DNA from: an uncultured virus (IMG/VR IMGVR_UViG_2576861513_000002) | Taxonomy: Duplodnaviria; Heunggongvirae; Uroviricota; Caudoviricetes | Reading direction: 5' to 3' (one strand) | DNA length: 64,000 nt | Virus record (IMG/VR): IMGVR_UViG_2576861513_000002 | In this document: in pieces, positions 1 to 64,000 of the stretch | Numbering within the stretch: position 1 is the first letter of the stretch | Layout: the number at the start of each line of letters is the position of its first letter | Position numbers and translations under genes: made by a program | Notes under the pieces: model-generated | Told to the model about the DNA's origin: nothing | The model's database searches: none | The model's input: the letters and a program-made list of their open reading frames with translations, nothing else

Positions 1-477
1 TTATGCGACACTGTAAACCTCTTTGGCGCGCGTGGTGAACGCCTGAACCATATTCGAGGCCAGCTCTTTAAATATTCGGCCAAACGCCAGTTCGATCAGC
101 TTATTGGTAAATTCAAAATCCAGATGAAACTCAATGCGGCAGGCGTCAGCGCTCAGTGGCGTAAACTTCCACCCTCCCATCAGTTTTTTAAACGGACCAT
201 CCACCAGATGCATCAAAATACTCTGATTGCTCGTCAGGGTATTGCGCGTGGTGAACGTTTTGCTGATCCCCGCTTTGGAGACATCCACGGCCGCAGTCAT
301 CTGCGTCGGGCCGGATTCCAGCACCCGGCTACCGGTGCATCCTGGAATAAATTCCGGATAGGACTGAACGTCGTTCACTAACTGATACATTTGTTCCGCG
401 CTGTAGGGAACAAGCGCAGTACGGCTAATATGAGGCATAGCATTTTCCATGGTCACACAACAGACAAATAATAACAT
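1..477 (-). CDS. ratA: Ribosome association toxin RatA (START domain)
   Basis: MPHISRTALVPYSAEQMYQLVNDV...; divergent from smpB, conserved synteny. True start may be the downstream Met. Confidence 0.95.
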   Translation of the reverse strand: MLLFVCCVTMENAMPHISRTALVPYSAEQMYQLVNDVQSYPEFIPGCTGSRVLESGPTQMTAAVDVSKAGISKTFTTRNTLTSNQSILMHLVDGPFKKLMGGWKFTPLSADACRIEFHLDFEFTNKLIELAFGRIFKELASNMVQAFTTRAKEVYSVA

Positions 478-594
478 TTATCACCTGTTAAAAAAACGCT
501 AAGCCTTATCTCGTGCTAAGATAGCGCGTTAGACCTCACAGGACGCAATGAGGTGACTTTTTAAAATCAGATTACCGACGGCTTTACGACACTT

Positions 595-1077
595 ATGACG
601 AAGAAAAAAGCACATAAACCTGGTTCGGCGACCATTGCGCTCAACAAGCGTGCTCGCCACGAGTATTTCATCGAAGAAGAATTCGAGGCTGGCCTTGCGT
701 TGCAGGGCTGGGAAGTAAAATCGCTGCGTGCCGGGAAAGCCAATATCGGCGACAGCTACGTGATCCTGAAAGACGGTGAGGCCTTCCTGTTCGGCGCGAA
801 CTTTACGCCGCTGACCGTCGCCTCTTCACATTACGTTTGCGATCCTACCCGCACCCGTAAGCTGCTGCTGAACAAGCGCGAGCTGGAATCCCTCTACGGA
901 CGCATCAACCGCGAAGGCTTCACCGTAGTTGCGCTCTCTTTGTACTGGAAAAATGCCTGGTGCAAAGTGAAAATCGGCGTGGCGAAAGGTAAGAAACAGC
1001 ACGACAAACGTACTGACCTGAAAGCACGCGAGTGGCAGCTCGACAAAGCACGTATCATGAAAAACGCAGGACGTTGA
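595..1077 (+). CDS. smpB: SsrA-binding protein
   Basis: [24 protein letters not shown]...; directly upstream of tmRNA. Confidence 0.99.
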
Positions 1078-1166
1078 TTCTGCGCGCTTATTGTACTATT
1101 CAATAAGTTAGCGTTTCGGGCTGGTATCGAGGACGAGAAATCTGGTATACTGAGTTCAACACTATT

Positions 1167-1530
1167 GGGGCTGATTCTGGATTCGACGGGATTTGCGAAA
1201 CCCAAGGTGCATGCCGAGGGGCGGTTTGCCTCGTTAAAAGCCGCAAAAAAATAGTCGCAAACGACGAAAACTACGCTTTAGCAGCTTAATAACCTGCTAA
1301 GAGCCCTCTCTCCCTAGCTTCCGCTCTTAAGACGGGGATCAAAGAGAGGTCAAACCCAAAAGAGATCGCGTGGAAACCCTGCCTGGGGTTGAAGCGTTAA
1401 AACTAATCAGGCTAGTTCGTTAGTGGCGTGTCTGTCCGCAGCTGGCGTGCGAATGTAAAGACAAACTAAGCATGTAGTACCGAGGATGTAGAAATTTCGG
1501 ACGCGGGTTCAACTCCCGCCAGCTCCACCA
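1167..1530 (+). ncRNA. ssrA: tmRNA; tag peptide ANDENYALAA at 1257-1289
   Basis: Starts GGGGCTGATTCTGGATTCGAC, ends CTCCACCA, intact tag reading frame. Confidence 0.99.
1495..1530 (+). repeat. Prophage att site (ssrA 3' end)
   Basis: TTTCGGACGCGGGTTCAACTCCCGCCAGCTCCACCA repeated at 52519-52554 with 2 mismatches; last 24 bp identical. Confidence 0.95.
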
Positions 1531-1653
1531 CTTTTGATAGGACTGCAACCGGACAGCGGCAATAAAAACAGCCACTTACGGACACTGACCAGACAGTGCG
1601 CAGACCGAGAAAAGACAAAAATATGCACGTGAAATGCACGTGCACTTTAAAAG

Positions 1654-1683
1654 AACCCCAGATCTCACGGTCTGGGGTTTTTC
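1654..1683 (+). terminator. Intrinsic terminator after ssrA
   Basis: AACCCCAGA-loop-TCTGGGGTT followed by a T run. Confidence 0.75.
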
Positions 1684-1742
1684 TATTTGTAACTAAGGGT
1701 AACAAAAACACTTCCCTTTCTCGCGCTGCGCTCGCCTTGACA

Positions 1743-1782
1743 CTGTTTATTTTTACAGTAAAAATACTGTATACAACCACAG
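1743..1782 (+). promoter_or_regulatory. Two tandem LexA (SOS) boxes
   Basis: CTG-TTTATTTTTA-CAG (1743-1758) and CTG-TATACAACCA-CAG (1767-1782); TTGACA at 1737-1742; upstream of a dinI-like gene. Confidence 0.85.
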
Positions 1783-1801
1783 TGGTTTTCCGGAGGCTTT
1801 T

Positions 1802-2068
1802 ATGTTCGTTGAACTGGTTTATGACAAGCGAAATGTAGAGGGACTTGAAGGGGCCAGAGAGATTATCCTGGCAGAGCTGACGAAGCGAGTGCACCAGATC
1901 TTCCCTGATGCCGAAGTGAGGGTGAAGCCGATGCAGGCGAACGGCTTGAATAGCGATGCCAGCAAAAGCGATCGGGAAAAACTGAACCGCATGCTGGAGG
2001 ATATGTTTGAAGAGGCCGATATGTGGCTGGTTTCCGAGTTCCCGACAGTTCGCCAGGTTGGGCTCTAA
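1802..2068 (+). CDS. DinI/MsgA family protein
   Basis: MFVELVYDKRNVEGL...FEEADMWL; SOS boxes upstream. Confidence 0.88.
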   Translation: MFVELVYDKRNVEGLEGAREIILAELTKRVHQIFPDAEVRVKPMQANGLNSDASKSDREKLNRMLEDMFEEADMWLVSEFPTVRQVGL

Positions 2069-2323
2069 AATTTGCAGGCTGCCAGTCTCAACCTCCACTG
2101 GCGGCCTACATCATGTCTAACTGCTTTCAACCAAAACTACCTGAATGCTGCTCCTTGTTACTCGACAGTGATTTTGCCATTCTCGCGACAGCGATTCTTT
2201 CAAAAATGTAGAAACTTGATAAAGTAAACATTCAAAATCTTTTTCTTACTCTAATAGCTAAAGTTAACCATTACTCCAAGGGTTGAACAAAAAATGTCTA
2301 AACAGAAATAAGGAAATTTAACA

Positions 2324-3010
2324 ATGCATCTCTATAAATTTTTACCAACCGTTTATATGGAAAGTTTTTTCGAAACCGGATGTCTTCTATTGGGAACAGT
2401 TCATGATTTTAAAGATGTTGTTCGCCATGTCGGTTCTAGAGGGGATGATAATGAAGGGCTGCATAGGATAAGACGAGTCATTGATGAACCAGTGATTATT
2501 ACTGAGGGTAGCAATGAACCAATTGCATCTGAAATGTTTATTGTTAAATCAGGCGGGCGAACAATATTAAATACTGGCACAAAATTAACTCTTTCTAGAC
2601 GCGCCTCTGATTCGTTTTTATTTTGCACAAGTAATAAATATACAGAGGAGCTTTTCTTAAGATGGAATAAAGAAGATAGCAATAAGGACTCTTGCTATGT
2701 CATACATGATCCATTAGCCTTCACATCTGCTATAAGCAAAGTAATAAATAAATATGCACAAATAATTTATGACGGCCCAGTCGCCTACACTGATGACCCA
2801 ATACCGTATGATTCTCTTATATCAAAACTTGACCCACGCATAACTAAAAACAAAACAGAATTCTCTTGGCACTATGAGCATCGAACAATGTGGGCCCCTG
2901 TATTAGCCCCATATGTTAAGCTTTCGCCGTGGTTAATTCATGCGCCGGAAGCAAGAGAATTTTGTCGCCGTTATTCATCTTTAAAGAATGGGTCGATAAC
3001 TTATTATTAA
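2324..3010 (+). CDS. AT-rich prophage moron, hypothetical protein
   Basis: 228-aa ORF with AAGGA RBS, opposite strand to tail genes, followed by a hairpin. Confidence 0.75.
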   Translation: MHLYKFLPTVYMESFFETGCLLLGTVHDFKDVVRHVGSRGDDNEGLHRIRRVIDEPVIITEGSNEPIASEMFIVKSGGRTILNTGTKLTLSRRASDSFLFCTSNKYTEELFLRWNKEDSNKDSCYVIHDPLAFTSAISKVINKYAQIIYDGPVAYTDDPIPYDSLISKLDPRITKNKTEFSWHYEHRTMWAPVLAPYVKLSPWLIHAPEAREFCRRYSSLKNGSITYY

Positions 3011-3014
3011 CTTA

Positions 3015-3049
3015 TAAGAATGGCGAAATTAATCGTTTCGCCATTCTTA
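3015..3049. terminator. Bidirectional terminator
   Basis: TAAGAATGGCGAAA...TTTCGCCATTCTTA between convergent genes. Confidence 0.75.
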
Positions 3050-3059
3050 AGCTATCTTT

Positions 3060-3485
3060 TTAAGGTTTATCAGGCCATGTGATATCAGGTGCGGTAGATG
3101 TATCAACCGCCTCCAGTGCATCCAGATAATCAAGCCACACGTTATACTGTTCCTTCTCTGAATCTTTCAGTCGCCCCATTGCAACCTTCCCGGGCCACTG
3201 CTTACTGTTCATATAGTCGTTAGCTTGGTCAATCCTCTTTTGTTTTTCAGTATTGGCAGAGGCAACAAGTTCTTCATGAGTTGGCGGTGGAATATCAGCC
3301 CACGACGGCATTCCGTTTTTTGCCACCCTGACCTTACCCTCAGGCGGCGTTGCTGAGTATTCAAGATAAACGGAATCATCAACCTCTACGCCATCCTCAG
3401 GCCAGGAGTTTGCATCGCGATAGGCATCCTCCAGAGACACAGGGTAAAACGCGTTTTTCTTTGCACTATAAAAGTAATTTCCCAT
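3060..3485 (-). CDS. Tail fibre assembly chaperone (Tfa-like)
   Basis: C-terminal WLDYLDALEAVDTSTAPDITWPDKP motif. Confidence 0.92.
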   Translation of the reverse strand: MGNYFYSAKKNAFYPVSLEDAYRDANSWPEDGVEVDDSVYLEYSATPPEGKVRVAKNGMPSWADIPPPTHEELVASANTEKQKRIDQANDYMNSKQWPGKVAMGRLKDSEKEQYNVWLDYLDALEAVDTSTAPDITWPDKP

Positions 3486-3486
3486 T

Positions 3487-4401
3487 TCAATATCCTATTG
3501 CGAACCATTGTACGTAGATTGATGAGACTGGTTGCAAACCAGAAGGGATATTCCGGTTTAGTTGCCCAAGGTTGTATGCCGAAAAACCTGTTGTGGTTAT
3601 ATATCCCAATTGGATCATGCTCATTATAGGGGCTGTGCCCTGGTCATGCTCCGTAATAAACAGACATGCATTTGGAAATGTAATATTGAAGTTGACGGAG
3701 TTATCCGGCATTGATGGTGTAAGTGGTCCCGCCTTTCCCCATTGAATAATTAGACCGTTGGGTAGCTTGCACCATCCGTTTACGGATGTGGATAGCCCAA
3801 ACGATGACATATCAGGTATCTGATTCGCCCCGGTTCCTACATCGCGCACACCCGCAGACTTCACACCGATATTCGCTCTGAATGTTGCTGCATCAGGTAT
3901 ATCAGCACCGTTCTGGCTTTTGGCTAATTTCCCTGAGAGGGCATTATTAACAGATGAATAAAATGAAGGGTCATTATTAATTGCTGCTGCCAGTTCTCTT
4001 AATGTATTCAGTCCGTCAGGAGCATTATCAATAAGTTCATTCACTACATCACGAACAAATTTTGTGTTTGCAGCTTGCTCACCATAATTACCTGTATGAG
4101 TATCTGGTACTGTTGGCACGCCGGTAAAATTGGGGCTTTCTGCAAGCGCAGCGATGAATTGATTAATAAAACCGTTAATATTCCCGTTATCCAGGACATC
4201 CTGATTCGTTTTGTTTACCACATACTGAGCAATCGCGGCAGCGATAAAACTAGCCTGACGAATTGCTTTGTTTACCTGTGCACTGGATGCTTTGCCCGCC
4301 GTGAACCCAGAGAGCAGAGCGGGAAGGGCCTCCCAGTCAGCCTGTGATGTGACGTTAGCGTTAGGATCAAGTGCGAACGCTTTAAAGTTATTTGTTGCCA
4401 T
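3487..4401 (-). CDS. Tail fibre protein
   Basis: MATNNFKAF N-terminus, LNTLRELAAAINNDP, GWCKLPNGLIIQWG. Confidence 0.9.
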   Translation of the reverse strand: MATNNFKAFALDPNANVTSQADWEALPALLSGFTAGKASSAQVNKAIRQASFIAAAIAQYVVNKTNQDVLDNGNINGFINQFIAALAESPNFTGVPTVPDTHTGNYGEQAANTKFVRDVVNELIDNAPDGLNTLRELAAAINNDPSFYSSVNNALSGKLAKSQNGADIPDAATFRANIGVKSAGVRDVGTGANQIPDMSSFGLSTSVNGWCKLPNGLIIQWGKAGPLTPSMPDNSVNFNITFPNACLFITEHDQGTAPIMSMIQLGYITTTGFSAYNLGQLNRNIPSGLQPVSSIYVQWFAIGY

Positions 4402-5081
4402 TAGAGTATTGTCCCCCATGCTCCAACATCGAACCCGCCGATGTATTCGTTATCCATATCAAACCCAAAGAATTTAGAACCCTCGGATGGTGCTTCTACC
4501 GAGGGCGTTTCAACGTCACCGGCCCATACGCCAGCTGCTTTAACGGTGAGATAGCCCTGTTTGATAGCGGCGATCAGTTCGAGAGACACATCAGAAATAT
4601 CAGTCTCGGGAAAAACCCAGACCGAGATCGTCATGTCCTGGTTGTCGACGATTTGCATCTTCAGGCCAGAACCTGCGGTCGCAGCGTCAAGGATGGGTGG
4701 CAGCGAATCATTGCGGCCGTCCCAGTTGTTGATGGCGATTTTTGCTTTAAGAACGATGCGGTATGTCTCATCACTCAGAGTGGTGTAGCCCGCATCAGGA
4801 TCATACGGGCCTTGCCATACGCCCTGGTCATATCCGAGCCCGTCAGTGTCCCAGCTAAAATACACCCCGCTTATCGGCTGGCTGACGATGCGACTGCGAC
4901 CAATCCAGAGGCCAAGCGTATCGAGCTGGACGCCGACAGCGGTATCAATATCGAAAGCGCTTACCAGCCCCCGGGTGGCGCCGGTGATATCAATCAGTGG
5001 CCGCGTGCTCAGGTCAACGTGATCAAAAAATTTCGGCTTCGTGGCGTGATAGTTGGTGATTAGGTCCGTGTACTTGCTCAT
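4401..5081 (-). CDS. Baseplate wedge protein (DUF2612-like)
   Basis: FDIDTAVGVQLDTLGLWIG motif; lies between J and fibre. Confidence 0.88.
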   Translation of the reverse strand: MSKYTDLITNYHATKPKFFDHVDLSTRPLIDITGATRGLVSAFDIDTAVGVQLDTLGLWIGRSRIVSQPISGVYFSWDTDGLGYDQGVWQGPYDPDAGYTTLSDETYRIVLKAKIAINNWDGRNDSLPPILDAATAGSGLKMQIVDNQDMTISVWVFPETDISDVSLELIAAIKQGYLTVKAAGVWAGDVETPSVEAPSEGSKFFGFDMDNEYIGGFDVGAWGTIL

Positions 5082-6223
5082 GACGTCACCGTTAGAACAA
5101 TGTTTTCGGGTTTACACGACGCGGATTCGTTGTAGGCGATGATGATGTTTGCCGCCGCTACGCTACCGGCTGATTTGCCAATCAGCAGCTCCTGTATGTC
5201 GTAGTAGCGCGCATTGCCGCCACTCACTACGCCGAGGTTCGCCGGAGAATAAATCCTGCTCAGCAGCACATCGTCACCGATCGTCAGCCCGTTGATGTAA
5301 TCCGCGACAGCCTGCTGAATCTGTACGCCAATTTGCGACGTGTAGCCGTTGAATGCTTTCAGGGTGATATGTCCATAAATTGGCACATCAATAGACCGAG
5401 AAAAGCTGATCACGTGTGGATTGCCGTAGGTGTCCGGTACCGTGACAGAAGTTGTCCCGTAAGTTGCCGTTCCCTGCCCTTTGTTTCCCCGGATTGTCTG
5501 GGTTATTTCGGTAACATCCCCTCCATCGACGATGGCAGAAATGGAATGAGGCGGCAGCCCGTTGCTGTCGGTTGCACCAGTATCATTCTCGTAGAGCTTG
5601 TGACGCGTCACGCCTGCAACGTTGGCGATCGCACCGTCGACACCTTCAAACGGTGTGAGGGATGGTAGCGCTACGCTTTGCCCCTGCCTGATGCGCAGCT
5701 CTGCGTCCGTTTCAGCCGGTGCGCCTACGGTGGCCGCCGCCGGGTTGGTTACTGAAGCCCAGCCACGGGTCGGCGTGTTGATAGTGGTAATTGTCCCGGC
5801 CAGCGCCGCAACCGCTCCGCTGTTTGAACAGGTTGCAGTTACCGTCACGGTACCGCCGACACCGATTGTCACCGAGGCAGGAAGCCGCCAGATCACGTTA
5901 TTCGTGTCTTTCACGGTCCCGTTTGTGATGGATGTCCCGGCGGTACCGGTCAGAAGCAGATCCACGGTAGAGTTCGTCGCTCCCCGGCGCGCGATACCGT
6001 TAATTTTTACGTTACTCGTCAGTGCTGCACCGTAACCCGTAGCAGGTGAGAAGCAGTTATAAACGGAGATGGCCGTGTTGTTGGCATCGTGAATAGCCAG
6101 AGCCACCAGCGCCACCATCTGACCGTCTTTGCTGTCCGGCTCCAGATAAGCGTCACTGCCGTAAATCTGCTGGAAATAGCTTGTCAGGGTATCGAGTATC
6201 GTCTGGTAATCAGGCGCGCTGAT
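5078..6223 (-). pseudogene. Baseplate J-like gene, 3' part (interrupted by the satellite)
   Basis: Reads ISAPDYQTILDTLTSYFQQIYG...ETDAELRIRQ...; in-frame TGA immediately before ISAPDY; 5' part lies at 18911-18982. Confidence 0.92.
6207..6223 (+). repeat. Satellite att site (left)
   Basis: TAATCAGGCGCGCTGAT versus TAATCAGGCGCACTGAT at 18912-18928. Confidence 0.93.
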
Positions 6224-6316
6224 TCAATAACAATGATAATGTTATTGATATATATAGCTTTTATTTTAAAGGTAGTGAGAATCTAGTCCGTTAACTGTTC
6301 TTAGGTGTGCGAATTG

Positions 6317-6505
6317 CTATCTGCGAGGTGCAGGCTTACTCCAACGATATTCCGGGGCTGTCATGCGCTGGCGGTGCCTTTCCTTTGCGGCGAGCGCTCC
6401 TGCCACCCTGCGGCGTATCTCCAGCATGTCAGTAGCGTCTAAATCTCGCCCTTGCTTTGTTACCATCTCTGCTATTGCAGATTCGATTACATCAGATTTC
6501 AGCAT
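6317..6505 (-). CDS. Small basic hypothetical phage protein
   Basis: 62-aa ORF, co-oriented with the satellite genes. Confidence 0.65.
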   Translation of the reverse strand: MLKSDVIESAIAEMVTKQGRDLDATDMLEIRRRVAGALAAKERHRQRMTAPEYRWSKPAPRR

Positions 6506-6557
6506 GTAAGTTACTCATTACCAGAAGTGAAACTTAACGGCTACGGTCGCTCAACAT

Positions 6558-7082
6558 TCACCAGTACCGCCGGACAGTACTTAGCGAACATGACAGGCTT
6601 TCTGCTGCCAGCACCTGAGTTAATCCTGACCGTTTACAGCATTGTACCGCCTCACGCCGCTGCGCACTAATCCGCTCAAGACGTAGAGCACCATCAGTAA
6701 CCCGGCGCGTTCTCTGCTTTCGCTGCTCATGTCGAACTACCCGCTGCCTTTCCCTTTCCTCCTCTGCGGCTATCAGTATTTTTCTGGCCTCGATGTCTTC
6801 CGGGTAATTGTTGTACCAGTTGCGTTCGCGATACTGTGCTGGCCTGCTCCTGCTGAGTTTCGCTTCTTCCATCAGGCGCAGTATCACCCCATTGGCGGTA
6901 TCGCTGCGTGCTCTCAATTTCCTGACGGCTTTTTCAGAAACTCCAAAGTGAAAAGCCACCCGGTGATTACTCATAGCACGGTGCAGGTTCAGTACCGTGC
7001 GTAATACGTCAGTAAAGGTCTCCTCCGTCCACCAGATCCCCTTAAACCGGAAGCCATTTTCAGCGGCTGCTAAAACGTTCAT
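6558..7082 (-). CDS. Double-HTH DNA-binding protein; N-terminal HTH resembles helper TerS
   Basis: GAGG RBS; MSNHRVAFHFGVSEKAVRKLR and GLTQVLAAESLSCSLSTVRRYW. Confidence 0.65.
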   Translation of the reverse strand: MNVLAAAENGFRFKGIWWTEETFTDVLRTVLNLHRAMSNHRVAFHFGVSEKAVRKLRARSDTANGVILRLMEEAKLSRSRPAQYRERNWYNNYPEDIEARKILIAAEEERERQRVVRHEQRKQRTRRVTDGALRLERISAQRREAVQCCKRSGLTQVLAAESLSCSLSTVRRYW

Positions 7083-7352
7083 TTTTCCTCACTCTGTCCA
7101 CCATTGGCAAAAAACGGGACGTGCTCACGAACCCTCAAAAAGTCCGCGGCGTATCGATAACGGTAGAATGCGGCCTGCGCTCATGTGATATGCCGCACTT
7201 TGTCGGGCTACAGGCCGCGTCATTACTCATTTCTCCGCATTTTGTTGCTCACCCGTCCGGAAAGCGTGAAAAAGTGCGGTATTATCCAAAAATGGCTAGA
7301 TCGTCGCTTTCAGTCGATGAACCCGCATCACACCGGGAAAGTAAGGAGTTTA

Positions 7353-8378
7353 CTATATTCTCCTTACCCCTCCTCTCAGAGCGTTCTTGAGTGACGGTTT
7401 TTCGCGGAAAAGATGCCCGTAAATATTCAACGTCACCGACGGCCGGGAGTGGCCCACCATGTCCGACACGTCCAGAATATCAACGCCGTTTTTTACCAGG
7501 CTGGACACCGCAAAATGCCTCAGGTCATGAAAGCGCGCTATCCCGAATTCAGAGAGCAGGCGTTTCATCACGCCGGATGTGCTGTAGTTCAGGCTCAGCC
7601 TCTGTCCGTTGCTCCCGGCAATCAGCGGTGTATCCGTTCCCAGCAGCGTTTTATCGAGGCACTCATACAGGCCAACCGGCATATCGACGGAACGGCCCCT
7701 GCCGCGCTTTCTGCCCCGGATAATCCCGCGTGAAGTCAGATGGCAGCGAACCTGTATTTCGTCAGCGCTCACATCCCGATAGGTTAACGCCAACACTTCG
7801 CTGATACGCAGGCCGCAAGCCGCGCCCAGCCAGATAGCAATCCTTTCGCGCCGCTCTGCGCGATCCAGCATGGCTAACACGGTATCTTCATCCGGGATTT
7901 GCCACGGCCTGTCTGCCGGCGAACGGCTCTGACGAACCGGATTATGCGCAATCATCCCGGACCGCATGAGATAAGCAAAAGCCGCGCCGATGTACACAAG
8001 CGACTGTCGGTTAAGCCGCTCGCTAAGCTGGCGTGAAGTGATTTTATTCAGGTTTTTATTCAGCAGGTCAGACGGAAGGTTTAACAGGCAATAGCGGTAG
8101 CGGTCGTAACTGGTTGCCCTGATCCTGTTCCGGTTCAGCCTGTCACGCTGATATCCCAGCCAGAACCAGGAAAGTTTCTGCAGCGTCCAGCGTTTTACCG
8201 CCTCCGCATTGTCTGCCGTTCGCCAGTCGAGGGCTGCCACTTCCAGTTGATACAGCAGCGCCGCCGCATCGTCGATGCTGTGAAAGGTATTGCGTCGCCC
8301 GGTGCGGGTTTCTTTATCCAGCCAGTTAACGACATAACGCAGGCGCTTTCCGGCGCCAATCTCACGGATAGATGCCAT
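7353..8378 (-). CDS. Tyrosine recombinase, paralogue of helper 37363-38367
   Basis: GLRISE, HDLRH, GHS...YGH catalytic motifs; similar to the helper gene along its length. Confidence 0.9.
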   Translation of the reverse strand: MASIREIGAGKRLRYVVNWLDKETRTGRRNTFHSIDDAAALLYQLEVAALDWRTADNAEAVKRWTLQKLSWFWLGYQRDRLNRNRIRATSYDRYRYCLLNLPSDLLNKNLNKITSRQLSERLNRQSLVYIGAAFAYLMRSGMIAHNPVRQSRSPADRPWQIPDEDTVLAMLDRAERRERIAIWLGAACGLRISEVLALTYRDVSADEIQVRCHLTSRGIIRGRKRGRGRSVDMPVGLYECLDKTLLGTDTPLIAGSNGQRLSLNYSTSGVMKRLLSEFGIARFHDLRHFAVSSLVKNGVDILDVSDMVGHSRPSVTLNIYGHLFREKPSLKNALRGGVRRI

Positions 8379-8386
8379 GTTTCCCC

Positions 8387-8971
8387 CTACACACCCTGCA
8401 AAGGTAATTCCAGAGGACACCAGCTAAACACTGCTACCGGATGCTCATCGTTTCGCTGGCGGATCATGTTGATGAGAATATCCGCACGGGGTGATGACCT
8501 CATAATCGCGGCCAGCGTGGCTATTTTTGACGCCTCCGGGTTTCTCGCCTGATATTCGCCAATTTCAGCGCCCACAAGAGTTTTCAGCAATACATCGCCC
8601 TCCATGTCCGGATTTTCCCGCCGCATCTGGTCAAACTCTGCAGCGGCCGTCCGGCGGATAGGTATGTAAATCCGATCCTCTAAATCGCGTAATTTTCGGT
8701 GCGCATGCATCAGTACAGTGCCTCGTTTACCGCCCTCCTTCAGTTCCCCGAGTAATCCGGCGATGCGGCCACGAAATGCGGACACCTCGTCCTGTGGTAC
8801 AGGCGAATCAGGAATATAGCTCTCCAGAAGCGCTAACCTTGCCCGTATACGTTCTACAGCAGACACATTATTACTTACCGCTTCATCGGCCAGCACCTGC
8901 CTGTATGCAGGTAAACTTTCAATTTCCTGCGTATCAGAGCTGGTGTTTGCATTAGTAACACTATTTTTCAT
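8387..8971 (-). CDS. Hypothetical satellite protein
   Basis: 194-aa ORF ending 8 bp before the recombinase. Confidence 0.7.
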   Translation of the reverse strand: MKNSVTNANTSSDTQEIESLPAYRQVLADEAVSNNVSAVERIRARLALLESYIPDSPVPQDEVSAFRGRIAGLLGELKEGGKRGTVLMHAHRKLRDLEDRIYIPIRRTAAAEFDQMRRENPDMEGDVLLKTLVGAEIGEYQARNPEASKIATLAAIMRSSPRADILINMIRQRNDEHPVAVFSWCPLELPLQGV

Positions 8972-9165
8972 TTTAAGTTACCGTTCTCTCGGTCTGACAT
9001 TTAATACGGCTAACTCGATGGTTATTTTTTGCTCGTAAAACGCCATGAATCACCCAAATTAAAATGATACTAAATTGTTAACGCATATTCTTTTTGGGAC
9101 TATAAAAATGATTTTTATGTCTTTCCCATTGCATTTAGGACGTGTTTTAGAGAACTTGCTCTCAA

Positions 9166-9270
9166 GGTGTTCATGGTATTCATATTCGCGATATTAATCA
9201 TAATATTCATATAGATAAAGCATGAACACCAGTATTCATAACCCTTCATAAGTGTACATAGGTGTTCATG
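9166..9270. repeat. ATGAA(C/T)AC iteron cluster (crr/ori-like)
   Basis: Exact copies at 9167, 9176, 9222, 9232, 9262 plus variants, in AT-rich intergenic DNA. Confidence 0.75.
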
Positions 9271-9453
9271 CCCGCCGTTATTTACATAACATTTTATTAA
9301 CAGTAAATCCGTATGAACTTCTCTGCAATTGTCTTTCTACAATGGTGCTGTTGCTGTCGAGGTGTGGCTGGCTGTTTAAATCATCCTGCCATGTACGAAC
9401 ATTCTCTTTTTCTTCTGCCTCATGCTTTTGAGGCTTAATCTTTTCGATGTTAC

Positions 9454-10116
9454 TCATTGTGGTTTTCCTGTATTGCTTCCGCCGGACTGTACGCCGCCGT
9501 GAGTATGATTAACCTGGCTAATACCGTTAGCAGTCTGGTCGCCAGTGGAAGTTATCGAGCCGTTTACCTGTACTGGCCCGTTAAGGGTGATCTGTGGGCT
9601 GGTAATAGTGATAGCCCCACCAGCGGCCACTTCAACGAATGCCGAACCATCATCAGTGCGAAGTTGTGCAGCGCTGGTGCTGATACCGCTGATTTTTCGC
9701 GCCTGCGACTGCGGACCCGGTATAACGAACGCATCAGACAGATCCAAAACTCTCCCGTCAGCCCTCTCCTGTACACCGCCGTTCTGCCACCAGAAATCAA
9801 TACTACGCGACGAAAACACAATCAGGCATTCATCACCTTCTTTAACCGGGAAAGTCAGCGTAACGCCGCCACCGCGCGGGAAAACCACGGGCAAATCCTC
9901 AAGGATCGGATGGCGAACGGATTCATACTGGAAATCCTCAACCATTGTGCCGGCCTTTGTCATTCTTGCCGTAATGGCTATATCAACGTCGCAGGTGACA
10001 GTTTCCGGGTCGAATGAACGAATAACTCCGGGTAACGCATTGGTCACAGCTGCTTTGGCGTTATCCTGTACAAGCTGTGCTACATCCTGCTCGTCTGCAG
10101 GTCGAATGAATGGCAT
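9454..10116 (-). CDS. Satellite-encoded membrane-puncturing baseplate spike (Gp138/gpV-like)
   Basis: PVVFPRGGGVTLTFPVKEGDECL, IDFWWQNGG, C-terminal HTHGGVQSGG; paralogue of 19336-20091. Confidence 0.92.
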   Translation of the reverse strand: MPFIRPADEQDVAQLVQDNAKAAVTNALPGVIRSFDPETVTCDVDIAITARMTKAGTMVEDFQYESVRHPILEDLPVVFPRGGGVTLTFPVKEGDECLIVFSSRSIDFWWQNGGVQERADGRVLDLSDAFVIPGPQSQARKISGISTSAAQLRTDDGSAFVEVAAGGAITITSPQITLNGPVQVNGSITSTGDQTANGISQVNHTHGGVQSGGSNTGKPQ

Positions 10117-10125
10117 AGTCTCCCC

Positions 10126-10476
10126 TCACTCCTTCACGCGCTTACAATCAAATGTGCCAATTATCCGCCCCTGATTCAGGTTTGTGCGGATAAGCTCGAC
10201 GTTTAACCAATGCTTTTTGCTGCCGTCAGGATGAATATATTCAAACCCATACAGATTCCCATCACTAGCAGGCATGAGCGTCATCTCGACTTTCATTCCA
10301 TTTTGTCCAAGCTCAGTAATCTTTTGCGATGTGACCATTTCACCGTTTATCTCAGTCATTTCCCCTACTCTGGCAACCAGTGTAAAATTTCCACATTGAG
10401 TAGTTACGACGCTATTCGCTTCTGCCATACCGTTATATGAAATGACAACAGCCAGTAGGAAAAGTAGTTTTTTCAT
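10126..10476 (-). CDS. Exported (signal peptide) two-Cys protein, paralogue of 20570-20923
   Basis: MKKLLFLLAVV...AEA; shares QCG, INGExVTSQKI, LMPAxDGNxYGFEYI, IGxFxCKxV with the helper gene. Confidence 0.85.
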   Translation of the reverse strand: MKKLLFLLAVVISYNGMAEANSVVTTQCGNFTLVARVGEMTEINGEMVTSQKITELGQNGMKVEMTLMPASDGNLYGFEYIHPDGSKKHWLNVELIRTNLNQGRIIGTFDCKRVKE

Positions 10477-11573
10477 TCCGCTCCCCATCTATCATTTGTT
10501 GATTGTGAATATAGATCCGTATTGCCTCTCGCCTCGCACGCCAAATCCATATACCATGCTTGGCCTCGCGTGTCGCCTGTGTAACTGATATACCTGACCT
10601 TATACACACCATCAGTTGCTACACTGGCAGGCTGAGAAGTTGGCGGCGCTTCAATATATTGGCCTTTATCATCCTTGATATTTCCAATGGGGATAAGGTT
10701 GCCGTTTGTTTCTTTCTCAGAAAACCGCCCACTGTAAATATCCTGACGGGATAGCGCGGTACGATATACAGAAGCCTGATCCAGCTGAATGAGCCCGTTC
10801 AGGTGTATCTGTGGATTAATCAGACATTTGACATTAACACCTGCGCCGATTGTCTGTTGTGGCATGCCGATAAGCCCAGTATTAGCGTTAAGAACCACCG
10901 CTTCATGAGTCGCCTTGTCTCTGGAAACAATATCGACTTTTCCATAGTTGAATTTCCAGGTGGCTTTGCACTGCGCGGCCACTTCATCGAGATAGTTGTG
11001 AACATAGCCAAAAAGTGCTCGACCGCGAGGAAATACCGTTGGTGGAAATTCAGGAACAATACCGCGAGAAATACCGTAAGGCTCCAGATTGATCATTAGC
11101 GCCTCATAAATATCTTTCGTGGTATACCCCTTACTAATATTTGTGTTTATAAATGCGCTGGTAAATGCCTCCAAAGAATCACAGGCTTGCACCTGAATCC
11201 ACGAATCAACGCCATTATCTTTACCTGTCCAAGTAAAACGTATATCACCGCTGAAAATGACGCCGTGGTTTACACCGTTAACCTGTCCCACTTCGCTTGC
11301 TGATATTTCACGCGCGATACCCACATCACTCGCCCTTACATCCGGTGCAAGACCGTCATACCCCGTAATCATGACGATTTTTGCAAACTCACGTTGCATA
11401 ATCCGATTTTGCGTGTGCGAGGAAAGGTTGTAAATCTTAACAGTGGCTACAGCAGGCCATTTGTTATCGTTACGCTCTATTTGAAAAGTAACTTTGAAGT
11501 CACTCAGGCTGACCCCTTGCCCGTTCTCTCCCACAAGTTGTAGTTCGAAATGCCTCATCCAGTTTTTTGACAT
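10473..11573 (-). CDS. Satellite-encoded baseplate hub protein
   Basis: MSKNWMRHFELQLV...YTGDTRGQAWYMD; paralogue of 20926-21990. Confidence 0.88.
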   Translation of the reverse strand: MSKNWMRHFELQLVGENGQGVSLSDFKVTFQIERNDNKWPAVATVKIYNLSSHTQNRIMQREFAKIVMITGYDGLAPDVRASDVGIAREISASEVGQVNGVNHGVIFSGDIRFTWTGKDNGVDSWIQVQACDSLEAFTSAFINTNISKGYTTKDIYEALMINLEPYGISRGIVPEFPPTVFPRGRALFGYVHNYLDEVAAQCKATWKFNYGKVDIVSRDKATHEAVVLNANTGLIGMPQQTIGAGVNVKCLINPQIHLNGLIQLDQASVYRTALSRQDIYSGRFSEKETNGNLIPIGNIKDDKGQYIEAPPTSQPASVATDGVYKVRYISYTGDTRGQAWYMDLACEARGNTDLYSQSTNDRWGAE

Positions 11574-11596
11574 AATTGGTTCTCTATATTCAAAAA

Positions 11597-11621
11597 GAAA
11601 AAACCCGGCCTAATCGCCGGG
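11597..11621 (-). terminator. Intrinsic terminator upstream of the satellite hub gene
   Basis: CCCGGC-loop-GCCGGG followed by a T run on the minus strand. Confidence 0.65.
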
Positions 11622-11629
11622 CGTGAGAG

Positions 11630-12304
11630 TTAATAATGAGCATATGGGCGCATGTGCTTATCGATGGTTTTTTGTCTTTCCTTCTCATCGACTTTCTGCT
11701 GCTCCCAGTGCTGATCAAGCTGACGTTGAAGCTGAATGTTTTTATTCACATCAGCATCGAAATCCCGGCGCTTTTGAGCTGCTTCTTTAGCATTGATACT
11801 AGGGATATATGGTTTCGATTTGATGTTGTTCGCCTCCATGTATTCCCCGGCAATTTCCAGTAACGAGACAGCCTCACTCCGTGGAATATTGTCAGGCAAC
11901 GTATAGCCGGAAATGGCTTTCAGAACAGCAATGGGCACAAAGCGAAGTGCCTCAATGGCGATGTTTTCCGGGTTGCGTTCAACGCCAACCGTGAAATCTG
12001 GCACGGCTTTCCATACTGACTTGAGAAACTCAGCATGGGATTGAGGCGGCTGGCCTGAGCCTGCAGGCTGCTGATCGCCAGTTCTTTTCTTTAGCCGGTC
12101 TGCTGTTCGGTTAGCAGCTGCTGCACGATTTTCAGCGGCGATAATCCGATCGTTAGCCGCAGCCAATGCTCTCACGATGGATGTCATGAAATCAGCAGAT
12201 GCGGGGTCTGTAGGGAATTGAATCTCCGTATCATTATCAAAATTTGCAGTAATGATTACGCCAGATCCGGAAGGGGTCGCATTAAAGCGAGTCATGTTTG
12301 GCAT
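11630..12304 (-). CDS. Hypothetical satellite protein (coiled-coil segments)
   Basis: Long ORF; AGGA RBS before MPNMTRF. Confidence 0.7.
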   Translation of the reverse strand: MPNMTRFNATPSGSGVIITANFDNDTEIQFPTDPASADFMTSIVRALAAANDRIIAAENRAAAANRTADRLKKRTGDQQPAGSGQPPQSHAEFLKSVWKAVPDFTVGVERNPENIAIEALRFVPIAVLKAISGYTLPDNIPRSEAVSLLEIAGEYMEANNIKSKPYIPSINAKEAAQKRRDFDADVNKNIQLQRQLDQHWEQQKVDEKERQKTIDKHMRPYAHY

Positions 12305-12483
12305 GGTCAAATTGTCCTGTAACCTCGACGGGATTGTCGGTATGAATATTATACACGCAAACCATAAAATCAGATACAAAACATAACATCAACCACAAAA
12401 AGTGGTAAATAGGTGTAGAGTTCTGCTATTCTGTATTCGTGGGTACGGAATCCCCCACCGATTGCACAATCGTGATACTAAGC

Positions 12484-12515
12484 AAAGCCCGCGCCTTCCT
12501 TCGCGGGCTTTTTAT
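12484..12515. terminator. Terminator hairpin after the primase
   Basis: AAAGCCCGCG-loop-CGCGGGCTTT. Confidence 0.7.
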
Positions 12516-12519
12516 TTGC

Positions 12520-14862
12520 TTACTTCTTCGTCGGGTTGGGATAAGGCTGTGGCAGCCAGTCCTCAGCACTTCCTGAAAGTTCCACGTTGGTTACAACTCC
12601 TCGCGTCTTTCTCTCTTTCCGGTATTCGTGATTAAACTCGCGCATTGCGCTCTCCATGCCCTCAGCGAATTTATTAAGGGTTAGCGGCTTATCGAATCCG
12701 TTAGCCTCCAGAAAGGCCAGATACGCATGATAGAGATACACGCGCGGGTATAGTGGCGGATTGCGGTTCCCTACCAGCATTCCCGTACACTCTGACAGCT
12801 TTTCAAGGTATGCGCAGAAAGCATAAAGCGGGTCTGTTTTCTGTTTAACCTCCAGCGCTTCCTCACTGTTCCTCTGTTCCAACAAAAGCGCCCTTGCTTT
12901 CTCTGGATCAGAAAAGTTAGCCAGGAGCCGGCGGACAATAACCGGGATTTCTGCGGATATCTTTTCCGACAAATCGGGGTCTTTGTCTTCCTCTCGAACC
13001 CGGTTATTAAACTGAAAAATAACCCTACGGCGGGCAACGCCTCCGGCTCGTTCAGTGAAAATCATCGGAGTGTTGTTTGTAGCGACTACAACGGCCCTCA
13101 GAACGGCGGTGTACTGGTGTTCATGCTTCGGGTCAATCTCTACGGCATCGCCGCCCGTAATCGCTTTTATACCCGTTCCCTCGCCTGAATATTTTGGCTG
13201 GTCTGGTAGGGTTATCATACTTTTGCCTACGAACTGCGCCCGACCTCTGGCGCTATCCAGTGCGGCCATATTTCCGCTGGCCGTGTTGTGTTCGCCAGCC
13301 AGCATAGTAGCAATGTGAGTGAAAACGCTTTTGCCGCTACCTCCCTCCCCGGTTATCTCAAGAAAAAGCTGCCAGTCGTAGCGGTTCGCCAGCACCATAA
13401 AAAGCCCAGCGGCGATCCGCTTCATTTTAAGTGCGTCTCTTCCTGCTGTGTAACTTAGCCATTTATGGAAGTTTGGCGCATGGTCATGAAGGTTTTCACC
13501 AGGCTCCGGCGGCGTATAGATCACGCCGTTATCGTTAGTGAGCCAGTTGTGTAATGAATGCTGCGAGAAAGTCCCGGTTTCCATGTCGTACACGCCATTT
13601 TTGAACGGGATCAGGCTGCGGCGAGGTTGGCCCATAACCGGAATAACAATCTTCAACGCTTCAATAACGTTGTTTACTGAACGTTTGCTGAAATTAGTCT
13701 GATTTTCGTTGTAGATAGCTACCATTTCGCGGCTTAGTTCTAATGGTGCCGCTTTTATCCATACTCCTTCGCGGTACAGATACACAGCCTCGCTCTCTGC
13801 GTGAATGGCTATGCCCTCGTAGCGGTCTGCCAGCATCAGCGCTTTTTCATTATCCGCCATCTGGATCAGGTTGAGTTCTCCGCGCCCGCGCTTTTTACCG
13901 CCATCGACTACTTTAAGTTTTGCGCCCACACTTTCCCCCTCCGGCTGATACATCGAATCGTTAAATGCTGCTATAGCGGCTTCCAGTCCGTTTTGTCGGT
14001 GGTAGTCGTTCCAGTCCGCCTTGCAGTCCACAGGGGGCAAAGAAACCCAGCCAGCAACGGCTTTAGCGGCTTTCTCTGCACACTCCTTACCTGTGTTAAC
14101 TTTCACTTCTCCGCTTCTGTCACTTTCGGCGCACTGGTCATTATCTGCAGCAATGATGATCCACGCGTTCTGGTATTTTTTGCGCATCACCTGAGCAACG
14201 GGCAGCAGGTTCCCGGCGTCAATAGCTGCGATAATTGTCGCCTCAGTGCGGAACTGCTGAACCGAAAGCGCCGTTGCCAGCCCTTCGGCGATAATCACCG
14301 TTTCCGACGTTGCGCCGGAATTAACCACGCAAAAAGAGCCTTTCTTCACCGTTCCGGCCACCAGCCGCTTACTGCCATCAGGTTTAATCACCTGTGCGCC
14401 AGTCGCCGCACCAGCACCGTTTTTCAGCACCAGCAGCAGCGATCCGTCGGACAGCATCGGGAAGGGGCATTGAAGCCCCTTTGATGTAAGGTAAGCAGAC
14501 TGCCCCGGAGAGGCTTTCGCGGCCAGCGCCGCAACTTTCCCGGCGATATCCGTTTGAGGCTTCTCTCTGGCTTGCTTCGGTTCCGGCATAGGCAGCGACA
14601 TAGCTTCGGCCACCAGCTCAGCCGCTTCTCTCGGGCCGCACTGGTTGACCTTCATCACCAGATCCAGCCCAGTACCCGCACCACAGTGCGAACAGAAATA
14701 AGTTCCCCGGTTATCTTTATTGTCGAACCGGTAGCGAGTGTTGCCACCACACGCCGGACATGGCCCTTCTGCGCTGTTTGTAGGAATGGCAAGGCGCTCC
14801 ATAATTGCAGGCCAGTTATTATTAGCCCTGCTACGAATTTCATTAATGAAATTATCTTTCAC
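12520..14862 (-). CDS. P4 alpha-like primase-helicase
   Basis: Zn finger CPACGG...CSHCG, TOPRIM IAEGLATA / AADND, Walker A GEGGSGKS. Confidence 0.95.
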   Translation of the reverse strand: MKDNFINEIRSRANNNWPAIMERLAIPTNSAEGPCPACGGNTRYRFDNKDNRGTYFCSHCGAGTGLDLVMKVNQCGPREAAELVAEAMSLPMPEPKQAREKPQTDIAGKVAALAAKASPGQSAYLTSKGLQCPFPMLSDGSLLLVLKNGAGAATGAQVIKPDGSKRLVAGTVKKGSFCVVNSGATSETVIIAEGLATALSVQQFRTEATIIAAIDAGNLLPVAQVMRKKYQNAWIIIAADNDQCAESDRSGEVKVNTGKECAEKAAKAVAGWVSLPPVDCKADWNDYHRQNGLEAAIAAFNDSMYQPEGESVGAKLKVVDGGKKRGRGELNLIQMADNEKALMLADRYEGIAIHAESEAVYLYREGVWIKAAPLELSREMVAIYNENQTNFSKRSVNNVIEALKIVIPVMGQPRRSLIPFKNGVYDMETGTFSQHSLHNWLTNDNGVIYTPPEPGENLHDHAPNFHKWLSYTAGRDALKMKRIAAGLFMVLANRYDWQLFLEITGEGGSGKSVFTHIATMLAGEHNTASGNMAALDSARGRAQFVGKSMITLPDQPKYSGEGTGIKAITGGDAVEIDPKHEHQYTAVLRAVVVATNNTPMIFTERAGGVARRRVIFQFNNRVREEDKDPDLSEKISAEIPVIVRRLLANFSDPEKARALLLEQRNSEEALEVKQKTDPLYAFCAYLEKLSECTGMLVGNRNPPLYPRVYLYHAYLAFLEANGFDKPLTLNKFAEGMESAMREFNHEYRKERKTRGVVTNVELSGSAEDWLPQPYPNPTKK

Positions 14863-15077
14863 GGCATCACCTCGCCTACCAGATTAAATTCTTTGATAAA
14901 TCGTGATTCATTCAGAGTGCATGGAGATAAATAACCATCACGAATAAATGTCACTCTGTTGAATCGGTAACTTTCGACCGTCACAATATCTCCCCATCCA
15001 TCACGCCATTTATCGCCGTGTCTGATTTCAGGCTGAGTTAACCCGCTGGCAATTAAGCCAGATTTTTTCTTTTTCAT
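14859..15077 (-). CDS. DUF4222-like small satellite protein
   Basis: WRDGWGDIVTV...VTFIRDGY...C...RFIKEF; typical position before the primase. Confidence 0.75.
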   Translation of the reverse strand: MKKKKSGLIASGLTQPEIRHGDKWRDGWGDIVTVESYRFNRVTFIRDGYLSPCTLNESRFIKEFNLVGEVMP

Positions 15078-15080
15078 TGG

Positions 15081-15302
15081 TTACACCCCTGTATTCGGCT
15101 TGTAAGCGTCCCGAACTTTCACCAGCTCAATAATGCCGTCATGCAGTAGCGACATGACTGCACTCACTTTGCATGCCTCTGCGTGGCGTTCAGCGTCATT
15201 AGGAATGCTGTCGATCCACATACTCAGAACCGCCATAGCTTCTTCACTGGAATTAAGCGCACTTTCTGCATGAAGCAGGACTTCAAAAGGAATCTGTTTC
15301 AT
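15081..15302 (-). CDS. Hypothetical satellite protein
   Basis: Translationally coupled small ORF. Confidence 0.7.
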   Translation of the reverse strand: MKQIPFEVLLHAESALNSSEEAMAVLSMWIDSIPNDAERHAEACKVSAVMSLLHDGIIELVKVRDAYKPNTGV

Positions 15303-15493
15303 TTCTTATCTCCCTTACCCAATTCGGCAATTAATGCGCGGTGTATTTCATGATTGAAGTCACACGCAATGGAAATCAGGTTTAGAAGCGTGACAGAGCA
15401 TTCATCTGTGGCTTTCTCCAGAATAGTTTCGTAGAGCGATGCGGCCAGTGCAGATTTATATTCGGCCTGGATCAAACTGATTGACTCACGCAT
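15299..15493 (-). CDS. Hypothetical satellite protein
   Basis: Translationally coupled small ORF. Confidence 0.65.
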   Translation of the reverse strand: MRESISLIQAEYKSALAASLYETILEKATDECSVTLLNLISIACDFNHEIHRALIAELGKGDKK

Positions 15494-16364
15494 TAGATAC
15501 CTCCATTGCCAGGCGAGACTGAATCGCTGCGGCTTTGCTGCCTAACTGCAGATAGGTACGAGTTATCGCTGGGTTGCTATGCCCAAGCATTTCAGAGGCA
15601 ATTAAAAGCCCCTGCTCGCCACCGGCTGACATGAGGTTAAATGCTGCGATCTTCCGGCTTGAATAGGCACTTAGGCGCAATTTTGTATTGATAAAGCGGG
15701 TAAACCACGCCATCACGCTTTGGAGTTTTCGCCAGATGGTCTGGCGGGTAACGCTACCTTCCAGACACTGGCAACGGTTACTTTCGATTTGAGAGCGGGA
15801 AAATATCAGGTCGTCCTCTACCAGATTCCGATCCTGACGTTCGCGAAGCCGTTTGATGATGCCCGGCGGTAACTGTTTGGTGTCGTGCTTAACGTCTGCT
15901 TTAGCCACCAGCCCGAATACTATCGCCTGTTCTTCGTCGGTCATATCCGCTGCCAGCGCATCACAGTTGATGCTGTCCCACTTCATGTAGGCGATATGGT
16001 CAGCGGCAAGCCTCGCGGCGTCCTTGCGCTGCTGGCGCACGATTTCAATGCCTTTGCGGGTCGCCCGCGCTTCGGCAGCTTTGGTCTGTTTGGCAACGAT
16101 AATTGTCGCCTGCCCCGTTTCCCAATTGATGCAGGAATAGCGCAGGTTGCAAACGTCGCTGGTACGCCAGCCGGTTACGGTCGCAATGTCCCACCAGAGC
16201 AGCACCCAATCCGGTTGTGTCTGCTGTATGCGTTCGCGTAGCTTGCGCTGTTCGTCACGGTCATAAACTGGCGTCATTGTGCGACTGCCCTTTGTGCTTG
16301 CCGCTTTAACGACATTGCCGCGCAGTTCACGGGCTTTGGCTGTCAGTGTCTGGAGGTTAAACAT
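15486..16364 (-). CDS. Tyrosine recombinase-family protein
   Basis: TGWRTSD, YSSRK, LGHS...TYL motifs. Confidence 0.85.
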
Positions 16365-16602
16365 TGTGCACCTCCAGCATTTCCGGAGTCAGGAGGTTCA
16401 GGCCATAAGATCCACAGCCAGAATCACGCAGGCTGCTTTCAGTGCGGATTTTTGCGGCAAAGGTCAGATTCCAGCATGGAAAGGTATCGCGGGCTTCTTC
16501 TTCGGTATCAGCCATTGTGCGCAATACGATTGGTGTGCAGTCGTGTTTTTTCGGTGTGGCCAGAAACAGCCAGGTATATTTGGGGCAGGTTGGTTTAGCC
16601 AT
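16357..16602 (-). CDS. Icd-like host cell division inhibitor
   Basis: YTWLFLA...ADTEEEAR...LTFAAKIR; follows a C4-type RNA. Confidence 0.8.
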
Positions 16603-16655
16603 TTTAGCGGCTCCTATGTCGAATGAAGGAGTCTCGCCAGATGCTGCTAAACATG

Positions 16656-16734
16656 GGTGGCGAGACGTGACGGGGTTAGCAGACTGGTGACATAGAAACC
16701 AGCAGGCCGAAGCCTCCCCACCACGCCCCGCCAT
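16656..16734 (-). ncRNA. C4/CI-type antisense immunity RNA
   Basis: Cloverleaf-like ATGGCGGGGCGTGGTGGGG...CCCCGTCACGTCTCGCCACC; its loops CTATGTC and CTGCTAA are complementary to sites at ~16800-16822 and ~16615-16652. Confidence 0.8.
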
Positions 16735-16928
16735 AAATCGGGGGTATAGGTGAATTACGGGCGTAAAAATACCGCTATACGGAAATCAGCGGCTACCCGC
16801 TATGTCAGTCAGGCTGCTAAACCCGGCACCCGTTTTGTGAGGTGCGAAATAATCATAACCATGCCCGCCATGTTGACGCAAGCGCTTTATAACATCCGGC
16901 GAATTTTTCCGGGGAAAGAACCTCGCTT

Positions 16929-17032
16929 TATGAACACTATGAATACCCTATGAATACCTTAGATAAAGGTGTTCATAGCCTATCTATCTGATTTTTAATA
17001 CCTATATTCAAATCATGAACACTATGAATACC
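16929..17032. repeat. ATGAA(C/T)AC iteron cluster (putative satellite ori)
   Basis: Six copies at 16930, 16939, 16950, 16969 (inverted), 17015, 17024. Confidence 0.78.
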
Positions 17033-17172
17033 TTTGTGCATTTTTCTGCAAACATTCCACCGCCGCCCGATGAAATGCCTTTCTCTGGCTGGTGTAAGTT
17101 ACCGTTGCTGGCAACAGACAATAAAAAAGGCTTGCCCCTTTCGGTAACAAGCCCCGTCTATTTGCTCCGCTT

Positions 17173-17385
17173 TCATGCGGTACAGATCCCGCGCTTTTCA
17201 CTTTGTTTCCCGATCCACGCTTCAACCTCGTCACGATACCAGCAGTTACGGCCTCCCACTTTAAAAGGCATCGGAAAACCGTTTCCCTCATCTTTGAGGA
17301 AATCATAGAACGCAGAATCAGAACGGTAGCGAAGACGCGCTTTAACCTCGCCTTTAAGTAGTATTTCACTATTCGATTCAGACAT
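17173..17385 (-). CDS. alpA: AlpA-family regulator / excisionase
   Basis: FPMPFKVGGRNCWYRDEVEAWI. Confidence 0.88.
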   Translation of the reverse strand: MSESNSEILLKGEVKARLRYRSDSAFYDFLKDEGNGFPMPFKVGGRNCWYRDEVEAWIGKQSEKRGICTA

Positions 17386-17508
17386 AAAAACCTCCGTATA
17401 TATATGAATCAATTATAACAAATTTGAATAAAAAAGATACATTTCGGCGTTTGAATGGAATAAAAAAAAACTGGCATCTAGCCAGCAATAAACGTCGAGT
17501 TTTGAGGA

Positions 17509-18741
17509 CTAACCTATCAGCCTTAATCCTTTATCGCCCTTTGTCTCAAGCAGTTCTCCGCGCTCTGCGCTATCGACATAATCCCCCCACCACTGCATGA
17601 GCATACGCCGCTGTTCAAAGTAATCAGTACGATTGTAGATATTGCGGATCGCGTTCCTGCTTCTGTGAGCAAGTGCCGCCTCAATAACATCAGGGTTAAA
17701 CCCTTCTTCATTCAGCACAGTAGATGCAAGCGACCTAAGCCCGTGAGTAACTACCTCTCCGCTTAGCGATGTTTTATGAATAGCGATCTGCCCGGTACAT
17801 TTCCCAATCGGCTTATCTCCCTTTTTGCCGGAAGGAAAAATAAACGCCCCGCGCCGCCATTTTTCAGCATTGCGTAAAACAGCTATTGCTTGCGCGGACA
17901 GCGGTACAGCGTGTGGCCTTTTCCCCTTCATTCTTTCAGACGGAATTTTCCAAACAGCACTGTCTAAATCAATTTCGTCCCAAACAGCCAGGCGAGCCTC
18001 AGAGGGCCTTACCATCGTTAAAAGCTGGAAGTAAACACACAGCCTTATCGGCTCCCACATACTCAGCCCCAGCCATTCAGAAAGGAACACAGGCAATCTG
18101 CCTTTATCCATCACGGGCATTGGTACGCTTCTTTTGGCTGGGAAAGCCTTGCCGATTTTTAGCAGGCAATTATGGTCAATGACTCCGGTGTTTACCGCAT
18201 AATCCATTACCGAATTGAGCACAACTATCATCTTTTCCACAGAGGCGGGACGATCTGCAAACTCTCTCATTGCCTGAATTGTTGAGGCGGCATTCATTTT
18301 ATGTACCGGCTCGTCACCAAGAACACTATTCAGCGTTTTTAAAGCCCCCTCGTAGCCTCGAATTGTATTGCTGCGGATTCCCTCCGTGATTTTTATTTTC
18401 AGCCAGTTATCAGCGATAACAGAAAACTGCTGTGCATGTTTTTTCCGCTTGTCGCTGAGTTCTTCTTTTTTAACCTCATTCGGATCTATCCCTCTGGCAA
18501 CTTTCCTTCTGGCTTCTTCTCTCGCCTCTCTCGCTTCTGCGAGACTAAATTCAGGATATCGCCCAATAGTTAAGGTCTGCCTTTTTCCGGTTATGGGGTG
18601 CGCATAGCGGAATCGCCATGATTTCCCACCGGACTTAGTTACATACAGAAGGAGTCCAAAGCCATCATGAAGACTGTAATCTTTAAGCTGTGGCTTCGCG
18701 TTCTTAACTTCTGCGTTGGTAAGTGGTTTAACAAGCATCAT
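17509..18741 (-). CDS. int: P4-family integrase of the satellite
   Basis: DGFGLLLYV, GRYPEFSLAEARE, VRPSEAR, HGLRS, LAH...YNRTDY; adjacent to att. Confidence 0.96.
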   Translation of the reverse strand: MMLVKPLTNAEVKNAKPQLKDYSLHDGFGLLLYVTKSGGKSWRFRYAHPITGKRQTLTIGRYPEFSLAEAREAREEARRKVARGIDPNEVKKEELSDKRKKHAQQFSVIADNWLKIKITEGIRSNTIRGYEGALKTLNSVLGDEPVHKMNAASTIQAMREFADRPASVEKMIVVLNSVMDYAVNTGVIDHNCLLKIGKAFPAKRSVPMPVMDKGRLPVFLSEWLGLSMWEPIRLCVYFQLLTMVRPSEARLAVWDEIDLDSAVWKIPSERMKGKRPHAVPLSAQAIAVLRNAEKWRRGAFIFPSGKKGDKPIGKCTGQIAIHKTSLSGEVVTHGLRSLASTVLNEEGFNPDVIEAALAHRSRNAIRNIYNRTDYFEQRRMLMQWWGDYVDSAERGELLETKGDKGLRLIG

Positions 18742-18910
18742 CAGCCCCTTTCACTGCTTCCGCTGTGGTTTCTTTCGTAGTCCCACTTATGGCGAATTGA
18801 ACCCCAGATAGACGAATGCAATCGAATGGATTCAAACACCATAAGCAGGGACTAAACCCAGCAACACCGCGCTTTATTGAACGTTAACGTATTGATTCAT
18901 AGATATTAAA

Positions 18911-18982
18911 ATAATCAGGCGCACTGATCCCCTCAGCGGTTACCGTTGCCGATAAGCCGAGTGTGTCCAAATTGAGGGCCAT
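18911..18982 (-). pseudogene. Baseplate J-like gene, 5' 24 codons
   Basis: MALNLDTLGLSATVTAEGISAPDY; ATG abuts the stop of the upstream wedge gene; reads on into FNIYESIR-stop inside the satellite. Confidence 0.92.
18912..18928 (+). repeat. Satellite att site (right)
   Basis: 16/17 match to 6207-6223. Confidence 0.93.
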
Positions 18983-19336
18983 TTATGCCTCGCTGGTTAC
19001 TGTCGTTGTTCCGTAGATAGTGTCGATTTCAGCGAAGAACTGGACGCGGCGCGTCGTAGTGTTCACTGTCGTATTGAAAGAGAGAATGGATTTAACGCCC
19101 CGCGTTTCGAGGATACGCTTACGGATCGCCAGGTTGTAGGTTTCTGGCTTCTGTTTACCGAGTACGGACTGAATCCACGGTGTGCCCTCGGTAGTGTCGA
19201 GGAACCATTGCCCATACCATAATTCGAATCGCGTTTTTACCGCCTGGGCCACGGCCTCGGGTGAGTTAATCAGCCAGGTATCATCGCCGCTGCCAAAGGT
19301 GTAATCACCGTCGGCGTCTTCACGTCTGTATCGCAT
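18983..19336 (-). CDS. Baseplate wedge / sheath initiator (gp25/gp46-like)
   Basis: GQWFLDTTEGTPW motif; lies between spike and J. Confidence 0.82.
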   Translation of the reverse strand: MRYRREDADGDYTFGSGDDTWLINSPEAVAQAVKTRFELWYGQWFLDTTEGTPWIQSVLGKQKPETYNLAIRKRILETRGVKSILSFNTTVNTTTRRVQFFAEIDTIYGTTTVTSEA

Positions 19337-20091
19337 CAGTTTGGCGCTCCTGTATTACCGCCGCCGGTCTGTACTCCGCCGTGCGTATGCGTCATCAGAC
19401 TCTTACCACCGGCTTTTACATCGTTAGTCACCGTGACAGGGCCGAGCATCGTCGCGGTACCGCCACTTGCGCCCATACCCTGAGAGAGATTCCCGTTTAT
19501 TGTCACGTTCCCGTTAAGCGTGATAGTGGGTGATGTGATCGTGGTTCCTCCTTCTGCTGTCGCCGTCAGCGCGCCGGGGGTTTTAACCGTGATGTTATGA
19601 CCTGCGGCCACTTCAACAAACGCAGCGCCATCATCAGTGCGCAGCTGCGCGCCACTGGTGCTGATTCCGCTGATTTTCTGTGCCTGTGACTGGGGCCCGA
19701 CGATACAGAACGCATCCGATAAATCATGCACCCGGTCGTCGACAGGCTCCTGCACCCCGCCGTTCTGCCACCAGAAATCGATGCAGCGATCGGCGAAAAT
19801 CACCAGGCATTCATCACCAGCTTTAACCGGGAACGTTAGCGTGCAGCCGCCCCCGCGCGGAAATACCACCGGCACATCCACCAGCAGCGGGTAATTTTTG
19901 GTAACGCGGTTGCCGTCGTTATCGGTTTCAACAGAGCGGATAGCAGGCTGCACAACCGCCGTCACCGCGTCAGGGTCGAATGACTGAACGATTCCAGGCA
20001 AAGCGACGCGGATCTGGTTTTTTGTCGTGTCCCGCTCAGATTTGAATGTTTCGGCAAGGTCGCCGCTGCGGGTCTGGTCAGATACTGCCAT
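19336..20091 (-). CDS. Helper baseplate spike (Gp138-like)
   Basis: OB-fold motifs, beta-helix repeats, HTHGG tip. Confidence 0.92.
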   Translation of the reverse strand: MAVSDQTRSGDLAETFKSERDTTKNQIRVALPGIVQSFDPDAVTAVVQPAIRSVETDNDGNRVTKNYPLLVDVPVVFPRGGGCTLTFPVKAGDECLVIFADRCIDFWWQNGGVQEPVDDRVHDLSDAFCIVGPQSQAQKISGISTSGAQLRTDDGAAFVEVAAGHNITVKTPGALTATAEGGTTITSPTITLNGNVTINGNLSQGMGASGGTATMLGPVTVTNDVKAGGKSLMTHTHGGVQTGGGNTGAPN

Positions 20092-20109
20092 TTGGTAGGC
20101 TCCAGAAAG

Positions 20110-20133
20110 CAAAAACCCGCCGGGTGGCGGGTT
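20110..20133 (-). terminator. Intrinsic terminator
   Basis: AACCCGCC-loop-GGCGGGTTTTT. Confidence 0.72.
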
Positions 20134-20554
20134 AGTTGAATGTTTTATAGGTAACAGTTCGGTTTTTGTCTCCTACCGTCCCGTAGCACTCTATTGTATG
20201 AGTGATTCGACTATTGAAGGCGTTCATTCCAGAAAAATGCAGGGTAAAGTAATAAACTTGCTTTCCATTTTTCTCGTCGATCCCGCTTTCAGTCTGTTCG
20301 GTTTCGAATGTGTCCGGCAACGATAAAGAAGATCGGGCGATATCCTTACAGGTAAATATCACTTCATTCTTTAAAAGAACATCCTCTGACAAAGTAGGAG
20401 TATTACTTGATTGTTGCGCTGCAGCCTTTTCAGGGGCTTCGGTATTACCAGACACTTTGTCAGTTTCATTGTTTTTATGGTTTCCAATTAAATAACCTAC
20501 AACAATGACAACTAATAAAACTATTTTCTTTGACCTGCTGACCGCCATAAACAA
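20132..20554 (-). CDS. Membrane-anchored moron protein
   Basis: N-terminal hydrophobic segment, AT-rich, two Cys. Confidence 0.7.
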   Translation of the reverse strand: MFMAVSRSKKIVLLVVIVVGYLIGNHKNNETDKVSGNTEAPEKAAAQQSSNTPTLSEDVLLKNEVIFTCKDIARSSLSLPDTFETEQTESGIDEKNGKQVYYFTLHFSGMNAFNSRITHTIECYGTVGDKNRTVTYKTFN

Positions 20555-20569
20555 AGTCCATTAATTACT

Positions 20570-20923
20570 TTAATCAGAAACTTTTTTGCATGGGAAAGAG
20601 CCGATAACTTTCGGCGCGTCCATACTATTCTGCAGCAGTTGGACATTCAGGAATCGCGTTTCGGTACCCGGACGGCGAATGTATTCAAAGCCATAATTGT
20701 TGCCATCTTTAGCAGGCATAAGCCCCATGTCTGCCTTCATACCGTTTCCATTACCGAGAGTTTTGATTTTCTGGGAGGTAACAGTCTCACCATTAATCCT
20801 GAACAATGAGTCAGGAACCAACTCCAATTTGTAACCACCACATTGCAATGTGATGCCGCCGGGATTTGCAGCAAAAGCTAACCCAGGCAGGAAACAGAGT
20901 CCGATAACAATCAACTTTTTCAT
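20570..20923 (-). CDS. Exported two-Cys protein
   Basis: MKKLIVIGLCFLPGLAFA signal peptide; paralogue in the satellite. Confidence 0.85.
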   Translation of the reverse strand: MKKLIVIGLCFLPGLAFAANPGGITLQCGGYKLELVPDSLFRINGETVTSQKIKTLGNGNGMKADMGLMPAKDGNNYGFEYIRRPGTETRFLNVQLLQNSMDAPKVIGSFPCKKVSD

Positions 20924-20925
20924 TC

Positions 20926-21990
20926 TTATCCTTCCCGCTGTAAAGACGACGACGAACGGAGGTCCGCCGCGCCACGCGCTTCGCACATCATATCCATGTA
21001 CCACGCCTGGCCCCTTGTGTCGCCAGTGTACATAATCCCGCGCACAATATAAACGCCATCCGTTGCGATGCTGGCAGGCTGCGCCGTGGTGCCGCTGAGC
21101 GTGATATTTCCGTCCGTGTTCTGGTCGGTGATCTGCCCACCGGCCATAGCGATATCGTTGTTCGACAGTGCGGTGCGATACACGGAAGCCTGATCCAGCT
21201 GAATGAGCCCGTTAACCCGGATGTTCGGGTTAATCAGCGCGCGGACGTTTACGCCGTTGCCGATGGTCTGCTGCGGCATGCCGATCAGCCCGGTGGCGCT
21301 GTTGAGCACAATCGCGTCGTGAACATACTCGTTATTCGCCACCATTTGGCGCTGACCGTCCACGAATTGCCATGTTGCCCCACATTGTCCGGCCACGTTA
21401 TCCATAAGATGCCGTGTCATGCCGAACAGCACCCGGCCCCGGGGGAAGACGGTAGCAGGCATTTCAGGCGTCAGACCTTCGGTAGCACCTTTGGCCTCGA
21501 AGTCTTTCATTAGCGCGCGGTTCACGTCAGCGACCGTATAACCGGCCGCCAGCGTCTGCGAGGTTATGCTGGTGGCAAAAGCCAGATCCGTATCGGCTGC
21601 CTGAATCAGGACGTAGGAATCAATAGGGCTGTCTTTACCAGTGACCGAGTAGCGAATTTCGCCGCAGAAAATCAGCCCGTAGTTGCGGCCATCACTCTGG
21701 CCCACGTCCGCCGCGTCGACTTCACGCACGGTCCCGACGTCGCTTGCCGATACCTCCGGCGCGATACCGTCGTAACCTGCAATCAGCCGCACTTTCGAAA
21801 ATTCCTGCCCGGTGATGCGGTTCACCGTATCGGCTGACAGGTTGTAAATCTTGAACGTTCCCACCCGGGACGCGCTGCTGATGTTGAACCAGTCGATCGT
21901 AAAGGTCACTTTAAAATCGCTGAGCTCAATACCCTGCCCGTTCTCGTCCACGAGCTGCAGCTCGAAATGTCTCATCCAGTTCTGTGACAT
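20926..21990 (-). CDS. Helper baseplate hub protein
   Basis: Size and position between plug and spike. Confidence 0.85.
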   Translation of the reverse strand: MSQNWMRHFELQLVDENGQGIELSDFKVTFTIDWFNISSASRVGTFKIYNLSADTVNRITGQEFSKVRLIAGYDGIAPEVSASDVGTVREVDAADVGQSDGRNYGLIFCGEIRYSVTGKDSPIDSYVLIQAADTDLAFATSITSQTLAAGYTVADVNRALMKDFEAKGATEGLTPEMPATVFPRGRVLFGMTRHLMDNVAGQCGATWQFVDGQRQMVANNEYVHDAIVLNSATGLIGMPQQTIGNGVNVRALINPNIRVNGLIQLDQASVYRTALSNNDIAMAGGQITDQNTDGNITLSGTTAQPASIATDGVYIVRGIMYTGDTRGQAWYMDMMCEARGAADLRSSSSLQREG

Positions 21991-21992
21991 GC

Positions 21993-22295
21993 TTACTCCA
22001 TTGATACCAGTAAATGACTGCGGCCGCCCAGGTCGGTTTTTGTCGGATAATCCTGTGTGCTGTCGTCACAGACCACCACCAGCTTAAAGCCAAGCCCCAT
22101 ATAGGCGTACTGCGCCAGCAGGTCAGCGCCCGTGACGAGAGGAATACCGGAGATTACCGGCTCCCCTCTGTCGTTCTGCAGGTCCATAATCCAGTACATA
22201 TCGCGCCAGGTGATACTAATCCGCCAAGTGGTCCCCGCCAGGATGATGCTGAATTGCTGGTTATCCGCTGTAAGCGGGATTTCCTGAATTGCCAT
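21993..22295 (-). CDS. Baseplate plug-like protein
   Basis: GIPLVTGADLLAQY motif; synteny. Confidence 0.78.
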   Translation of the reverse strand: MAIQEIPLTADNQQFSIILAGTTWRISITWRDMYWIMDLQNDRGEPVISGIPLVTGADLLAQYAYMGLGFKLVVVCDDSTQDYPTKTDLGGRSHLLVSME

Positions 22296-22882
22296 TAGCC
22301 GAGTCCCAGTAATGACGCCGCGTTACCCGTGATGCTTTTCAGCAGCGAGGTATTTGGCGGCTTTGTGGTTTTGTTGCCGGTATTCAGTACCGCCGACGTG
22401 CTGGCCCCGTCCTTCATGTTGGTTTTATCCGCGACGGTGATCTGCTGAGTCTGCGAGATAAGAACCTCCCTCAGGGTGAGGACGGCGGACAGGACGTTTT
22501 CGGTTGTCTTGTCTGTCGTCACTTCCAGCGCGCGGATCAGCATGTTGCTATACAGCCGTTTGCCGGTCACCACGTCGAAAGGAATACGGCTCGCCTGCAG
22601 GTCAAGTATCTCCTGATACGTCTGCTGGGGACTCAGCCCGAGAAGACTGGTGGCCGTCAGGTTACTGGCAAAGTCCAGCAACGATCCGCCACCAGCGAAA
22701 CCGACCTCCATCACCACTTCAGACGGTTTTTTGTAGGCATGGTCGGCGATGGCGGCCCCGACCTCGACAGGGTGCTCGGTTATCTCCAGCGTGTCGGTAT
22801 GTTTCTCAGAAACAACCACGCTGGGGACAATCATCCCTATTTTCCGGGTCTGCTGTTGAAAGAGAGTTGAGAGAATATCCAT
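22295..22882 (-). CDS. Tail tube initiator / Dit-like protein
   Basis: ITEHPVEVGAAIADHA motif; follows the tape measure gene. Confidence 0.8.
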   Translation of the reverse strand: MDILSTLFQQQTRKIGMIVPSVVVSEKHTDTLEITEHPVEVGAAIADHAYKKPSEVVMEVGFAGGGSLLDFASNLTATSLLGLSPQQTYQEILDLQASRIPFDVVTGKRLYSNMLIRALEVTTDKTTENVLSAVLTLREVLISQTQQITVADKTNMKDGASTSAVLNTGNKTTKPPNTSLLKSITGNAASLLGLG

Positions 22883-25098
22883 TAGCCCACCTTCGTTTGA
22901 TTACCGCGCATAACCTGGGCGTTTGCCGACTGCTGTCGACGCTCGACCTCGGTACCAACAGAACGCGGATCACCACCACCGTAAATGTGATAGGTGTTCT
23001 GCTGCTGTACCTGCGCACCCTTTCCGGGCATGTTACTCAACACCTTAGGAATGTAGTTGCGGGTTTCCTGCGGCATCAGGGCCATCCCATGTTTCTGCAC
23101 GTTCCCGATCCCCCAGTTGTATGAGGCCAGCGCCTTGCTCAGGTCACCGCCATTCGCCTTCAGCAATTGTGAGAGATATTTAGCGGCTGCCTGCGCGGCC
23201 TTTTCAGGATTGAATACGTCGTTCCCGCGCAGTCCCATGTCACGCGCGGTACCGTCCATAAACTGAAACAGCCCTTTAGCGCCAGCCCCTGAAACAGCAA
23301 ACTGATTACCGCCCGATTCTGTTATGGCCACACTACGCAGCAAACCTTCCGGAAGCCGGTAGAGCTGTTCCAGGCTGGTGAGCATCGGTTGCATCCATCC
23401 CAGCAGCTCAGAGCCTGCTTTTGTAGGCTGCGGCTGCTTAACCCCTGAAAGAGGTAAGCCACTCGCATCTGTGGGGGTGAATGCTGCCGCCTCTGCAGTC
23501 GGGAACATACCATCAGCAATTTGTTTTATACCCTCTGCAATTTTGCCGAGCACGCCGGTACTACGGCCGTGATATTCAGCAGCCTCTTTCCGTGATTTTT
23601 CCTGTGTGCCGTTCAACTCATCAATTTGCGGATCACGCTTGTCCTCATGAATCCCGCGAGCCTCTCCAGCCTCGCTACCAAACAGCCAGCCTTTGACGGT
23701 TTTACCCACATTTCGCGGATCGAACCCCAGATTGTCGTTAAACCATTCCGCCGTCTGGTTAGCGCTATCCGTCACTTCAGGCATTGCTGACGGTTTATCG
23801 CTCCCCTGATTCAGGAGCTGCTTACCAACACTGGCCGCATCAGCCCAGCGCCCGTCTTTAATGGCGTTCAGCAGGTCGGCGATCATATTCAGCATCCTGC
23901 TGAACTCGCCCATCTGGTCGATGAAGTTGCTGAAATCCCACTTCAGGGACCATGATTTAGGGTCAATGTTGAGCAGTTTCGCCAGCGCTTTCGCCAGTTC
24001 GTTAACGGTCGTTTTAAGGTCACGAACCATCTTCAGCGCGGCATCGACTTCCGGCTTCCACTTGCCCCAGTCAATCAGGCTGTCCCCGCCTTCCTTCCAG
24101 GTCTGATAGTCCTCCCACAGAAGGGCAATCCCCGCCGCCAGCGCGGTAATGAGGCCAATCGGCGACATCCAGAACGTACTGTTCAGAATGCGCAGCGCAA
24201 TCGTCAGCGCGCCGAACAACGAGATTAGCTCCCGCGTTTGCTTATCCAGCGATTGCCACCAGGTGATAAGGCTGGATGTCCCCTCAATAAGCCGGAAGAA
24301 CAGCCGCCCAATAATGTCCCCGAGCGCCAGAATGCCTTTTATGGCTTTCGTCAGGGTCTGCTCGATGCGCGGAAAGTTATCCAGGATGTGGCGGCGCAGC
24401 GTGTCCAGCGAACCCGCCAGACCACCAGCAAGATTAGAGCCGATTTTGTCACGGGCCATGCCTGCCATCGCGCCGAACTCGCGCAGGGAGGTCATGAATT
24501 TGTTGGAGCTTCTGGCCGCCTCGTCAGCATTGAAGCCGATAGCTTTCGCCATTGCGCTGTACTGCCCGGAGAAACCGCCCACACCCCGACGCATCGCCAT
24601 GAGGGTATTTTCGTCAATGCCCAGCATCTGCGCATACTGGTTAGCCCGGTAGTACGGCATGCTGCTGAGCTTCTGGCCGACGCCCGTAAAGATAGCGGCC
24701 ATGTCGCGCATGTTGCCGCTGGCGTCACGGGTCTGTACGCCCAGGCGATTCAGAAAGCCTTCCGCACCGGGATTGTTACGAACAAACCGGGAGAGGTTTT
24801 CCAGAGAGGATCGCGCCGCGTCAACGCTGCCGCCTACCTGCGAAACCGCATAGCCAATAGACTGAATCCCCTGAACCGTCGCGCCGGTGCGCTGTGACGC
24901 CCAGTAGAGATTATCCAGACCGGAGGCGATCTTAGCCGTGAAGGCCACCACGGTAAGCGCGGCACCTTCGACGGCCAGCCCCATTTTGATGGCGTTTGCG
25001 GTCGTACCGGCGAGAACAGAATCGAACTTTGACGCGCCCGCTTCATCGATATCGAAGCCGAGCGAGACGAGAAAATCTTTAATAGTCTCAGCGTTCAT
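22882..25098 (-). CDS. Tape measure protein with C-terminal lytic transglycosylase (SLT)
   Basis: TESGG...GAKGLFQFM...ASYNWG...ETRNYI. Confidence 0.92.
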   Translation of the reverse strand: MNAETIKDFLVSLGFDIDEAGASKFDSVLAGTTANAIKMGLAVEGAALTVVAFTAKIASGLDNLYWASQRTGATVQGIQSIGYAVSQVGGSVDAARSSLENLSRFVRNNPGAEGFLNRLGVQTRDASGNMRDMAAIFTGVGQKLSSMPYYRANQYAQMLGIDENTLMAMRRGVGGFSGQYSAMAKAIGFNADEAARSSNKFMTSLREFGAMAGMARDKIGSNLAGGLAGSLDTLRRHILDNFPRIEQTLTKAIKGILALGDIIGRLFFRLIEGTSSLITWWQSLDKQTRELISLFGALTIALRILNSTFWMSPIGLITALAAGIALLWEDYQTWKEGGDSLIDWGKWKPEVDAALKMVRDLKTTVNELAKALAKLLNIDPKSWSLKWDFSNFIDQMGEFSRMLNMIADLLNAIKDGRWADAASVGKQLLNQGSDKPSAMPEVTDSANQTAEWFNDNLGFDPRNVGKTVKGWLFGSEAGEARGIHEDKRDPQIDELNGTQEKSRKEAAEYHGRSTGVLGKIAEGIKQIADGMFPTAEAAAFTPTDASGLPLSGVKQPQPTKAGSELLGWMQPMLTSLEQLYRLPEGLLRSVAITESGGNQFAVSGAGAKGLFQFMDGTARDMGLRGNDVFNPEKAAQAAAKYLSQLLKANGGDLSKALASYNWGIGNVQKHGMALMPQETRNYIPKVLSNMPGKGAQVQQQNTYHIYGGGDPRSVGTEVERRQQSANAQVMRGNQTKVG

Positions 25099-25333
25099 TA
25101 TCCTCTCTCCATTTCTCAATACGGCGCTGGTTGTCAGCTTTAACGGCAAGGTGGTCATTCATCAGCGCGATATCGCACAGATCGACAGATCCATCCTTCA
25201 GCGCGTAATAAGGGATTAACCCGGCGTCAACCGGGTCAAGGAGATAAGACAGCCCGTCAGGCAGGCTGTTGAGGGTTAACCCTGAGGCTGGCCCGGCGTC
25301 GCGCTGGTAGGGCTCACGGGCAAAAAATTTCCC
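25088..25333 (-). CDS. Tail assembly chaperone extension (gpT-like), reached by -1 frameshift
   Basis: -1 frame is open from GGGAAATTTTTTG through PVDAGLIPYYALKDGSVDLCDIALMND to TGA at 25088. Confidence 0.8.
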   Translation of the reverse strand, partial: GKFFAREPYQRDAGPASGLTLNSLPDGLSYLLDPVDAGLIPYYALKDGSVDLCDIALMNDHLAVKADNQRRIEKWREDNER

Positions 25334-25728
25334 AGTGAATCGGCGACCACCCGCGCCACCAGCTGCAGCATGGTCAGCAGGTCGATATCATCGAACATCA
25401 GCTGACCGCTGTTAAATACCGGCGTCCATCCGTCCATGTGCTTGCGTGATACCACAGCCAGGCACGGATGAATAATCGCGTTGGTGTCTTCTTCGGTCAG
25501 GGAAGACAGTTTTTCAGCGATACACGGCAGCAGGGTTTCAAACACCGGTTGTAGTTTATCGAATTTCACGTTGTCGATTTTGCCATCAGCAGGCAGAAGG
25601 GAGCGAATGCTCCCGAAATCTGACATCATCCCCGCCAGCACCGGCAGCAGTTTGCGGGTCACTTTCAGCTGGTCAAAAACGCTGAGTTTTGCCACGCGGT
25701 AATCGTGGCCTTTGATTGAGCATTCCAT
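25276..25728 (-). CDS. Tail assembly chaperone (gpG-like)
   Basis: Lies between tube and tape measure; slippery site near its end. Confidence 0.85.
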   Translation of the reverse strand: MECSIKGHDYRVAKLSVFDQLKVTRKLLPVLAGMMSDFGSIRSLLPADGKIDNVKFDKLQPVFETLLPCIAEKLSSLTEEDTNAIIHPCLAVVSRKHMDGWTPVFNSGQLMFDDIDLLTMLQLVARVVADSLGNFLPVSPTSATPGQPQG

Positions 25729-25731
25729 CTG

Positions 25732-26172
25732 TTAAAACTCTCCGAGAACCTGGTCGATTTTGCCGCAGTCAAACACCCAGGGCATCGTATTACCGGCTTT
25801 AGCGTTGGCGTTATCCGGCTGTTTCTGGAACGCCACGCTGCGCGCCGTGATGATGTCACCGCTCACCTTGTTTCGGATCACAATGACGTTGTTTCCCCAG
25901 GTGCCTGAGGACTGACTCTGCGCGTTGTACGCCAGCGACAGCTTTTTGTTTGTCGGCGAGGTCTTCAGCAAATTGACGGTTACCGTGCCGCTTTTATCCG
26001 CGTGCAGGCTGTGCATCACTTCGCCGTCAGCGCCGATGGTCATGGTATTTTTGGGGCCGCCCATTGCAACGATAATCCCCTCCTCTGAACTGGCGGAACC
26101 GTAGCCCAGATCAATCTCGCCGGTCGGGCCGGAGAGGGACGCCGTGACGTCCATAAAAGAATAAGTAGCCAT
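25732..26172 (-). CDS. Tail tube protein (DUF3277-like)
   Basis: MATYSFMDV...IGADGE; follows the sheath gene. Confidence 0.88.
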   Translation of the reverse strand: MATYSFMDVTASLSGPTGEIDLGYGSASSEEGIIVAMGGPKNTMTIGADGEVMHSLHADKSGTVTVNLLKTSPTNKKLSLAYNAQSQSSGTWGNNVIVIRNKVSGDIITARSVAFQKQPDNANAKAGNTMPWVFDCGKIDQVLGEF

Positions 26173-26183
26173 TCATGTTCTCC

Positions 26184-27329
26184 TTAGCGAACGACGTTGA
26201 TCTGAACATCAGCGAAATGAACCGCGCCAGCCAGCTTACAGGCCACCTGAATAACCGGTGCCTTACGTGCTTCACGGTCTGCCTGCGCCTGCTCTGAAAT
26301 CGGCTGCGCGTAGACGTAATAGCCTTTTGTCAGCGTGTCGCCGGAATCCAGCTGCCCAATCGGGCCACCGTTCCATACGCCAGCAGCCACCAGCCCGTTC
26401 GTGACTGACTGATCCATCGACTGTTCAACATTGGAAAGCAGACGCGTAACGCCAGCATCGGTCTGTGGGACTTTGGTTGTGCTGGTGTAGAGCAGGTTGT
26501 ACAGGTTGGTCTGAACGTAGTTCTGCAGCCAGTCGAGCCCGTGGCGTTCGTCGAAGAAATCACCGCTGGACATGACGCCCTGCTGCAGGATGGCTGTATC
26601 GTTCTGGTAGTACACAAATACGTTGCAGTTCTTGGCATCCAGCGCCGCCGCCTGATTGGTGGTCAGGGTTTCATACGTGATCCCCGGCTCCTGTTTGAAC
26701 TTCAGGGTAATGGTGGTGTTACTGCCGTTGAAATTCACCGTAAACGCGCGGCCAAATGCAGACAGTGCGGCGTACTTGCTGCTGGTGGAATACTGCACAA
26801 ACGTGCGAGCGTATTTTGCCGCCTTCAGCTTATAAGCCAGATCGGTAGTGGAGGTCGCGTTTACTGTCTCAGGATCTGCAGTGGTAATTGCCAGAATTCG
26901 GCTGAGACTGGAGGCCTCGATCGCAGCGGCCACGCTCAGCCAGTCGGCATCGTCGATATCTTCATCGTCAGCAACGGCCAGACCGTACCAGTTCGTGTAA
27001 TTCAGAACGGCGTTAACGGCCTGCAGCAGCGTTTCCGTCGAACCACTTTCAGCCGATACCAGCGTTTTAGCCCAGCGACCGACATACACCTGCTGAGGTT
27101 TCGGTGATTGCGAGAAATACACCGTAGCGGCTTCATATTCCGGGCTATCCACGCCGAAATCTGTGCCGATATCTTCCGGGGATGAGTAGAGGCGAATGCG
27201 CTCAGAAACCGGGATAACTGTAGAGCTCCCGAGAATTAGCAGCGAACCAAAGTTTCGACCAGTAGCCGCACGCGGCCCAATGATCACGTCGACATTAACG
27301 ACGTTCGATACAGGTAATCCCTGCGGCAT
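26184..27329 (-). CDS. Tail sheath protein (DUF3383-like)
   Basis: [24 protein letters not shown]. Confidence 0.9.
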
Positions 27330-27332
27330 AAT

Positions 27333-27878
27333 TTAGTCTCCGAAAAATGAGACGGGCGCATCTTGCAGCGTCCGGACGTTGTAGGTACGAATGTTTTTGC
27401 GGGACAGCGTGATGGTGAGGTCGTAGCGTCTCACCCACTGGTTGTTAATAAGTTCTGGCAGGTTGTAGATAGTCCCGGCCTCCACCAGCGAAAGCCCCGA
27501 GCGATTCAGTTCGGCGTTGTTTTGCTCAACGAATATCCCCGCGCGGAAAGTTGATGCAGTGTTGGCCCCCAGAGGGCCATAGAAGCAGCAAATCACCGTT
27601 ACCTGTTCCCATGTCCATTGCTCGGACTGTTCTTCCGAAACCTGAACATCGGACTGGCTTAACGGCTGGGGAACGGTAGTGATACCGAAGGCGCACCACG
27701 TCACCCCGTTGTTTGGGATCTGCGGCTGCGGGTCAGTCCATCGGGGGAAAACAAGCGCGGCCGGCAAGCCAGAAACGCCACGAATCCACCGGCTGATTTC
27801 ACGCTCCAGCGCCTCGTCATACTGGGGGCTATCCCCGACAGGCGTCAGATAACCGCGCGCGGTGCTGTCGTTACTCAA
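27333..27878 (-). CDS. Tail terminator / neck protein
   Basis: Synteny; probable TTG start overlapping the upstream stop. Confidence 0.75.
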   Translation of the reverse strand: MSNDSTARGYLTPVGDSPQYDEALEREISRWIRGVSGLPAALVFPRWTDPQPQIPNNGVTWCAFGITTVPQPLSQSDVQVSEEQSEQWTWEQVTVICCFYGPLGANTASTFRAGIFVEQNNAELNRSGLSLVEAGTIYNLPELINNQWVRRYDLTITLSRKNIRTYNVRTLQDAPVSFFGD

Positions 27879-28275
27879 CTGGCGTCCCTCCGTTAAAGTC
27901 CACCAGCTCACAATGCGCCTGGACGAATCCGGCTCCGTAACTGGTGTACGGATCGACAAATGTCACCCGGTAAGCACGCCCGTTATAGCTCACGATATCG
28001 GCATCAAGTCGCGGGGCGCTGTCTGTACCGGGCTGGCCCTGGGTTAATCTGAACTGCGTCACGATGAGGATAGCGCCGCTAATGTTCTGGCCTGCCGCCA
28101 TTCGCCTGGCTTCCAGAGAACGGTCGACCGTCACCACGCCAGAGAACGGGATATCTTGAGCTGTGTTTTTCGTGAAATTGTCCTCATCCACCGTCTGAAC
28201 CTGTCGGTGACAAACCAGACTGGTGTCCATGAAGTCGGGATCGAGAAGAACATCGCTCACATCGAGAAGAGGCAT
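27871..28275 (-). CDS. Head closure / head-tail adaptor
   Basis: MPLLDVSDVLLDPDF; synteny. Confidence 0.75.
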   Translation of the reverse strand: MPLLDVSDVLLDPDFMDTSLVCHRQVQTVDEDNFTKNTAQDIPFSGVVTVDRSLEARRMAAGQNISGAILIVTQFRLTQGQPGTDSAPRLDADIVSYNGRAYRVTFVDPYTSYGAGFVQAHCELVDFNGGTPVE

Positions 28276-28781
28276 TATTTTTTCCTCACAACGTAGTTAA
28301 TTGAGCGCAGCAGGTAACCGTGGGCATACAGCGGCTTGTCGCCGGGAATGCCCTCGGCCCGTCTGCGTTCGAGGGTTTTCTCAGAAAGTGGGTGCAGCCG
28401 GTCACCAGCACCAATAACGGCTTTTGCAGCGTCACGGGCAATCTGTCCGGCGCTTTCCAGCTCACGCACTGCTGCTTCAGTCTGCCCCTCCAGCGCGGCG
28501 GTTGCCGCTGCCTTGAGGTGTGCAGTGGTTCGGGGTTTTGAATCCTCGATCCCCATATCCAGAAAAGGACGCGGGGGGAGCGTGACCGTTGTACCGTCGA
28601 TTTCCACCGTTGCGCCAGTCGAGTGGAGGTAGCCCAGTTCCGCGTTATTAATCGGAGAGCCATCCTCACGCCCTGCCTTGTCCTCAGGTATTCCCACCAG
28701 CACGTCCATTCCGGATAGCTGGCGGAGGGATTCCAGAACAGCCACGGCGTTATCAGCACGAACCGTTAACCCGCTTTTCAT
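28275..28781 (-). CDS. Neck / tail completion protein
   Basis: LPPRPFL, PLSEKTL, KPL...G.LLRSI. Confidence 0.78.
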   Translation of the reverse strand: MKSGLTVRADNAVAVLESLRQLSGMDVLVGIPEDKAGREDGSPINNAELGYLHSTGATVEIDGTTVTLPPRPFLDMGIEDSKPRTTAHLKAAATAALEGQTEAAVRELESAGQIARDAAKAVIGAGDRLHPLSEKTLERRRAEGIPGDKPLYAHGYLLRSINYVVRKK

Positions 28782-29188
28782 AGCAGCTGCCTGCCACCAG
28801 CACCGAACATCGACCACCACCAGTAGAACTCGCGCCCGTAGGCGGTGCTGTTCCAGAAACCGGCATCCGGATTGATTACTCCGGACACGTCATAGCTCAC
28901 TGAAACCTTATCCACTGATTTAGAGGACACGACACCTGCTGCGCCGTTGCTGTTCACACCACCAGCGGCAGCGGCGGCCAGCGTGCGGCCGCGCAGCTCC
29001 GTATAGTGAGCCGTGAATAGTTCGGCCAGGTAGACGAACTGATCGCCCTGTACGTCCTGATTCAGAATCGAATCGGCCTGCCCCAGATAGAAATTCACTG
29101 AGGGGTCAGGGTAGCGGGTTGTATCGGCGAACTCGGGAAAGTCGGTGCGGAACTGCTCGTTAGTCGGAAGCCTGCTGTTTTTTGGCAT
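28778..29188 (-). CDS. Head-tail connector (DUF4054-like)
   Basis: FRTDFPEF, SKSVDKVSVSY, TAYGREF. Confidence 0.85.
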   Translation of the reverse strand: MPKNSRLPTNEQFRTDFPEFADTTRYPDPSVNFYLGQADSILNQDVQGDQFVYLAELFTAHYTELRGRTLAAAAAGGVNSNGAAGVVSSKSVDKVSVSYDVSGVINPDAGFWNSTAYGREFYWWWSMFGAGGRQLL

Positions 29189-29570
29189 TTTTCGCGTCCC
29201 CGCCGGTGTTATCGGTTTTGTCCGCGCTGTCGGCAGGTTTACCGCCTGCTGGTGCCTGAGCGGCTGCCAGCTGCGCTTTCAGGTCTGTGTTTTCATTCCC
29301 CAGCGCTGTGATGGTTTTTTCATGCTCAGCCAGCTGCGCTTTCAGGGTGTTATTTTCTTCTGCCAGGAGAACAAGGCTCGCGGAAAGGTCTTCATTGCTC
29401 TGCTCGTTCGCCAGGTCGGCTTCGTCAATCGGGCGCGCATAGGCTTTAAAGGCCCAGTGGTCCTTAACTTCTTTCGGGAAAGAGGAACTGTCGTGGATGC
29501 CCTGAGACAGCTCAAATTTAGAACCGTCGGCAAAGCTGAGAGTAGCGCCACCGGAAACAACGTATTTCAT
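29160..29570 (-). CDS. Phage protein downstream of the capsid gene (coiled coil)
   Basis: ORF with GGAG RBS. Confidence 0.7.
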   Translation of the reverse strand: MKYVVSGGATLSFADGSKFELSQGIHDSSSFPKEVKDHWAFKAYARPIDEADLANEQSNEDLSASLVLLAEENNTLKAQLAEHEKTITALGNENTDLKAQLAAAQAPAGGKPADSADKTDNTGGDAKNAKKQQASD

Positions 29571-29615
29571 GTTTTTGCTCCATAAAAAAAGGCGGGTTTC
29601 CCCGCCTGTTTCAGG

Positions 29616-30563
29616 TTAAGACGCCGGAACGTCCAGGTAAGAGATCGTATTGGAATACGGGGTTTCCACCTGGCCCAGCTTGCCGTAGTAAGTGGTCAAC
29701 TGCTGCAGGCCGCGATATTCCAGCGGCGTGTTCAGCAGAGGGACCATTGGGAAGCGAACGTATTTTTCGTCCTGGGTGTAAGCAACGATACGATGCGCGC
29801 CACCAGCGCCACGCTTGGAGGCCCACTTCATGGAGACGATCTCCAGTGGTGTGCCGTTTTCCTGAAACGCGATGGTGTTAATCTTCACGTATTCGAGCAC
29901 GGAGATATTCCCTGCAGAGGAAACCTTTTTGCTCGCCAGCAGGCCGAACAGTTCCGGAGCCAGGCCGATTTTCGCCGGGCAAACTGCATAACCAGAACGA
30001 ACCCAGCCATCAGACAGCACCAGGTTGATATCCTGGACAATCACATCCGGATCGGTGGTTGCGGTCCACGCTGCAGCTGCAGCAACAGGAGTAACATCCG
30101 GCAGGTTTAGAAGGCCAGCAACGCCGAGTTCGCTATCACCAATATAAACCTGTTCATCGGTGTCCATGTTCCATTTCAGCTTCATGCCTTCGTATTTCTG
30201 GACATCAACCGGTCGGCCCAGCTTCTGGGCAGAAATAAGCTCCGGTACCGTCCAGCTGATTTCCTGGCCCCACAGGGTGAGGTTATTACGGGTAGGCTGA
30301 ATATCGATCTCGATACCAGGAATGGCTGTGGCTTTTTTACCGATCCAGTTTTTACCGTTAGGGTTTGGACCACCTACACCGACGAAACTGGTATTAGTGA
30401 AGGATGACACTTCATCGGCGATAGAAATGTCGCTGCGCAGCGGCATGTCGCGTGACCATTTGTAGGACACCAAAGGCATGTTTAGTGCCTGATCCATACG
30501 CTCCAGCTCGCCGATGAGAAACGCGCCGGTGGAGTCGATGGTCGCTCTGTCAAATGTAAACAT
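29616..30563 (-). CDS. Major capsid protein (DUF2184-like)
   Basis: GAFLIGELERMD; size and position. Confidence 0.9.
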   Translation of the reverse strand: MFTFDRATIDSTGAFLIGELERMDQALNMPLVSYKWSRDMPLRSDISIADEVSSFTNTSFVGVGGPNPNGKNWIGKKATAIPGIEIDIQPTRNNLTLWGQEISWTVPELISAQKLGRPVDVQKYEGMKLKWNMDTDEQVYIGDSELGVAGLLNLPDVTPVAAAAAWTATTDPDVIVQDINLVLSDGWVRSGYAVCPAKIGLAPELFGLLASKKVSSAGNISVLEYVKINTIAFQENGTPLEIVSMKWASKRGAGGAHRIVAYTQDEKYVRFPMVPLLNTPLEYRGLQQLTTYYGKLGQVETPYSNTISYLDVPAS

Positions 30564-30574
30564 TACTTATTCCC

Positions 30575-31078
30575 TCAGATGTTATAAGCGATTTCAATAC
30601 GGCCATCGGCTTCACCCGGCCCCATGACCTCTGCATTTGGCAGCTGAGGTGTATTTGATGCGGTAGAGTCCGGCGACAGCACAAAGGAGCCAACCGGGCT
30701 TTGAGTGGTACCACCAGCCACGCGAACGTAAACCGGATCGCCTTTTTTCGCGGTCGCCGCGTTGCCTGCGGTAGCAGTTACGCAGATGTAACCGCGTTTA
30801 AGGTTGTCACCAACCTGATTAGCCGTCACACCGATGTAAGCAAGGTCCAGAGCAGAGGTAATCGGGAACGGACGAACCAGAATCCCTTTCACTTTGTTGA
30901 TGGTGTCGCCGGACTCCAGCGGAACGAATTTATCGTTCACGTATTTACCCGGCAGCCCGTAGGAGGCGAATTGCTTCGAGTGGTCCAGGTTGACCGGCTC
31001 AATGGTGAGATCACGAGGACGGGTAACGCCCCCGGCAATGCCCAGGGGCATGCGCGTTAAATATGCAGTACCTGCCAT
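30575..31078 (-). CDS. Capsid decoration/cement protein
   Basis: Lies between protease and capsid; AYLTRMPLGIAG. Confidence 0.8.
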   Translation of the reverse strand: MAGTAYLTRMPLGIAGGVTRPRDLTIEPVNLDHSKQFASYGLPGKYVNDKFVPLESGDTINKVKGILVRPFPITSALDLAYIGVTANQVGDNLKRGYICVTATAGNAATAKKGDPVYVRVAGGTTQSPVGSFVLSPDSTASNTPQLPNAEVMGPGEADGRIEIAYNI

Positions 31079-31089
31079 GATGATTTACC

Positions 31090-32364
31090 TTATTTGTTTT
31101 TTGCCCAGAATTCGGCATTGACTTTGTTCAGTTCTGCCGGGGAAAGGTGTTTAGTGCTGATTCCGCTGTCCGTGGTGCGGGTGATGTTATTCAGCGGGAC
31201 CAGCTGATTTTTCGCCTTATGCAGCGCCACAGCGGCAGTAAACACCGCGTCGACCGTTGCCTTAGGCGCTTTGTAGAAATCATCCACACCGAACGATTTC
31301 AGGCTGTCACCGGTGCGCATTGCGTGATTCAGCACCTGACGTTTCAGGCTCTTATCGCCAGCAGGCTGGAAGCCAGGGCAAATAATTTCCGCGTCGGCGA
31401 TCAGGTTGCGCTTAAAGGCTGCGTCGCCCGTCACTTTCCGGTTTTCTTCTTCGTCTTCGTCGGTGGTCATGTTGCCGGGGTCCGGATCGTTATCGGTGGT
31501 TTTACCCTCCAGCTTTTCCAGACGAGCCAGCAACGCTTTCGCCCAGGCTGGAATTTCTTCATCACCCGTGCCGGTTTTGTCTTTGTTCGGATCGCCTTCG
31601 TCCGTGGTGGTGGTGCGATTGCCTTCAGGCAACGCGGTGGCCTGTGAAGGAATGTTGATGGTGATAGAGGAACCGGGGATTGAAGGCATGCCATCAGACG
31701 GCATATCCGGCGCTTCGTCGATGAGTTTTGCCAGTGCATCCTCATCTTTCGTTTTAATGGCCTGAGCCAGTTTTTTAAGCCATGACATTACAGGCTTCTC
31801 CTTTGTTGTTGATGGGATGGAATCCCCGATTGCACAGCGGCCACCAGCACGCCCCCGGTCGATGCCGACAGCGAGGTGGTTACCTGTGATTTGGTATTGC
31901 TTGCCCTTACCGGGGGCCAGCTGCTTGTACTGCGCGTCATAGCCACAGCTGACATCGGTCAGGCCAGAATTCACCGCGTCGATTGCTTCCTGCCGTTTAA
32001 TCAGTACGTCAGCAATGAGCAGATCCGATTTATCGCCGGTGCCGCGCCGGACGTTCTGAATGTGTCCGTGTGCCAGCTCTGCGAAGTTAGAGGGGTTTAC
32101 GAAAACGATGTTGCCCAGACTGTCCTCTGGATGCCCCAGCGTGACGGCTACGCCCTCAAAGCTCGCCATCGTCTCCGGGGAAAACACCTCGTCTTCCGTT
32201 CGCCAGACCGTCACCGTGCCGGTGCCGTCCGGTTCGAGGTCGATTTCCTCAGGTAAATAGACCTGCGTCCCTGTGCGTGCGATCGGCACGTCTTTACACA
32301 GCAGAGAGCCGTCCGCCTGCAGATAGCGCGTTTCTCCCAGGCGTGTAGTGAAGAAATATTTCAT
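31090..32364 (-). CDS. Prohead protease/scaffold (DUF2213-like)
   Basis: IARTGTQVY, VTLGHP, SCGYDA, NHLAV..GRAG. Confidence 0.88.
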   Translation of the reverse strand: MKYFFTTRLGETRYLQADGSLLCKDVPIARTGTQVYLPEEIDLEPDGTGTVTVWRTEDEVFSPETMASFEGVAVTLGHPEDSLGNIVFVNPSNFAELAHGHIQNVRRGTGDKSDLLIADVLIKRQEAIDAVNSGLTDVSCGYDAQYKQLAPGKGKQYQITGNHLAVGIDRGRAGGRCAIGDSIPSTTKEKPVMSWLKKLAQAIKTKDEDALAKLIDEAPDMPSDGMPSIPGSSITINIPSQATALPEGNRTTTTDEGDPNKDKTGTGDEEIPAWAKALLARLEKLEGKTTDNDPDPGNMTTDEDEEENRKVTGDAAFKRNLIADAEIICPGFQPAGDKSLKRQVLNHAMRTGDSLKSFGVDDFYKAPKATVDAVFTAAVALHKAKNQLVPLNNITRTTDSGISTKHLSPAELNKVNAEFWAKNK

Positions 32365-32448
32365 GGGTTACCTGCTCGATTACGGGCAACAAAAAGGCCG
32401 CCCGGAGGCGACCTTGTGAGATGGGAAAAATGTTCGAAATAACGGGCT

Positions 32449-32476
32449 ATTTAACATAAGGGTTCTTACCCGCACC
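32449..32476 (-). promoter_or_regulatory. dif/psi-like XerCD site
   Basis: GGTGCGGGTAA-GAACCC-TTATGTTAAAT (perfect XerD arm, 6-bp spacer). Confidence 0.8.
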
Positions 32477-32625
32477 GACGAAAATGGACTGGATTAAAAT
32501 GTCCCCTTAAAGCCGTAAAAGTAGCGATTAACTGGGCTGAAAATCGGCCTTTTCGAATACAACATTTTCATAACATTTCGCAGGTATTGCAGTTCGCATG
32601 AAATGAATGCTCAAAGCCGTATTTT

Positions 32626-33354
32626 TCATTTTCTCGGTGCTGGAATCTGTACTTCAGGCCAGCATTTGCAGTTCGGCAAACATCCGGCGTGTCCGGTCAT
32701 ACCGTCCAGCGTCGGCGGGTTATCCCAGCGCACAAATTTATCTTTCATCTTGCGGTGAGAATCCCGCGTTCCGGCCCCCTCAATACGCCACCAGTAGCCC
32801 TCTGAGCCAACCGAAAGGGCTCTGGCCTGCGTCAGCGCGCCGGTAGCACGTCCAATCTCTGTACGGGCAATCAGCTGCGCCCTGCTGGCGGCCACGTCAC
32901 CGGAGGCCATGATCATCTCGTAGAGCTCGTCCGGACGTTCGCCACTGATAACCGCCTGCATTGCGCGCTGTTGTATGTCCATCACGCGATCGGCGGCTTC
33001 CAGCGGCAGGGACTTCATCAGCTGAATCTGGCGGTATACGATATCCTGCGCCACCTGCCCGACAGGGGTATTACCCACCACATCGCGCAGGCCAGCGCCA
33101 ATTTCCTCTGATACCGATTTCCACAGGTTCCATTCCTCCTGCTCGACCTGGGCAAACATCCTTCGCCCGACCTGCTCTGCCCAGTCGCTGATTACCTCGG
33201 AATAGTCCACCAGCGTTTTCGAAATGCTGTCAGCGCTGGCCTGTGAACCATCGTAGGTACCATCGACGATCTGCCCTATCTGGTTTGCTATCGCCAACAT
33301 GCTTTTTCGATACTGGATCTCCGAACGGCGGCGGAGGGATGGTTTCAGGTTCAT
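32626..33354 (-). CDS. Minor head morphogenesis protein (Mu F / SPP1 gp7-like)
   Basis: RAQLIARTE, TRDSH, PNCKC. Confidence 0.9.
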   Translation of the reverse strand: MNLKPSLRRRSEIQYRKSMLAIANQIGQIVDGTYDGSQASADSISKTLVDYSEVISDWAEQVGRRMFAQVEQEEWNLWKSVSEEIGAGLRDVVGNTPVGQVAQDIVYRQIQLMKSLPLEAADRVMDIQQRAMQAVISGERPDELYEMIMASGDVAASRAQLIARTEIGRATGALTQARALSVGSEGYWWRIEGAGTRDSHRKMKDKFVRWDNPPTLDGMTGHAGCLPNCKCWPEVQIPAPRK

Positions 33355-34699
33355 CCTCCTCCCACTGGGCCTTCGCATCTTCTATGTCCTCGTCAGTGAT
33401 AGAACCACCGATCCCAATCACATCAGAAATGTTCCTGAGGTCGTTAAGCGCGGCTGCCGGAGGCATTCCGAGGTCACGAACGGCGGTACCGAGTGCAGTA
33501 ACCACATTGTTCGCCATCGTTGCACGGTCCACGTCTGACATCTCCCAGAGCTTGTTAAACTCGAAAGTAAAATCGTCAGGCAGTGGCTCACCGAACAGAG
33601 AACGCCAGGAGATATCGAGCAGCCAGCGGATATGGCGGCGTAAGCGTCTCTCCTGCAGCGAGTTAACCCGGCTGTAGTAGTTTTCCAGATCGCCGTCGCC
33701 GGTATTGAAACCTGCAGGGGACTGCCCGAACAGACGGACAAGAGGAATTCCCGTCGCGCCAGAAACCTGCTCAGCGAAGCGCAGGAGGACATCCGCGATA
33801 CCGGCGAACGTATAGCTGTGAGTCTCGAATTTATCCCTTGAGTCCATCATGGTCATGCCTTCGATGGTCTGAAACTCACGAATCATGTCCATGTGCTTCA
33901 TCAGCGACTTTTCCAGATCACCGCCTTTGGCAAGGATGTCACGAAGCTTTTCAATGCTGTAGGTTCGCAGATGTGCTTTGTGGATCAGCTGTGTGGTGCC
34001 GACCGTTGCAGTATCGAACGCCTCGATACGCTCGAAAATACGCTCCACAACAGACATCCCCCAGCCGTTTTCCGTCTGGGCCTGCTGGAAAGGTAGCGTA
34101 TCACCCTCCATGCGGATAACGCGGCTATGGTGGATCTTCCAGGGGGGGATCCCCTGCTGGTTCGTGATTACCTTGTAATATTTCGGTTTCCCAAAATCGG
34201 GACCGTAATCAGTAACGAGATCGTAATAACTCGGGTTAACCATCCAGCGGTCAAGGCTCATCACGCCCTTAAACTGCCCCTCTTTAATACGATCCAGTTT
34301 CAGTGGGGAGGACATATCCTGCCCTTCAAGCAGGACCACCAGCACCGCGCCACCATACAGTCGGGACCATTTGAGGTTATCGTTAAGCCCATCCCATATA
34401 GCGAGCTCATCCCAGAAGGTTTCGAGCTTGCCTTTTTGGCCGGGTTTCAGCTTTGAGCTGATGTTAATGCCCTTGCGGGTCATATCATCGGCCATCGCAT
34501 CCACACCGGCCCCCACGAGGAACGATGAACGATACGCAAACTCCAGCATCACCCTGTTACGGCTGATGTACCCCGGCATGTACATTCCGCCCGTCTGGAT
34601 GTTTCTGGTGTCGCTGCCAAGTTTGGCCGTGAAATTGTTGTACCCGTCAGATGTCCTAACGGGCTGCTGTGCGCCGTTCTGGCGTTTCTTTCGGGACAT
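33230..34699 (-). CDS. Portal protein (DUF1073-like)
   Basis: WSRLYGG, IHHSRV, IPLVRLFGQSPAG. Confidence 0.9.
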   Translation of the reverse strand: MSRKKRQNGAQQPVRTSDGYNNFTAKLGSDTRNIQTGGMYMPGYISRNRVMLEFAYRSSFLVGAGVDAMADDMTRKGINISSKLKPGQKGKLETFWDELAIWDGLNDNLKWSRLYGGAVLVVLLEGQDMSSPLKLDRIKEGQFKGVMSLDRWMVNPSYYDLVTDYGPDFGKPKYYKVITNQQGIPPWKIHHSRVIRMEGDTLPFQQAQTENGWGMSVVERIFERIEAFDTATVGTTQLIHKAHLRTYSIEKLRDILAKGGDLEKSLMKHMDMIREFQTIEGMTMMDSRDKFETHSYTFAGIADVLLRFAEQVSGATGIPLVRLFGQSPAGFNTGDGDLENYYSRVNSLQERRLRRHIRWLLDISWRSLFGEPLPDDFTFEFNKLWEMSDVDRATMANNVVTALGTAVRDLGMPPAAALNDLRNISDVIGIGGSITDEDIEDAKAQWEEDEPETIPPPPFGDPVSKKHVGDSKPDRADRRWYLRWFTGQR

Positions 34700-34700
34700 G

Positions 34701-36317
34701 TCACGCTCCGGCCAGTTTGGCCCAAGTATCAAGAGAGGAATCCATCGGCGCGTAATTAATCATTACGGCGTCTGCAAGGTTCGGCGATTTTGTGCCTTCC
34801 GGCTGTTTATCCACGAGGATTTTACCGACGGCGTTTTTCGACCATGTAGGCTGTGAAAGCTCCATCAGCAGGCGGTCAATATTTTCTATCTCGCTGCTTA
34901 TCGAAATGATTTCGTCGGGGTTGTAGTCCATCCCGTTCAGCGCGCGGAAGGTGTTACGAAACAGCTTGCGAAGATGCCACCAGCTCTGTGCTTTCGCGTT
35001 CGCGAAGAAGTCTTTATTCAGGCGCGCCGCTTTACCGTTATCACCAGGAACGGCTTCATCTTCCGGATCGAATACGCTACCGCTACCACGGAAAGGTGTA
35101 GCTGTGATTGTTCCCCGGCCTTCAGCCTGCCTGAGCTCGTTTATCACGCGAGCATCGCCACGCGCACCAGCACCCAGACCGTCCTCATCGAAACGGAACT
35201 CATCCAGACCGTAATCGTCACAATACCCAAACGATTTAACGACAGAAGCGTAGATGTCGCTCCCAATGCCAGACCATTCGTGAACGTTCTGCAGAAGGAA
35301 GCCATAGCGGCAAGAAAAGCCGTTTTTGTCTTTCCCTTCGTCCGCGATATCCATTGCGCCGAGGCGCTGGCCGCTGGGCTGAATACCCAGTTTGATATGC
35401 GCGTCGACGGCAGCCTGCACCCATTCAGAAGGAATGAGAATCCCCTCTGTTGATGCGCTGTAGTTCAGGTCCAGTTCCTGAGCAACGATAATCGGATCAT
35501 CAATTTTCAGACATTCGTTGCGGTACCACTCGTCATCCTTGCGCGGGTCGCTGCGCCAGTGGAACGTAAACACCGGGATGTTTCCGCTGTGGCGCTTTTT
35601 AGCAAACGGGTTATTCATGCCGTTGACCGAAGAGAGGTCTATACGGCAGCGGGTGGTCTGTGATAGCGCAGCATCGATGAGATATGGCCGTTTGAGGAAT
35701 GCCGACTCATCCACAAAATAAAGCGTGGTACGGTCACCACGGCCAATGTTATCGCCAGCCTCTCCCTTGATGATCGCCCCTGATTCTGGAAATTCCACCT
35801 CCATGAATCTGGAGTGTTTTTTTTCATTCCAGCCACCGCGAAACTCTACCGGGAGCAGTTCGATAAATTTTCTTGCTTTCCAGAAAAGTGATTTTGGGTC
35901 GCTCGTTGAATCGACGTACATCTCTTTACGGCTACCAAAACCAATCACCATATCTTTGTTAAACAGACACAGGGAACAGGCAAGGCCGACAGAAGTCCAG
36001 CTCAGCCCCATTTCACGGCTTTTCTCTGTGAGCCCATTTTCACGATTTCCGCGCCTGTCCATGATCCAGTGAATCCATTCCTCCTGGCGTGGGAACAGCA
36101 AAAACGGGATGGTGGCAGGCAGGCCATAATCGAGGTTACGCGGGTCCGTCGTCATACCCCAGTCGATGATGAACTGAGCCGGGTTAGTGCGGTAAAACTC
36201 ACGGAGTGCCGGAAGCATTTCAGGCGCTTTCCTGATCCGCTCCAGCCTCTCCATTCTCCACTCAAACACGGCGGTATAGTCCGGTTTGCGGAAGTCAAAG
36301 GGGAACGGGATCGGCAC
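34701..36317 (-). CDS. terL: Terminase large subunit
   Basis: KSREMGLSW Walker A-like, [20 protein letters not shown]; probable GTG start. Confidence 0.92.
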
Positions 36318-36342
36318 AGAAAAATTCCTCAAAAACGCCCCG

Positions 36343-36370
36343 ATTTAACATAATGGTCGTTACCCGCACT
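36343..36370 (-). promoter_or_regulatory. dif/psi-like XerCD site
   Basis: AGTGCGGGTAA-CGACCA-TTATGTTAAAT. Confidence 0.8.
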
Positions 36371-36515
36371 GGCGCAACAGCACCCATCACGCAAATGGCG
36401 TGAAGCCTCTGTTTTGAACAGAAAAGTGATCAAATCGGGATGAATAAAACGTGCATAAAACGGGTCAAAAAGTGCATAGCGTTTTTACGGTTCGAAACGC
36501 CTGTTTTTGCAATTT

Positions 36516-37118
36516 TCAGCCCAGGTATTTTTTGTAGATATCGGCTGCTTCCTGCGGGGTCAGGTTCGCCGCGTCGGCTTTGGCTGCCTCGTCCATATTG
36601 TTGAACGGTTCGAAAATTTTCGGTGCCCCCAACTCCATAAGCAGGGTTGCCGGAACTTTCACTCCCTCAGCCTCAAGCAGCTGCGCCGCCTCCAGCGCGG
36701 AGTATTTCCCGGCTACCTTATGTTTCATCACCTCGCGAAGCACATCACGCTGACGTTCTTCCTCGCTATAGACGCTGGTACCAAGACCGAGCACCTTTGA
36801 GAAAACAGCAATATCGTTGTGCGTGGGCAGCACATCTTCAATCGTGGTTTTCACACCATCCGGCGATGTGGTGACAACCTTCCGTTTACGAACGTCCAGG
36901 CTCTTACCGGCGACGCGGTTTATTTTTTCTCTGAGAGCTTCGCGAGCCTCAGTGAAAGCGCGCTCAAACTCGATATTCTCTTTACGCCAGCGACGGATCG
37001 TCGTCTCGTCCACACCTAAGCGCTGAGCAACCATCCGATTGCTGATTTTGCTACGGGCTAATGCCATGTCCATAACGATACCGACGTAGGCTTTTCTGAA
37101 GCTTTTTTTAGGAGCCAT
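36516..37118 (-). CDS. terS: Terminase small subunit (HTH)
   Basis: VAQRLGVDETTIRRW HTH, C-terminal LTPQEAADIYKKYLG; upstream of terL. Confidence 0.8.
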   Translation of the reverse strand: MAPKKSFRKAYVGIVMDMALARSKISNRMVAQRLGVDETTIRRWRKENIEFERAFTEAREALREKINRVAGKSLDVRKRKVVTTSPDGVKTTIEDVLPTHNDIAVFSKVLGLGTSVYSEEERQRDVLREVMKHKVAGKYSALEAAQLLEAEGVKVPATLLMELGAPKIFEPFNNMDEAAKADAANLTPQEAADIYKKYLG

Positions 37119-37362
37119 ACTTCCGCCTAAGTCAATGTGATTATTTTTTGTTCAAAATCCAATTTCTCCGATCCGGGTGCGGCGTATCACGCGGTAAATT
37201 CTGGCGTGCAGGCCGCGTCCTCTCTGGTGCCAAGTTCGGCATATCAGAGGGGGTAAAAATGCGGCATATCCTTTTTTTCGGGAAAACTGCGATTTGATGC
37301 CCGGAGGCCGCGCAGAATGGGGAGATAGTGGATCGCCCTAATATTTCCACTATGTGGATAAC

Positions 37363-38367
37363 TCAGTCCAAATCCATCTCCACCACTTCACCGAACAGGT
37401 GACCGTAAACATCCATTGTGGTTTTGATGTTCGAATGCCCAATAAGTCGGGAAACCTTCAGGATATCGACGCCTTTGTTTGCCAGGCGAGATACAGCAAA
37501 GTGGCGAAGATGATGGAATCGCTTAATGCCATAGTCGTTCAGAGTTCTGACGAGAACGCCCTGAGTGCCGTAGCTGGTAGCGAGGCATGCGCCGGTAAAC
37601 TGGTTGCAGATAAGAGGCTCAGAGGTACCGAGTTTACTTTTATCCAGCAACGCGAAAAGCTCACGCGGCATCCGTACCCGGCGCTCCACTCCTCTTTTCA
37701 GCCCCTCATGTATAACGCCGTCAACAACATGCCCCCGGATGTCGATCCAGTCGGCTGAAACGTCGTTATACGTAACCGCCAGAGCCTCACCGATTCGCAG
37801 GCCACAAATCCCGAGCCAGCACGCGATACGCTCACGAACTGGCGCGTTATTCAGTAGCTCCCTGACCGATGATGATGGCGGTATGGTGATGGGTCGACGC
37901 TTCCGGCGCGCGGGACGGTCAACAGGGTTAAAAGTGATGAGCCGTTTTTCCACCAGCAGGAAGAAAGCCGAACGAATCCAGCGATGGCAGCCGGTGCGAA
38001 CCGAATCAACGATATCGCGATGGCTGATATGGAGAATGTTTTTTCCCAGTATCGGCCCGTCTACAGCGAGAAGATCGTGACGGCATTTCGTATATGACGA
38101 CAGCCGTATGATATTTTTTTCCAGCTTGCCGGCCTGATACCCCAGATAAAACAGAATTAACTTTCGGAAAGTCCAGGAATGGTCTATTCCGGTCCAGCTG
38201 GCGGTTCGACAATCCAGTTCGATATTCTGTTTTTGCCAGAAAAGATGTGCGGCATCATCAATATTCTTAAAAATGCGGCGGCGTCCATGACCGGATTTTT
38301 CATCCTTCCAGTGGACGTAATATTTTGATTGTCCATTGGCATCAGTGGATTCTTTTATTGAAGCCAT
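37363..38367 (-). CDS. Tyrosine recombinase between lysis and packaging genes
   Basis: GLRIGE, HHLRH, GHS...YGH. Confidence 0.9.
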   Translation of the reverse strand: MASIKESTDANGQSKYYVHWKDEKSGHGRRRIFKNIDDAAHLFWQKQNIELDCRTASWTGIDHSWTFRKLILFYLGYQAGKLEKNIIRLSSYTKCRHDLLAVDGPILGKNILHISHRDIVDSVRTGCHRWIRSAFFLLVEKRLITFNPVDRPARRKRRPITIPPSSSVRELLNNAPVRERIACWLGICGLRIGEALAVTYNDVSADWIDIRGHVVDGVIHEGLKRGVERRVRMPRELFALLDKSKLGTSEPLICNQFTGACLATSYGTQGVLVRTLNDYGIKRFHHLRHFAVSRLANKGVDILKVSRLIGHSNIKTTMDVYGHLFGEVVEMDLD

Positions 38368-38443
38368 ACTGAACAATCCTCACTCAAAAAACATTATCAA
38401 AGCCACTCAGTGAATGACTTTTGTAATGTCATGCTGGCAATAG

Positions 38444-38989
38444 TCATTGCCTGCCCTTCTCAATTTCACGTATCCCAGCCAGCTGGTTATTCGCTTTTTC
38501 GATAGCGGCCAGCAGCGGCTTGATCCAGAGAACAGCCTGGCAATACGTCAGCGTGCTGGGGGTAGTGGCGCTATCACTGGCTGCGTCAGCGTTCCCGGAA
38601 TTGGTGTGCATTGCGCTGGCACGTAAACTGTTCGCGTAGCTGAGCAGCCCACCAGCGACATCAGCAGGAACAGGCAGATCACAGGTTTTTTCACGGCGGA
38701 GGATCTCCCGGTATTCGATAACCGTATTATCGGAGCTGGCATCAATCAGTGAATTTAGTCGGCTGGCGTTTTCGGCCACCTGGTTAAACCGGTTGAAGTT
38801 GAAAGCCTGAGCAGCGATAACCGTCCCCTGCAGGGTGTTGTCACTGCGCAGAACGTCATTATCACTCTTTAGCGTAGCAACGTCAGATCGGCTGTTTGCC
38901 AACAGGACACACAGTACGGCGACTACCGCAATGACGACCACCAGCAGTATCAGACGCCATGAGGCTTTAATATCAGCAAGGGTAATCAC
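38444..38989 (-). CDS. i-spanin (Rz-like)
   Basis: N-terminal TM segment plus coiled coil; follows the endolysin. Confidence 0.85.
   Translation of the reverse strand: MITLADIKASWRLILLVVVIAVVAVLCVLLANSRSDVATLKSDNDVLRSDNTLQGTVIAAQAFNFNRFNQVAENASRLNSLIDASSDNTVIEYREILRREKTCDLPVPADVAGGLLSYANSLRASAMHTNSGNADAASDSATTPSTLTYCQAVLWIKPLLAAIEKANNQLAGIREIEKGRQ
38548..38694 (-). CDS. Embedded o-spanin (Rz1-like) lipoprotein
   Basis: VKKPVICLFLLMSLVGC lipobox, Pro-rich, nested in Rz. Confidence 0.7.
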   Translation of the reverse strand: MKKPVICLFLLMSLVGCSATRTVYVPAQCTPIPGTLTQPVIAPLPPAR

Positions 38990-39426
38990 GACAGGAACAG
39001 AGCACGCTCCGCCTCACGCCGACGGGTCAGCCCATTCAGAACTTTGCCACCGGCTTTATTCCAGCGCAGGAACTCGTCGGCAGCGCCAGCGTAATCACCG
39101 GCGTTGAGTTTGCGCAGGAGGGTCGATGTCGACAGGGAGCGAGCGCCGAGGTTATACGTGAACGACACCAGCGCATCGAACTGGCCCTGAGTCAGTCCGA
39201 CTTTGACCAGGCGCGAGACGTCATTTTCGTAGCTGACCAGCCCTGTTTTCAGAAGGCGCTCTGCAGTCTCCTGTTTAATGAGCATCCCGGCGCGAATTGG
39301 CTTTCCATCGACAGGCTGGGTCCACCCATAACCAATCGTCCAGACGCCTACGCTGTCCTGGTAAGCGGCAAGTTTGCATCCTTCAAACTCTTTAATCAGG
39401 GAAATCCCTTTATCACTGGTTTGCAT
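38986..39426 (-). CDS. Endolysin (GH24 lysozyme)
   Basis: FEGCKLAAYQDSVGVWTIGYG, GLTRRREAE. Confidence 0.96.
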   Translation of the reverse strand: MQTSDKGISLIKEFEGCKLAAYQDSVGVWTIGYGWTQPVDGKPIRAGMLIKQETAERLLKTGLVSYENDVSRLVKVGLTQGQFDALVSFTYNLGARSLSTSTLLRKLNAGDYAGAADEFLRWNKAGGKVLNGLTRRREAERALFLS

Positions 39427-39701
39427 TACGATGCCCTCACAAATTTTGCCAGATTCCCACCGGCCAGCCATACCGCAACGCAAACCGTCGCATTCAGCAT
39501 GAATTCACCAGGGTCAACCTGCATGTAATCGCCGTGGATGATCCGGAATGCGGTATACCCGGCGGACAGAATTATCAGATACGCAAACAATGAGACGCCA
39601 CGCCGGTACGATTTTCCCGTCTTATTGAAGAACATCAGACGGAACATTATCAGCAGGCAAACCACCGCGTTTGCGTGAGGAATCAGCGAATCCCATATCA
39701 T
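39426..39701 (-). CDS. Holin family protein
   Basis: Three hydrophobic segments, GGNLAK C-terminus. Confidence 0.82.
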   Translation of the reverse strand: MIWDSLIPHANAVVCLLIMFRLMFFNKTGKSYRRGVSLFAYLIILSAGYTAFRIIHGDYMQVDPGEFMLNATVCVAVWLAGGNLAKFVRAS

Positions 39702-40096
39702 TCATCACCCCCATCCAGTCCGGGAAGGCTCCCGTTTTTGGATTTGGACAAAATGCGAAGAAGGATAGCGACCGAAATGGACGCGGCCACCAGCGCGCCG
39801 ATATTTGGTGAAACTTCGATGGTCACTGGTGGCGTCAGCAAACTAAGTGCTGAGTTAATAACGCCTGCCATAATTGTCGCCATAGGCACCGCGAACGAGA
39901 CGCCACCAAGAAACGAAATAATCGCGAATATCGCCTGTTTCCATATCTGGTGCGGCTCAGACGTCAACACATAGAGCGCAGCACCTCCGAGAGAGAAAAG
40001 CATTACGCCGGGAGTGGCTTCGGGGAAAAGGGTAGCAAGCGTCACCCCCACAGTCCCGGCAGCAAACCCACCAGCTACAGTTAATGGATCAGACAT
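39698..40096 (-). CDS. Putative holin/antiholin
   Basis: Multi-TM ORF coupled to the holin. Confidence 0.75.
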   Translation of the reverse strand: MSDPLTVAGGFAAGTVGVTLATLFPEATPGVMLFSLGGAALYVLTSEPHQIWKQAIFAIISFLGGVSFAVPMATIMAGVINSALSLLTPPVTIEVSPNIGALVAASISVAILLRILSKSKNGSLPGLDGGDE

Positions 40097-40212
40097 ATGA
40101 TTTCCGTGTGTAGGGTTCAGGCTATCGGGCTGGATTTAACACAAAGCACGTCGAGGATGATTCCCGTAGCCTGAAAAAGAAGCCCGCCGAAGCGGGCAAA
40201 ATGAGGGTTAAC

Positions 40213-40827
40213 TCAAGTACGCCTGAAAGCGTAAGTACCAACATCTTTGCGCCCGAGCTCACACTCGATATTGTTGTGTTCCACGCATTCGAAGCCCTGC
40301 TCTGCAAACCAGCGCCTGATACCTTCATCAGTGAAATACCAGATGTGCTCGTTCTTTCTGAAATGATGGGAGCGGAGAATGTCTCCGGCATCAGTGAAAA
40401 TCGGGATCGACACGAACACGTATTCACTGGCCTGCTGTACCGCCAGCTCCGGCTCGTCGATGTGTTCAAGTACATCCCACATCGTCAATGCTCGCCACTT
40501 ATTGGCGTAGAGATCTGCGAATGCGCCCCGCTCATTCAGCCAGGCAATACCAGCCGGATTAACGTCATACCCAAGCGTTCCCGGTCGGGTAGAGACGAAC
40601 TGACCGGCACCGATACCAACGTCGAGAACAGGGCCGTGAAAATGGCGCTCCACCAGCTCAATACGGGATTGCGTTAAAGCTCTGCCCGTTTCGGTGTCGG
40701 CCAGTTGCTGATACTTTGCGAAATACTGCTCGTCATACGGGCGTGATGCCGGAACGGGATAACGTCCGATCCCCAGCTCCGGTAAAAATACCAGCCCGCT
40801 TTCCAGTTCCTGATAAAACGACTTCAT
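40213..40827 (-). CDS. Class I SAM-dependent methyltransferase
   Basis: VLDVGIGAG, GYDVN, WDVLEHI. Confidence 0.85.
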   Translation of the reverse strand: MKSFYQELESGLVFLPELGIGRYPVPASRPYDEQYFAKYQQLADTETGRALTQSRIELVERHFHGPVLDVGIGAGQFVSTRPGTLGYDVNPAGIAWLNERGAFADLYANKWRALTMWDVLEHIDEPELAVQQASEYVFVSIPIFTDAGDILRSHHFRKNEHIWYFTDEGIRRWFAEQGFECVEHNNIECELGRKDVGTYAFRRT

Positions 40828-41674
40828 GGAGCCAGGCCTCGAATTTATCGGAGAAATTTGAAATCCGCTTGTCGCAGTGGTGATCCCATGCTTCACAGCG
40901 GCAGTAATTGTCGGGAATTGCCCAGCCAACCCGGGAGAGGTCCATCGCCGGATCGGTTACGATTTCCGGTGCGTTGTGACCACCTCGCCCACCAGCGACA
41001 ACGTACACCGGCGTTTTATAGGCAATAGCAGCAGGAAGCGCCCAGCCCACCGGAGTAACCACCACGGCGGCATGTTCAATCAAGCGCATCAGCGATTTGA
41101 AGTTGAGCTGGCCGGAGTGCATGCGCAGATCTGCTTCGGGAAGTTCACCAACGGCCCACTCCTCCCCCTCCTGCAGGTCAGCCACGCTGATTACGCAGAA
41201 ATGCTTTCTTAGTAGCCGGGATGCCTGCAGCAGGTAATCCGGATCAGGATTACGGGAGTCGCTGCGCCATTCGCTGCGAACAGTTGCCGGACGAATTACC
41301 GCGAGCGGCTTTTCAGACGTAAATTCAGCGGGTCCGTAAGAGGGCAAGTCGAGTTCTGACGGCTCGGTGCCAAACTGCTGGCGCATCGCGTCAAATATTG
41401 AACCGCGCCGTAGATGATCCGGACCGTAGAAAATCCGTTTTGTCTGGCGCATATCTGGCGGCAGGTGAAAAGCAGCCTGCGTCCGGTACTCGTTTTTGCG
41501 CTGCGTGCGGAGCGTTGTAAAACTGCGAACGGGCAGAACGGGCAAATCTTCATACAGTTCGGGCCAGGCGGTCCGGATATAAGTACCGGCTGGCAACTGC
41601 TTAACGAAAGCGCGCTGGTAGATGTTGTCACCCATGCCCAGCATGCCTTCAATGAATAGAGGAACGTTTATCAT
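40733..41674 (-). CDS. GT-B glycosyltransferase (GT9/heptosyltransferase-like)
   Basis: GMGDNIY N-terminus; LMRLIEHAAVVVT...AAIAYKTP. Confidence 0.72.
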   Translation of the reverse strand: MINVPLFIEGMLGMGDNIYQRAFVKQLPAGTYIRTAWPELYEDLPVLPVRSFTTLRTQRKNEYRTQAAFHLPPDMRQTKRIFYGPDHLRRGSIFDAMRQQFGTEPSELDLPSYGPAEFTSEKPLAVIRPATVRSEWRSDSRNPDPDYLLQASRLLRKHFCVISVADLQEGEEWAVGELPEADLRMHSGQLNFKSLMRLIEHAAVVVTPVGWALPAAIAYKTPVYVVAGGRGGHNAPEIVTDPAMDLSRVGWAIPDNYCRCEAWDHHCDKRISNFSDKFEAWLHEVVLSGTGKRAGIFTGAGDRTLSRSGITPV

Positions 41675-42219
41675 GCTACCTCGCGTAAAGCCTCATTGAG
41701 GCCGAGACGCCGGAAGCACTTAAGCGCTGTCTGGCGGCTACTGTTGATGATATTCACCTTACCGGCCAGCGCTCTGGCGGTATTGGCAAACTCCCCGCGC
41801 CATCGCGTAACACTCTCTGCTGTAGGATTATCCAGCCCGACGTGATCACCATGCCAGTGACTACCGCCATTAATGGAGCAGTCAAATCCTAACAGGATGA
41901 TGTTTTTCGCCCCTTGGCTGGCAGCAAACAGAATCGAGCGCTGCCCGGAGTTGAAGGCCCACCGGGTATCTGTATCAAACAGATTTAGCCCATAGCGTTT
42001 ATGAGCCCGGTAATTACAGGTCCAGCGAGAGGCGGAGGACGGCAGAACATCGATGTTTGCATCCCACCAGCGCAGATCACCCGCGTAAATGTATTCACAA
42101 TCAGGCACGGCTCGCCAGGTGGAGTTAACAGCAATAACCGGCAGCCCCGATCCGGAGATCAGTTCGCAATCTGATTTATTGAGAGACGGGCCGGATGCAC
42201 AAATGATGAATGTATTCAT
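41671..42219 (-). CDS. Maf/DUF115 or sialyltransferase-fold protein
   Basis: ICASGPSL, IAVNS, FNSG, IILLGFDC...HWH. Confidence 0.72.
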   Translation of the reverse strand: MNTFIICASGPSLNKSDCELISGSGLPVIAVNSTWRAVPDCEYIYAGDLRWWDANIDVLPSSASRWTCNYRAHKRYGLNLFDTDTRWAFNSGQRSILFAASQGAKNIILLGFDCSINGGSHWHGDHVGLDNPTAESVTRWRGEFANTARALAGKVNIINSSRQTALKCFRRLGLNEALREVA

Positions 42220-42414
42220 TCGTGTTGACCTGGTTCGGGAGTAATTGGTTACGGTTGCCGATGCTTATCTTCGGCTTGTCTCTAAGGACTGCAATTAACC
42301 GTAACGGGGAGAGCACTGAGCCTACTGTGACGGGTTATCGTCACTCTTTCCCCCGAAGGGTGGCCCTCGACGCAGAACGCCCGTAAGCCCAATGCTCTTC
42401 CCTGTTACGGCCAT

Positions 42415-42440
42415 AAAAAAACCCGCTCGGAGGCGGGTTT
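42415..42440 (-). terminator. tR'-like terminator
   Basis: AAACCCGC-loop-GCGGGTTTTTTT just downstream of the putative pR'. Confidence 0.78.
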
Positions 42441-42473
42441 GTTTTCGTGTAGGCGCAATAACCTACGATTTGA

Positions 42474-42503
42474 AGCATACACGACAAGTTCGGACAAAAT
42501 CAA
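42474..42503 (-). promoter_or_regulatory. Putative late promoter pR'
   Basis: TTGATT-18bp-TATGCT immediately after Q. Confidence 0.55.
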
Positions 42504-42522
42504 GCTTAAAGTCGCTAATATG

Positions 42523-43326
42523 CTAAATTTTGTTCGCAACGTCACGAAAGCTCGTTGCGTCCTGAAACGCAGAGTCTGCTTTTTGTTCTTCCCTGTGACA
42601 GACGTCGACAAGCACCTCCAGGAACGGTTTCCAGTTACGGGTCCACGTTCTGACGTGCAGATCCGGGACTCGCTTCAGTATCGCTTTATAGGCTGCAGTA
42701 GACGGTACCCCAGAAAATCCATTTCCGCTGCAGCGCTCGCAGGTTTTAAACACCGGCGCGCCGCGCTCGCTTGTGGCTTTGCGGTCGAGCACCTCACCTT
42801 TGCCGCCGCAACGGCATCGGGCCAGCAGCTCACCTTTACCGTTACATGCCGCGCATTTGCGCTTGACCAGTTCGTGCTTGATTTTCGGCGGTACGATTTC
42901 CATTCCGTCAGAGTTGAAGACTCCAGGATGTTTGATCACATCCTCATACTGAGAGGTTAATCCGCTGCCGCTGCAGCTGTGACACGTCACGCTGGTTTCC
43001 GCAGAACGGGAGTATTCGGCAAAGGCGAATTGTGCGAGCACCATCATGCACCAGCCAAACTCACCTGCCGCTGCTTTACGTACATTCCTGGGCGCTGATT
43101 CCATTGCATGACGCGCCAGAGCCTGTACAGCCAACTGCTCATCGCTTTTGCTGATCCCGGTCTTACCAAAGAAGGCAGCCAGACCAAACCGCGCTCGGCT
43201 GCTGGTGGTACCAATGGCCGCCATAACATCGGTGCCGGTGATACGATCCGGAGAGGTTCCTTTCACGTCGTCGCTGATGTGCATTCCCTGAGGGCTAAAA
43301 TGTTTTAGTGATGCCTCCAGTTTCAT
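42523..43326 (-). CDS. Late antitermination protein Q
   Basis: LKHFSPQG...TDVMAAIG; multiple CxxC motifs; upstream of lysis genes. Confidence 0.88.
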   Translation of the reverse strand: MKLEASLKHFSPQGMHISDDVKGTSPDRITGTDVMAAIGTTSSRARFGLAAFFGKTGISKSDEQLAVQALARHAMESAPRNVRKAAAGEFGWCMMVLAQFAFAEYSRSAETSVTCHSCSGSGLTSQYEDVIKHPGVFNSDGMEIVPPKIKHELVKRKCAACNGKGELLARCRCGGKGEVLDRKATSERGAPVFKTCERCSGNGFSGVPSTAAYKAILKRVPDLHVRTWTRNWKPFLEVLVDVCHREEQKADSAFQDATSFRDVANKI

Positions 43327-44183
43327 TCTTCACACTCCCCTACCAGGTTAAGAATTACCGCCGCGCCGTTGTCTTCCATAAATTCGTCCTTTCCGCTTGC
43401 CAGAAACCAGCGGCATACTTCCACGGCTTCAGATCGCGTCACGGGTTTGATGGTTGCGAGCAGTTTTTCCAAGTAGCACTCACGGTCATAAACTGATTTA
43501 TGATGCTCTGAATAGCCAAAGTCATAGCCGAGTTCCTTACCTGCCGTATTGCGTACACTGTAGAGCCAGTCCCAGTAAACGAACTCACGGACGACATCAG
43601 AAAGGGTGTTAGGCGTTGGCAGAACTTCACGATATCCATCAACATATTTACGACGCTGATCGTCAATTTCAAACATACGGCCGCCACCAATATGACCGGC
43701 TTCGAGTTCCTCCGGAGTCCATCCCCATTCGTAATCATCAATAAATTTCTCGGAAGATTTGATTACTCGCTCGGCCTCCACATCTTCGAACGCTGCCTCA
43801 TAGTTGCCGAACGTGGCCCTGACTGATGCTGCTTTTTTGATGCTCTCACGGGCGTTCTTGATAGCCCGAGCCGGGTTATCCATACCGATGGTACCGAAAG
43901 CAACCTGGAAAGGATCGCCACCATTCGCCAGTAGATAACGCGAATAGCGTTCCTCGGCCTCTTTTGGGGAGATTTTAATTTTCTCCAGCGCGGCTTCAGC
44001 TGCGTCCAGATGCGCGGGTTCGTTCAGGCGGATAACCTCCAGCACCCAAAGATAAGCATCCGTCTGCTTATGCCCGGTGATTCTCCGTTGCTCGGGCAGA
44101 GGCTTGATGTTTGCGAGGGCGGAGCTGTGCGCTGCCGTCGGGATGGTGAATAGTGCTTTATGTTCGTTGTTATCAGTACGCAT
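43323..44183 (-). CDS. Hypothetical phage protein
   Basis: 286-aa coupled ORF. Confidence 0.75.
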   Translation of the reverse strand: MRTDNNEHKALFTIPTAAHSSALANIKPLPEQRRITGHKQTDAYLWVLEVIRLNEPAHLDAAEAALEKIKISPKEAEERYSRYLLANGGDPFQVAFGTIGMDNPARAIKNARESIKKAASVRATFGNYEAAFEDVEAERVIKSSEKFIDDYEWGWTPEELEAGHIGGGRMFEIDDQRRKYVDGYREVLPTPNTLSDVVREFVYWDWLYSVRNTAGKELGYDFGYSEHHKSVYDRECYLEKLLATIKPVTRSEAVEVCRWFLASGKDEFMEDNGAAVILNLVGECEE

Positions 44184-45157
44184 TACGCAGCCGCCTTTTT
44201 CTTGAAGAAAACCACCTCACGAACCTGATCGCCGTTCATGAGCATGTCGTTAAAATCCCCGTAATCCGGGTAGTAGATGCTGATTTTTTCCAGGTCATTT
44301 TTTGCCAGTAAGTTGGCATGGGCGCATTCCGTGGCCGCAGCCAATCCGGTGGCGCTGTTTACGTCTCGATCTGCGAAAATAATCAAATTTTTCACACCTG
44401 CAGGAACACGGAATTTCTTCATGAATCCGCTGGTCATGGTGGCCCAGGTGTTAACGTTGTACAGCTGCTTGCAGGAAAGAGCCGTTTCGATACCCTCGGC
44501 AATTCCGAGGGTCGTCGCTACCGGGAACATGCGAATAGCGACAGAACGGGCATGATCCAGATAACTTTCGTCCTGAAGAGATTTCTGGCGCTTCGCTCCG
44601 GCAGAATCCCTTAGTTGGGCTTTCCGGTTACCGTCCAGTAAGGTTCTGTGCAGATAGCAAAGCTCGCCTTTATCGTCGGTTGCGAGTGAATACAGACACT
44701 GGTAAACCTTACCGCCGTAGCGTTGTTTATCATTGAACTTCACCGCCTCTTGTGGGAGCTGATAAATTCCCCTGGCCTGCAGATAATCCGCCCCGGTAGT
44801 TCCTTTCAGGTTGACCAGTTTCGAAAATTTGGACAGAACCCGATCACGGGCGCTTACTGCATCTGAAGTGCGCGGGAACGCTTCGCGGGTAAAGTTGTTA
44901 CCAATCAGCTGGTCTATTTCCCTGCAAATTTCATTGAATGGCTTCCCTTGTGTCAGAGTGACAAGCTTCATTCCGTCACCGCTGCCGCAGGTACAGATCC
45001 ATGTTCCCCGGCCATCCCGATCATCAATACGCAACTTTCCCCGCGCACCACATACCGGACATTCGCCTTTAAAATGATTTCTGGCATTAATGGGGGGTAA
45101 CCCGAAGTGCTCAAAAATCATTGCCCATTGACCTTTTGCTGCTTCTGCCGTCTTCAT
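44183..45157 (-). CDS. Zn-finger/TOPRIM primase
   Basis: CPVCG...CTCG, IAEGIETALS, FADRD, DFND. Confidence 0.9.
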   Translation of the reverse strand: MKTAEAAKGQWAMIFEHFGLPPINARNHFKGECPVCGARGKLRIDDRDGRGTWICTCGSGDGMKLVTLTQGKPFNEICREIDQLIGNNFTREAFPRTSDAVSARDRVLSKFSKLVNLKGTTGADYLQARGIYQLPQEAVKFNDKQRYGGKVYQCLYSLATDDKGELCYLHRTLLDGNRKAQLRDSAGAKRQKSLQDESYLDHARSVAIRMFPVATTLGIAEGIETALSCKQLYNVNTWATMTSGFMKKFRVPAGVKNLIIFADRDVNSATGLAAATECAHANLLAKNDLEKISIYYPDYGDFNDMLMNGDQVREVVFFKKKAAA

Positions 45158-46770
45158 GCTCGTTTTCCTAACTGCTGTTTGATATCGCTAATCGCTTTCT
45201 GTGCTTGTTGTACTGAGGATGGGGCAACCGTGCCTGATGCCTCCTGCAGGCGCTTGGCCTTCTCCTGCCCTTTCGCATACGCAATCAATTTGTGCCGGAT
45301 GAAATTAGAGACGGTCGGCGTGATCTCCATCGGGAAATCGCTCAACCCGTTAGGCCACTCGTCAAACCGTTCGCGAAAGGTATTTGCACACCAGCCATCG
45401 CTGACGGGCTTTTTCCCCTGCGATACGCGCTGGCGCTGATAGAATTTGATCTGACTCCACCAGGCCTGTTTCTCTGCCTTAGTGGGCTGATGCTGGTTTT
45501 TACCCAGCTTTTTGAGTTTGCGGCCGGTGTCGGTTTCGACGTCCTCACCGCCCAGCGGCTTATGCCCACATTTCGGGCATACATAGACGCCAGCTGGCTT
45601 CATGTAATGGCATTGAGAGCATTCGTGTGGCAGCTTTTCGGCCCGTTCCTCAGCTGCGCGGCGCGCGCTTTCCTCCATGCCGTCAGACTTACCGGGAAGA
45701 TCGTCGTACTCGATTGAATCCGGATAACCCAAACGGTGTACGGTGCCGCTATGATCGAAGATGAGGCAGGACTCTTTACCCGGTGCTGTGCGCAGTCCAC
45801 GGCCGAGCGCCTGCAACCAGCGAATTTCGCTTTTTGTTGGCCTGGCGTAGATGATGCAACGAACGTCACTATCGAAGCCGGCCACCAGAACGCCCACACT
45901 AACGATGATTTTCGTTGCACCGGTTTCAAAGCGGTGAATGATGGTCTGGCGCTCATCCACTGGAGTGTCGGCGGTCATGACCTCAGCATTAACACCCGCC
46001 AGGTTAAACTGGATTGTCAGGTAATTGGCGTGGGCTACGTTGACGCAGAAAGCGATGGTAGGCAGATCCCGGCCATTCTCCAGCCAGTTCTGTACGATGT
46101 CGCCCACCAGCGTAGAGCCGCACATGATTTCAGCCAGCTGCGTTTCGTTGTAATCGCTGCCGTACTCAAGCGATGCTTTGGTTTTAACACCTTTAAGATC
46201 CGGCTTAGTTGGCGCGTAAAATTCGTATTTACTCAGATCGCCACGCTGGATTAACTCGCCAATGGTGGTCGGCTTAATCAGTCGGTCATAGTATTTGCCC
46301 AGGAACGGGGAAAACGGAGTACCCGACAGGCCAATCACCTTTACGCCTTTGCCGCGCAGACGTTCGATATCCTTCAGGATGCGTTTTTTACGCAGGTGTG
46401 CTTCGTCGATAATCAGCAGATCGATGTTTTCAGGAAAAACACGACGAATAAGCGTGTCGGCGCTGGCAATCTGAATTTTCCGGTCCGGATCGTAGTTCGG
46501 GTGATCTGCCCAGATATAACCGATTTCATCCCCCGGTAACCCATACTCCACGAACCGATTAGCCGTCTGACCGATCAGGATGGTGTACGGTGCACAGAAC
46601 AGGACGCGCATACCACGGCTGACAAACCCGGCGACGATGAAGGCGGCCAAACCTGTTTTACCGCTACCGGTTGGCGAGTACACCATGAAGGTGTCGTTTG
46701 CCTTCCAGTCACGGCGCAACATGTTTAGCGCTCGTTCCTGTGCAAAATTCGGCGTGATCGTCAGCTCCAT
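45154..46770 (-). CDS. SF2 DEAH helicase
   Basis: PTGSGKT, IIDEAH, QALGRGLR, C-terminal Zn finger. Confidence 0.93.
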   Translation of the reverse strand: MELTITPNFAQERALNMLRRDWKANDTFMVYSPTGSGKTGLAAFIVAGFVSRGMRVLFCAPYTILIGQTANRFVEYGLPGDEIGYIWADHPNYDPDRKIQIASADTLIRRVFPENIDLLIIDEAHLRKKRILKDIERLRGKGVKVIGLSGTPFSPFLGKYYDRLIKPTTIGELIQRGDLSKYEFYAPTKPDLKGVKTKASLEYGSDYNETQLAEIMCGSTLVGDIVQNWLENGRDLPTIAFCVNVAHANYLTIQFNLAGVNAEVMTADTPVDERQTIIHRFETGATKIIVSVGVLVAGFDSDVRCIIYARPTKSEIRWLQALGRGLRTAPGKESCLIFDHSGTVHRLGYPDSIEYDDLPGKSDGMEESARRAAEERAEKLPHECSQCHYMKPAGVYVCPKCGHKPLGGEDVETDTGRKLKKLGKNQHQPTKAEKQAWWSQIKFYQRQRVSQGKKPVSDGWCANTFRERFDEWPNGLSDFPMEITPTVSNFIRHKLIAYAKGQEKAKRLQEASGTVAPSSVQQAQKAISDIKQQLGKRA

Positions 46771-47184
46771 TGTGCTGCCCCCGTGCTGATGAGATAATAA
46801 TTTTGTGATGTGGTTTTCATGGATTCCCCCTCACATGGCTGGTGGCCTCCCCAAAGGCTGCCAGCCTCCCTTCTGATTCAGCTCCTCTGAAAAAATCACT
46901 CTTCCAGGAAGAACCCTTTTCGTTTCTCAGCGCCTGAGCGCTTTGTACTACCTTGCTGATACAGGCGTTTTTTTAAATTGCGCCCTTAAGACAGTGATCT
47001 ACCTAACCAATGGATCTCTCCTGTTGGAAAAGACCCTATTCCTGCCCCTACACCCAATCCCCCCTTACCCCCCTTTCCCTCTTCCCCATAAAAACGTACT
47101 ACTTCCCTAGTACATATGAGGAGTTGGGTCAGTTGGTTGCCAACCTGAACAGGCACCTTTAAGCCTGTTTCTGTTCGGGTACCT

Positions 47185-47502
47185 TTAAACCCGAAACAAT
47201 GAGGAGCGCGATTGCGTTCCAGCCAGGGGAGGTTCGGCGGTATACCCCTGTAAAGCTCTGCCCTGATTTCTCACAAACAGGCGAAGCCTTGTGTTTGCTT
47301 CATGCCTTGCCCGGTTCTCCTTGCGGTAGGAAACGGGTTCAGCTTCGAACGTCTCCTGATACACAGCTGCATAACGCTGGATAGCTTTTTGTCGTGCAGT
47401 TGGTGTCAGGCTAAGTAACTGCTGCTTGATCCACTCGGCATCAGCTTTTGAGTGGGTATCCGGCAGCAGTGCGTTATCGAAGTTGCTCTCCGGTATGTTC
47501 AT
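47185..47502 (-). CDS. Hypothetical protein downstream of cro
   Basis: ORF overlapping the cro end, with GAGG RBS. Confidence 0.65.
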   Translation of the reverse strand: MNIPESNFDNALLPDTHSKADAEWIKQQLLSLTPTARQKAIQRYAAVYQETFEAEPVSYRKENRARHEANTRLRLFVRNQGRALQGYTAEPPLAGTQSRSSLFRV

Positions 47503-47698
47503 CGGAAAAAACCTCATCCAGACTGGTTTCATATCCGAGCTGCTTAAAGGCGCTCACAATGCGTTTCCCAACTTCAATATCTGGGATTCGACGACCAGTT
47601 TCGTAGTGGCTAACGGCCCCTTGAGAGCTAGCGATCAACGCTGCCAGCTCCCCCTGGGTCACTTTTGCTTTCAGCCTTAGGCTCTTAATACCGCTCAT
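47474..47698 (-). CDS. cro: Cro-like repressor
   Basis: XRE HTH TQGELA...SQGAVSHYETG; divergent from cI. Confidence 0.88.
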   Translation of the reverse strand: MSGIKSLRLKAKVTQGELAALIASSQGAVSHYETGRRIPDIEVGKRIVSAFKQLGYETSLDEVFSDEHTGEQLR

Positions 47699-47719
47699 TC
47701 GGATAGTTCCTATCTAAAT

Positions 47720-47792
47720 AATACATAACGTACTATACACACATAAAACAATAATACAAAATGGAAGTTGCTCAAAAAATACGGATTGTAAT
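47720..47792. promoter_or_regulatory. OR-like operators (AATAC-N5-GTATT type)
   Basis: Copies at 47720, 47753, 47778; the same motif recurs at 48564 and 48589. Confidence 0.65.
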
Positions 47793-47796
47793 AATC

Positions 47797-48465
47797 ATGT
47801 CTATGAAACAGAGATGGCAGGACCTGGCGAAATCCAGGATGAAAGAAGTCGGAATGACTCAAGAACAGCTAGCTGAAGCACTCGGTATGACACAGGGTGG
47901 GCTAGGCCATTGGCTAAACGGAAGACGTGAACCTAACCTGGAGGTCATAGCAAAAATTTTTAAAATTCTACAAATGCCAGGTTTTGTGGTTGACGCTGAC
48001 GGCGCAGTGAGCGACGCAAGAGCTGATCACAATGTGTCATTTCACGCGATGAATGAATCGAAAGGAAGCTACCCCGTAATCAGTTGGGTCAGCGCAGGGG
48101 ATTGGATGGAAGCAGTGGAGCCATATCATAGGCGCGCGATCGACCGCTGGTATGATACAACCGTGGAATGTTCAGAAGATTCATTTTGGTTAGATGTCAG
48201 AGGGGATTCGATGACATCGCCAGCTGGGCTTAGCATTCCCGAAGGCATGGTTATACTGGTCGATCCTCAGGTTGAACCCATCAACGGAAAGTTAGTTGTC
48301 GCTAAGCTCGATGGGGATAACGAGGCCACTTTCAAAAAGCTGGTTATCGATGCTGGTCAACGATTCCTCAAGCCGTTAAACCCTCAATATCCCATCATTC
48401 CCATAAACGGTAATTGCCGTATTATCGGCGTCGTGGTTGACGCAAAGATAACCAATCTGCCATAG
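47797..48465 (+). CDS. cI: CI repressor (HTH plus S24 peptidase)
   Basis: VSAG cleavage site, GDSM, TFKKL. Confidence 0.95.
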   Translation: MSMKQRWQDLAKSRMKEVGMTQEQLAEALGMTQGGLGHWLNGRREPNLEVIAKIFKILQMPGFVVDADGAVSDARADHNVSFHAMNESKGSYPVISWVSAGDWMEAVEPYHRRAIDRWYDTTVECSEDSFWLDVRGDSMTSPAGLSIPEGMVILVDPQVEPINGKLVVAKLDGDNEATFKKLVIDAGQRFLKPLNPQYPIIPINGNCRIIGVVVDAKITNLP

Positions 48466-48563
48466 AGCACAAGCCGCGCAAGCGGCTTTTTTTATGCCAT
48501 GCGCCCCCAAAAAAGACAAAAACACCTTTACAAACAGCAAGATAAAAATTAATACATCAGATT

Positions 48564-48603
48564 AATCCGTTTTGTATTGACGAGATTTAATACGTTATGT
48601 ATT
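48564..48603. promoter_or_regulatory. OL-like operators / PL
   Basis: AATCCGTTTTGTATT and AATACGTTATGTATT overlapping TTGACG. Confidence 0.65.
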
Positions 48604-48636
48604 GTTGTTTCATCGGCAACAAATGGAGCCCATGAA

Positions 48637-48963
48637 ATGAAAGCTAACCCGACAACTAAAAAAGTTTTCCAGCTTGTAGATATTCCTGATTACCGCTTCG
48701 CAGGTGACAAGGAAAAATGCAGTCATATTGATTTTGACCAAATCGCAACAGATTGCGATACAAAAACCATTTCTTTGCTAGAAGCTATCAATCACTTAGG
48801 GATCAGCATAATGAACGAGGCAGAGGAAAAGAACATCGATAAAAATAAACTCATGATGTTATCTGGCGCAATTGCTGATTTAGCAGAATTAGCAATTGCC
48901 ACAAACAAGATCGCTATTTCATCTACTTATTCCTCCGGTTATAAGGATGCTGAAAATGCCTGA
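48637..48963 (+). CDS. Early hypothetical protein
   Basis: GGAG RBS; first gene after PL. Confidence 0.7.
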   Translation: MKANPTTKKVFQLVDIPDYRFAGDKEKCSHIDFDQIATDCDTKTISLLEAINHLGISIMNEAEEKNIDKNKLMMLSGAIADLAELAIATNKIAISSTYSSGYKDAENA

Positions 48964-49144
48964 TTTAACCTTGCAAAAAGCGGCTGCCAAAGCCTATCAA
49001 GCTGAAGTTGTCGCGCGGATGCTTGAGAACTATCCCCACAAGCTGACAGATTCTGATGTGGAAGCTGTGGCATCACTTTTGGCAGATCTTATTGGTCCGG
49101 TGGCTGCTTACCTTATTGAGGAAGAGTCAAAAAACCCAGCTTAA
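48956..49144 (+). CDS. Early hypothetical protein
   Basis: Coupled ORF. Confidence 0.65.
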   Translation: MPDLTLQKAAAKAYQAEVVARMLENYPHKLTDSDVEAVASLLADLIGPVAAYLIEEESKNPA

Positions 49145-49210
49145 GAAATAATAAATATTTCTATTACAGGAGTAATCCTGGGGATTCTCACAATCAAATT
49201 AAGGTGAATC

Positions 49211-49309
49211 ATGATTAATCGACAGGCATTTAAAACAGCCCAATTATTTAGCTCAATAGGTTATTGGTCTATAGGCATGCTTTATTTAAAAAAGGCATAT
49301 GGCAAATGA
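49211..49309 (+). CDS. 32-aa small protein (not in ORF track)
   Basis: AAGGTG RBS; MINRQAFKTAQLFSSIGYWSIGMLYLKKAYGK; ATGA overlap with the next gene. Confidence 0.6.
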   Translation: MINRQAFKTAQLFSSIGYWSIGMLYLKKAYGK

Positions 49310-49671
49310 ATAATTTCATTACCACTTATCGCCGACGAATTTTAAAGGCTGCGTTATTACGCCACCAGCGTAAAACCGGAAGCACCTGCATCATTATCAA
49401 TATGCCTAAGGGGGGAATAAACACCGTCGAATTAACAGAAATATTGCTTGATGGTCTGTTGAGACGATTCGAAAAGTTGGCTCTCAGTGAATACGGGAAT
49501 ATTGACGGCGTAAAAGCCATCAGAGGAATTTACAGCAACGCCGTAGATGTGAATGGCAGCGGTGAGTTCCTGACAGAAAGCGGAAAGGCATTAATCGACG
49601 ATCTCATTGCTGAGCTGGTCGAGTTCGCCAAGAAACAAAAATCAGTCACAGCGGAGACAAGCCATGAGTGA
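49306..49671 (+). CDS. Early hypothetical protein
   Basis: Coupled ORF. Confidence 0.7.
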   Translation: MNNFITTYRRRILKAALLRHQRKTGSTCIIINMPKGGINTVELTEILLDGLLRRFEKLALSEYGNIDGVKAIRGIYSNAVDVNGSGEFLTESGKALIDDLIAELVEFAKKQKSVTAETSHE

Positions 49672-49876
49672 TCAGACACCAATTATCACGCACGAACCAG
49701 TAAATATCGTGCTGACAATCGAGAACGGGAAAGTTATCCACGCGCGCCCGGTTCAGAACGGCGAGGTTACAGCATCGCTGGAGACTTTTTTATGGATGGC
49801 TGAACGCGCCGGTTACACGATCACCCCACCTGCAGGAGAGAAGGACAATGGCCCTGACAGCGATACGAATTCCTGA
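49664..49876 (+). CDS. Early hypothetical protein
   Basis: GGAG RBS. Confidence 0.6.
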   Translation: MSDQTPIITHEPVNIVLTIENGKVIHARPVQNGEVTASLETFLWMAERAGYTITPPAGEKDNGPDSDTNS

Positions 49877-50069
49877 ATGGGTGCACCTGCAGGCGGTCCA
49901 TGTCCTCCGCCAGTTCAGAGCCAGGCGGATTCATCCCTGCCGTATGCACGGCTCCGGAAACCTGAGCCTGAGGGTTAATCGCCGCTGGCGGCTGCTGTCC
50001 CGAGACGGCGGCCAGAATTGGGAAGTAATGAGCCATGAACGATACAGCAAACTGAAGGACAGAAAATGA
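49848..50069 (+). CDS. ParE/RelE-like small basic protein
   Basis: SLRVNRRWRLL...VMSHERY. Confidence 0.6.
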   Translation: MALTAIRIPEWVHLQAVHVLRQFRARRIHPCRMHGSGNLSLRVNRRWRLLSRDGGQNWEVMSHERYSKLKDRK

Positions 50070-50290
50070 AAATTCAACATCAGGACTATGGCGCCGTGGC
50101 GAACATCGTTATCACAAGCACTCTGTTTGAGTTCCGTAAACATAACAGAGTGGTAGATGTCACGCTGCTACACACACCCGGAATCGTAGCAACCCGTAGC
50201 GGGATGTTCTTCATGAGAACGGTTTTATCCGGCAAGTCCCGGGACATGCTCCGTGCGTACAGAGCTGTTTTTCGGGAGGCATCACGATGA
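50066..50290 (+). CDS. Early hypothetical protein
   Basis: ATGA-coupled ORF. Confidence 0.65.
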   Translation: MKIQHQDYGAVANIVITSTLFEFRKHNRVVDVTLLHTPGIVATRSGMFFMRTVLSGKSRDMLRAYRAVFREASR

Positions 50291-50382
50291 AGTATTTCCT
50301 CCTCTCTATGCTGTTTAGCCTGTTGCTGGTGGCCGTCGTTTTCGGCGCGCTGATTGAGTATAAATTTTTGATAGGTTTCTGA
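50287..50382 (+). CDS. 31-aa single-TM peptide (not in ORF track)
   Basis: GGAGG RBS, ATGA overlap; MKYFLLSMLFSLLLVAVVFGALIEYKFLIGF. Confidence 0.6.
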   Translation: MKYFLLSMLFSLLLVAVVFGALIEYKFLIGF

Positions 50383-50390
50383 GGTTAGAT

Positions 50391-50750
50391 ATGGGCGAAG
50401 TTAGCAATGGTCCGGTATCAAGTTTACCAGGGCACCTTTCGAGGGTTCCGGAAGGAACTAAATGCGATGTTCACCCCGATCGTGATGCCGTTCGCCGCGT
50501 TCAGGGTGAAACAGATTCATTTGGCTGCGAGTATCACGATATGTGCCAGGAATGCCACGTTGAATATGTGCGGGAATCTCAAACCGCCGATTATTTCGGT
50601 AAATGCAACTGGTGCGGCAAACACGCCGAGATTTTAATCCCTCATAGGGATATTGAAGAAGGTAGCTACGGTCGCGTCTATGAGGTGTGCAAACCCTGTA
50701 TTGATGCTGAGCGCCAGCGCTGGGAGGAAGAAGATGAAGAACGGTGGTGA
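50391..50750 (+). CDS. Cys-rich (Zn-binding) phage protein
   Basis: CDVH, CQEC, CNWC, CKPC. Confidence 0.7.
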   Translation: MGEVSNGPVSSLPGHLSRVPEGTKCDVHPDRDAVRRVQGETDSFGCEYHDMCQECHVEYVRESQTADYFGKCNWCGKHAEILIPHRDIEEGSYGRVYEVCKPCIDAERQRWEEEDEERW

Positions 50751-50754
50751 AGCC

Positions 50755-51069
50755 ATGAACACAATTACCAATAAACAGTTAATAGCGCACATCACCGCAA
50801 AGATGGCGCGGATAAAGCCAAATTCGCAGATTAACGACAACCTCCGCAATGAAGCGCTGATGAATAAGCGCGCGTTGGAAATCGCACTGGTCGCGCTAAC
50901 TGCCGAACCTGCGGCCGGTGGTTACCAACCAGCGATCGACATCTTGCGCGACAGAGCTGCTCGCGAACTTGATGGTGGTTTTCGCGCGCATCACAACGCC
51001 CTGATTTATGCCGCTAATGAACTGGAAAATGCCCAGGCTTTCGGGCAGGAGGTCAGCCATGAGTCTTGA
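50755..51069 (+). CDS. Early hypothetical protein
   Basis: ORF upstream of xis. Confidence 0.6.
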   Translation: MNTITNKQLIAHITAKMARIKPNSQINDNLRNEALMNKRALEIALVALTAEPAAGGYQPAIDILRDRAARELDGGFRAHHNALIYAANELENAQAFGQEVSHES

Positions 51070-51268
51070 CTGTGTACCCCTTTCTACATACTGCAGGGAC
51101 GCGGGGGAAACGGTAGAAGCCGTTAACAAACGGATACAAAGGGGGTTATGGAAGGAGGGAGTACATGTATTAAAAGTCGATGGCGTTAAAGAACGCTGGA
51201 TTGACTTAACGGAGGTTTCAAAGTGGGCAAGAAAGAACAAGGATCATTATCTCTCCCAAGAGGAGTAA
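51059..51268 (+). CDS. xis: Excisionase
   Basis: VPLSTYC...AVNKRIQRGLW...WIDLTEV; overlaps int. Confidence 0.82.
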   Translation: MSLDCVPLSTYCRDAGETVEAVNKRIQRGLWKEGVHVLKVDGVKERWIDLTEVSKWARKNKDHYLSQEE

Positions 51269-52395
51269 CCATCCGCCAGCATAAAACTGGCGACACTCTG
51301 GTTATCACGTTCACATACAAAGGGGTTCTGTGCCGGGAGCCCCTCTCCAAAATGGAAGCAAACGCGCGCGGTGTGAAGTACGCCGAGCGCCTGCTCGGGG
51401 AGATACAAAACCAGATCGTCAGTGGCACCTTTGAATATGCGAAATATTTCCCCAACTCCAAAAAGCTGGAGCTGTTCGGGGTGGTGAAGAAAACCAAAAA
51501 CATAAAGTCCTACCTGGACGAGTACCTGAAAATCTGCCAGAACCGCAACCTGTCCCCGTCGACTATAAATGGTTATGAAAAATGCCTGTCGGCGCTGTCA
51601 GCTCTGCATAAACTCCACGTATCAGAACTGACGCCAGCGGTCCTTAAAAACTGGATAGCCAGCCGGAAAACAAAGCTGAAAACGACCAGGAATAACCTTT
51701 CGTTTCTGCGCAGCGCCATCGACGAAGCTGTTACGGATGGCCTGCTGACCATTAACCCGGTAACCCTCGTCAGCGCCAGCCGGTACCACGTGATCGACAG
51801 CAGCCCGAGCGCCGACGATTACGAGGTTGACCCGTTCACGCCAGCGGAGACCCTCGCCATTTACCAGAGCTGCAGGTACCCGGAATGGGAAAACCTGTTC
51901 CGCTTTGCTTTCAATACCGGTCTGCGGAGCTCCGAACTGTGCGCGCTGCGCTGGCCTGATCTCGACACCATCGCGAACACAGCCCACGTCCAGGCGGCCA
52001 GTGTCGTAGGGGTACTTAAAGGCACCAAGACAAAAGCCGGTACCCGTAAGGTGGAGCTGAACAGTGAGGCGCTGGCGGCCCTGCAGGCGCAGAAGCAATA
52101 CACCTTTATGAAAAGTGAGTTCATATTCAGCGATCCGAAAACGGGAGAACCCTGGGCGAACGCCGACGCTATCCGTAAAAAAGCATGGGTGCCGACCCTG
52201 AAAAAAGCTGGCGTGCGCTATCGTAACCCTTACCAGACGCGGCACACATTCGCCACCAAGCATATTAGCCAGGGCGTTAACCTCTTCTGGCTTGCCGGAC
52301 AGATGGGCCACAAAGGGCCGGAAATGATATTCCGCAACTACGGTAAATACCTGGCTGAATATGACGGTAAAACCGCGATTTCAGCCGCGCTGTAG
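51223..52395 (+). CDS. int: Prophage integrase
   Basis: TGLRSSEL, YQTRHTFA, MGH...YGKY; next to att. Confidence 0.96.
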   Translation: MGKKEQGSLSLPRGVTIRQHKTGDTLVITFTYKGVLCREPLSKMEANARGVKYAERLLGEIQNQIVSGTFEYAKYFPNSKKLELFGVVKKTKNIKSYLDEYLKICQNRNLSPSTINGYEKCLSALSALHKLHVSELTPAVLKNWIASRKTKLKTTRNNLSFLRSAIDEAVTDGLLTINPVTLVSASRYHVIDSSPSADDYEVDPFTPAETLAIYQSCRYPEWENLFRFAFNTGLRSSELCALRWPDLDTIANTAHVQAASVVGVLKGTKTKAGTRKVELNSEALAALQAQKQYTFMKSEFIFSDPKTGEPWANADAIRKKAWVPTLKKAGVRYRNPYQTRHTFATKHISQGVNLFWLAGQMGHKGPEMIFRNYGKYLAEYDGKTAISAAL

Positions 52396-52518
52396 CGGGG
52401 TAAATATTTCAAAATGTTGGACAGAATCAGGACGTTAGACAGACCTCAATATGCACGTAAAATGCACGCGAGGCCTGTCAAAGTGACAGAATCCTTTATT
52501 TTCAATGAGTTAAATAAC

Positions 52519-52554
52519 TTTCAGACGCGAGTTCAACTCCCGCCAGCTCCACCA
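52519..52554 (+). repeat. Prophage att site (displaced ssrA 3' end)
   Basis: 34/36 match to 1495-1530. Confidence 0.95.
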
Positions 52555-52588
52555 AACATTGATGTACTGAAGTTCAGTAAAGTCTACT

Positions 52589-52622
52589 AAGCCCGCACAG
52601 CACAAGCTCTGCGGGCTTTTTT
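52589..52622 (+). terminator. Intrinsic terminator
   Basis: AAGCCCGCA...TGCGGGCTTTTTT. Confidence 0.75.
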
Positions 52623-52720
52623 ATGTCCATTGACGTCTAGTGAGAATTGCTGAGAACTACAAATTATGGCACCCTGAATGGGACCCAACGCAAAGGGGTC
52701 CAAAAATCGAGGGTCCCAAA

Positions 52721-53950
52721 ATGGCAAAACTCGCTAAAAAACTCACCGACACTGAAATCAAGAACACCAAACCAGCAGGCAAAGAAATCAACTTGTTTGA
52801 CGGAGATGGCTTAATTCTACGAATCTCCCCCCTCTCAACAGGTGGGAAAAAGAACTGGTATTTCAGGTATTCAGTGCCAGTGAGCAAGAAAAGAACCAAG
52901 ATGAGCCTTGGGACATACCCTCACCTTACCTTGGCAAGAGCAAGAGCCTTACGTGATGAATACCTCTGCTTGCTTGCGAATGGAACGGACCCTCAAGTCC
53001 ATAACAACGATAAAGCTAATGCATTAAAGAATGCCACAGAACACACCTTACAAGCCGTAGCGAGAAAATGGCTGGATGAGAAGATAAAGACCTCTGGCAT
53101 CTCACAGGACCATGCGGAAGACATCTGGCGAAGCCTTGAACGAAATATTTTCCCCGGTCTGGGTAATGTGCCAATCAATGAGATCCGTCCAAAGCTCTTG
53201 AAACAGCATCTTGATCCAATTGAACAACGAGGAGTACTGGAAACTTTGCGACGGCTTATTTCCAGGTTGAATGAAATCTTCCGTTGGGCGGCTACAGAAG
53301 AGCTGATTGAATTTAACCCCGCAGATAATCTGGGCCAACGTTTCAGTAAGCCTAAAAAACAGAATATGCCTGCCTTGCCCCCCTCTGAACTCCCTCGTTT
53401 TCTGGCAGCACTGAACAATGCATCTGTCCGTTTAGAAACAAGACTACTGATTGAATGGCAACTTCTCACATGGGTTCGCCCCGGTGAAGCTGTCCGCGCA
53501 AGATGGTCTGATATAGATATGGATAACAGCATGTGGAACATCCCGGCTGAATTTATGAAGATGAAAAAACCTCATAAGGTTCCATTAAGCAAAGAATCTC
53601 TTCGGATACTTAAATCTATGGAATCAATCAGTGGGCACCGCGAGTGGGTATTTACCAGCATAAAGGCTCCCTTAAACCATATGCATGAACAAACAGCCAA
53701 CGCAGCAATTATCCGTATGGGTTTTGGAGGTGAACTTGTTGCCCATGGAATGCGATCTATTGCAAGAACGGCAGCGGAAGAGTCAGGAAAATTCAGGACA
53801 GATGCACTTGAAGCGGCCCTTGCCCACTCAAAAAAAGACGAAATTATCGCTGCATATAATCGGGCGGAATATATTACCGAACGAGTAGCTCTCATGCAGT
53901 GGTGGGGAGATTATGTCCAGGCGCAACAGCTTAAAATTTTTGCTGCCTGA
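52721..53950 (+). CDS. intA: CP4-57 IntA/SlpA-like integrase
   Basis: MAKLAKKLTDTEIK, VRPGEA, HGMRS, LAH...YNRAEY. Confidence 0.92.
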   Translation: MAKLAKKLTDTEIKNTKPAGKEINLFDGDGLILRISPLSTGGKKNWYFRYSVPVSKKRTKMSLGTYPHLTLARARALRDEYLCLLANGTDPQVHNNDKANALKNATEHTLQAVARKWLDEKIKTSGISQDHAEDIWRSLERNIFPGLGNVPINEIRPKLLKQHLDPIEQRGVLETLRRLISRLNEIFRWAATEELIEFNPADNLGQRFSKPKKQNMPALPPSELPRFLAALNNASVRLETRLLIEWQLLTWVRPGEAVRARWSDIDMDNSMWNIPAEFMKMKKPHKVPLSKESLRILKSMESISGHREWVFTSIKAPLNHMHEQTANAAIIRMGFGGELVAHGMRSIARTAAEESGKFRTDALEAALAHSKKDEIIAAYNRAEYITERVALMQWWGDYVQAQQLKIFAA

Positions 53951-54420
53951 ATGGACGAAAGGCTACTAATGAGTAGCCTTTCCAATATCCCCAAACGTGG
54001 GGCAAATAACAAACTGTACATAGTACAGGATTCATATCAGCAAAAACTATTGATGACATATATTATTAATAAATCATTTTTAAATAATGTCAATGACTGT
54101 GAATAATTTATTTTTATAATTAATGCTAAATCTGGCTATACCATTGTATTTTTTAAAAATAAAATCCACACCACTCCCCTCGTTACTTACAATTAAATGA
54201 AAATATAATTCATCACAACCCTGTTAAACAAAATTAATCTTTCACTTACAGGTAATCAATTTTAGAAAAAAAGAACTAAGAAAATTTTATGTCCGATAAT
54301 AATCTCACACCTACATACTTACCATTCACTGTTATAGCTCATTATAATATTGATCTGAAAAAGTGTATTTCAGGGCTTCACTTGCACAATCGAAGATATA
54401 TATTAGAAGCCCTACCCGCT

Positions 54421-54668
54421 CTGCAAGAGAAACCTTTAAAATCAATGCAAGTGAAGCATTTAAACAACCTTTTCATTTAGCTTCCTTTGAGCTACCGAAG
54501 CGATGAATTTGGTGTTTCTCCTGCACTATAAGAGAAACTTTTAAAATCATTGTAAGCGAAGCATTTAAACAGCTTTTTCATTTAGCTTCCTTTAAGCTAC
54601 CGAAGCAATGGACTCGAAGCTTCTCCTGAACTGCAATAGAAGCTTTAAAATAAATGCAAACGAAGCTG
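54421..54668. repeat. Degenerate 105-bp tandem repeat (~2.4 copies)
   Basis: GAGAAACyTTTAAAATC at 54427 and 54532; third partial copy at ~54637. Confidence 0.8.
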
Positions 54669-54831
54669 TATGTATTTATATAATAACATCGTCCACTACG
54701 ATTTTTTATTATTATACGAAATGAAGCAAGGGCTAACTCTACGAAGCCGCTGCGCTTGCTTCTCCGAGTTCCCCTTGCTTTTCAGCCCTTCGGTTAGAAA
54801 AGAACAGCCAGACCCAGTAAGCACATATCCA

Positions 54832-54941
54832 TTGAACTGCGCCCAATGTTTTGTGACAGATTACTATAGAAAGGTCGACTTTGGCACGGAGCGTTCAAGC
54901 TAACTGAGCTGAAGGTCCGCTGTGAGCGAAAAAACGGACAT
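54832..54941 (+). repeat. ~110-bp dispersed palindromic repeat, copy A
   Basis: Aligns with 60721-60830 and 61501-61610. Confidence 0.7.
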
Positions 54942-55222
54942 TGAGATTGAGTGTCAGAAGCACTGGTCACACTCTGTCTCCGAATCCTCTGTAGCAGGAT
55001 GAATTGCACAATCAGAGCAGCGAAAAATATTGAAGATGTTGTTGAACTATGTAGGATATGTAGAAGCATAAGAAGATTTGTCAGGTTAAGGATTCCTGAG
55101 GGCGGTAGCATTTTAGAAGAAGAATGAATATCTTACATGATCCTTATAGGTTGGCGAAGGTGGTTTTTCGTTGAAAAAAGATAACCTTGATAGATAGTAA
55201 ATCTGAAGAGACATAGGTTAAT

Positions 55223-55657
55223 ATGATGCAAGAGCATGCTTGGAAATATTTTGAACTACACTCTCAACAAAGAATGACGGTATTTAATTTCTATATTACG
55301 ATAATAAGTCTTTTGATAGCAGGTAGTGGAATATGCTTACAGCAAGGAGGCAATCTAATTTATCTGACATCTGCCTTGGGTATATTTATTATATTTATAA
55401 CCTTTATTTTTCATAAACTTGACTCAAGGGTGTCATTTCTTATAAAAAATGCAGAGAAAGCCTTGAGAAAAGCAGAGGATAATTATGATAATGAAGAAAT
55501 GAAAATTTTCACCTCTGACCACAATAATGAAAACCTCAATAAAACCATGCGCTCACTATGGAGTTATGGGAAATGTTTCAGGCTATCGTTCGCTATCATA
55601 TCATGCCTTGGCTTTATGATTTCAATAACTCCGATGGTTATAAATTTCATGGGCTAA
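55223..55657 (+). CDS. Small multi-TM membrane protein
   Basis: Three hydrophobic segments; 31 bp upstream of the dtcA-like gene. Confidence 0.75.
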   Translation: MMQEHAWKYFELHSQQRMTVFNFYITIISLLIAGSGICLQQGGNLIYLTSALGIFIIFITFIFHKLDSRVSFLIKNAEKALRKAEDNYDNEEMKIFTSDHNNENLNKTMRSLWSYGKCFRLSFAIISCLGFMISITPMVINFMG

Positions 55658-55688
55658 TTTTTTATAAATTTTATAGGACTGAAACAAA

Positions 55689-58673
55689 ATGGACTATACC
55701 AAATGGCAATCAAAGTCAGAAAATAGCTTAAAGTTGCTAAATACATTATCTAAAGTTAAAAATAAAAACAAAAGAAATTTATTGAGGGGATATTTGAATA
55801 AATCAAGAATTAATAAGTTTGAAATCCAGAAAATTAGAAAAGATAATAATCTTTCTGATTGCATGATAATAGGAGCAGTAATAAAGGGAAGAGATGGGTT
55901 ACTAAAAATAAGTGAAAAGCCAACGAGTAGTGAACTTTACACTATGATTACACCTAAACCATTATCATGGAGAGAAGAGCTAAGCTACCTATCTGGTTTT
56001 ATAAATTCATTTGAAGATGTTTCATTAAGACATCTGGAAGTTATCAAATCGCTATCATATTTAGAGCAATTAGAAACAGACACGGCTCTTAGATTGATAT
56101 TAAAGTATAGCGAAGAATATGGAGCATCTAATTTCTTATCATACAAACTAGCTTATCTCATAAGCTCACGTGATCTAACATCAAATGATCAAAAGATAGT
56201 CACAAAAATTGAAGATGAATTCGGACATAAAGATAGACCTGGATTTCATTTCAGCGCATTAGAAAACTTGAATTCAAGAATATCCTTATTTGTTGTTGCC
56301 AGAAGAAGAGTAAGCGCACTAATTGGAAGAGTAGATGGGAATATAAGAAAGGCTATATCGCTTAATAACTTTATACCTACACCATTATCTATCGATGACT
56401 TAGCGGAGTTCTTGTTAAGAGCCTCTGAATCAGCTCTAATTGATGCTATATACTCGCTAGTCGTGCTTTTTAATTTGGATGATGAATTTAAAGAAGCTAA
56501 GTTTGAATTAGAAAAAAGACTTAACTCTAAACTAATATCTGGAATCCATAATTTATTGTTATACACCTCCGAACTTAAAAATAATGAAATAGTGACTGAT
56601 TATTACCGTTCTCTTAACGACGAGGGAGATTATTCATTAGATTTATATAGAAACTCTTCCGCATTTTTAGAACGTAAAGATCTAGCAAGATATAGAAACA
56701 AAATTGATAAGGTTATAGGGGCCAGATTATTAAATGAAATAGAAATCAAACACAGCCACTCAACTGCAGAATTCGAAGATGAAAAAAGATTATTATTAGC
56801 TAACGATGGTATAAGCACTAATGAGAAATTAGAAATAAAGCAGGATACATTCTATAGAACCTACTTATTTTTAAATATTCTTAGAAATAGAAATAACCTG
56901 TTATCATTAACAGGAGAGAATATAAAGTTTATTTTTGAAAATACTTTGAGGCTAGATACATTGCTGACCGAAGATGAAATGCAGACGCTTCTGTTAACAT
57001 CATCGGAAGACAATAAAAGCTTAGTGACTGTACTGACACTTGCATTATATAGGAAAAAATCAGCAGACCCTGATACTGACTTTGACTTTAGAACAGATTT
57101 TATATCATACGTTAAAGAAAAATTTAGTGGCTCTATCGTAAAATTTATTTCTGATTTACTTGAAAGCAGCCCTGCAATAGCCAGCTATATAGTTGTATCA
57201 CTAGATGAAGTCACTCTGGAGAAAATGTACGGCCTTGTATCTAATGCTTCAGAAGCCTCTTCGATACGACGTGAGATTTTAATGTCGGTTGGAAAAAAAT
57301 TAAATCAAATCGAGTACATAATAGAAGCAGAATCAATAAATACAAGAGAAAAGGTATCGAAGCTTCAAAAATATTTTGATAGTAGTAGAATTTATGTTGA
57401 TAGCGTATCGATGAAAAATTGGTTAGACAGTAACCCTACGATGTCCACAGAACAATATCGTTCACTATTCAGTCGCTCAGAGGCTATTATATCAACTGCG
57501 CAAAGTGATAATGAAAATGAATCAGATATATTATATATACAGCTAGTAAATAGTGGTGACTATCTTATACCTCAAATTGCAAAAGACGCTTTTGAACAAT
57601 TTTGCCTTAATAACGAATTTGGTATTCAGTCTTACCTCGGCAGACGAATTAGACATAATACTCTAGATGGTGTAACAACAGATACTGTAGATGCGGTACT
57701 TCGGAAACCTGAACATAGAATAGTACTTGCAAATCAACAGATGCAAAGGATAGTTGAATCCTGGCTTGCATCTTATAAAGCTATTGTTGATAAACTCAGG
57801 CGTGAACACCTTCAATTTAAGTCTAGTAATTCCTTATTTAACGCATCGATTGACACTGATGATTCCGCGACCAGTGAAAATATTCGCCTCTTAACAAACA
57901 CTCTTCGTTCAACCGGTAGAAGTGAATTGCTAAATGAGCTCATCATTGCGTTTTGCTGGAAGCAAATAACACCTCAACTTGAAAATGCCGCAAGGTTTAT
58001 TAGGACAACACTATTACAACAAGCAAAGGATTCTATCGATAAACACTTCCAAAATCACAGCATTGGGGAGACGCAGATTGTAGCTGAGCTACACGAAGCG
58101 GTAAACGAAGTATTTATCAAAGTTTCTGATTGGTTCCAAGTTCCTGATACTGGATTCATCTCAGCTTCAATTAAAGATTTATGTCAAATAATTCTAATTG
58201 ATCTAAATAGAAATAATAATGTAGAGTTTAATGGTGAAGCAATAGACAACAAATACACAGGTATAAGTGTTCATCGATTGTATGACTGTCTCGCCGTACT
58301 ATTACAAAACGCGCATACACATGGAGAGGAGAATAGTGTAATACATATTGATGTCTCTGTGCTAAAAATAGACTTAGAATCAGTATTAGAGTCTGTATCT
58401 GTAGATATCACATCAAAAGTAGCAAAACATAACTTTGAAGAATCTAAACTAAGAATTGAAGAAGCAATTAGTGCAGAAGAAGATAGTACAGATATGGTTA
58501 CGGAAGGTTATTCTGGAATTAAAAAGATAAAATTCATTACCAGAGCTAACGAAGGCAAACAGACTATGAGATTTCGTTTTGATAATGATAATTCGCAGCT
58601 GACCTTAGGGTTTTCGATCCACGCAGAAATAGCTACAGAAGAAAATGCAGTCACTTCAGGAGCAATTGCATGA
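55689..58673 (+). CDS. dtcA: Detocs-like sensor kinase (C-terminal HATPase)
   Basis: RIRHN, LLQNAHTHG N-box, EGYSGIKKI G-box; operon with REC genes. Confidence 0.78.
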   Translation: MDYTKWQSKSENSLKLLNTLSKVKNKNKRNLLRGYLNKSRINKFEIQKIRKDNNLSDCMIIGAVIKGRDGLLKISEKPTSSELYTMITPKPLSWREELSYLSGFINSFEDVSLRHLEVIKSLSYLEQLETDTALRLILKYSEEYGASNFLSYKLAYLISSRDLTSNDQKIVTKIEDEFGHKDRPGFHFSALENLNSRISLFVVARRRVSALIGRVDGNIRKAISLNNFIPTPLSIDDLAEFLLRASESALIDAIYSLVVLFNLDDEFKEAKFELEKRLNSKLISGIHNLLLYTSELKNNEIVTDYYRSLNDEGDYSLDLYRNSSAFLERKDLARYRNKIDKVIGARLLNEIEIKHSHSTAEFEDEKRLLLANDGISTNEKLEIKQDTFYRTYLFLNILRNRNNLLSLTGENIKFIFENTLRLDTLLTEDEMQTLLLTSSEDNKSLVTVLTLALYRKKSADPDTDFDFRTDFISYVKEKFSGSIVKFISDLLESSPAIASYIVVSLDEVTLEKMYGLVSNASEASSIRREILMSVGKKLNQIEYIIEAESINTREKVSKLQKYFDSSRIYVDSVSMKNWLDSNPTMSTEQYRSLFSRSEAIISTAQSDNENESDILYIQLVNSGDYLIPQIAKDAFEQFCLNNEFGIQSYLGRRIRHNTLDGVTTDTVDAVLRKPEHRIVLANQQMQRIVESWLASYKAIVDKLRREHLQFKSSNSLFNASIDTDDSATSENIRLLTNTLRSTGRSELLNELIIAFCWKQITPQLENAARFIRTTLLQQAKDSIDKHFQNHSIGETQIVAELHEAVNEVFIKVSDWFQVPDTGFISASIKDLCQIILIDLNRNNNVEFNGEAIDNKYTGISVHRLYDCLAVLLQNAHTHGEENSVIHIDVSVLKIDLESVLESVSVDITSKVAKHNFEESKLRIEEAISAEEDSTDMVTEGYSGIKKIKFITRANEGKQTMRFRFDNDNSQLTLGFSIHAEIATEENAVTSGAIA

Positions 58674-59119
58674 AAATACTTTTGGTTGAGGATGAAGTAC
58701 ATAAAAGAGATGAGTTAATACAATGTGTTAAAACAGTTTACGGAATTGAACCACAAATAGTCGATTGCGTGAATGATGCGGTTTTGGCTGTTATTGACAA
58801 TGATTTCGATTTGATTATTTTAGATATGGCCTTATCTACTTTTAGCGATAACTCAGGAGATAAGAAAAAAGGACATGACCAAGCTCAAGGTGGAATAGAA
58901 GTTTTGAGAGCATTAAAATCGCGTAAGAAAACAACAAAAATAATAATTATCACCCAATATCCTGATTTTTACATTGGCGGCGTTAAAGTGAAGTTGCAAA
59001 AATCAATAAGTGTTGTCAAAGAAAAATATAATCAAGATATAATTGGTGCCGTTTTATATACTTATAAATCTCAACCTACTTTGCAAAAGATAACATCTAT
59101 ACTGAGAAAACATGCATGA
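58670..59119 (+). CDS. dtcB: Stand-alone receiver domain
   Basis: MKILLVEDE, DLIILDMAL, IIIITQY. Confidence 0.82.
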   Translation: MKILLVEDEVHKRDELIQCVKTVYGIEPQIVDCVNDAVLAVIDNDFDLIILDMALSTFSDNSGDKKKGHDQAQGGIEVLRALKSRKKTTKIIIITQYPDFYIGGVKVKLQKSISVVKEKYNQDIIGAVLYTYKSQPTLQKITSILRKHA

Positions 59120-60258
59120 AAATAATGCTAATTGAAGATAATAAAAACAAAAGAGATGATATCAAGAGTTTTCTACTATCAAAAAATATAGTTGATAGTG
59201 ATATTATTATAGCCAAGAGCATGACCGACTTCACTACAAATCTACATCATGATATTGGATTATTCATAATTGATTTAAAACTACCTAATATTGACGGTGG
59301 TGAAGCGCAATTTAATGGATTAACGATATTAGAGACTATCAAGAAATCTAGTAAACAAGAATCTCTTTTATTAGCTATCAGTTCATTTCCAGATGAATTC
59401 CCAAAGCTCAGAGATTTCTACGAATCACATGGTTGTATTCTTTCTACTTATTCTAACAAAAAAGGGTGGAAGTCGACACTTGAGCATTTACTGATTCAAC
59501 TAAATAAAAATACAACTCTCGACTTTTTGATTTTTTGTGCATTAAAAGAAGAGCGAACTCCTTATATTACCATGATTAATGGTAAAAAATGTAATAGACG
59601 GGGAATTGATTTCTATGACATTGATATCGGAGAGAAAAAAGGTTCAGTCGTCCTTCTGCCATCCATGGGACTTGTTAATGCAGCTATCATCGCAGGGGCT
59701 TGTATTGATCGTTATAAGCCATCAATTGTAGCAATGAGTGGGATTTGTGGTGGTTTTACAGATAATGTTAAACTGGGCCAATTACTTGTTTCAAAAATGG
59801 CATACGAATACCAGTCTGGTAAATGGACTGATGATGGCTTTAAGCAAGAGCCTTACCAAGTATCCACCGATCAGAATACATTGACAAATTTAAGCATAAT
59901 GATCGACCAAGATGATTTTCTTAAAGAACTTGAAGAAGGTTATAGTGCGACTAAACCTGATGAACCAACTCCACCTATTTTCTCCATTTTTACTAGTGGT
60001 TCAGCTGTAGTAGCATCTAAAGAGTTGTTAACAAACATACAAAATCATCATCGTAAATCAGGTGGCTTGGATATGGAGATATTTGCAATCCATCGTGCTA
60101 CTGAGTTATCCATCAATAAACCATTATGTATTTGTGCAAAGACCGTCGTAGATCTTTGCGATTCGAATAAAGACGATGATTTACATATATACGGAAGTTA
60201 CATTTCTGCTAAATTTATTATATTAGCCATTAAAAATCATTACAAATTAAATACATAA
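59116..60258 (+). CDS. dtcC: REC-PNP (nucleosidase) effector
   Basis: REC N-terminus; MGLVNAA, MSGICGG, LDME, KTVVD. Confidence 0.85.
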   Translation: MKIMLIEDNKNKRDDIKSFLLSKNIVDSDIIIAKSMTDFTTNLHHDIGLFIIDLKLPNIDGGEAQFNGLTILETIKKSSKQESLLLAISSFPDEFPKLRDFYESHGCILSTYSNKKGWKSTLEHLLIQLNKNTTLDFLIFCALKEERTPYITMINGKKCNRRGIDFYDIDIGEKKGSVVLLPSMGLVNAAIIAGACIDRYKPSIVAMSGICGGFTDNVKLGQLLVSKMAYEYQSGKWTDDGFKQEPYQVSTDQNTLTNLSIMIDQDDFLKELEEGYSATKPDEPTPPIFSIFTSGSAVVASKELLTNIQNHHRKSGGLDMEIFAIHRATELSINKPLCICAKTVVDLCDSNKDDDLHIYGSYISAKFIILAIKNHYKLNT

Positions 60259-60329
60259 TACTACTTTTATTAATCATTAACTATCTATGACCTGAGTTAT
60301 GTCAGGAAAAGTGACACCAGAGATTGTTC

Positions 60330-60712
60330 ATACCAAGCGGCCCGGACGGGCGATAACGTTTCTGCAGACGGCTGCAGGGGTACGGCGGGATACCGAGCAT
60401 TTAGGAAACCTTGCCAGGACGCGGCTTGTGATCGATGACATCCTGTAGGAGCCTGAGTCGATTCATATCGCTCAATTTCCGCAGCCTGATCGGGACACAG
60501 ATTGCGGTCGATTACATCCTTAAGAATTTTGAGACGGTTGATTTCTTTCCGCTGGCCTGCCCTGACGTATATATCATAGAAGTTGGTCGGCGGGATGGCT
60601 ACTGTTGGCACACCTGTCATGTGATTCGAACGCTGCACGGTATCCCCAATTGCGTCATCCGACTCAGTGCATTCACCATCTCCAGCGCTTCACACATAAG
60701 CGCATCATAACC
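60330..60712 (-). pseudogene. IS remnants (ISNCY-like and IS903/IS5-like fragments)
   Basis: KEINRLKILKDVIDRNL fragment; YDALMCEALEMVNALSRMTQLGIPCSVRIT resembles the IS903 transposase C-terminus. Confidence 0.6.
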
Positions 60713-60720
60713 CCTCCCCC

Positions 60721-60830
60721 AGGTCTGCTCCCCCGCAGATTATGCAGGTAGATGTGAACAATGTCCGCACTTGGCACGTAGCGGGCTAGCTCACTGGGCA
60801 GAAGGTCCGCTCTGAGCGAGGAGCGGACGT
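60721..60830 (+). repeat. ~110-bp dispersed palindromic repeat, copy B
   Basis: ...GTCCGCTCTGAGCGAGGAGCGGAC. Confidence 0.75.
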
Positions 60831-61009
60831 TGGTCTTGGAGGGGCTCCGGAAATTATCTAAAAGCGAATGGTATGGATTACAGGAATGCTTGCAATTCCC
60901 AACAAACTAAAGACAGTGCGAAATCGCGATTTTTTCTGCTACTGAATAAAGTTTTCAACATTTTGGTCGTTAATTATCTTTTACGTAGTTGTTTTTCAGG
61001 AGAAGTGCA

Positions 61010-61504
61010 ATGACATTTACCGTCGGTGAAAACTATCCATTCAGGGACATACAGAAGCGTTATAAATCCCTGAAACCGGGCGAAAAGGGACTGTCGCAGG
61101 GCGGGTTTTTAAATCCCTCGCGTGGCAATTCCTCTACATTAATTCGAGCCATCTTTGCGCGCAGAGGCGTCAATGGCCCTTTGGATAATCTATTGTTCAT
61201 TTCTGGCGATAATGCGTACCGAAACTACTTCAACCGTCTTGTGAAAGTGCAAAAGGAATGTAGCCCATTCCTCTATTTTAAAGAAATCAATGGCGAGTGG
61301 TCTTATATGGGGCACAGTCAGGTGGAGCGTTTACTGGAACCCGACTCAAAAGCATTAACCCTCTTGCTTGACAAAATGGGGTGCACGCTGGAAACGGTTG
61401 GTGAGGTGGGTGGCAAACCATTGTGGCAGCTTTCCGCATTAGGAGGGCAAGGTTTTATCAGACCGCGTAGACTGGAATTTATAGCGGTCTTACAGCAGGA
61501 TTGA
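61010..61504 (+). CDS. Hypothetical protein between repeats B and C
   Basis: AGGAG RBS before MTFTVGENY. Confidence 0.7.
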   Translation: MTFTVGENYPFRDIQKRYKSLKPGEKGLSQGGFLNPSRGNSSTLIRAIFARRGVNGPLDNLLFISGDNAYRNYFNRLVKVQKECSPFLYFKEINGEWSYMGHSQVERLLEPDSKALTLLLDKMGCTLETVGEVGGKPLWQLSALGGQGFIRPRRLEFIAVLQQD

Positions 61505-61610
61505 CCTGCTCCCCGTTGATTGACTCAGTGTAAAGTTAGTACGTCCGTTTTTGACACAGAGCAGGCAGTTCTGGAGACACCGATGTCTGCTATGAGCGAG
61601 GAGCGGAAGT
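61501..61610 (+). repeat. ~110-bp dispersed palindromic repeat, copy C
   Basis: TTGACCTGCTCCCC...GAGCGAGGAGCGGAAGT; overlaps the ORF stop codon. Confidence 0.75.
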
Positions 61611-61848
61611 CAGTCCAAATTAGCTAAAAAATGACTACTAAAGCAGTGGAAATTCAAAATGTGCGATCGATATCTGATGACATCCGACTAGATTTACTTG
61701 AATACACCTTTTTTAGATAGTTTTGTCGCACAAACTCGCCTGATGGTGTCCCGCACTCGACCATTGACTCACCTGAAGGGGGCAAACCCTCAGTTTGGAT
61801 GTGGTAAACTCATTCGCGACCATTCATAGAGGAATCAGCGAGAAAGAA

Positions 61849-62667
61849 ATGGATAAGTTTTCATTTGGTAAACCTTTCAAACTTAATGACTACGTTATAT
61901 ACCCGTGCCCAGGTTGCGGAAGAAGCAGTCTGAAACTCGATAAAGAAACATTTAACGCAAGGGTGACCGGTGAATCACATAGCATTATTGAATTTCTCGG
62001 CTTTGAAACAGAATTGATTAAAGAGGTTTTTACATCGGTTCTGGTTTGCGAAAATCATGAATGCGAGGAAGTTGTTGTCTGCTCTGGCACAGGTCATGTT
62101 GAGATGGATATTGCCGTAAATGAACGCGGCGAGCAGATACAGGAATACTTTAGCTATTACACACCCAAAGTATTCATACCAACCCTACAGTATATAGATA
62201 TCCCCACAGAATGCCCATCCGAAGTATGTGAAAATTTACAAGAGGCATTTTCACTGACACTACTTTCGCCTGGGTCAGCAGCAAACAAGGTAAGAGCGGC
62301 GATAGAAAACCTTTTGTCTGAATACAATATTCCAAAATACAAACTAGTTAAGCCGAAAGGTAAGGCCAAGCGCGAGCGGCGCCTCATATCTCTGCACGAG
62401 CGAATTGCCATAGCTGCACATAGAAAGAAAATATTTGAAAAGTTAAATGAGCTTTTATTTGCCGTTAAATGGCTGGGTAATGAAGGGAGTCACGCAACAT
62501 CAGGTTTAACTCAAAGTGATCTCTTTGATGCGTACCGGTTGACTGAGCACATTCTCAACGCGCTCTATCCATCAGGTGTAGACCTTCAGAAAAGGGCGCG
62601 GGAAATAGTAAAAAACAAAGGTGTGAAAAAGCAAAAAAAGAAGTTTTCCCGAACATCAACTGTTTAA
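61849..62667 (+). CDS. DUF4145 (HEPN-like) protein with N-terminal Zn ribbon
   Basis: CPGCG, SAANKVRAAIE, KWLGNEGSH. Confidence 0.78.
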   Translation: MDKFSFGKPFKLNDYVIYPCPGCGRSSLKLDKETFNARVTGESHSIIEFLGFETELIKEVFTSVLVCENHECEEVVVCSGTGHVEMDIAVNERGEQIQEYFSYYTPKVFIPTLQYIDIPTECPSEVCENLQEAFSLTLLSPGSAANKVRAAIENLLSEYNIPKYKLVKPKGKAKRERRLISLHERIAIAAHRKKIFEKLNELLFAVKWLGNEGSHATSGLTQSDLFDAYRLTEHILNALYPSGVDLQKRAREIVKNKGVKKQKKKFSRTSTV

Positions 62668-62698
62668 TGAAAAGAGTGTAGGCTGGACTTTCGCCAGC

Positions 62699-63303
62699 CT
62701 ATTTAGGTTCGTACCAATCTACATTGCCCTCTTCGTCTCTGTATCTCTGCAGCCCTATTGTAAAGTCAACAAAAAGACCATCGCCCAGATCGGCTTCTTG
62801 CTCTACCCGATTGCCGGTGAAATAGTCATGACCAGACAGTTTGAAATTGCTCAGCTGAGGAGTTGGTGGCTGATCACCCCGCGGTGTCAAATCTATAAAA
62901 GGCTTGTATTTCGGATCATACTTTCTATACAGCCATTCTTCATATTGATAACGGCTAATTCCGTCAAACAAAATTTCGTACTCAACGCATGATGGATAGT
63001 ACTTTTCTATAAAAAACTCAACTAAATTTGAATGTAACTTTGACAGAATTCTTTACAAGCAAAGTTGTAATATCCGTCTTGGGCTAAGTTAAGATGTGCG
63101 TTGTTAATAATCAACAAGAATTTCGCTGAGCTCTGACATGCAGTGCAATAGCCAAATTCTCGCAACAAGCTGTCGCCACTATACCGACCAGGGACAAATA
63201 ATTCACTTAAACCTCCATGAATTTGATTGAATAACTTTAGAATAGCCACCACCGGCCGGCTTTGTTTTTTTACGTTGACTATCATCAGATCCTTACAGGC
63301 CAT
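62699..63303 (-). pseudogene. Probable frameshifted hypothetical gene
   Basis: Downstream frame is open back to ~63052 and overlaps the upstream ORF; one extra A would fuse them. Confidence 0.5.
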
Positions 63304-63368
63304 TGTGGTCAGAAGTGGTCTAAAAAAAACTAAGTTAGTAGAGTTTAGACCACTCCAGAGAATAGTAT

Positions 63369-64000
63369 TTATTTTATAAAAACATACCTGCTGAGATAAT
63401 TTAAAAAAGTTTTCGTATCTAAAAAATAAGCAGGATATGCATTTTTTAATTCACTAATTGAACTAACAGAAACCATAGCTACTTCACAGCCTTTATTTTC
63501 CGCGCAGTATTTTTCAGACTCGACATAAGCTTCTGCCGCCTTTGCATGATTGTGATTTTCGAAGCTCTTTATATTTATATTCCGCTTTACGGTGTCAACA
63601 ACAATTATGCAAAGTCCTTTATCATATTCTTTGCTACCTTCAATATGGCTAACTACGGCATTATAAGCAGCTAAAATATCGAAAACATTCAACTCGACGG
63701 ATAAATGGCTTAATTCTTCTGATATTTTTATATAACTCCCAGATGGTTCTTTTTCATATTCAACTTTATAAAAAAGCTCTGATACCAATTCAAAAAACCT
63801 AAGCCATCTTGCATCACCAAAACCAGATTTCAATGATTCCTTTCGAAACAAACCAACCATTTCAACTGCTGTAGCCCAGCTATGTTGAATAGCTGTTCTT
63901 ATTTGCATTTCAATGCGTAATCCATTTAAAGATGGAAATTTTTTATTTTGGAATGAATAGACCATGTGAAAGCTTCTATAACCGGAATCTTTCACGTCTA
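63369..64000 (-). CDS. CapRel-like fused toxSAS (RelA/SpoT synthetase domain), 5' end outside the window
   Basis: SGYRSFH, EMQIRT..QHSWATAVE, C-terminal AYPAYFLD (YxxY). Confidence 0.78.
   Translation of the reverse strand, partial: DVKDSGYRSFHMVYSFQNKKFPSLNGLRIEMQIRTAIQHSWATAVEMVGLFRKESLKSGFGDARWLRFFELVSELFYKVEYEKEPSGSYIKISEELSHLSVELNVFDILAAYNAVVSHIEGSKEYDKGLCIIVVDTVKRNINIKSFENHNHAKAAEAYVESEKYCAENKGCEVAMVSVSSISELKNAYPAYFLDTKTFLNYLSRYVFIK

What the first reader, a model, noticed from the sequence alone, without database searches (positions are those of the whole stretch)
5078..18982. Satellite integrated inside an essential tail gene of its own helper prophage
Seen: baseplate J is split after codon 24 (MALNLDTLGLSATVTAEGISAPDY | QTILDT...) by a 12.7 kb element bounded by TAATCAGGCGC(G/A)CTGAT. 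The core has dyad arms ATCAG...CTGAT and the mismatch is synonymous (Ser). No replacement start is supplied: an in-frame TGA precedes the 3' part and the 5' part ends as a 32-aa peptide. Precise excision restores a 399-aa ORF. Known: P4, PICIs and cf-PICIs normally use host chromosomal att sites such as tRNA genes. Inference: this satellite targets the helper genome itself, so it is always co-resident with a helper, and tailed particles can form only once the satellite has excised (an excision-gated switch).
Basis: partly seen in the sequence, partly recalled or inferred. Interest (0 to 1): 0.93.

Follow-up and report, generated by a model that had tools for sequence, protein, structure and literature searches.

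The report
Satellite embedded in helper prophage baseplate gene
A 12.7-kb phage satellite sits inside the baseplate J gene of the prophage it probably exploits; this arrangement was published in 2023 for lambda-like phages, and here it appears with a different integrase lineage, a contractile-tailed helper and new target genes.

Summary
Baseplate J of an ssrA-integrated, contractile-tailed prophage is split after codon 24 by a 12,705-bp element bounded by a 17-bp repeat. Ten related prophages carry the intact 399-aa gene with the empty site.

The element looks like a PICI/P4-type satellite. It has an integrase, AlpA, a C4/CI-type RNA, an Icd-like gene, DUF4222 and a primase. It has no head, packaging or lysis genes. 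It also carries its own baseplate hub and spike genes.

It is not new. Tommasini, Mageeney and Williams (2023, PMC10111431) described 491 "helper-embedded PICIs" and showed excision experimentally for one of them.

What is new here is the lineage. The integrase is only 26% identical to their founder, and their attP motif is absent. In IMG/VR, E. coli and GTDB genomes I found 27 relatives forming one clade, in a FastTree of 36 integrases. Its subclades match different late-gene targets in this helper family: J, a Gp24-like head gene and the major capsid gene. Three relatives on single branches sit at other head or portal genes.

Excision was not shown directly. One public run holds both the occupied and the empty junction. 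Verdict: a real feature and a new variant of a known kind, of moderate interest.

The parts
1507..1530 (+). Left att repeat of the composite prophage (3' end of ssrA/tmRNA, GTTCAACTCCCGCCAGCTCCACCA)
   Evidence: The 24-bp repeat recurs at 52531-52554. tmRNA lies at 1167-1530.
52531..52554 (+). Right att repeat of the composite prophage. The composite spans 1531-52554 = 51,024 bp, so the helper alone is 38,319 bp.
   Evidence: The helper integrase lies at 51223-52395.
5078..6206 (-). 3' part of baseplate J (codons 25-399), preceded by the core and an in-frame TGA
   Evidence: Pfam Baseplate_J 4.6e-14. PHROG 6 baseplate wedge 1.3e-60.
6207..6223 (.). att core copy next to J-C (attR in J orientation), TAATCAGGCGCGCTGAT
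6224..18928 (-). Helper-embedded satellite, 12,705 bp counting one core. All assigned genes are co-oriented with J.
6317..6505 (-). 62-aa protein (PHROG 7271), function unknown
6558..7082 (-). 174-aa protein with a C-terminal HTH (sigma-70 region-4-like, below cut-offs), function unknown
   Evidence: The Atlas gave leads only, all under 0.9.
7353..8420 (-). Secondary tyrosine recombinase (355 aa), 45% identical to a helper-internal recombinase at 37363-38376
8387..8971 (-). 194-aa protein, no family match
9454..10116 (-). Satellite copy of the baseplate central spike (gpV-type, Apex motif), 52% identical to the helper spike at 19336-20112
10126..10488 (-). PHROG 3443 protein, paralogue of helper gene 20570-21004
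10473..11573 (-). Satellite copy of the baseplate hub (PHROG 196), 55% identical to the helper hub at 20926-21990
11630..12379 (-). 249-aa protein, no family match. Its relatives sit at the same place in related satellites.
12520..14862 (-). Primase-helicase (Zn ribbon, Toprim, D5_N, DUF5906, Pox_D5). Its C-terminal part is 46% identical to the 11capE primase.
14859..15077 (-). DUF4222 protein
15486..16364 (-). 292-aa tyrosine-recombinase-like protein. It is 90-97% conserved across satellites whose primary integrases differ by up to 45%.
16357..16734 (-). Icd-like protein (125 aa)
   Evidence: NCBIfam NF033153, 1.5e-17
16653..16738 (-). C4 antisense RNA (the P1 C4 / P4 CI immunity-RNA family)
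   Evidence: Rfam RF01695, 75.1 bits against a gathering score of 45
17173..17412 (-). AlpA/Xis-like protein; the likely start is at 17385
   Evidence: 84% identical to a RefSeq 'AlpA family' protein of E. coli ET791. Pfam AlpA E 0.007, below the cut-off.
17509..18741 (-). Primary integrase (410 aa: Arm-DNA-bind_3, Phage_int_M, Phage_integrase)
   Evidence: A terminator-like hairpin follows at 17486-17470; none was found between the J fragment and int.
18912..18928 (.). att core copy next to J-N (attL in J orientation), TAATCAGGCGCACTGAT
18884..18982 (-). 5' part of J: 24 genuine codons followed by 8 satellite-encoded codons and a stop (32 aa)
18983..19336 (-). Helper baseplate W (gp25-like), directly upstream of J
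   Evidence: PHROG 120, 1.5e-38

Best explanation
The 12.7-kb insert is a PICI/P4-type phage satellite integrated site-specifically inside baseplate gene J of its presumed helper. The helper is a 38.3-kb temperate phage with a contractile tail, itself integrated at ssrA.

In the lysogen J is split, and the distal tail genes (J 3' part, DUF2612 'I', fibre, Tfa) sit behind 12.7 kb of satellite.

Proposed sequence after induction (inferred):
1. The composite excises from ssrA and replicates.
2. Helper late transcription runs through W and the 24-codon J stub into the satellite int gene. No terminator was detected in between.
3. Int and AlpA recombine the two 17-bp cores. This releases a 12.7-kb circle and restores the 399-codon J.
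4. The satellite replicates with its own primase-helicase and is packaged by helper proteins.

Shown: the anatomy, the precise empty sites, purifying selection, the recurrence of the arrangement, and the clade-wide preference for late genes.
Inferred: the timing, the read-through, the packaging and the role of the satellite's own hub and spike genes.

The arrangement is the 'helper-embedded satellite' published in 2023, here in a separate integrase clade and a separate helper family.
For: Anatomy and the empty site:
- Precise 17-bp repeat, 0 expected by chance.
- 10 of 11 J places found in 81 genomes of the genus are intact, all 399 aa from the J start, with the empty site. The 11th, in G001, is split exactly as in the window.

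Gene content:
- Integrase, AlpA-like, C4 RNA, Icd-like, DUF4222 and primase are present. No head, terminase or lysis gene was found.
- All assigned genes are co-oriented with J.

The helper looks complete: repressor, cro, replication, Q, lysis, terminase, portal, head, sheath, tube, tape measure, hub, spike, W, I, fibre.

Recurrence of the same configuration:
- G001, at about 94% nt identity, with perfect repeats.
- A contig of run X5.
- IMG/VR L036 and L037 (Int 98-99%), and L038 and L039 (Int 82%, J only 69-74% identical).

Selection, window versus G001: dN/dS is 0.040 for J-C, 0.017 for W, 0.034 for int, 0.078 for the primase and 0.092 for the satellite spike, at dS 0.09-0.24. J codons 1-53 are conserved in the 10 intact homologues.

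Clade-wide tropism: in a FastTree of 36 integrases, the 27 late-gene-embedded ones form one clade (support 100).
- Subclades match sites: J 5, Gp24-like 11, major capsid 8 (seven mapped plus L049, whose site is unread). Three single branches lie at other head or portal genes.
- The capsid gene is split in 5 of 5 records checked, and J in 3 of 3.
- The nearest chromosomal relatives (about 40% identity) sit at ssrA in 9 of 11 loci.

Run X6: the contig graph holds the occupied junction and the restored-J junction side by side. The satellite contig has depth 10.6 against 22-23 for the flanks.

Precedent: the published 11capE showed composite excision, then replication, then satellite excision (PMC10111431, Results read).
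Against: - No direct evidence of excision, an attP circle or packaging for this element. No attP joint appeared in the contigs laid.
- The two RNA runs laid gave no usable coverage: 30 partial reads and 0 reads.
- The window's two cores differ at one base (T/C). That base may lie in the strand-exchange region and could lower excision in this strain.
- The chromosomal flank (94.0% to G001) is about as diverged as the prophage (94-98%). The composite could therefore be an old, vertically inherited and possibly domesticated resident.
- Low dN/dS is also known for domesticated defective prophages (recalled: Bobay et al. 2014).
- X6 may simply hold two strains or two prophage copies.
- G001 has a second prophage with an intact J (91% aa). 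It could supply J in trans, so gating need not be absolute.
- No packaging-redirection gene (terS, ppi, rpp, sid, psu) was recognised.
- In the published case no infectious particles of helper or satellite were recovered (PMC10111431, Results).
Confidence: 0.8

Rival explanations
1. Fossil or domesticated composite. An integrative island once hit J of a resident prophage and inactivated tail production for good. The whole block is now inherited vertically, and its genes are kept for host benefit rather than for phage or satellite transfer.
For: The chromosomal flank and the prophage diverge from G001 by similar amounts: 94.0% against 94-98%. Window and G001 share the same ssrA site and the same J site. 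No excision product was seen. The window's two cores carry a 1-base heterology.
Against: - Both halves of J and the N-terminal stub remain under strong purifying selection (dN/dS 0.04). This is hard to explain if J can never be reassembled.
- Int, AlpA and the primase are intact and constrained.
- G001 has perfect repeats.
- dS within the satellite is mosaic (0.03 to 0.87), and the hub/249-aa segment has been replaced. This points to ongoing exchange with other satellites.
- Occupied and empty forms coexist in run X6.
- The same site is used by an 82%-identical integrase in a J that is only 69-74% identical.
Confidence: 0.1
2. A mobile island of phages rather than a satellite. The element integrates into phage genomes and travels as cargo inside the packaged phage genome, or only by co-inheritance. 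It is not separately packaged at the helper's expense.
For: No packaging-interference or capsid-size gene was recognised. IMG/VR lists the 50-57 kb composites as complete proviruses. The cargo is variable.
Against: - The composite (51.0 kb) is 133% of the helper (38.3 kb). That is hard to fit into a head sized for the helper, and it would leave J broken in the infecting genome.
- The element has its own primase-helicase and a C4/Icd immunity module typical of P4/PICI satellites.
- The satellite is almost exactly one third of the helper (ratio 3.02). That fits packaging of a trimer in a helper-sized head, as recalled for P4/P2.
Confidence: 0.07
3. Accidental secondary-site insertion by an integrase whose normal target is chromosomal.
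For: The published HE-PICI integrases do show off-target events (28 cases; PMC10111431, Results). Integrases about 40% identical to this one use ssrA.
Against: The integrases at 82-99% identity examined (G001, L036-L039) lie in J. Those at 53-63% identity with readable upstream sequence lie in other late genes of phages. None of the 4 loci scanned for tRNA genes had one.
Confidence: 0.02

Closest known systems
Helper-embedded PICIs (HE-PICI; founder Eco567.11capE in E. coli NRG857c; Tommasini, Mageeney & Williams 2023, PMC10111431)
   Same: - Integrated inside a late gene of the helper prophage, co-oriented with it, with no replacement gene end in attP.
- Int + AlpA, then an Icd/C4-type zone, then DUF4222 + primase, then a variable 'late zone' with captured helper late genes.
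- A secondary integrase related to one in the helper.
- An integrase clade whose subclades follow the target site.
   Different: - The integrase is only 26% identical (80 bits) to 11capE Int, against their 400-bit survey cut-off.
- Their doubled TGTATTGC attP motif is not at the att ends.
- The helper is a contractile-tailed phage with DUF2213/DUF2184 head genes, not a lambdoid. Both names occur 0 times in their supplement.
- The targets are baseplate J, a Gp24-like gene, a DUF2184 capsid gene and portal genes.
- The captured genes are a baseplate hub and spike.
- Their Bro-N domains were not detected.
Satellite P4 of phage P2
   Same: P4-type integrase architecture (Arm-DNA-bind_3), an AlpA-type regulator, a C4/CI-family immunity RNA next to an Icd-like gene, and a large primase-helicase. 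It is about one third of the helper genome (12.7 against 38.3 kb; the P4/P2 ratio is recalled).
   Different: No psu, delta or sid was recognised. It integrates in the helper rather than at a chromosomal tRNA gene. It carries tail genes.
Gram-negative PICIs (such as EcCICFT073) and cf-PICIs
   Same: An int-alpA-primase backbone, a size of 11-15 kb, and dependence on a helper for virion parts (inferred here).
   Different: Those use chromosomal sites. PICIs redirect packaging (rpp, ppi, terS), and cf-PICIs build their own capsids and take only tails. Here no head or packaging gene is seen, and tail-tip genes are carried instead. SatelliteFinder treats tail genes as 'forbidden' in satellites (PMC10085698, passages seen).
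Regulated gene integrity / 'active lysogeny' switches (such as the prophage in Listeria comK; recalled)
   Same: A gene is split by an integrative element and becomes functional only after precise excision.
   Different: Here the split gene belongs to another mobile element, the helper phage. The regulation would serve the satellite, as argued in the Discussion of PMC10111431.

Membership tests
Helper-embedded satellite (HE-PICI configuration) | Integrated within, and disrupting, a late gene of a surrounding prophage, with no replacement end supplied | tested here: met
   J is split after codon 24, with a TGA before the 3' part and a 32-aa stub. The surrounding prophage is bounded by 24-bp ssrA repeats.
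Helper-embedded satellite (HE-PICI configuration) | Key satellite genes (int, alpA, primase) co-oriented with the interrupted late gene | tested here: met
   All lie on the minus strand, like J.
Helper-embedded satellite (HE-PICI configuration) | Four ordered zones: Integration, Bro/immunity, Replication, Late | tested here: inconclusive
   Integration (int, AlpA-like), immunity (C4 RNA, Icd-like), replication (DUF4222, primase) and late (hub, spike) zones lie in that order. No Bro-N domain was detected.
Helper-embedded satellite (HE-PICI configuration) | Precise excision after helper induction, restoring the late gene | not testable with these tools
   Only indirect evidence: occupied and empty junctions coexist in run X6, and there are empty sites in 10 homologues.
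Published HE-PICI integrase clade (11capE relatives) | Integrase scoring at least 400 bits against 11capE Int, inside the HE-PICI clade | tested here: not met
   80 bits and 26% identity. 11capE lies far outside the clade in both trees.
Published HE-PICI integrase clade (11capE relatives) | Doubled tgTGTATTGCa motif about 81 bp upstream and 132 bp downstream of the attP centre | tested here: not met
   No TGTATTGC (up to 1 mismatch) lies within the att-proximal 300 bp. The nearest, at 18364, is inside int. No equivalent repeat was found.
P4-like satellite (SatelliteFinder sense) | psu-delta-sid capsid-size operon | tested here: not met
   No such family appeared among 18 + 12 ORF scans with Pfam, PHROGs and NCBIfam.
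P4-like satellite (SatelliteFinder sense) | P4-type integrase, alpha-type primase, AlpA, CI-type RNA | tested here: met
PICI (Gram-negative) | int, alpA, pri-rep; about 10-15 kb; no lysis genes | tested here: met
   Size 12,705 bp.
PICI (Gram-negative) | No tail genes (a 'forbidden' component), and packaging interference by terS, ppi, rpp or capsid genes | tested here: not met
   Hub and spike genes are present. No packaging gene was recognised.
Phage satellite in general | Mobilised in particles made by a helper phage | not testable with these tools
   No particle data. The size ratio of 3.02 to the helper is only suggestive.

The most novel reading that the evidence does not exclude
A second integrase lineage, not nested in the published HE-PICI clade, has specialised on late genes of a contractile-tailed phage family. 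Many of its satellites keep their own baseplate hub-spike cassette under purifying selection. If that cassette is built into helper tails, these would be the first satellites that remodel the tail tip rather than the capsid or packaging. The possible payoffs are tails fitted for satellite delivery or host range, and sabotage of helper tails. On this reading, excision from J would time the supply of the wedge to the satellite's own hub.
Probability: 0.2. Interest if true: 0.75.

Novelty: new variant of a known kind. Interest (0 to 1): 0.45.

Why it matters
It shows that living inside the helper's late genes is not peculiar to one integrase clade of lambdoid-phage PICIs. It recurs in a separate integrase lineage and in a myovirus-type helper family, with at least three well-supported target sites: baseplate J, a Gp24-like head gene and the major capsid gene.

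These elements carry tail genes, which current satellite finders treat as disqualifying, so they are likely to be missed or called part of the prophage. Prophage annotation will also report such helpers as defective ("J pseudogene") when they may be fully inducible.

The conserved satellite hub-spike cassette gives a concrete, testable question about tail-level parasitism.

Tried and rejected
- Own assembly: a search of the window's own assembly was not possible because it is not held. I worked from G001 and relatives instead.
- Genome-contig scan with the single integrase: only a 27%-identical Sphingomonas hit, which was useless.
- Phage collection (megablast of the element): 5 trivial hits.
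- E. coli megablast of the whole element: 168 of 5426 genomes had partial matches and none covered 80% or more. These matches served as leads to ABWA45 and ET791.
- HE-PICI attP motif: sought and not found.
- PADLOC on 13 unknown or cargo proteins: 0 hits.
- ESM Atlas: the 174-aa protein gave HTH/Terminase_5-type leads only, all under 0.9; the 249-aa protein gave nothing.
- The 174-aa protein against the ET791 DUF2280 protein and the helper terS-like protein: no similarity. The 194-aa against the helper 200-aa protein: none. The 249-aa against helper PHROG 817: none.
- RNA raw-read runs X21 and X24: 30 partial reads on a primase stretch and 0 reads. This is no test of expression.
- First direct-repeat script for the Gp24 site found nothing at 9 bp or more. 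Reading the junctions showed a 7-bp block, CTGTACC.
- The careful IQ-TREE run did not finish, so a quick tree was reported and FastTree was used for the larger set.
- The search in the genus of G140 added nothing, because that genus holds one genome.
- Earlier findings of this scan: none on record.
- Not run: structure prediction, complex prediction and the large protein searches. They would not have changed the verdict.

Full report
OBSERVATION

The 17-base string TAATCAGGCGCRCTGAT occurs exactly twice in the window, at 6207-6223 and 18912-18928. No match was expected in 100 shuffles.

On the minus strand an ORF starts at 18982, directly after the baseplate W gene (18983-19336; PHROG 120). 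It reads MALNLDTLGLSATVTAEGISAPDY and then runs into FNIYESIR-stop, giving 32 aa. At the other repeat copy the frame reads TGA, then ISAPDY QTILDT..., and continues for 375 further codons to 5078. This part is Pfam Baseplate_J and PHROG 6. The single mismatch is AGT versus AGC, both Ser.

Joining the parts inside a script gives 399 codons plus a stop, with no internal stop.

EMPTY SITES

A search of the 81 genomes of the genus with the J 3' part found 11 places in 10 genomes. The place in G001 that is collinear with the window is split in the same way (open frame 381 aa). The other ten are intact, all 399 aa from the J start. They carry the uninterrupted site GGGATCAGTGCGCCTGATTACCAG or close variants. 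The insert is therefore a discrete 12,705-bp element, counting one core.

SETTING

The window opens with ratA, smpB and the tmRNA gene (1167-1530). A 24-bp repeat of the tmRNA 3' end recurs at 52531-52554. It bounds a 51,024-bp composite prophage.

Without the insert the prophage is 38,319 bp and looks complete. It has an integrase, an S24-type repressor and cro, helicase and primase, a Q-like antiterminator, holins, endolysin and spanin. It has a terS-like gene, terL, portal, head morphogenesis, DUF2213-type protease/scaffold, a Gp24-like gene and the major capsid gene. It also has connectors, sheath, tube, chaperone, tape measure, hub, spike, W, J, a DUF2612 "I" protein, fibre and Tfa.

THE INSERT

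All assigned genes are co-oriented with J. In order from the J 5' side they are:
- a 410-aa P4-type integrase;
- an AlpA-like protein, 84% identical to a RefSeq "AlpA family" protein;
- a C4/CI-family antisense RNA (75 bits; gathering score 45) overlapping an Icd-like gene;
- a 292-aa recombinase-like gene, two small ORFs and DUF4222;
- a 780-aa primase-helicase and a 249-aa unknown protein;
- a baseplate hub (55% identical to the helper's), a PHROG 3443 protein, and a gpV-type spike (52% identical to the helper's);
- a 194-aa unknown protein;
- a second tyrosine recombinase, 45% identical to one inside the helper at 37363-38376;
- a 174-aa HTH protein and a 62-aa protein.

No head, terminase, lysis, psu/sid/delta or defence family was recognised. 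This is the backbone of a PICI/P4-type satellite with an unusual tail-gene cargo.

ALREADY PUBLISHED

A full-text search found Tommasini, Mageeney and Williams, NAR Genomics and Bioinformatics 2023 (PMC10111431). I read its abstract, Results parts 1-3 and Discussion, and searched its supplement.

The paper describes "helper-embedded PICIs":
- There are 491 elements at 14 sites in cognates of lambda late genes.
- They are co-oriented with the interrupted gene and carry no replacement end in attP.
- For the founder 11capE, qPCR and deep sequencing showed composite excision, then replication, then satellite excision.
- The elements have four zones: Int/AlpA, Bro with C4-type RNAs, replication, and a late zone with captured helper late genes.
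- Some have secondary integrases related to the helper's.
- The integrase clade has subclades that follow the target site.

A second search for "helper-embedded" or "HE-PICI" returned 6 papers. None of their titles or abstract openings, as listed, concerns baseplate targets. Of those six, I opened only this paper and PMC10085698.

WHAT IS DIFFERENT HERE

- Their survey was a TBLASTN with 11capE Int at 400 bits or more. I fetched 11capE from E. coli NRG857c. The window's integrase matches its integrase at 26% identity and 80 bits. The primase C-terminal halves are 46% identical.
- Their doubled TGTATTGC attP motif is not near this element's ends.
- Their main text never mentions baseplate, myovirus, spike, sheath, contractile or tail fiber.
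- In the supplement "baseplate" occurs 3 times. The 2 occurrences I saw are gene-content profiles, not sites. DUF2213 and DUF2184, the head genes of this helper family, occur 0 times.
- The E. coli records I found (CP022154, CP026202) are not in the supplement.

A CLADE WITH THE SAME HABIT

The closest integrase in the GTDB genomes searched is G001's (99%). The next best in 61 relatives are 42% or lower. Of the 11 such loci fetched, 9 lie beside tmRNA, 1 beside tRNA-Met and 1 beside neither.

A draw of 401 genomes of the family gave one more close relative, G140 (62%). Partial DNA matches in E. coli led to strains ABWA45 and ET791 (Int 63%).

In G140 and both E. coli strains the element lies in a prophage of the same family. 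It interrupts the Gp24-like gene after about codon 6, at a 7-bp block CTGTACC. In E. coli complete genomes, 4 of 5426 carry this occupied junction. The other 335 matching genomes match only the DUF2213 side, ending at the junction; in the rows listed the Gp24-like gene follows directly.

An IMG/VR scan with an integrase alignment returned 70 loci. I analysed the 24 with 43% identity or more (L036-L059). The other 46 (29-44%) were not examined. The results are:
- 4 lie directly after W, in J (Int 98-99% and 82%).
- 8 lie after DUF2213, in the Gp24-like gene (63%).
- 7 lie inside the major capsid gene, after about residue 134 (55-56%).
- 1 lies inside a portal gene (61%; a partial contig).
- 3 lie directly after or at the end of other head genes (PHROG 241, 6268, 21).
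- 1 has too little upstream sequence to tell.

No tRNA gene was found in the 4 loci scanned. The capsid gene is split into two parts 11-14 kb apart in 5 of 5 records checked. J is split in 3 of 3.

In a FastTree of 36 integrases, the 27 late-gene-embedded ones form one clade (support 100). The J (5), Gp24 (11) and capsid (8, seven mapped plus L049, whose site is unread) subclades each have support 100. The ssrA integrases form a separate clade, and 11capE is far outside on a branch longer than 2. An IQ-TREE quick tree of 19 rows agrees.

Caveats on the trees: FastTree and quick methods, midpoint rooting, one founder sequence from the published clade, and ssrA relatives sampled from one genus.

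In the J group the attP-derived arms keep a perfect dyad through paired changes: ATCAG...CTGAT in the window and ATAAG...CTTAT in L038. This speaks for integrase core sites.

IS IT ALIVE?

Window versus G001:
- dN/dS is 0.040 for the J 3' part (dS 0.24), 0.017 for W, 0.034 for int, 0.078 for the primase, 0.046 for the 292-aa gene and 0.092 for the satellite spike. It is 0.01-0.16 for most helper structural genes.
- dS within the satellite is mosaic, from 0.03 to 0.87. The hub/249-aa segment is replaced or heavily diverged, as are part of the helper spike and its neighbour.

J codons 1-24 and 25-53 show many synonymous but few replacement changes against the ten intact homologues. Against G074, for example, pS is 0.60 and 0.88 while pN is 0.06 and 0.02. 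A product started at ATG 6118 would therefore lack a constrained region.

Laying public runs on 5000-19600 gave:
- X5: one contig spans both junctions, which adds another occupied genome.
- X6, a 306-Mb contig set: the flank contigs have depth 22.4 and 23.3, and the satellite contig (6195-18941) has depth 10.6. One contig begins with 13 bases that match 12 of the 13 bases of the J 3'-side flank, followed by the core and the J 5' side. That is the restored-J junction, coexisting with the occupied one.

This fits excision or a mixed population. It does not prove excision, and no attP joint was seen. The RNA runs gave no coverage.

POINTS AGAINST

- The chromosomal flank is 94.0% identical to G001, similar to the prophage. 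Vertical inheritance of an old composite is therefore possible.
- The window's cores differ by one base, which might hamper recombination.
- G001 also carries a second prophage with an intact J (91% aa) and an unoccupied site that differs by one base. J could be supplied in trans there.

MECHANISM (INFERRED)

- No terminator-like hairpin lies between the J stub and int, while one follows int directly (17486-17470). Helper late transcription could therefore drive int.
- Until excision, J and the genes behind it (I, fibre, Tfa) are separated from the late operon by 12.7 kb.
- The satellite is 1/3.02 of the helper. This would let a trimer fill a helper-sized head, as recalled for P4 in P2 heads. 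I give this little weight.
- The role of the hub-spike cassette is unknown. It is present in the window, G001 and G140, and in 8 of the 24 IMG/VR loci within the DNA held. It is absent from L036, whose Int is 99% identical, and from the two annotated E. coli elements (ABWA45, ET791).
- G140's helper has its own hub, spike, W and J, 95-99% identical to the window's. The satellite copies are therefore extra, not replacements.

VERDICT

This is a new variant: a distinct integrase clade, a contractile-tailed helper family, new target genes and a tail-tip cargo. It is of moderate interest.

Noticed in passing
window 52555-64000: A second island lies in tandem at the ssrA repeat. It has its own P4-type integrase (52640-53950, 51% identical to ssrA-type integrases). 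It is followed by an 8xMP membrane protein, a 994-aa protein with no family, a receiver-domain-like protein, a PNP_UDP_1 phosphorylase-family protein and a DUF4145 protein. This looks like a defence-type cargo.
   Followed up: no
window 37363-38376 (with 36516-37118): The helper carries a 337-aa tyrosine recombinase between the spanin gene and a terS-like HTH gene. It is 45% identical to the satellite's secondary recombinase (7353-8420). Neither has an arm-binding domain, and their role is unknown.
   Followed up: partly
window 15486-16364; also L036-L057, G140, E. coli ABWA45/ET791: The 292-aa recombinase-like gene next to the Icd/C4 module is 90-97% identical in protein across satellites whose primary integrases are only 55-63% identical. 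DNA matches over this gene and the adjoining Icd-like gene (mostly about 80% identity) account for most of the listed rows among the 168 E. coli genomes that match the element.
   Followed up: partly
window 16900-17060 (minus strand): Repeated GGTATTCATAG-type units lie between the AlpA-like gene and the C4 RNA. They are candidate operator or origin iterons.
   Followed up: no
window 1531-52554 and 6224-18928: The satellite (12,705 bp) is almost exactly one third of the helper without it (38,319 bp); the ratio is 3.02.
   Followed up: partly
window 10353-12297 and 19397-20580, compared with G001: The satellite hub/249-aa segment and the helper spike C-terminal part with its 140-aa neighbour are the most diverged or replaced stretches between two otherwise 94-98% identical composites. 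Both baseplate centre-pieces are diversification hotspots.
   Followed up: partly
window 49848-50069: A ParE-like toxin domain protein (73 aa) lies in the helper's early/accessory region, with a 74-aa neighbour that could be its antitoxin.
   Followed up: no
window 40733-42219: Two accessory genes lie between Q and the holins: PHROG 6804 (313 aa) and PHROG 4603, annotated as sialyltransferase-like (182 aa). They may be a surface-modification moron.
   Followed up: no
L030 6601-6830 / L031 (E. coli Gp24-site elements): At the Gp24 site the 3' gene part begins with an in-frame ATG two codons after the junction, and RefSeq annotates it as a full gene. Interruption there may be leaky, unlike at J.
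   Followed up: no
G001:C1:999734-1000858 (L025, L034): G001 holds a second related prophage with an intact J. Its site differs from the satellite core by one base (ATTAG instead of ATCAG) and is unoccupied, although the satellite is in the same genome.
   Followed up: partly

Follow-up and report, generated by a model that had tools for sequence, protein, structure and literature searches.

The window, by which we mean the whole stretch of 64,000 nucleotides from the uncultured virus record IMGVR_UViG_2576861513_000002, contains a prophage integrated in the 3' end of a tmRNA gene, with the flanking repeat at 1492–1530 and 52516–52554. The prophage encodes a DUF1073 portal, a DUF2213 protein, a major capsid protein, and the proteins of a contractile tail. 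Its baseplate J gene is split by a satellite of 12,705 bp, which is delimited by 17-bp direct repeats (Table 1). The J frame is broken after 24 codons and taken up again at the other direct repeat; together the two parts make up 1200 nt, which is as long as the J gene of phage EKP1. The identical insertion site is occupied in loci L002, L097, and L090, with satellites of 11,875 bp in L002 and 12,901 bp in L097. A metagenome contig (L089) holds the satellite joined end to start, so the satellite either excises or makes head-to-tail multimers. The prophage without its satellite measures 38,319 bp, or 3.0 satellite lengths (38,319/12,705), a ratio that is not fixed since satellite length varies in L002 and L097. 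Names in near-identical TerS clusters indicate Enterobacter and E. coli as hosts.

Of the core genes used by SatelliteFinder to define a PICI (PMC10085698), the satellite has an integrase, with flanking direct repeats, and a primase-replicase. Its AlpA-like gene occupies the position expected in a PICI, though at 17 bits it falls below the Pfam cut-off of 21. The satellite also encodes a C4 RNA and a further recombinase-like gene. No capsid family was found among the scanned satellite ORFs, four of which match no family. The distal end of the element consists of a secondary tyrosine recombinase gene, a gap, and a gene for a helix-turn-helix (HTH) protein, and the helper has a second tyrosine recombinase gene, a gap, and terS in the same order. 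The 194-aa protein encoded upstream of the satellite recombinase recurs in the close satellite lineage (L001, L002, L003, L087, L088, and L097); no match to it was detected in L208 or L084.

Table 1. Positions of the satellite and helper features in the window.
Feature	Position	Strand	Remarks
Helper baseplate J gene, 3' part	5078..6223	-	PF04865; severed by satellite
Satellite attachment core, distal end	6207..6223	.	17-bp direct repeat; 1 mismatch to other end
Satellite TerS-derived protein, 174 aa	6558..7082	-	small beta hairpin and HTH1 (about 39–59), long helix, HTH2 (about 135–174)
Satellite cis region, 270 bp	7083..7352	-	long form; probable packaging-initiation site
Satellite CCGCA-type box cores	near 7145, 7169, 7193, 7215, 7235, 7275, 7323		both strands
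Satellite inverted repeat	7341..7367	.	perfect 8-bp arms; spans recombinase stop codon; GGA-N13-TCC register
Satellite secondary tyrosine recombinase, 341 aa	7353..8378	-	PF00589; catalytic residues intact
194-aa protein	8387..8971	-	no family match; directly upstream of satellite recombinase
Satellite versions of helper tail genes	9454..11573	-	baseplate hub, phrog_3443 protein, spike
Satellite P4-type primase-helicase	12520..14862	-	
AlpA-like regulator	17173..17385	-	PF05930, E 0.0057, 17 bits, below cut-off 21
Satellite primary integrase	17509..18741	-	arm-type
Satellite attachment core, integrase end	18912..18928	.	17-bp direct repeat
Helper baseplate J gene, 5' part	18912..18982	-	
Helper TerL	34701..36332	-	phrog_2, E 3.7e-29
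Helper TerS, 200 aa	36516..37118	-	N-terminal HTH, helix/hairpin center, C-domain 126–165, variable tail
Helper cis region, 244 bp	37119..37362	-	short type-A form
Helper boxes, three	cores near 37260, 37235, 37178		direct
Helper inverted repeat	37325..37353	.	perfect 8-bp arms around 13 bp
Helper second tyrosine recombinase, 334 aa	37363..38367	-	between Rz and terS
Helper primary integrase	51223–52395		

The recombinases and their inverted repeats

An earlier, sequence-only reading of this stretch had proposed that the satellite recombinase is a full-length paralogue of the helper's second recombinase, that both have intact catalytic residues, and that each is followed by a gap of about 250 bp and an HTH gene. 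These points are borne out. The two recombinases align over 328 aa with 45% identity (BLASTP, E 2e-87), with all of the previously quoted motifs in register, and the gaps are 270 bp long in the satellite and 244 bp in the helper. R191, K224, R287, H310, and Y320 are invariant in 19/19 members of the recombinase family, down to 26% identity, and H284, the first His of HxxR, is kept in both window recombinases and replaced by Tyr in four of the 19 members. No Cre entry occurs among the 10 PDB matches of the recombinase. With dN/dS values of 0.067–0.077 in three pairwise comparisons of satellite copies, the satellite recombinase evolves under purifying selection. In a recombinase tree of 27 rows, the helper types form one clade (support 100/98) and the satellite types another (93/99, under the tool's threshold for a firm branch). 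Because the clades are separate, the capture is old and the satellite gene no copy taken from the resident helper. Thus, of the earlier statement that the satellite "copies" the helper module, the homology holds and the implied recency does not.

An inverted repeat with perfect 8-bp arms lies at the end of each recombinase gene; neither this repeat nor the interruption of the baseplate J gene had been pointed out in the sequence-only reading. A strict form of the repeat pattern is matched by 68 of 71 helper loci, and the other three, judged by eye, keep the spacing and have either a single changed base or variant arms. Arm positions outside the pattern are complementary in 12, 3, 13, 13, 14, 7, and 15 of 17 hits, two of which are spurious and were kept in the counts; in slid registers, complementarity is mostly found in 0–4 hits, yet in 11–13 at a few positions. 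Four arm positions change between the helper and satellite types with complementarity kept and spacing fixed, and symmetric arms at the same spacing are present in the chromosomal island L208, whose recombinase is 38% identical. The central 7 bases are the most variable among helpers. As compared with a lox site, the repeat has symmetric arms that change in a compensatory way and lie at a constant distance, whereas symmetry is missing from the three bases beside the central 7 bp. Helper-type arms are kept in L056, L065, and L069, where TerL belongs to another family (no BLAST match to the window TerL at E 0.001). As the arms change with the recombinase and persist across TerL families, we assign the repeat to the recombinase, as its probable core site.

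Other identities for the repeat were considered. An RNA hairpin or terminator was rejected, given the fixed 13-base spacing and the absence of any terminator-like site called there, and a TerL cut site is disfavored by the persistence of helper-type arms beside unrelated TerL proteins. A promoter-like match (7379–7352) overlaps the satellite repeat, in a count at chance level (3 found, 3.5 expected).

The gaps and the satellite HTH protein

The gaps in the two window loci do not align on the same strand above chance (the local alignment score is reached by 85/300 and 26/200 shuffles). They have far more 7-, 8-, and 9-mers in common than expected (30 versus 8.7, 18 versus 2.4, and 12 versus 0.6; 0/500 shuffles each). 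This sharing of short words without alignment is explained by the occurrence of two gap forms among helpers, a short one of 239–251 bp (68/71 loci) and a long one of 292–294 bp (3/71). The long gaps of L031 (163/268 identical; score 198, null maximum 91, 0/200 shuffles) and L055 (score 178, null maximum 103, 0/200 shuffles) are colinear with that of the satellite, and so is the L208 gap (score 187, without shuffles). The satellite cis region, which had been described as copied from the helper, is hence related to the longer gap of other helpers and does not align with the gap of this one. A reverse-orientation alignment of the two window gaps (score 86, reached by 1/300 shuffles) is accounted for by the inverted boxes that they have in common.

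The boxes, which have CCGCA-type cores, occur in types that correspond to types of TerS. Among 66 helper loci, a TerS recognition helix of type TT..R accompanies GCCGCA boxes in 32, type AT..N accompanies TCCGCA boxes in 29, and type IT..R accompanies GTCGCA boxes in one, with four loci unscored. Both main types are found with recombinases 97–100% identical to that of the window, and two Arsenophonus elements have a further D/N helix change together with CCGCA/CCGAA boxes. Co-variation of box type with the TerS recognition helix behind near-identical recombinases indicates that the boxes follow TerS and not the recombinase. The satellite array, which is probably the site where packaging starts, includes one box of type A, the type of the helper; the box at this place in L087 is of type B.

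Helper TerS lies directly before TerL and has weak matches to TerS PHROGs (best 1.1e-5). Its tail differs according to the family of TerL and therefore probably binds TerL. The satellite protein of the window has no counterpart of the central hairpin of TerS, of the shared C-domain, or of the variable tail. It lacks the domains that would offer the simplest route of association with TerS or TerL, and the usual mode of recruiting TerL would be closed to it. The protein belongs to a small family (10 representatives at E 1e-10) that is under selection (dN/dS 0.21–0.25 in three pairwise comparisons).

The relationship of this family to TerS emerges through relatives. No direct BLASTP match was found between the satellite protein and TerS (E 0.68), although the HTH segments quoted in the sequence-only reading are where it had placed them and have 9/21 residues in common. 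Six longer family members have a C-terminal domain that matches TerS 125–160 (hhalign 97.4%, E 1.3e-11). Protein P0048 was picked up by the satellite profile (E 2.6e-6, search space 1.84 billion) and matches TerS over both the HTH and the C-domain (E 4e-12). It combines a clearly TerS-like N-terminal domain, the second HTH of the satellite family, and the C-domain. P0048 and recombinase P0010 come from contigs of equal length, a pointer to linkage and no proof of it; two long members have accession numbers consecutive with those of their recombinases. HTH1 by itself matches TerS weakly (93.5%, 27 columns). In a control with 4,075 ORFs from the loci (4,004 of them unrelated), a set that is TerS-enriched by construction, one unrelated HTH outranks every one of the 61 TerS proteins that were scored, and with the search reversed the nine satellite proteins are outranked by no more than one.

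HTH2 resembles the C-terminal HTHs of replicase-type proteins, and the only direct TerS-type Pfam match of the satellite protein (PF10668, E 0.03) falls on HTH2. An atlas search with the satellite protein led to HTH_23/PriCT clusters (best 0.85), which we regard as a lead. Foldseek and a wide structural search with the satellite model returned generic HTH and coiled-coil matches (best Z 6.8, on HTH2), and the low-confidence model of helper TerS (pLDDT 67.5) had no fold match at E 0.001 and a weak match to 2ao9 (E 0.16). No winged HTH chain of the Rpp or lambda Nu1 type was seen among the five PDB matches (E up to 10) or in the fold lists. The profile and fold comparison of this protein with TerS that had been proposed earlier thus yields generic HTH folds and a weak HTH1 signal on one side, and the C-domain of the long members on the other. 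Through these longer members and P0048, descent of the satellite HTH family from the helper TerS family is supported, such that its equation with TerS holds by way of relatives and not by direct comparison. The family would represent a remodeled TerS in which the DNA-binding domain was kept, the hairpin gave way to a long helix and a second HTH, and the tail was lost; the window lineage has lost the C-domain as well.

Linkage and spread of the module

The recombinase gene adjoins terS in 71 of 75 TerS-anchored viral loci, at a distance of 239–294 bp upstream, and the other four have no upstream DNA; these loci are kin and hence not independent. In 50,697 phage records, TerS and the recombinase match the same three, in two of which the genes are adjacent and in one of which (YP3) they are apart. 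The TerS profile had a single match, G001, in 401 order-level genomes. Among phage-plasmids, pTP33 and those of Arsenophonus have this arrangement as well. A plasmid of 16.8 kb carries the recombinase, gap, TerS, and TerL with no other annotated phage gene. The module spans at least four TerL families. Used as queries, P0048 and P0043 gave no locus in viral scans and P0039 gave no match among plasmids. A preprint on pTP33 lists an integrase/recombinase and, in the part considered here, has no comment on it (10.64898/2026.10.03.756212). The pTP33 and Arsenophonus elements also encode RecT, which argues that the recombinase is more than a stand-in for missing homologous recombination; no SSAP was found among the annotations of EKP1 or YP3.

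On the satellite side, order, spacing, and boxes are kept in four element backbones (window type, L003, L087, and L208), down to 38% recombinase identity. In L084, the gap and the HTH gene are kept and the recombinase is absent, with the left arm only, of helper type, remaining; there the recombinase would be either dispensable or supplied by the helper. No satellite module was found in 5,426 complete E. coli genomes, even though E. coli names occur among identical-cluster members. Three E. coli satellites with an integrase 63% identical to that of the window satellite are embedded in DUF2213-type helpers, and two of these (L108 and L109) have a full DUF2280 TerS as their last gene, while the third has no TerS. 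The helper of one of these satellites has a TerS that shares 65% identity with this DUF2280 TerS.

Packaging and comparison with known satellites

As judged from these comparisons, the three parts of the module are homologous between satellite and helper, linked, and under selection, with the boxes co-varying with TerS and the arms with the recombinase. The earlier proposal that the satellite mimics the packaging-initiation locus of its helper is supported by the homology of the gaps, the co-variation of box and helix, the descent of the HTH protein from TerS, and the presence of a TerS in the distal slot of sister satellites. Redirection of the terminase by the satellite HTH protein is plausible.

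We think it somewhat probable that the satellite carries a packaging-initiation module captured long ago, in which a TerS derivative resembling Rpp is combined with a lox-like pairing of recombinase and site that turns circles into concatemers and back. As found among the late genes of the helper, this module would comprise the second recombinase, an inverted-repeat site at the end of its gene, and boxes read by the adjoining TerS. The satellite's ancestor would have taken up the entire module, which was then kept under selection while its parts diverged. The box array would serve as the start of packaging, with helper TerS binding to the boxes. The satellite protein, with its two HTHs and no TerL-binding tail, would bind, Rpp-like, the long and partly inverted array of the satellite, so that the terminase of the helper would come to favor satellite DNA over the helper's own short array. 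Each recombinase would act lox-fashion on its own repeat, joining replicated circles into concatemers for late headful packaging, cutting monomer circles from injected DNA, or both. About three satellite genomes would fit a helper-sized head, and the diverged arms would prevent recombination between satellite and helper.

The helper-type box in the satellite array (type A in the window, type B in L087) means that helper TerS might read this array unaided. The satellite HTH protein would then act outside the terminase, either by competing for the CCGCA boxes of the helper genome or by regulating the transcription of helper terS or its own gene, and the lack of the TerS center, C-domain, and tail in the window protein, like the resemblance of its second HTH to replicase-type C-termini, would fit such a role. 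Retention of the TerS C-domain in the six long relatives and P0048 is odd for a pure DNA competitor, however, and the distal slot is filled by a full TerS in sister satellites, and we consider such a role outside the terminase, with direct reading of the array by helper TerS, unlikely. That the module is passively captured late-zone cargo, unneeded by the satellite, strikes us as highly improbable. PICIs do take up clusters of helper late genes and occasional extra integrases, and one captured capsid gene is dispensable (PMC10111431); captured tail genes are also present in this satellite. Mere cargo is nevertheless hard to reconcile with purifying selection, with a TerS copy that was remodeled and did not decay, and with the constancy of order, spacing, and boxes over four element backbones and down to 38% recombinase identity.

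The recombinase could also make the genome ends themselves, by cutting the repeat with a 7-bp stagger and remaining linked to the 3' ends while box-bound terminase packages the DNA, with the same protein rejoining the ends after injection. The layout would be that of lambda cosN-cosB-nu1, and the spacing of repeat, boxes, and terS does resemble that of cos (PMC9026076). The variability of the central 7 bp among helpers, arms that track the recombinase and not TerL, the late-operon location, and the occurrence of the module across at least four TerL families all agree with such a role. We hold it to be distinctly unlikely, since no precedent was found in the literature, L108 and L109 have the same TerL family beside other TerS types and without such a recombinase, and L084 is without the recombinase altogether. 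A still less probable role is that of a DNA-binding or DNA-bending factor that assists TerS assembly or terS transcription from the repeat without strand exchange, as IHF and RinA would exemplify. Its fixed place beside the boxes, and the promoter-like match over the satellite repeat for what a chance-level count is worth, are compatible with this role, but the five catalytic residues would then hardly be invariant in all 19 sequences down to 26% identity.

The closest parallel to the preferred reading, a captured module that initiates packaging, is Rpp (RppA/B/C) with the PICI cos of E. coli EcCICFT073 (PMC6739421, PMC9026076), in which, as in the satellite, a TerS-like DNA-binding protein follows a copy of the helper's packaging site. 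Rpp has the site-gene layout of helper terS and is proposed to be without the TerL-binding domain (PMC9026076); the satellite protein, too, is shorter than TerS and lacks the presumed TerL-binding tail. Unlike Rpp, the satellite protein derives from another TerS family, has a second HTH, and is paired with a myovirus-type helper that is probably headful. The satellite site retains helper-type boxes, whereas the PICI cos has none as far as it is described in those reports, and the recombinase and repeat occupy the place of cosN. One Gram-negative PICI is packaged as phage-length concatemers (PMC10111431), and a headful helper-satellite pair has been reported that, in the part of the paper considered, is without such a module (PMC4936722).

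Helper-embedded PICIs (HE-PICIs; PMC10111431) also lie in, and co-oriented with, a helper late gene, and have the same succession of integrase, AlpA-like gene, C4 RNA, and primase, followed by a late zone of captured helper genes. The satellite works like an HE-PICI yet falls outside that clade: its integrase scores 64.3 bits at 26% identity to 11capE, against a cut-off of 400 bits; the doubled attP motif is absent (0 window matches at up to 3 mismatches); and its target is the baseplate J gene of a DUF2213/DUF3383 helper, which is not among the lambda-cognate sites in the part of that report considered (PMC10111431). Neither the attachment core nor DUF2612 was matched in the supplement text of that report. 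Nine HE-PICIs have secondary integrases, two of them close to the helper's, for which the report gives neither a role nor a link to TerS (PMC10111431).

The satellite-encoded TerS homologues of SaPI-type/DUF2280 satellites resemble the window protein in their position at the distal end (L108 and L109); these are full-length with a helper-like tail, and the window protein is neither. Temperate phages and phage-plasmids offer another comparison in P1, where Cre, a tyrosine recombinase, acts at loxP, an inverted-repeat site near the packaging start pac. The helper recombinase differs from Cre in that its gene belongs to the late genes of an integrating prophage and lies 244 bp from terS; it is exchanged along with the DNA-binding part of TerS, and satellites have adopted it.

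Helper-embedded satellites, late-gene capture, secondary integrases, and Rpp have all been published, and single ingredients of the module have known analogues. The combination, and the place of the recombinase in packaging, appear to be undescribed; no description of the recombinase-TerS module or of its satellite version was found in the open-licence literature at the level of search listings.

The persistence of the module suggests that these phages use the recombinase in moving DNA into or out of the virus particle. A bolder version of this idea, which we put forward tentatively and rate as possible but rather doubtful, makes the recombinase a working part of packaging. It would cut or join genomes at a lox-like site where lambda has cosN, producing the substrate or the ends in place of TerL or host recombination, and close the ends after injection. 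Satellites would for this reason capture the recombinase, site, boxes, and remodeled TerS together, and would since have acquired an enzyme and site orthogonal to those of the helper, along with a hijacker of the Rpp kind that arose independently.

The long retention of recombinase, repeat, and boxes by satellites is the best sign that the second "integrase" serves packaging or the conversion between circles and concatemers. The module would give a concrete reading of the secondary integrases to which the report on helper-embedded PICIs assigned no role, and it offers natural specificity variants in three box/helix types and several arm types. It further suggests that hijackers of the Rpp kind arose a second time, independently, on a myovirus that is probably headful.

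Tail genes carried by the satellite

The satellite, which splits the helper's baseplate J gene, encodes a baseplate hub, a phrog_3443 protein and a spike, all with paralogues in the helper. Alleles of the hub differ between elements: in the related loci L001, L002 and L088 it is ~90% identical to the helper hub and the spike is absent, and L003 and L108 have longer runs of tail genes. These satellite-borne genes possibly give rise to chimeric tails.

The L001 contig has near-identical ends, lacks both integrase and primase, and joins distal satellite genes to parts of helper J, DUF2612 and tail fibre. It is either an assembly chimera or a rearranged circle.

Features and their coordinates (gene labels in the 40213-42219 and 52640-60258 entries come from sequence reading only)
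Sequence	Coordinates	Feature
Window	9454-11573	Satellite hub, phrog_3443 protein, spike
Window	19336-21990	Helper paralogues
Window	15486-16364	Third tyrosine-recombinase-like gene, satellite early zone
Window	37353-37361	DnaA-box-like 9-mer
Window	40213-42219	Helper genes between Q and lysis genes: methyltransferase-like, glycosyltransferase-like, DUF115-like
Window	52640-60258	Second island, tmRNA site; AT-rich operon: 994-aa histidine-kinase-like protein, response regulator, nucleosidase-like protein
L001	1-7742	Contig
L084	9690-10516	Long gap, HTH gene
L105	244-3293	Recombinase-gap-TerS-TerL
L107-L109	about 16001-29325	E. coli satellites

Module variants and other cargo

On L105, a 16.8-kb Arsenophonus plasmid, the module comes with bacteriocin genes but makes up all of the annotated phage content; the plasmid is a possible packaging-only parasite. 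The L084 island lacks the recombinase, keeps only the helper-type left repeat arm and carries PAAR and lysozyme-like cargo. In the window, the DnaA-box-like 9-mer is a perfect match to the consensus; it overlaps the helper repeat at its left arm and is missing from some helpers. The tmRNA-site island has a P4-type integrase, a label likewise from sequence reading, and an operon that is probably a defence system.

A second embedding site

The third recombinase-like product lacks the usual HxxR histidine, and its gene is 95-96% conserved in L107-L109. The integrases of these satellites are 63% identical to that of the satellite in the window, and the elements are inserted in related helpers, with the DUF2213 gene on one side and the cement gene on the other. 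This interval is a second embedding site for a helper-embedded lineage that falls outside the published clade (PMC10111431).

Follow-up and report, generated by a model that had tools for sequence, protein, structure and literature searches.

A PICI-type satellite embedded in the baseplate-J gene of a contractile-tailed prophage carries its own hub and spike genes

The window, i.e., the whole stretch of 64,000 nucleotides that was analysed (IMG/VR record IMGVR_UViG_2576861513_000002), contains a 12.7-kb element lying between the two parts of an interrupted prophage baseplate-J gene, next to the prophage's own tail-tip genes. All genes of the element are on the minus strand, sharing the orientation of the prophage's late operon. 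The features are, by position:

5078–6223, minus strand: 3′ part of the baseplate-J gene, codons 19–399 (alignment of the intact J of relatives and Pfam Baseplate_J)
6207–6223: att core repeat of 17 bp at the junction with the J 3′ part, one mismatch to the other copy
about 6224–18911, minus strand: helper-embedded PICI-type satellite, 12.7 kb, with a 17-bp direct repeat at both borders
6317–8971, minus strand: rest of the late zone, with a 194-aa protein, Int2, a 174-aa HTH protein and a 62-aa protein (Pfam, PHROGs)
7353–8420, minus strand: Int2 tyrosine recombinase, with 45% identity to the recombinase of the prophage (37363–38376)
9278–9457, minus strand: 59-aa ORF, its ATG overlapping the spike′ stop codon, found in satellite contexts only
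9454–10116, minus strand: spike′, satellite central spike, 220 aa (N-terminal spike domain, beta-helix, Apex HTH motif)
10126–10488, minus strand: exp′, exported small beta-barrel protein, 120-aa ORF (PHROG 3443)
10473–11573, minus strand: hub′, satellite baseplate hub, 366 aa (PHROG 196, Pfam E217_GP41, Pam3 hub)
11603–11622, minus strand: terminator-like hairpin with a T run, separating hub′ from the replication genes, from a consensus scan only
11630–12379, minus strand: 249-aa protein, no family match in Pfam, PHROGs or NCBIfam
12520–14862, minus strand: primase-helicase, 780 aa, with Zn ribbon, Toprim, D5_N and DUF5906 (Pfam, PHROGs, NCBIfam)
14859–15077, minus strand: DUF4222 protein preceding the primase (Pfam/PHROGs/NCBIfam)
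15486–16364, minus strand: second tyrosine-recombinase-like protein, 292 aa (Pfam Phage_integrase)
16357–16734, minus strand: Icd-like protein (NCBIfam phage_ICD_like, 63 bits, cut-off 25)
17173–17412, minus strand: AlpA/excisionase-like protein, 79 aa (weak Pfam Phage_AlpA match, E = 0.007, and Xis-like match)
17509–18741, minus strand: integrase, P4-type arm-binding tyrosine recombinase, 410 aa (Pfam Arm-DNA-bind_3 and Phage_integrase)
18912–18928: att core repeat of 17 bp at the junction with the J 5′ fragment, read from the sequence
18912–18982, minus strand: baseplate-J 5′ fragment, codons 1–24 (alignment of the intact J of relatives)
18983–19336, minus strand: gp25-like wedge of the helper
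19336–20112, minus strand: helper spike (alignment to spike′)
20132–20554, minus strand: helper 140-aa gene, absent from the satellite cassette
20570–21004, minus strand: helper exported protein (alignment to exp′)
20926–21990, minus strand: helper hub (alignment to hub′)

The insertion point corresponds to codons 19–24 of the baseplate-J gene. When the intact 399-aa J of relatives was aligned with the window, residues 1–31 matched at 18982–18890 and residues 19–399 at 6223–5081, with the 3′ part showing 89–93% identity to the intact proteins. An in-frame TGA stands directly upstream of this 3′ part, so J is not rebuilt by the element. Matches between contigs of an independent isolate and the window end at 6201 and 18925. 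The composite of a satellite within J is also present in the nearest genome (G001) and in the independent isolate X8, a single contig of which spans both element junctions, and in isolate X9 the similarity breaks off only a few bases from the att repeats. No near full-length element was found in the complete genomes of E. coli, where only backbone pieces and uninterrupted J sites were recovered. The interruption of the helper's baseplate-J gene had been missed in an earlier, sequence-only reading of this DNA.

The element has the borders, the size (of the 10–15 kb type) and the lack of lysis genes that characterize PICIs, with the integrase at one end, the AlpA-like gene adjacent to it, both reading inward (the Pfam match of AlpA being weak), and a replication module of its own, the primase of which matches PHROG 2249 (E = 5e−158). 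The integrase is 99% identical in G001 and 62–63% and 49–54% identical in elements at other late-gene sites; ORFs 84% identical to the AlpA-like one adjoin the integrase in three related elements (L051, L064, L162), and the 292-aa recombinase-like protein is 92–96% identical in related satellites. The 249-aa protein lies upstream of the cassette in several satellites, with homologues in the same three elements, and a block equal to the window's late zone at 6317–8971 follows the spike in L062. Hub and spike are the only virion genes recognised in the element by Pfam and PHROGs. The absence of capsid, portal, Sid and Psu genes noted by eye held in profile scans of the element ORFs (Pfam, PHROGs, NCBIfam, PADLOC), which were also negative for terminase and Delta, and no sheath, tube, head or lysis gene was found in the element with Pfam and PHROGs. 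When the element was compared with the remainder of the window, only the cassette was similar in DNA (65–86%), and no cos or pac DNA common to satellite and helper was found outside it. As judged from sequence, we class the element as a phage satellite of the helper-embedded PICI type and its helper as an E217/Pam3-type contractile-tailed prophage adjoining ssrA. As with helper-embedded PICIs (HE-PICIs), it is sited in a prophage late gene, co-oriented with it, and the gene is not restored. The earlier description of a capsid-less integrase/AlpA/primase satellite with a diverged, intact hub, exported protein and spike is thereby borne out.

Two candidate assignments within the late zone were rejected, as the 59-aa ORF has no similarity to gp25, of which it might have been a remnant, and the 174-aa HTH protein has none to the helper's putative small terminase (36516–37118), of which it might have been a copy. 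A promoter scan returned fewer sigma-70-like sites than in shuffled sequence, from which nothing was inferred, and neither of two RNA runs with a matching species label yielded a read on the stretch, which is no test of expression.

The three cassette genes and the 59-aa ORF form a translationally coupled operon in the satellite late zone. hub′ belongs to PHROG 196 (E = 1e−76), reaches 28.2 bits for PF22759 (E217_GP41; cut-off 27) and matches the solved Pam3 hub (7yfz chain t) at E = 3.9e−9, i.e., it is identified by family as well as by sequence match to a solved structure as a baseplate hub of the E217 gp41/Pam3 gp19 type. spike′ combines PF18352 (E = 6e−37), the PF18946 Apex (GpV) domain (E = 2e−7) and a beta-helix domain (E = 4e−5), matches solved spikes (8eon_F, 3pqi) including E217 gp43, and carries an HTH motif near its C-terminus, as in membrane-piercing spikes of the phi92 spike/P2 gpV type. 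The probable start of exp′ is residue 5 of the ORF, at an ATG (10476) overlapping the hub′ stop codon (ATGA). Its family has a signal peptide and a Cys pair that is invariant in all 38 aligned homologues, and its predicted structure (pLDDT 88.5) has one helix and eight strands. Pfam, NCBIfam, PADLOC and PDB sequences gave no match that would indicate a function for exp′, a Foldseek search with the model returned nothing at E ≤ 0.001, and only unnamed or 'secreted protein' clusters were matched in the Atlas. With VIA-align, the best rows for the model were avidins (Z about 8), generic small beta-barrel matches; PliC scored Z 6.6–6.7, inside the band of such barrels, and no Pfam or PDB sequence match linked exp′ to the PliC/MliC periplasmic lysozyme inhibitors.

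The cassette had been described as three intact genes paralogous to and co-linear with helper positions 19336–21990, and full-length alignments agree: hub′, exp′ and spike′ are 55%, 44% and 52% identical at the amino acid level to the prophage hub, exported protein and spike, in the same gene order apart from the helper's extra 140-aa gene. An exact identity of 29 bp (10771–10799 and 21185–21213) and an HTHGG tip in both spikes were confirmed as well.

About 24 related elements with differing integrases carry the cassette, in forms that range from the hub only through hub-exp-spike and Dit-plug-hub-exp-spike to TMP-Dit-plug-hub-exp-spike. Some of these elements sit in a chromosome, others at the 5′ end of a cement gene (L162, L051) or inside a capsid gene (PF09950; L064), and primase-linked cassettes without downstream gp25/J were found in Rahnella, in IMG/VR and in a family sample of 401 genomes. 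In IMG/VR, 16 loci were typed as satellite and 3 more were assigned by trees alone; some loci bear the satellite label only through a p62 or p59 homologue after the spike together with a missing gp25. Loci of the family sample were typed by longer flanks, with gp25 downstream of the cassette as the criterion; Dit and plug genes upstream have no diagnostic value for a prophage, since larger satellite cassettes carry both. According to the sequence-only reading, decayed copies in related elements would speak against a role in the tail. Such copies do occur, as 5 genomes of an unbiased sample of 401 had a satellite-type copy and 2 of these 5 copies were decayed (G096, with a split hub and an interrupted exp; G194, with a stop codon in the hub and no spike), yet most copies are intact. 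In the G339 satellite the hub is retained, and neither exp nor spike could be recognised behind it. Shorter tape measures in satellites, as in PLE, were considered and dropped, the satellite TMPs (666–694 aa, as called from ORFs) overlapping in length with those of prophages (634–714 aa).

In the hub tree, 18 of the 19 satellite-context hubs, hub′ included, and 3 of unknown context grouped in a single clade (SH-aLRT 95) from which all 38 prophage representatives were absent; this clade is over-sampled because hub′ was the seed of the search that yielded most satellite loci. All 18 satellite spikes, among them spike′, likewise formed one clade with 2 spikes of unknown context (SH-aLRT 98) and no prophage copy; both trees are quick searches with support by SH-aLRT only. 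The satellite spikes, including spike′, share an N-terminal motif that is absent from prophage spikes. Values of dN/dS were 0.06–0.20 for the hub, 0.06–0.18 for the spike and 0.13–0.14 for hub′ itself; the satellite hub and spike are under purifying selection, and the survey of relatives, which had been suggested together with such estimates, shows the cassette kept (dN/dS about 0.06–0.2). The exp alleles have been swapped independently of the flanking genes: L053 and L055 share 68% identity in exp vs. 96% in the hub and 97% in the spike, and the window and G001 share 69% in exp vs. 96% in the spike. The cassette is not a chance capture, and its hub and spike are a satellite-specific lineage of tail-tip genes.

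The best reading of this anatomy, embedding, conservation, monophyly and purifying selection is, in our opinion, that chimeric tails are assembled on a satellite hub-spike core, which we regard as reasonably probable. Induction would lead to excision of the satellite, which would also restore J, and trimers of the satellite hub and spike would form the central core of the tail. This core would be the base on which the helper adds its wedges (gp25, J, DUF2612) and fibres, along with tape measure, tube and sheath. A tail of this kind would have a satellite-specified part at the very position that is driven into the recipient envelope. The satellite could gain an orthogonal route of tail nucleation, as in PLE, or alternatively a way into cells from which the tip of the helper is excluded. 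A point against chimeric tails is that they leave unexplained how satellite-tipped tails are paired with satellite-filled heads, a gap that is also conceded for PLE.

The nearest functional parallel is found in Vibrio cholerae. In a 2026 Nature article (PMC12987554), PLE11 is reported to replace the TMP, TAC and baseplate hub of phage ICP1 by its own (the hub being BhuB) in PLE virions, with the replacement of TMP and hub shown by mass spectrometry and western blot, and, among satellites, PLEs are described as the first known builders of chimeric tails. Like the PLEs portrayed there, the present element is a satellite of a contractile-tailed phage and encodes its own central tail parts, and its relatives carry TMP, Dit-like and plug genes. 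In contrast, its satellite family and host are unrelated, the PLEs of that account are chromosomal and parasitise a lytic phage (ICP1), and the article reports no PLE central spike and tmp and tac in all PLEs, whereas neither TMP nor TAC was found in the window's element with Pfam and PHROGs. The chimeric tail, demonstrated experimentally there, is inferred here. The window's element resembles PLE in function only, and its TMP-carrying relatives keep the PICI backbone.

An exclusion arms race at the tail-tip module is a further, rather speculative proposal to which we assign a low probability. Since its attachment site lies inside the helper prophage, the satellite must enter helper lysogens. 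The small periplasmic beta-barrel protein whose gene lies between those of hub and spike, in these prophages as in the satellites, may block tails with the cognate core, a private satellite hub-spike (in relatives also TMP-Dit-plug) may evade the helper's exclusion, and the exp′ allele may in turn shut out rivals. T4 Spackle and the TP-J34 Ltp lipoprotein would be analogues of such exclusion.

Of the competing explanations, interference alone is rather unlikely, although it fares best. The satellite hub and spike would then co-assemble or compete with those of the helper, spoil its tails and lower its yield as a means of defence or competition, and would not be used for satellite particles. 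An identity of 52–55% to the helper copies could permit mixed, defective trimers, and helper tails are already delayed by the splitting of J; Tai systems, which are PICI and P4 cargo, inhibit tail assembly according to PMC11364771, as does Rta of PLE11 according to PMC12987554. A pure poison, however, needs neither a co-inherited hub-spike pair nor a whole TMP-Dit-plug-hub-spike set, and the satellite itself requires tails. It is less likely still that the exported protein is the selected cargo, e.g., a periplasmic superinfection-exclusion or envelope-modifying factor, with hub′ and spike′ persisting mainly as its flanking operon. Its signal peptide and invariant Cys pair, the predicted small beta-barrel and the independent exchange of its alleles are consistent with this, whereas the low dN/dS of hub and spike, their intact frames in most elements, the retention of a hub without recognisable exp or spike in the G339 satellite and the lack of any match to a defence family argue against it. 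Passive capture, i.e., functionless helper late DNA recombined in near the integration site and now being lost, appears very unlikely: HE-PICIs do take up late genes near their integration sites, as stated in PMC10111431, cassette size varies and decayed copies exist, but the DNA is only 65–86% identical to the resident helper, the hub and spike clades of satellites are separate across different integrases, primases and sites, and both genes are under purifying selection. That the element is no satellite but a second prophage, rearranged or in decay, which became fused to the first, as three recombinase genes and several tail genes within 13 kb might suggest, is hardly credible given the precise junctions in J with a direct repeat, the integrase-AlpA-primase layout of a PICI, the absence of sheath, tube, head and lysis genes and the occurrence of the same unit with different flanks.

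The novelty claimed for this satellite type from the sequence was overstated, as the chimeric tails of PLEs (PMC12987554) and late-gene capture by HE-PICIs, published in 2023 (Tommasini, Mageeney & Williams, PMC10111431), are both in print. With HE-PICIs as presented there, the element shares the integrase-AlpA-(regulatory)-primase-late-zone order within a prophage late gene, co-oriented and with the split gene unrestored, a late zone in which late genes of the helper are accompanied by an additional helper-like recombinase, and related integrases that use several late-gene sites. HE-PICIs are further marked by an integrase of the 11capE-related clade and by a doubled DNA motif around attP. 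The published HE-PICI sites number 14 and lie in cognates of lambda late genes, and the main text of PMC10111431 makes no mention of baseplate, hub, spike or myovirus; 'baseplate' appears 3 times in the supplementary gene profiles, among others for a fis PICI with P2-type V/U/J/I and for a longer composite element. By contrast, the helper here is a myovirus of the E217/Pam3 type, integration occurs at baseplate J, the cement gene or a PF09950 capsid gene, and the captured genes are a satellite-specific hub-spike lineage. Capsid-forming PICIs (cf-PICIs) similarly have a PICI backbone that appropriated a set of virion genes to make particles of its own, but what they encode is heads and packaging, their tails being obtained whole from phages, whereas the present family has no head genes and encodes only the central core of the tail; no capsid, portal, protease, connector or terminase of its own was found in the element with Pfam and PHROGs. 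With P4-like satellites it shares a P4-family integrase, a primase and an AlpA-like gene, but its helper is not P2-like, Psu, Sid, Delta/Ogr and epsilon are absent from the element ORFs (Pfam, PHROGs, NCBIfam), and no cos-linked module was found in the element.

The family suggests an independent origin of the chimeric-tail strategy among PICI-type satellites of Enterobacterales, with an extension here to the central spike, and helper-embedded satellites are extended from lambdoid to contractile-tailed prophages. If confirmed, it would offer a tractable enterobacterial system for how satellites bias tail assembly and for the role of the tail tip in entry and exclusion. No wedge, fibre, tube or sheath gene occurs in any cassette; the tail parts encoded there all come from the central core (tape measure, tube-base proteins, hub and spike), and the graded series of cassettes is in effect a dissection, provided by nature, of which parts of the tail it pays a satellite to own.

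A tail-tip cassette of three genes is carried by the satellite, a PICI-type insert (about 6224-18911) within the baseplate-J gene of the surrounding E217/Pam3-type myovirus prophage (the helper); primed names denote the satellite copies. The cassette and the small gene that follows it are:

10473-11573, minus strand, hub', intact ORF of 366 aa
10126-10488, minus strand, exp', intact 120-aa ORF, small exported protein (PHROG 3443, signal peptide)
9454-10116, minus strand, spike', intact ORF of 220 aa
9278-9457, minus strand, 59-aa ORF, its ATG overlapping the spike' stop codon

The sequence-only reading had described three intact genes paralogous to helper 19336-21990, which was borne out by full-length identities of 55% (hub), 44% (exported protein), and 52% (spike); the exact 29-bp DNA identity between satellite and helper and the HTHGG tip of both spikes were also confirmed. 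Hub' was assigned to PHROG 196 "baseplate hub" with E 1e-76 and to Pfam E217_GP41 with 28.2 bits against a cut-off of 27; among solved structures it matched the Pam3 hub 7yfz (E 3.9e-9). Spike' combines a PF18352 spike domain at its N-terminus (E 6e-37) with a beta-helix and a GpV Apex motif, and it matched solved spikes including E217 gp43. The probable exp' ATG overlaps the hub' stop codon and, given the start/stop overlaps at hub'/exp' and spike'/59-aa ORF, the four genes were read as one coupled operon.

The helper tail module follows the order tape measure (TMP), Dit-like, plug, hub, exported protein, 140-aa gene, spike, and gp25-like wedge, with the following features at its ends and within it:

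22882-25158, minus strand, helper TMP, first in this order
20570-21004, minus strand, helper exported protein (PHROG 3443, signal peptide)
18983-19336, minus strand, helper gp25-like wedge, last in this order, with J next

The helper J gene starts at 18982, is interrupted after 24 codons and continues at 6223, with DUF2612, tail fibre and fibre-assembly genes downstream of its 3' part. The intact 399-aa J of relatives aligns in two parts, residues 1-31 with 18982-18890 and residues 19-399 with 6223-5081, and the codons present twice form a direct repeat of 17 bp with one mismatch (6207-6223 and 18912-18928). As an in-frame TGA lies directly upstream of the J 3' part, J is not rebuilt. The cassette claim of the sequence-only reading stood, but this insertion had been missed. 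Every gene of the 12.7-kb insert has the orientation of the helper late genes; the satellite is embedded in the helper late operon and transcriptionally aligned with it. Its genes encode a P4-type integrase, AlpA-like, Icd-like and recombinase-like proteins, small ORFs, DUF4222, a primase-helicase, a 249-aa protein, and the cassette, past which come the 59-aa ORF, a 194-aa protein, the recombinase int2, an HTH protein, and a 62-aa protein. Genes for the head, packaging, sheath, tube, or lysis were not found in the insert, nor were P4 Sid, Psu, or Delta, in agreement with the earlier statement that capsid, portal, Sid and Psu genes are missing. The helper has the full E217/Pam3-type gene set save the split J, with a CI-like repressor, Q-like antiterminator, lysis genes, terminase, portal, capsid, cement protein, sheath, and tube, and adjoins ssrA (1167-1530).

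The same prophage and satellite composite was present in G001, the nearest genome compared (flanks 92–97% identical). In X8, an independent isolate read as contigs, both junctions were spanned by one 14-kb contig (about 2.6% diverged), and in X9, another isolate, similarity ended at 6201 and 18925, few bases from the repeats. The X9 contigs also break at both att repeats and at 10771-10800, where 29–30 bp of the satellite hub are identical to a helper hub, at a read depth of about 255–280 that has no baseline for comparison. The J site was uninterrupted in E. coli prophages. A second E217-type prophage of G001 (L166, G001:C1:986000-1005999) has an intact J, a DUF2612 protein 100% identical to that of the window and a fibre protein 92% identical. 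Elements with integrases 62–63% identical (G096/L162 and L051) were inserted at about codon 5–8 of the cement-protein gene, the split being seen in translated junctions. The L064 integrase was 49–54% identical over the available part, and capsid residues 129–311 come after this element, which places it inside the capsid gene. On the sides examined, no helper late gene was found beside the Rahnella, G432, and G339 elements.

Among species-representative genomes, a scan recovered an element of Rahnella woolbedingensis with AntA, DUF4222, DUF927 primase, SSB, PerC, hub' (80% identical), exp', spike', small terminase subunit, and Abi_2. Its integrase lies just upstream, no Dit, plug, gp25, or J was found near the cassette, chromosomal genes lie beyond the element, and a different contig carries a sheath gene of E217 type (81%). 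In IMG/VR, 67 loci were typed by tblastn and blastp with window proteins: 16 had satellite markers (primase, DUF4222, 292-aa recombinase and the small ORFs p73, p59, and p62) without gp25/J after the spike, the calls for L057, L058, L060, and L066 resting only on a downstream p62 homologue and missing gp25; 45 had the prophage order through gp25; L071, L072, and L089 ended before spike or gp25; and L054, L061, and L063, without clear context, were satellite-type solely by their position in the hub/spike trees. The cassette comprised hub-exp-spike in the window, G001, Rahnella, L049-L053, and L055, Dit-plug-hub-exp-spike in G432, L063, and G096, and TMP-Dit-plug-hub-exp-spike in L054, L056-L062, and L064-L066. 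Directly upstream of the satellite hub, L050 encodes a homologue (37%) of the helper tail-completion/Neck1 protein (9433-9966). In an unbiased sample of 401 family species genomes, a hub homologue (E ≤ 1e−20) was found in 51; gene context was examined in 33 of these, and five carried a satellite-type copy, the remainder being prophage-type save three that ran into contig ends. The copies of G001 and G432 were intact, and G339 had an intact hub after which no exp or spike was recognised. The other two sampled copies are decayed: G096 has a split hub and about 1.9 kb breaking up its exp, and the G194 hub contains an internal stop, with no spike.

A hub tree was built by a quick IQ-TREE search from 67 representatives of 95 distinct sequences, after 28 near-identical prophage rows (at least 96%) had been dropped. 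One clade (SH-aLRT 95) held 18 of the 19 satellite-context hubs and three of unknown context, and none of the 38 prophage rows; the G339 hub fell among prophage hubs, indicating a second capture. Likewise, all 18 satellite and two unknown-context spikes formed one clade in the spike tree (58 rows, SH-aLRT 98), and an N-terminal motif, M-(A/P)-x-(I/A/V)-R-P, was common to satellite spikes and absent from prophage spikes. The dN/dS ratio (Nei-Gojobori, unsaturated dS only) was 0.06–0.20 for the hub, 0.06–0.18 for the spike, and 0.03–0.48 for the exported protein. An essential wedge gene of the helper is split by the satellite, whose hub and spike are inherited together and under selection; the finding is well supported both anatomically and as a conserved family.

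PHROG 3443 comprises exported proteins of roughly 110 aa; in most of the prophages and satellites their gene sits between hub and spike. The structural model has a signal helix plus a barrel of eight strands, and a Cys pair is invariant. Between loci L053 and L055, exp was 68% identical and hub and spike 96–97%, and between the window and G001 a block of 61–63% DNA identity (10250-10750) lay inside flanks of 93–100%; the exported gene exchanges alleles independently of its neighbours. Sequence and structure searches gave no functional assignment; the protein could be an exclusion factor against the helper tip. The helper 140-aa gene (20132-20554, minus strand), between the exported-protein gene and the spike, has a hydrophobic N-terminus and no counterpart in the otherwise 95% identical helper of G001, and looks like a variable moron.

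In contractile tails, the hub-spike complex nucleates the baseplate, and wedges, TMP, tube, and sheath are added afterwards. The P2 spike is described as reaching the periplasm upon contraction (PMC12407873). In the mechanism that we infer by analogy, satellite hub and spike would seed baseplates that helper parts complete, giving chimeric tails. The hairpin resembling a terminator directly upstream of hub' (a consensus match only), together with the helper Q-like antiterminator, would fit late, helper-dependent expression. The benefit could lie in an orthogonal assembly route that still works when the helper core is sabotaged, as in PLE11, or in getting into helper lysogens from which the helper tip is excluded.

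Helper-embedded PICIs (HE-PICIs) are reported from 14 sites in late genes cognate to those of lambda (Tommasini et al. 2023, PMC10111431). That study divides them into four zones and describes the capture of late genes and, in the late zone, additional integrases like those of the helper, which int2 resembles, being 45% identical to a helper recombinase. The main text of that paper does not mention baseplate, hub, spike, or myovirus, and its gene-profile table has tail genes in some PICIs. For the Vibrio cholerae satellites (PLEs), PLE11 TMP and hub were reported in PLE virions (Nature 2026, PMC12987554), PLEs are there called the first known case of satellites making chimeric tails, and a legend places tmp genes in PLE-like elements and capsid-forming PICIs. 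Full-text searches, restricted to the text of papers outside subscription journals, turned up no account of a PICI-type satellite that encodes both a hub and a spike of its own. The element belongs with two known kinds and is no new category.

Further recombinases were located in the window:

7353-8420, minus strand, int2, satellite late-zone recombinase
37363-38376, minus strand, helper tyrosine recombinase matched by int2, between lysis genes and terminase
51223-52395, plus strand, helper prophage integrase
52640-53950, plus strand, second P4-type integrase, beyond the prophage integrase

The block of 194-aa protein, int2, and HTH protein also comes after the spike of IMG/VR locus L062; its role may lie in packaging, resolution or mobility. 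A low-GC (31–36%) block, in which a 994-aa ORF had no PHROG match, comes after the second P4-type integrase, and this part of 51223-60300, beyond the prophage integrase, probably represents another island in tandem. At the prophage end, a low-GC 228-aa ORF (2324-3010, plus strand, PHROG 13198) lies between the fibre-assembly gene and ssrA.

Follow-up and report, generated by a model that had tools for sequence, protein, structure and literature searches.

Two short direct repeats resembling sites for the host recombinases XerC and XerD lie among the head genes of a tailed prophage, and the question arises of what a phage provided with its own integrase would use them for. The window, i.e. the whole stretch of 64,000 nucleotides that was analysed, carries a myovirus-type prophage integrated at ssrA (Table 1), an uninterrupted copy of which is found in the ssrA of E. 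coli 25-07338. A previous, sequence-only reading had reported two 28-bp direct repeats, unequal in their spacers and both intergenic, and this description is confirmed. The minus strand carries the two sites, separated by 3894 bp; site 1 stands in the gap from terS to terL and site 2 in that from F, the minor head gene, to the gene of the DUF2213 protease, and the 28-bp core pattern, with up to three mismatches allowed, has these two matches only in the window and none in 100 shuffles (mean 0.00).

Table 1. Coordinates of the prophage, of its two sites and of the neighbouring genes, as positions in the window.
Feature	Position	Strand	Basis or remark
Host prophage	1492..52554	.	39-bp ssrA 3'-end repeats at 1492-1530 and 52516-52554
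Own integrase, with excisionase	51223-52395		within the prophage
Extra phage tyrosine recombinase, upstream of terS	37363..38376	-	not XerC/D: 28 bits vs 335 cut-off
Terminase small subunit (terS)	36516..37118	-	weak PHROGs matches, HTH; presumed pac region (pac position inferred)
Site 1 accessory sequence, class R	36371..36515	-	TAT[G/T]CA repeats at -108, -87, -76 from core
Site 1 TAT[G/T]CA repeats	36473-36478, 36452-36457, 36441-36446	-	sequence motif
Site 1 core	36343..36370	-	XerC arm 36360-36370, spacer CGACCA 36354-36359, XerD arm 36343-36353
Terminase large subunit (terL)	34701..36332	-	nuclease domain closest to E217 and Sf6 terminases
Portal	33230..34732	-	PF06381, phrog_146
Minor head / head morphogenesis protein (Mu F-like)	32626..33378	-	PHROGs/Pfam
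Site 2 accessory sequence, class A	32477..32625	-	ArcA-like box
Site 2 ArcA-like 11-bp direct repeat	32560-32575	-	at -99; psi box at -96, opposite orientation
Site 2 core	32449..32476	-	XerC arm 32466-32476, spacer GAACCC 32460-32465, XerD arm 32449-32459
Terminator-like hairpin, just past site 2 XerD arm	32394..32415	-	consensus match only (7 in all vs 5.6 in shuffles)
DUF2213 head maturation protease	31090..32364	-	PHROGs/Pfam

As to the nature of the cores, both XerD arms are identical (11/11) to that of dif in the nearest genome (G001) and agree with psi of pSC101 at 10/11 positions; the XerC arms of sites 1 and 2 match dif at 9/11 and 8/11 positions and psi at 8/11 and 9/11, respectively. 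Each site thereby has the two 11-bp XerC/XerD-like arms by which an xrs is recognised, with a 6-bp spacer that is within the 6-8 bp expected. The spacers share only 2/6 (site 1) and 0/6 (site 2) bases with dif; that of site 2 has 4/6 bases in common with the psi spacer, and that of site 1 recurs in a predicted ArcA-type plasmid xrs listed in Suppl. file 1 of PMC11724359. Judging from these comparisons, sites 1 and 2 very probably are psi-type, that is plasmid-type, cores for the host XerCD rather than bare copies of dif; the earlier reading of them as sites of the host XerCD type is supported. Besides xerC, G001 has a gene for an M17 peptidase with the length of PepA; its dif is a separate site. 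Chromosomal dif and the FtsK-dependent xrs of large plasmids share the XerD arm (11/11) and much of the XerC arm (8-9/11) with the present sites, which differ from them in their spacers, in their conserved accessory DNA, in lying far from the terminus, and in the lack of any KOPS between 21932 and 54410.

The accessory DNA, about 150 bp at each site and always on the XerC side, was overlooked by the sequence-only reading, as was the extra tyrosine recombinase gene. In plasmid xrs the accessory sequences adjoin the XerC arm and place a regulator box at a defined position, according to PMC11724359 and its Suppl. file 1. At site 2 and its counterparts (class A) the box is an 11-bp direct repeat resembling the E. 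coli ArcA boxes tabulated in PMC3798270 and its supplement rows; its position in the accessory DNA is fixed, at -99 in 52/52 class-A sites of one set, the likeness to ArcA boxes having been judged by eye. Psi, which works with XerCD, PepA and ArcA, resembles site 2 in the lengths of core and spacer (28 and 6 bp), in its arms (8-9/11 and 10/11 positions identical) and in having, some 85-100 bp upstream of the XerC arm, an 11-bp direct repeat of ArcA-like sequence; here, however, the site belongs to a tailed prophage that integrates, its box is inverted with respect to psi and three other plasmid examples and stands 3 bp further out, and the site is paired with one of another class.

This other class (R) recalls cer of ColE1 and mwr of pJHCMW1, which employ XerCD, PepA and ArgR and carry, as site 1 does, AT[G/T]CA half-sites on the XerC side; site 1 differs from them by its dif/psi-type XerD arm and by three half-sites with periods of 21 and 11 bp, spaced by N5 instead of N4. 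Indeed, the canonical ARG box (half-sites spaced by N4, about 100-115 bp upstream) was found in 0/40 class-R clusters and the N5 arrangement in 37/40. DnaA is disfavoured as the binder, the ninth base of repeat 3 being A in 0/40, and neither PhoP nor other candidates, weighed against their consensus, could be assigned. To our knowledge, accessory-controlled Xer sites come from small plasmids, with ArgR and ArcA as the only secondary factors; the class-R repeat suggests that there is a third such factor, or else a new ArgR geometry. The geometry is essentially constant: in scans allowing 15 spacings, 79 of the 80 class-R matches listed span 115 or 125 bp, lengths that differ by one helical turn, and 77 of the 80 class-A matches listed span 126 bp, and reversed-pattern controls of both classes gave no match in 401 genomes. 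The class labels of the larger set described below rest on motif position, spacing being tested by these separate variable-gap scans.

The conservation survey that the sequence-only reading had called for was run, and the sites proved to be widely conserved, with at least 302 distinct ones in enterobacterial prophages; the counts are lower bounds, biased towards the search patterns used. A simpler genome-scan pattern gave 25 stretches, among which L143, L154 and L159 are not phage sites; in order-wide scans class R occurs in 3/30 genomes of the family of G001 and class A in 1/30, and both are absent from 371 genomes outside that family. No site is present in the remnant prophage of E. coli B. 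The sites are dispensable, because the close relatives SEN34 and yong1 are without one and many phages have a single site only.

Where two sites occur together their arrangement is highly regular. Among 69 distinct pairs (YP3, with three copies of site 2, a shuffled gene order and possible misassembly, was excluded from the pair counts), class R provides the upstream member in 66 (in the other 3 it is unclassified), and class A the downstream member in all 69. The spacers are unequal within every pair (69/69), and their XerC-proximal first base differs in 68/69; this first-base contrast, holding in 20/21 combinations (P ~0.03 under independence), becomes weak once relatedness is considered. 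The earlier proposal that unequal spacers prevent deletion of the DNA between the sites is thus borne out to the extent that unequal spacers go with kept intervening genes in all the distinct pairs.

Recognition of these sites in vivo is best indicated by transposition. In run X9 (2025), from an independent and near-identical isolate, one IS with TGT...ACA ends, known from its 27-30-base ends alone, is inserted at both sites, each time 5 bp beyond the XerC arm, with 5-bp duplications at 36371-36375 (site 1) and 32477-32481 (site 2); IS ends 5-6 bp from the XerC arm are also present at 6 of the 302 other distinct sites, and L072 bears a whole element of about 1.98 kb that encodes an HTH+rve transposase and shows a 5-bp duplication. 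Targeting of xrs in this manner is a habit of IS1202-family elements, as described in PMC10132070 and bioRxiv 10.1101/2022.12.17.520857, its dependence on bound XerC being there a proposal only. The X9 insertions are the best in-vivo sign that the sites are xrs, and they speak of recognition, not of catalysis; prophage head operons join the target list of IS1202-family elements. Table S1 of the preprint could list prophage xrs.

In three natural prophages, corresponding to 3/165 class-R sites, the site is joined to a class-A XerD-side flank (97-98% identity) and the genes between are lost; these core-bounded deletions are no more than suggestive of strand exchange, and slippage could also be their origin, as at least 13 identical bases are common at each junction. 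An apparent match of 41/119 class-A sites to the other class is an artefact of these three fusions sitting in the R set. The reciprocal junction has no match in IMG/VR, none of 9 candidates is a fusion of this prophage's own two sites, and in the contigs of the 4 runs examined, out of 24 listed, there is neither a core-to-core joint nor a molecule end. Core-to-core fusions would offer prophages a route to the loss of terminase and portal genes.

The explanation that we favour, at about even chances, is that the prophage carries two mutually incompatible multimer-resolution sites, predicted to act on circular phage DNA. Each would consist of the 28-bp core and the XerC-side accessory DNA on which host XerC and XerD assemble, with PepA and ArcA as accessory proteins at site 2, and with PepA and a second protein binding the phased TAT[G/T]CA repeats at site 1; each would recombine with its own twin in a supercoiled circular multimer, or in a tandem prophage, to yield monomers. 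Such multimers would be frequent, the phage relying on host RecBCD and RecA, as seems likely given that it is rich in Chi (28 on one strand vs 5.4 expected) and that, in agreement with the sequence-only reading, which had recognised no Red/Erf/RecET genes, no match to Red, Erf, RecT or Sak was found in PHROGs or Pfam among the 87 ORFs of the window, some small ones having no assigned function. The differences in spacer and accessory class would let sites 1 and 2 recombine together only rarely, so that terL, portal and F are kept. From sequence anatomy, conservation, fixed phasing, IS targeting and the rare fusions, all of them observed, we infer the binding of XerCD, PepA and ArcA, the recombination and its substrate. 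One whole phage of this group has been deposited as a circular 'plasmid'. Against multimer resolution speak the inverted and displaced ArcA-like box, the N5 spacing of class R and the dispensability of the sites. Monomerising, moreover, would destroy circular multimers, on which packaging in a Gam-less headful phage depends; resolution must therefore be off in lytic growth, and, speculatively, placement in the late operon may serve this end, late transcription switching resolution off when headful packaging needs multimers.

A bolder version, which we consider rather unlikely, makes XerCD a switch of genome copy state in tailed temperate phages of enterobacteria, with two new accessory architectures (the inverted ArcA box and the three-repeat box, the latter for a third Xer accessory protein) under separate regulation: multimers would be collapsed as lysogeny is set up, and late in lytic growth the process would be released or even reversed to provide what packaging requires, so that the topology of phage DNA would be tied to host physiology, e.g., to the redox state.

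Among the alternatives, it is possible, though unlikely, that recombination is not the selected function at all, and that a complex of XerCD and accessory proteins acts as a roadblock or silencer of the late operon, or of in-situ packaging, in the lysogen. In all readable contexts the sites stand between genes, where the late region begins or farther inside it (after Q, terS|terL, terL|portal, F|protease), and the IS insertions suggest that the sites are recognised in lysogens; a weak hint comes from an RNA contig over 32609-38355, with a depth of 35.9 vs 3-9 beyond site 2 (one study, contigs, which cannot rank genes). Silencing, however, leaves unexplained why the sites have the architecture of recombination sites, i.e. 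two arms, a 6-bp spacer and helically phased boxes, and why spacers within a pair are always unequal, which matters only if exchange can occur; moreover, neither accessory region contains a sigma-70 promoter-like site.

The sequence-only reading had itself proposed that the sites fall in the headful terminal redundancy and let XerCD circularise the incoming genome as at P1 loxP; on this view two sites would cover successive headfuls. Counted from the start of terS, the sites are indeed 748 and 4642 bp downstream, and TerL resembles the terminases of Sf6 and E217 (8dkr, which we take to be the E217 terminase), both headful packagers; a literature search on SEN34 and headful packaging gave no match. 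That no Rec module was found is also in its favour, since nearly all putative headful lambdoids own one, according to PMC12315714. Nevertheless, this proposal is weakened to the point of being distinctly unlikely. In several lineages the same sites lie upstream of terS, just after Q and 2-4 kb upstream of terL (606R2, L010, L296, L297, L314, L219), and would therefore be outside a redundancy starting at pac in terS; they are also carried by the Red-encoding phages Mulock and pCDI231-42.6. Psi-type control requires supercoiled DNA, accessory-dependent Xer recombination taking place between direct repeats on one supercoiled molecule in the account of bioRxiv 10.64898/2026.02.23.706985, and the richness in Chi is an ordinary explanation for a missing Red module, being a known alternative for recombinase-less phages according to PMC3784561. 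No XafT-like activator occurs among the Pfam matches, DUF3653 presumably being the family of such activators. P1, a headful phage, likewise has a recombination site close to where packaging begins, served by Cre, which is phage-encoded and acts on linear DNA; here host enzymes and a supercoiling-type control are predicted, at a variable position.

Very unlikely, in our judgement, is the reverse reaction, in which XerCD would fuse circles into multimers for headful packaging during lytic growth, the accessory filter being altered, by the inverted ArcA box and the new repeat class, or removed. It would suit the need of a Gam-less phage for circular multimers (the lambda red gam logic set out in PMC12315714), the departure of the accessory geometry from both psi and cer, and the cointegrates made by Acinetobacter plasmid xrs according to PMC11705084; on the other hand, known accessory sequences impose resolution only, RecA and Chi already produce multimers, and Red-positive phages carry the sites as well.

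The other suggestion of the sequence-only reading, a swappable packaging module of pdif type bounded by the sites, is largely refuted. The head region is mosaic and the three natural deletions do end at cores, and in Acinetobacter, too, xrs pairs surround genes and are targeted by IS1202-family elements; yet, when relatives are compared, the steps in identity are located within terS, terL and portal or where terL meets portal, the cores show none, both flanks of each core stay alike, and the search for reciprocal junctions and own-site fusions came back empty. Acinetobacter pdif are mostly inverted pairs, not excisable, around accessory genes and with no accessory sequence found, according to PMC11705084, whereas direct repeats with accessory DNA here surround essential head genes.

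Finally, we give hardly any credence to the sites being targets of the phage's extra tyrosine recombinase, or an attP of IMEX type for integration at dif: the recombinase gene, whose product shows the catalytic motifs, is situated some 1 kb upstream of site 1, but it is not co-distributed with the sites, accompanying only 23/96 class-R sites and 25/42 pairs among those with enough flank, and the arms are asymmetric, of XerC/XerD type; and although the attP of CTXphi, TLCphi and relatives are likewise phage-borne dif-like sites for host XerCD, those phages integrate at dif without an integrase, by a dif-compatible spacer, whereas this prophage encodes an integrase, is inserted at ssrA, which in G001 is over 1 Mb away from dif, and has the dissimilar spacers given above.

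Phages are known to exploit Xer for integrating at dif, and Xer sites of the present type in tailed phages had no match in the literature searched, subscription journals being outside the search; keeping circular phage DNA single-copy, the probable role of the XerCD sites here, is a use so far undescribed for such phages. If multimer resolution is indeed the function, integrase-encoding tailed prophages, in which at least 302 distinct sites are counted, would represent a new user of the accessory-controlled Xer system.

The prophage in the window is temperate and of the myovirus type, encoding integrase, excisionase, repressor, helicase, primase, Q, lysis, head and contractile-tail proteins; a copy without interruption at ssrA, with both sites present, is found in E. 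coli 25-07338. Both sites also occur in the nearest genome (G001), whose own dif is separate and more than 1 Mb distant and which also has xerC and a gene for a PepA-sized M17 peptidase. The solved structures closest to TerL are 8dkr and the Sf6 gene 2 protein, terminases whose mode we take to be headful, and from this likeness we infer headful packaging for the window phage.

Coordinates of the two sites and of other features in the window
Feature	Coordinates	Strand	Remarks
Prophage borders	1492-1530; 52516-52554		repeats of the ssrA 3' end
Site 1 core	36343-36370	minus	spacer CGACCA; terS/terL junction
Site 2 core	32449-32476	minus	spacer GAACCC; junction of Mu-F-like gene and DUF2213 protease
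Bases duplicated in run X9	36371-36375; 32477-32481		5 bp immediately outside the XerC arms of sites 1 and 2
Strand-biased Chi enrichment	1531-52515
Tyrosine recombinase, late operon	37363-38376		before terS; 95-99% in relatives, gene also in phage EKP1
Tyrosine recombinase, satellite	7353-8420		related to the former (45% identity)
Satellite-like element	6207-18922		12.7 kb, within prophage baseplate J gene; 11-bp repeat at flanks; two further tyrosine recombinases, own baseplate hub and spike copies; absent from E. coli copy
Integrase of the element	17509-18741
P4-like primase of the element	12520-14862
Three-gene insert	40213-42219		Q to holin, also in E. coli copy; sialyltransferase-like/MptE-like, unknown, methyltransferase; may be a cassette for modifying the surface or DNA
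Four-gene cluster, adjacent island	55223-60258		low GC (31-36%); 8xMP membrane protein, 994-aa unknown, response-regulator receiver, receiver + PNP/nucleosidase; looks like a defence system
Gene with ParE-like toxin domain	49848-50069		early-left operon

The two directly repeated 28-bp cores described in the sequence-only reading match the window exactly, spacers included, and lie 3894 bp apart; no third core is present in the window at up to 3 mismatches, and no core at all arose in 100 shuffles. Both XerD arms are identical to that of the G001 dif (11/11) and differ from psi by one base, while the XerC arms of sites 1 and 2 match dif at 9/11 and 8/11 positions and psi at 8/11 and 9/11 (psi, cer and mwr sequences were taken from database records); the repeats are very probably XerCD-type recombination sites. 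On the XerC side of each core lie about 150 bp of non-coding DNA, the side on which plasmid sites carry their accessory sequences (PMC11724359).

Searches of IMG/VR and GTDB by sequence pattern yielded at least 302 distinct sites, at least 165 with accessory DNA of the site 1 type (class R), at least 119 of the site 2 type (class A) and at least 18 unclassified; reversed-pattern controls gave 0 matches in 401 genomes. The class A motif, TGTT[A/G]-N6-TGTT[A/G], stands at -99 in 52/52 class-A sites of the first set, whose definition did not include its position, and its spacing is the same in 77/80 among the matches listed, with 15 spacings permitted. It is an 11-bp direct repeat which, compared by eye, resembles E. 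coli ArcA boxes (PMC3798270). In psi the motif is at -96 on the opposite strand; both sites are proposed to work as psi does, although site 2, with its box inverted, is not a strict psi member. In class R, TAT[G/T]CA stands at -108/-87/-76 or a full helical turn farther out, at -118/-97/-86 (79/80 among the matches listed). These repeats resemble the ARG half-sites of cer-type plasmids in their letters, but their half-site spacing is N5 in 37/40 clusters and N4 in none, so a canonical ARG box is ruled out and site 1, lacking the ARG spacing, is not a strict cer member. No description of accessory-type Xer sites in tailed phages was found in the open-access papers and preprints searched.

Two kinds of event bear on the use of the sites in cells. 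The assembly of X9, a 2025 sequencing run not marked as a potential source of the window (4/5 contigs compared at least 99% alike), breaks at both sites, its loose ends starting with TGT and finishing with ACA, and the 5 bp immediately outside each XerC arm are duplicated; one insertion sequence, known from its ends alone, has therefore entered both sites, facing the same way in each. Elsewhere, 6/302 sites (L003, L033, L072, L097, L135, L344) have the end of an insertion sequence 5-6 bp from their XerC arm; insertion at this distance and in this orientation is described for IS1202-family elements at Xer sites (PMC10132070; bioRxiv 10.1101/2022.12.17.520857). That of L072 is complete (about 1.98 kb, 5-bp duplication, 15/26 terminal bases matching), its HTH+rve transposase gene beginning beside the site. 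At L097, 27 bp of an end remain 5 bp from the arm with the accessory spacing back at -108/-87/-76, the scar of an insertion and a later deletion. In addition, 3/165 class-R sites have, on the XerD side, a flank of the class-A type (97-98% identity), after which comes the protease; L005 lacks portal-F, and L060 and L125/L421 lack terL-portal-F. Such fusions could also arise by slippage across at least 13 identical bases, and no reciprocal junction turned up in IMG/VR. Judged from sequence, both insertions and fusions are evidence that cells treat these as Xer sites.

The sites occur in at least 69 distinct pairs, all direct repeats with unlike spacers (69/69); the upstream member is class R in 66/69 and unclassified in 3/69, the downstream one class A in 69/69. 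The first spacer base differs in 68/69 pairs and in 20/21 distinct combinations, against 8-12/21 at other positions (P about 0.03 assuming independence, which the combinations do not have). The proposal that unequal spacers protect the intervening 3.9 kb agrees with these counts. The window pair has spacers unlike at both ends, and no fusion of it was seen among 9 candidates. L224 has an additional site on the opposite strand. Yersinia phage YP3 (L001), excluded from pair counts as a possible misassembly, has three site 2 cores (2657, 19088, 21489), one of them preceded by a class-R accessory joined to a portion of a class-A one, and its terS is apart from terL, by rearrangement or misassembly.

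The likeliest role of the sites, at about even odds, is multimer or tandem resolution. A non-recombinational roadblock at the sites is unlikely. Decidedly unlikely is circularisation of the genome by host XerCD, as first suggested: the distances from the terS start (748 and 4642 bp, with the presumed pac in terS) and the rarity of headful lambdoids without a Rec module (PMC12315714) are in its favour, but in 606R2, L010, L219, L296, L297 and L314 Q is followed at once by a site, with the lysis genes and terS farther downstream, and in phages whose head module is different (L076, L185, L204, L300) a site follows primase-helicase. Sites are also carried by two genomes with bet, exo and gam, Mulock and pCDI231-42.6; SEN34 and yong1 have none. 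Moreover, for psi or cer to recombine, two directly repeated copies must share a single supercoiled molecule (bioRxiv 10.64898/2026.02.23.706985), and the apparently headful window phage, in which no Rec module was found, is rich in Chi, as is known of phages that lack recombinases (PMC3784561): its late strand holds 28, where an order-4 Markov model predicts 5.4. Chi counts elsewhere are 21 (EKP1), 24 (YP3), 13 (SEN34), 10 (606R2), 8 (yong1) and 7 (Mulock). The record of EKP1 (L172) names Elizabethkingia as the host, perhaps wrongly: its genes are of enterobacterial type, and it has Xer sites and Chi bias. Site 1 is matched by Klebsiella entries of 37-42 kb deposited as plasmids (L173, NZ_CP077781; hits H70-H79), the one examined being an entire circular temperate phage genome.

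That the sites run in reverse, forming multimers, is quite improbable. The suggested swappable packaging module fares worse and is very improbable, since the steps in identity to the window fall within three genes (terS, early terL, portal) and where terL meets portal, off the cores, whose flanks stay alike in close relatives. Least probable is use by a phage enzyme or as IMEX: the tyrosine recombinase encoded before terS reaches 28 bits where the XerC cut-off is 335, and its gene is present with only 23/96 class-R sites and 25/42 pairs with enough flank.

The main difficulty of the resolution role is that a headful phage without Gam has to package from multimers, which means that resolution must be shut down by the late stage of infection; that the late-operon position switches it off is speculation. 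In the resolution role, each site would recombine with another copy of itself, by means of XerCD, PepA and a partner particular to that site, resolving circular multimers or tandem phage genome copies, while unlike spacers and unlike accessory classes would keep sites 1 and 2 from deleting the head genes.
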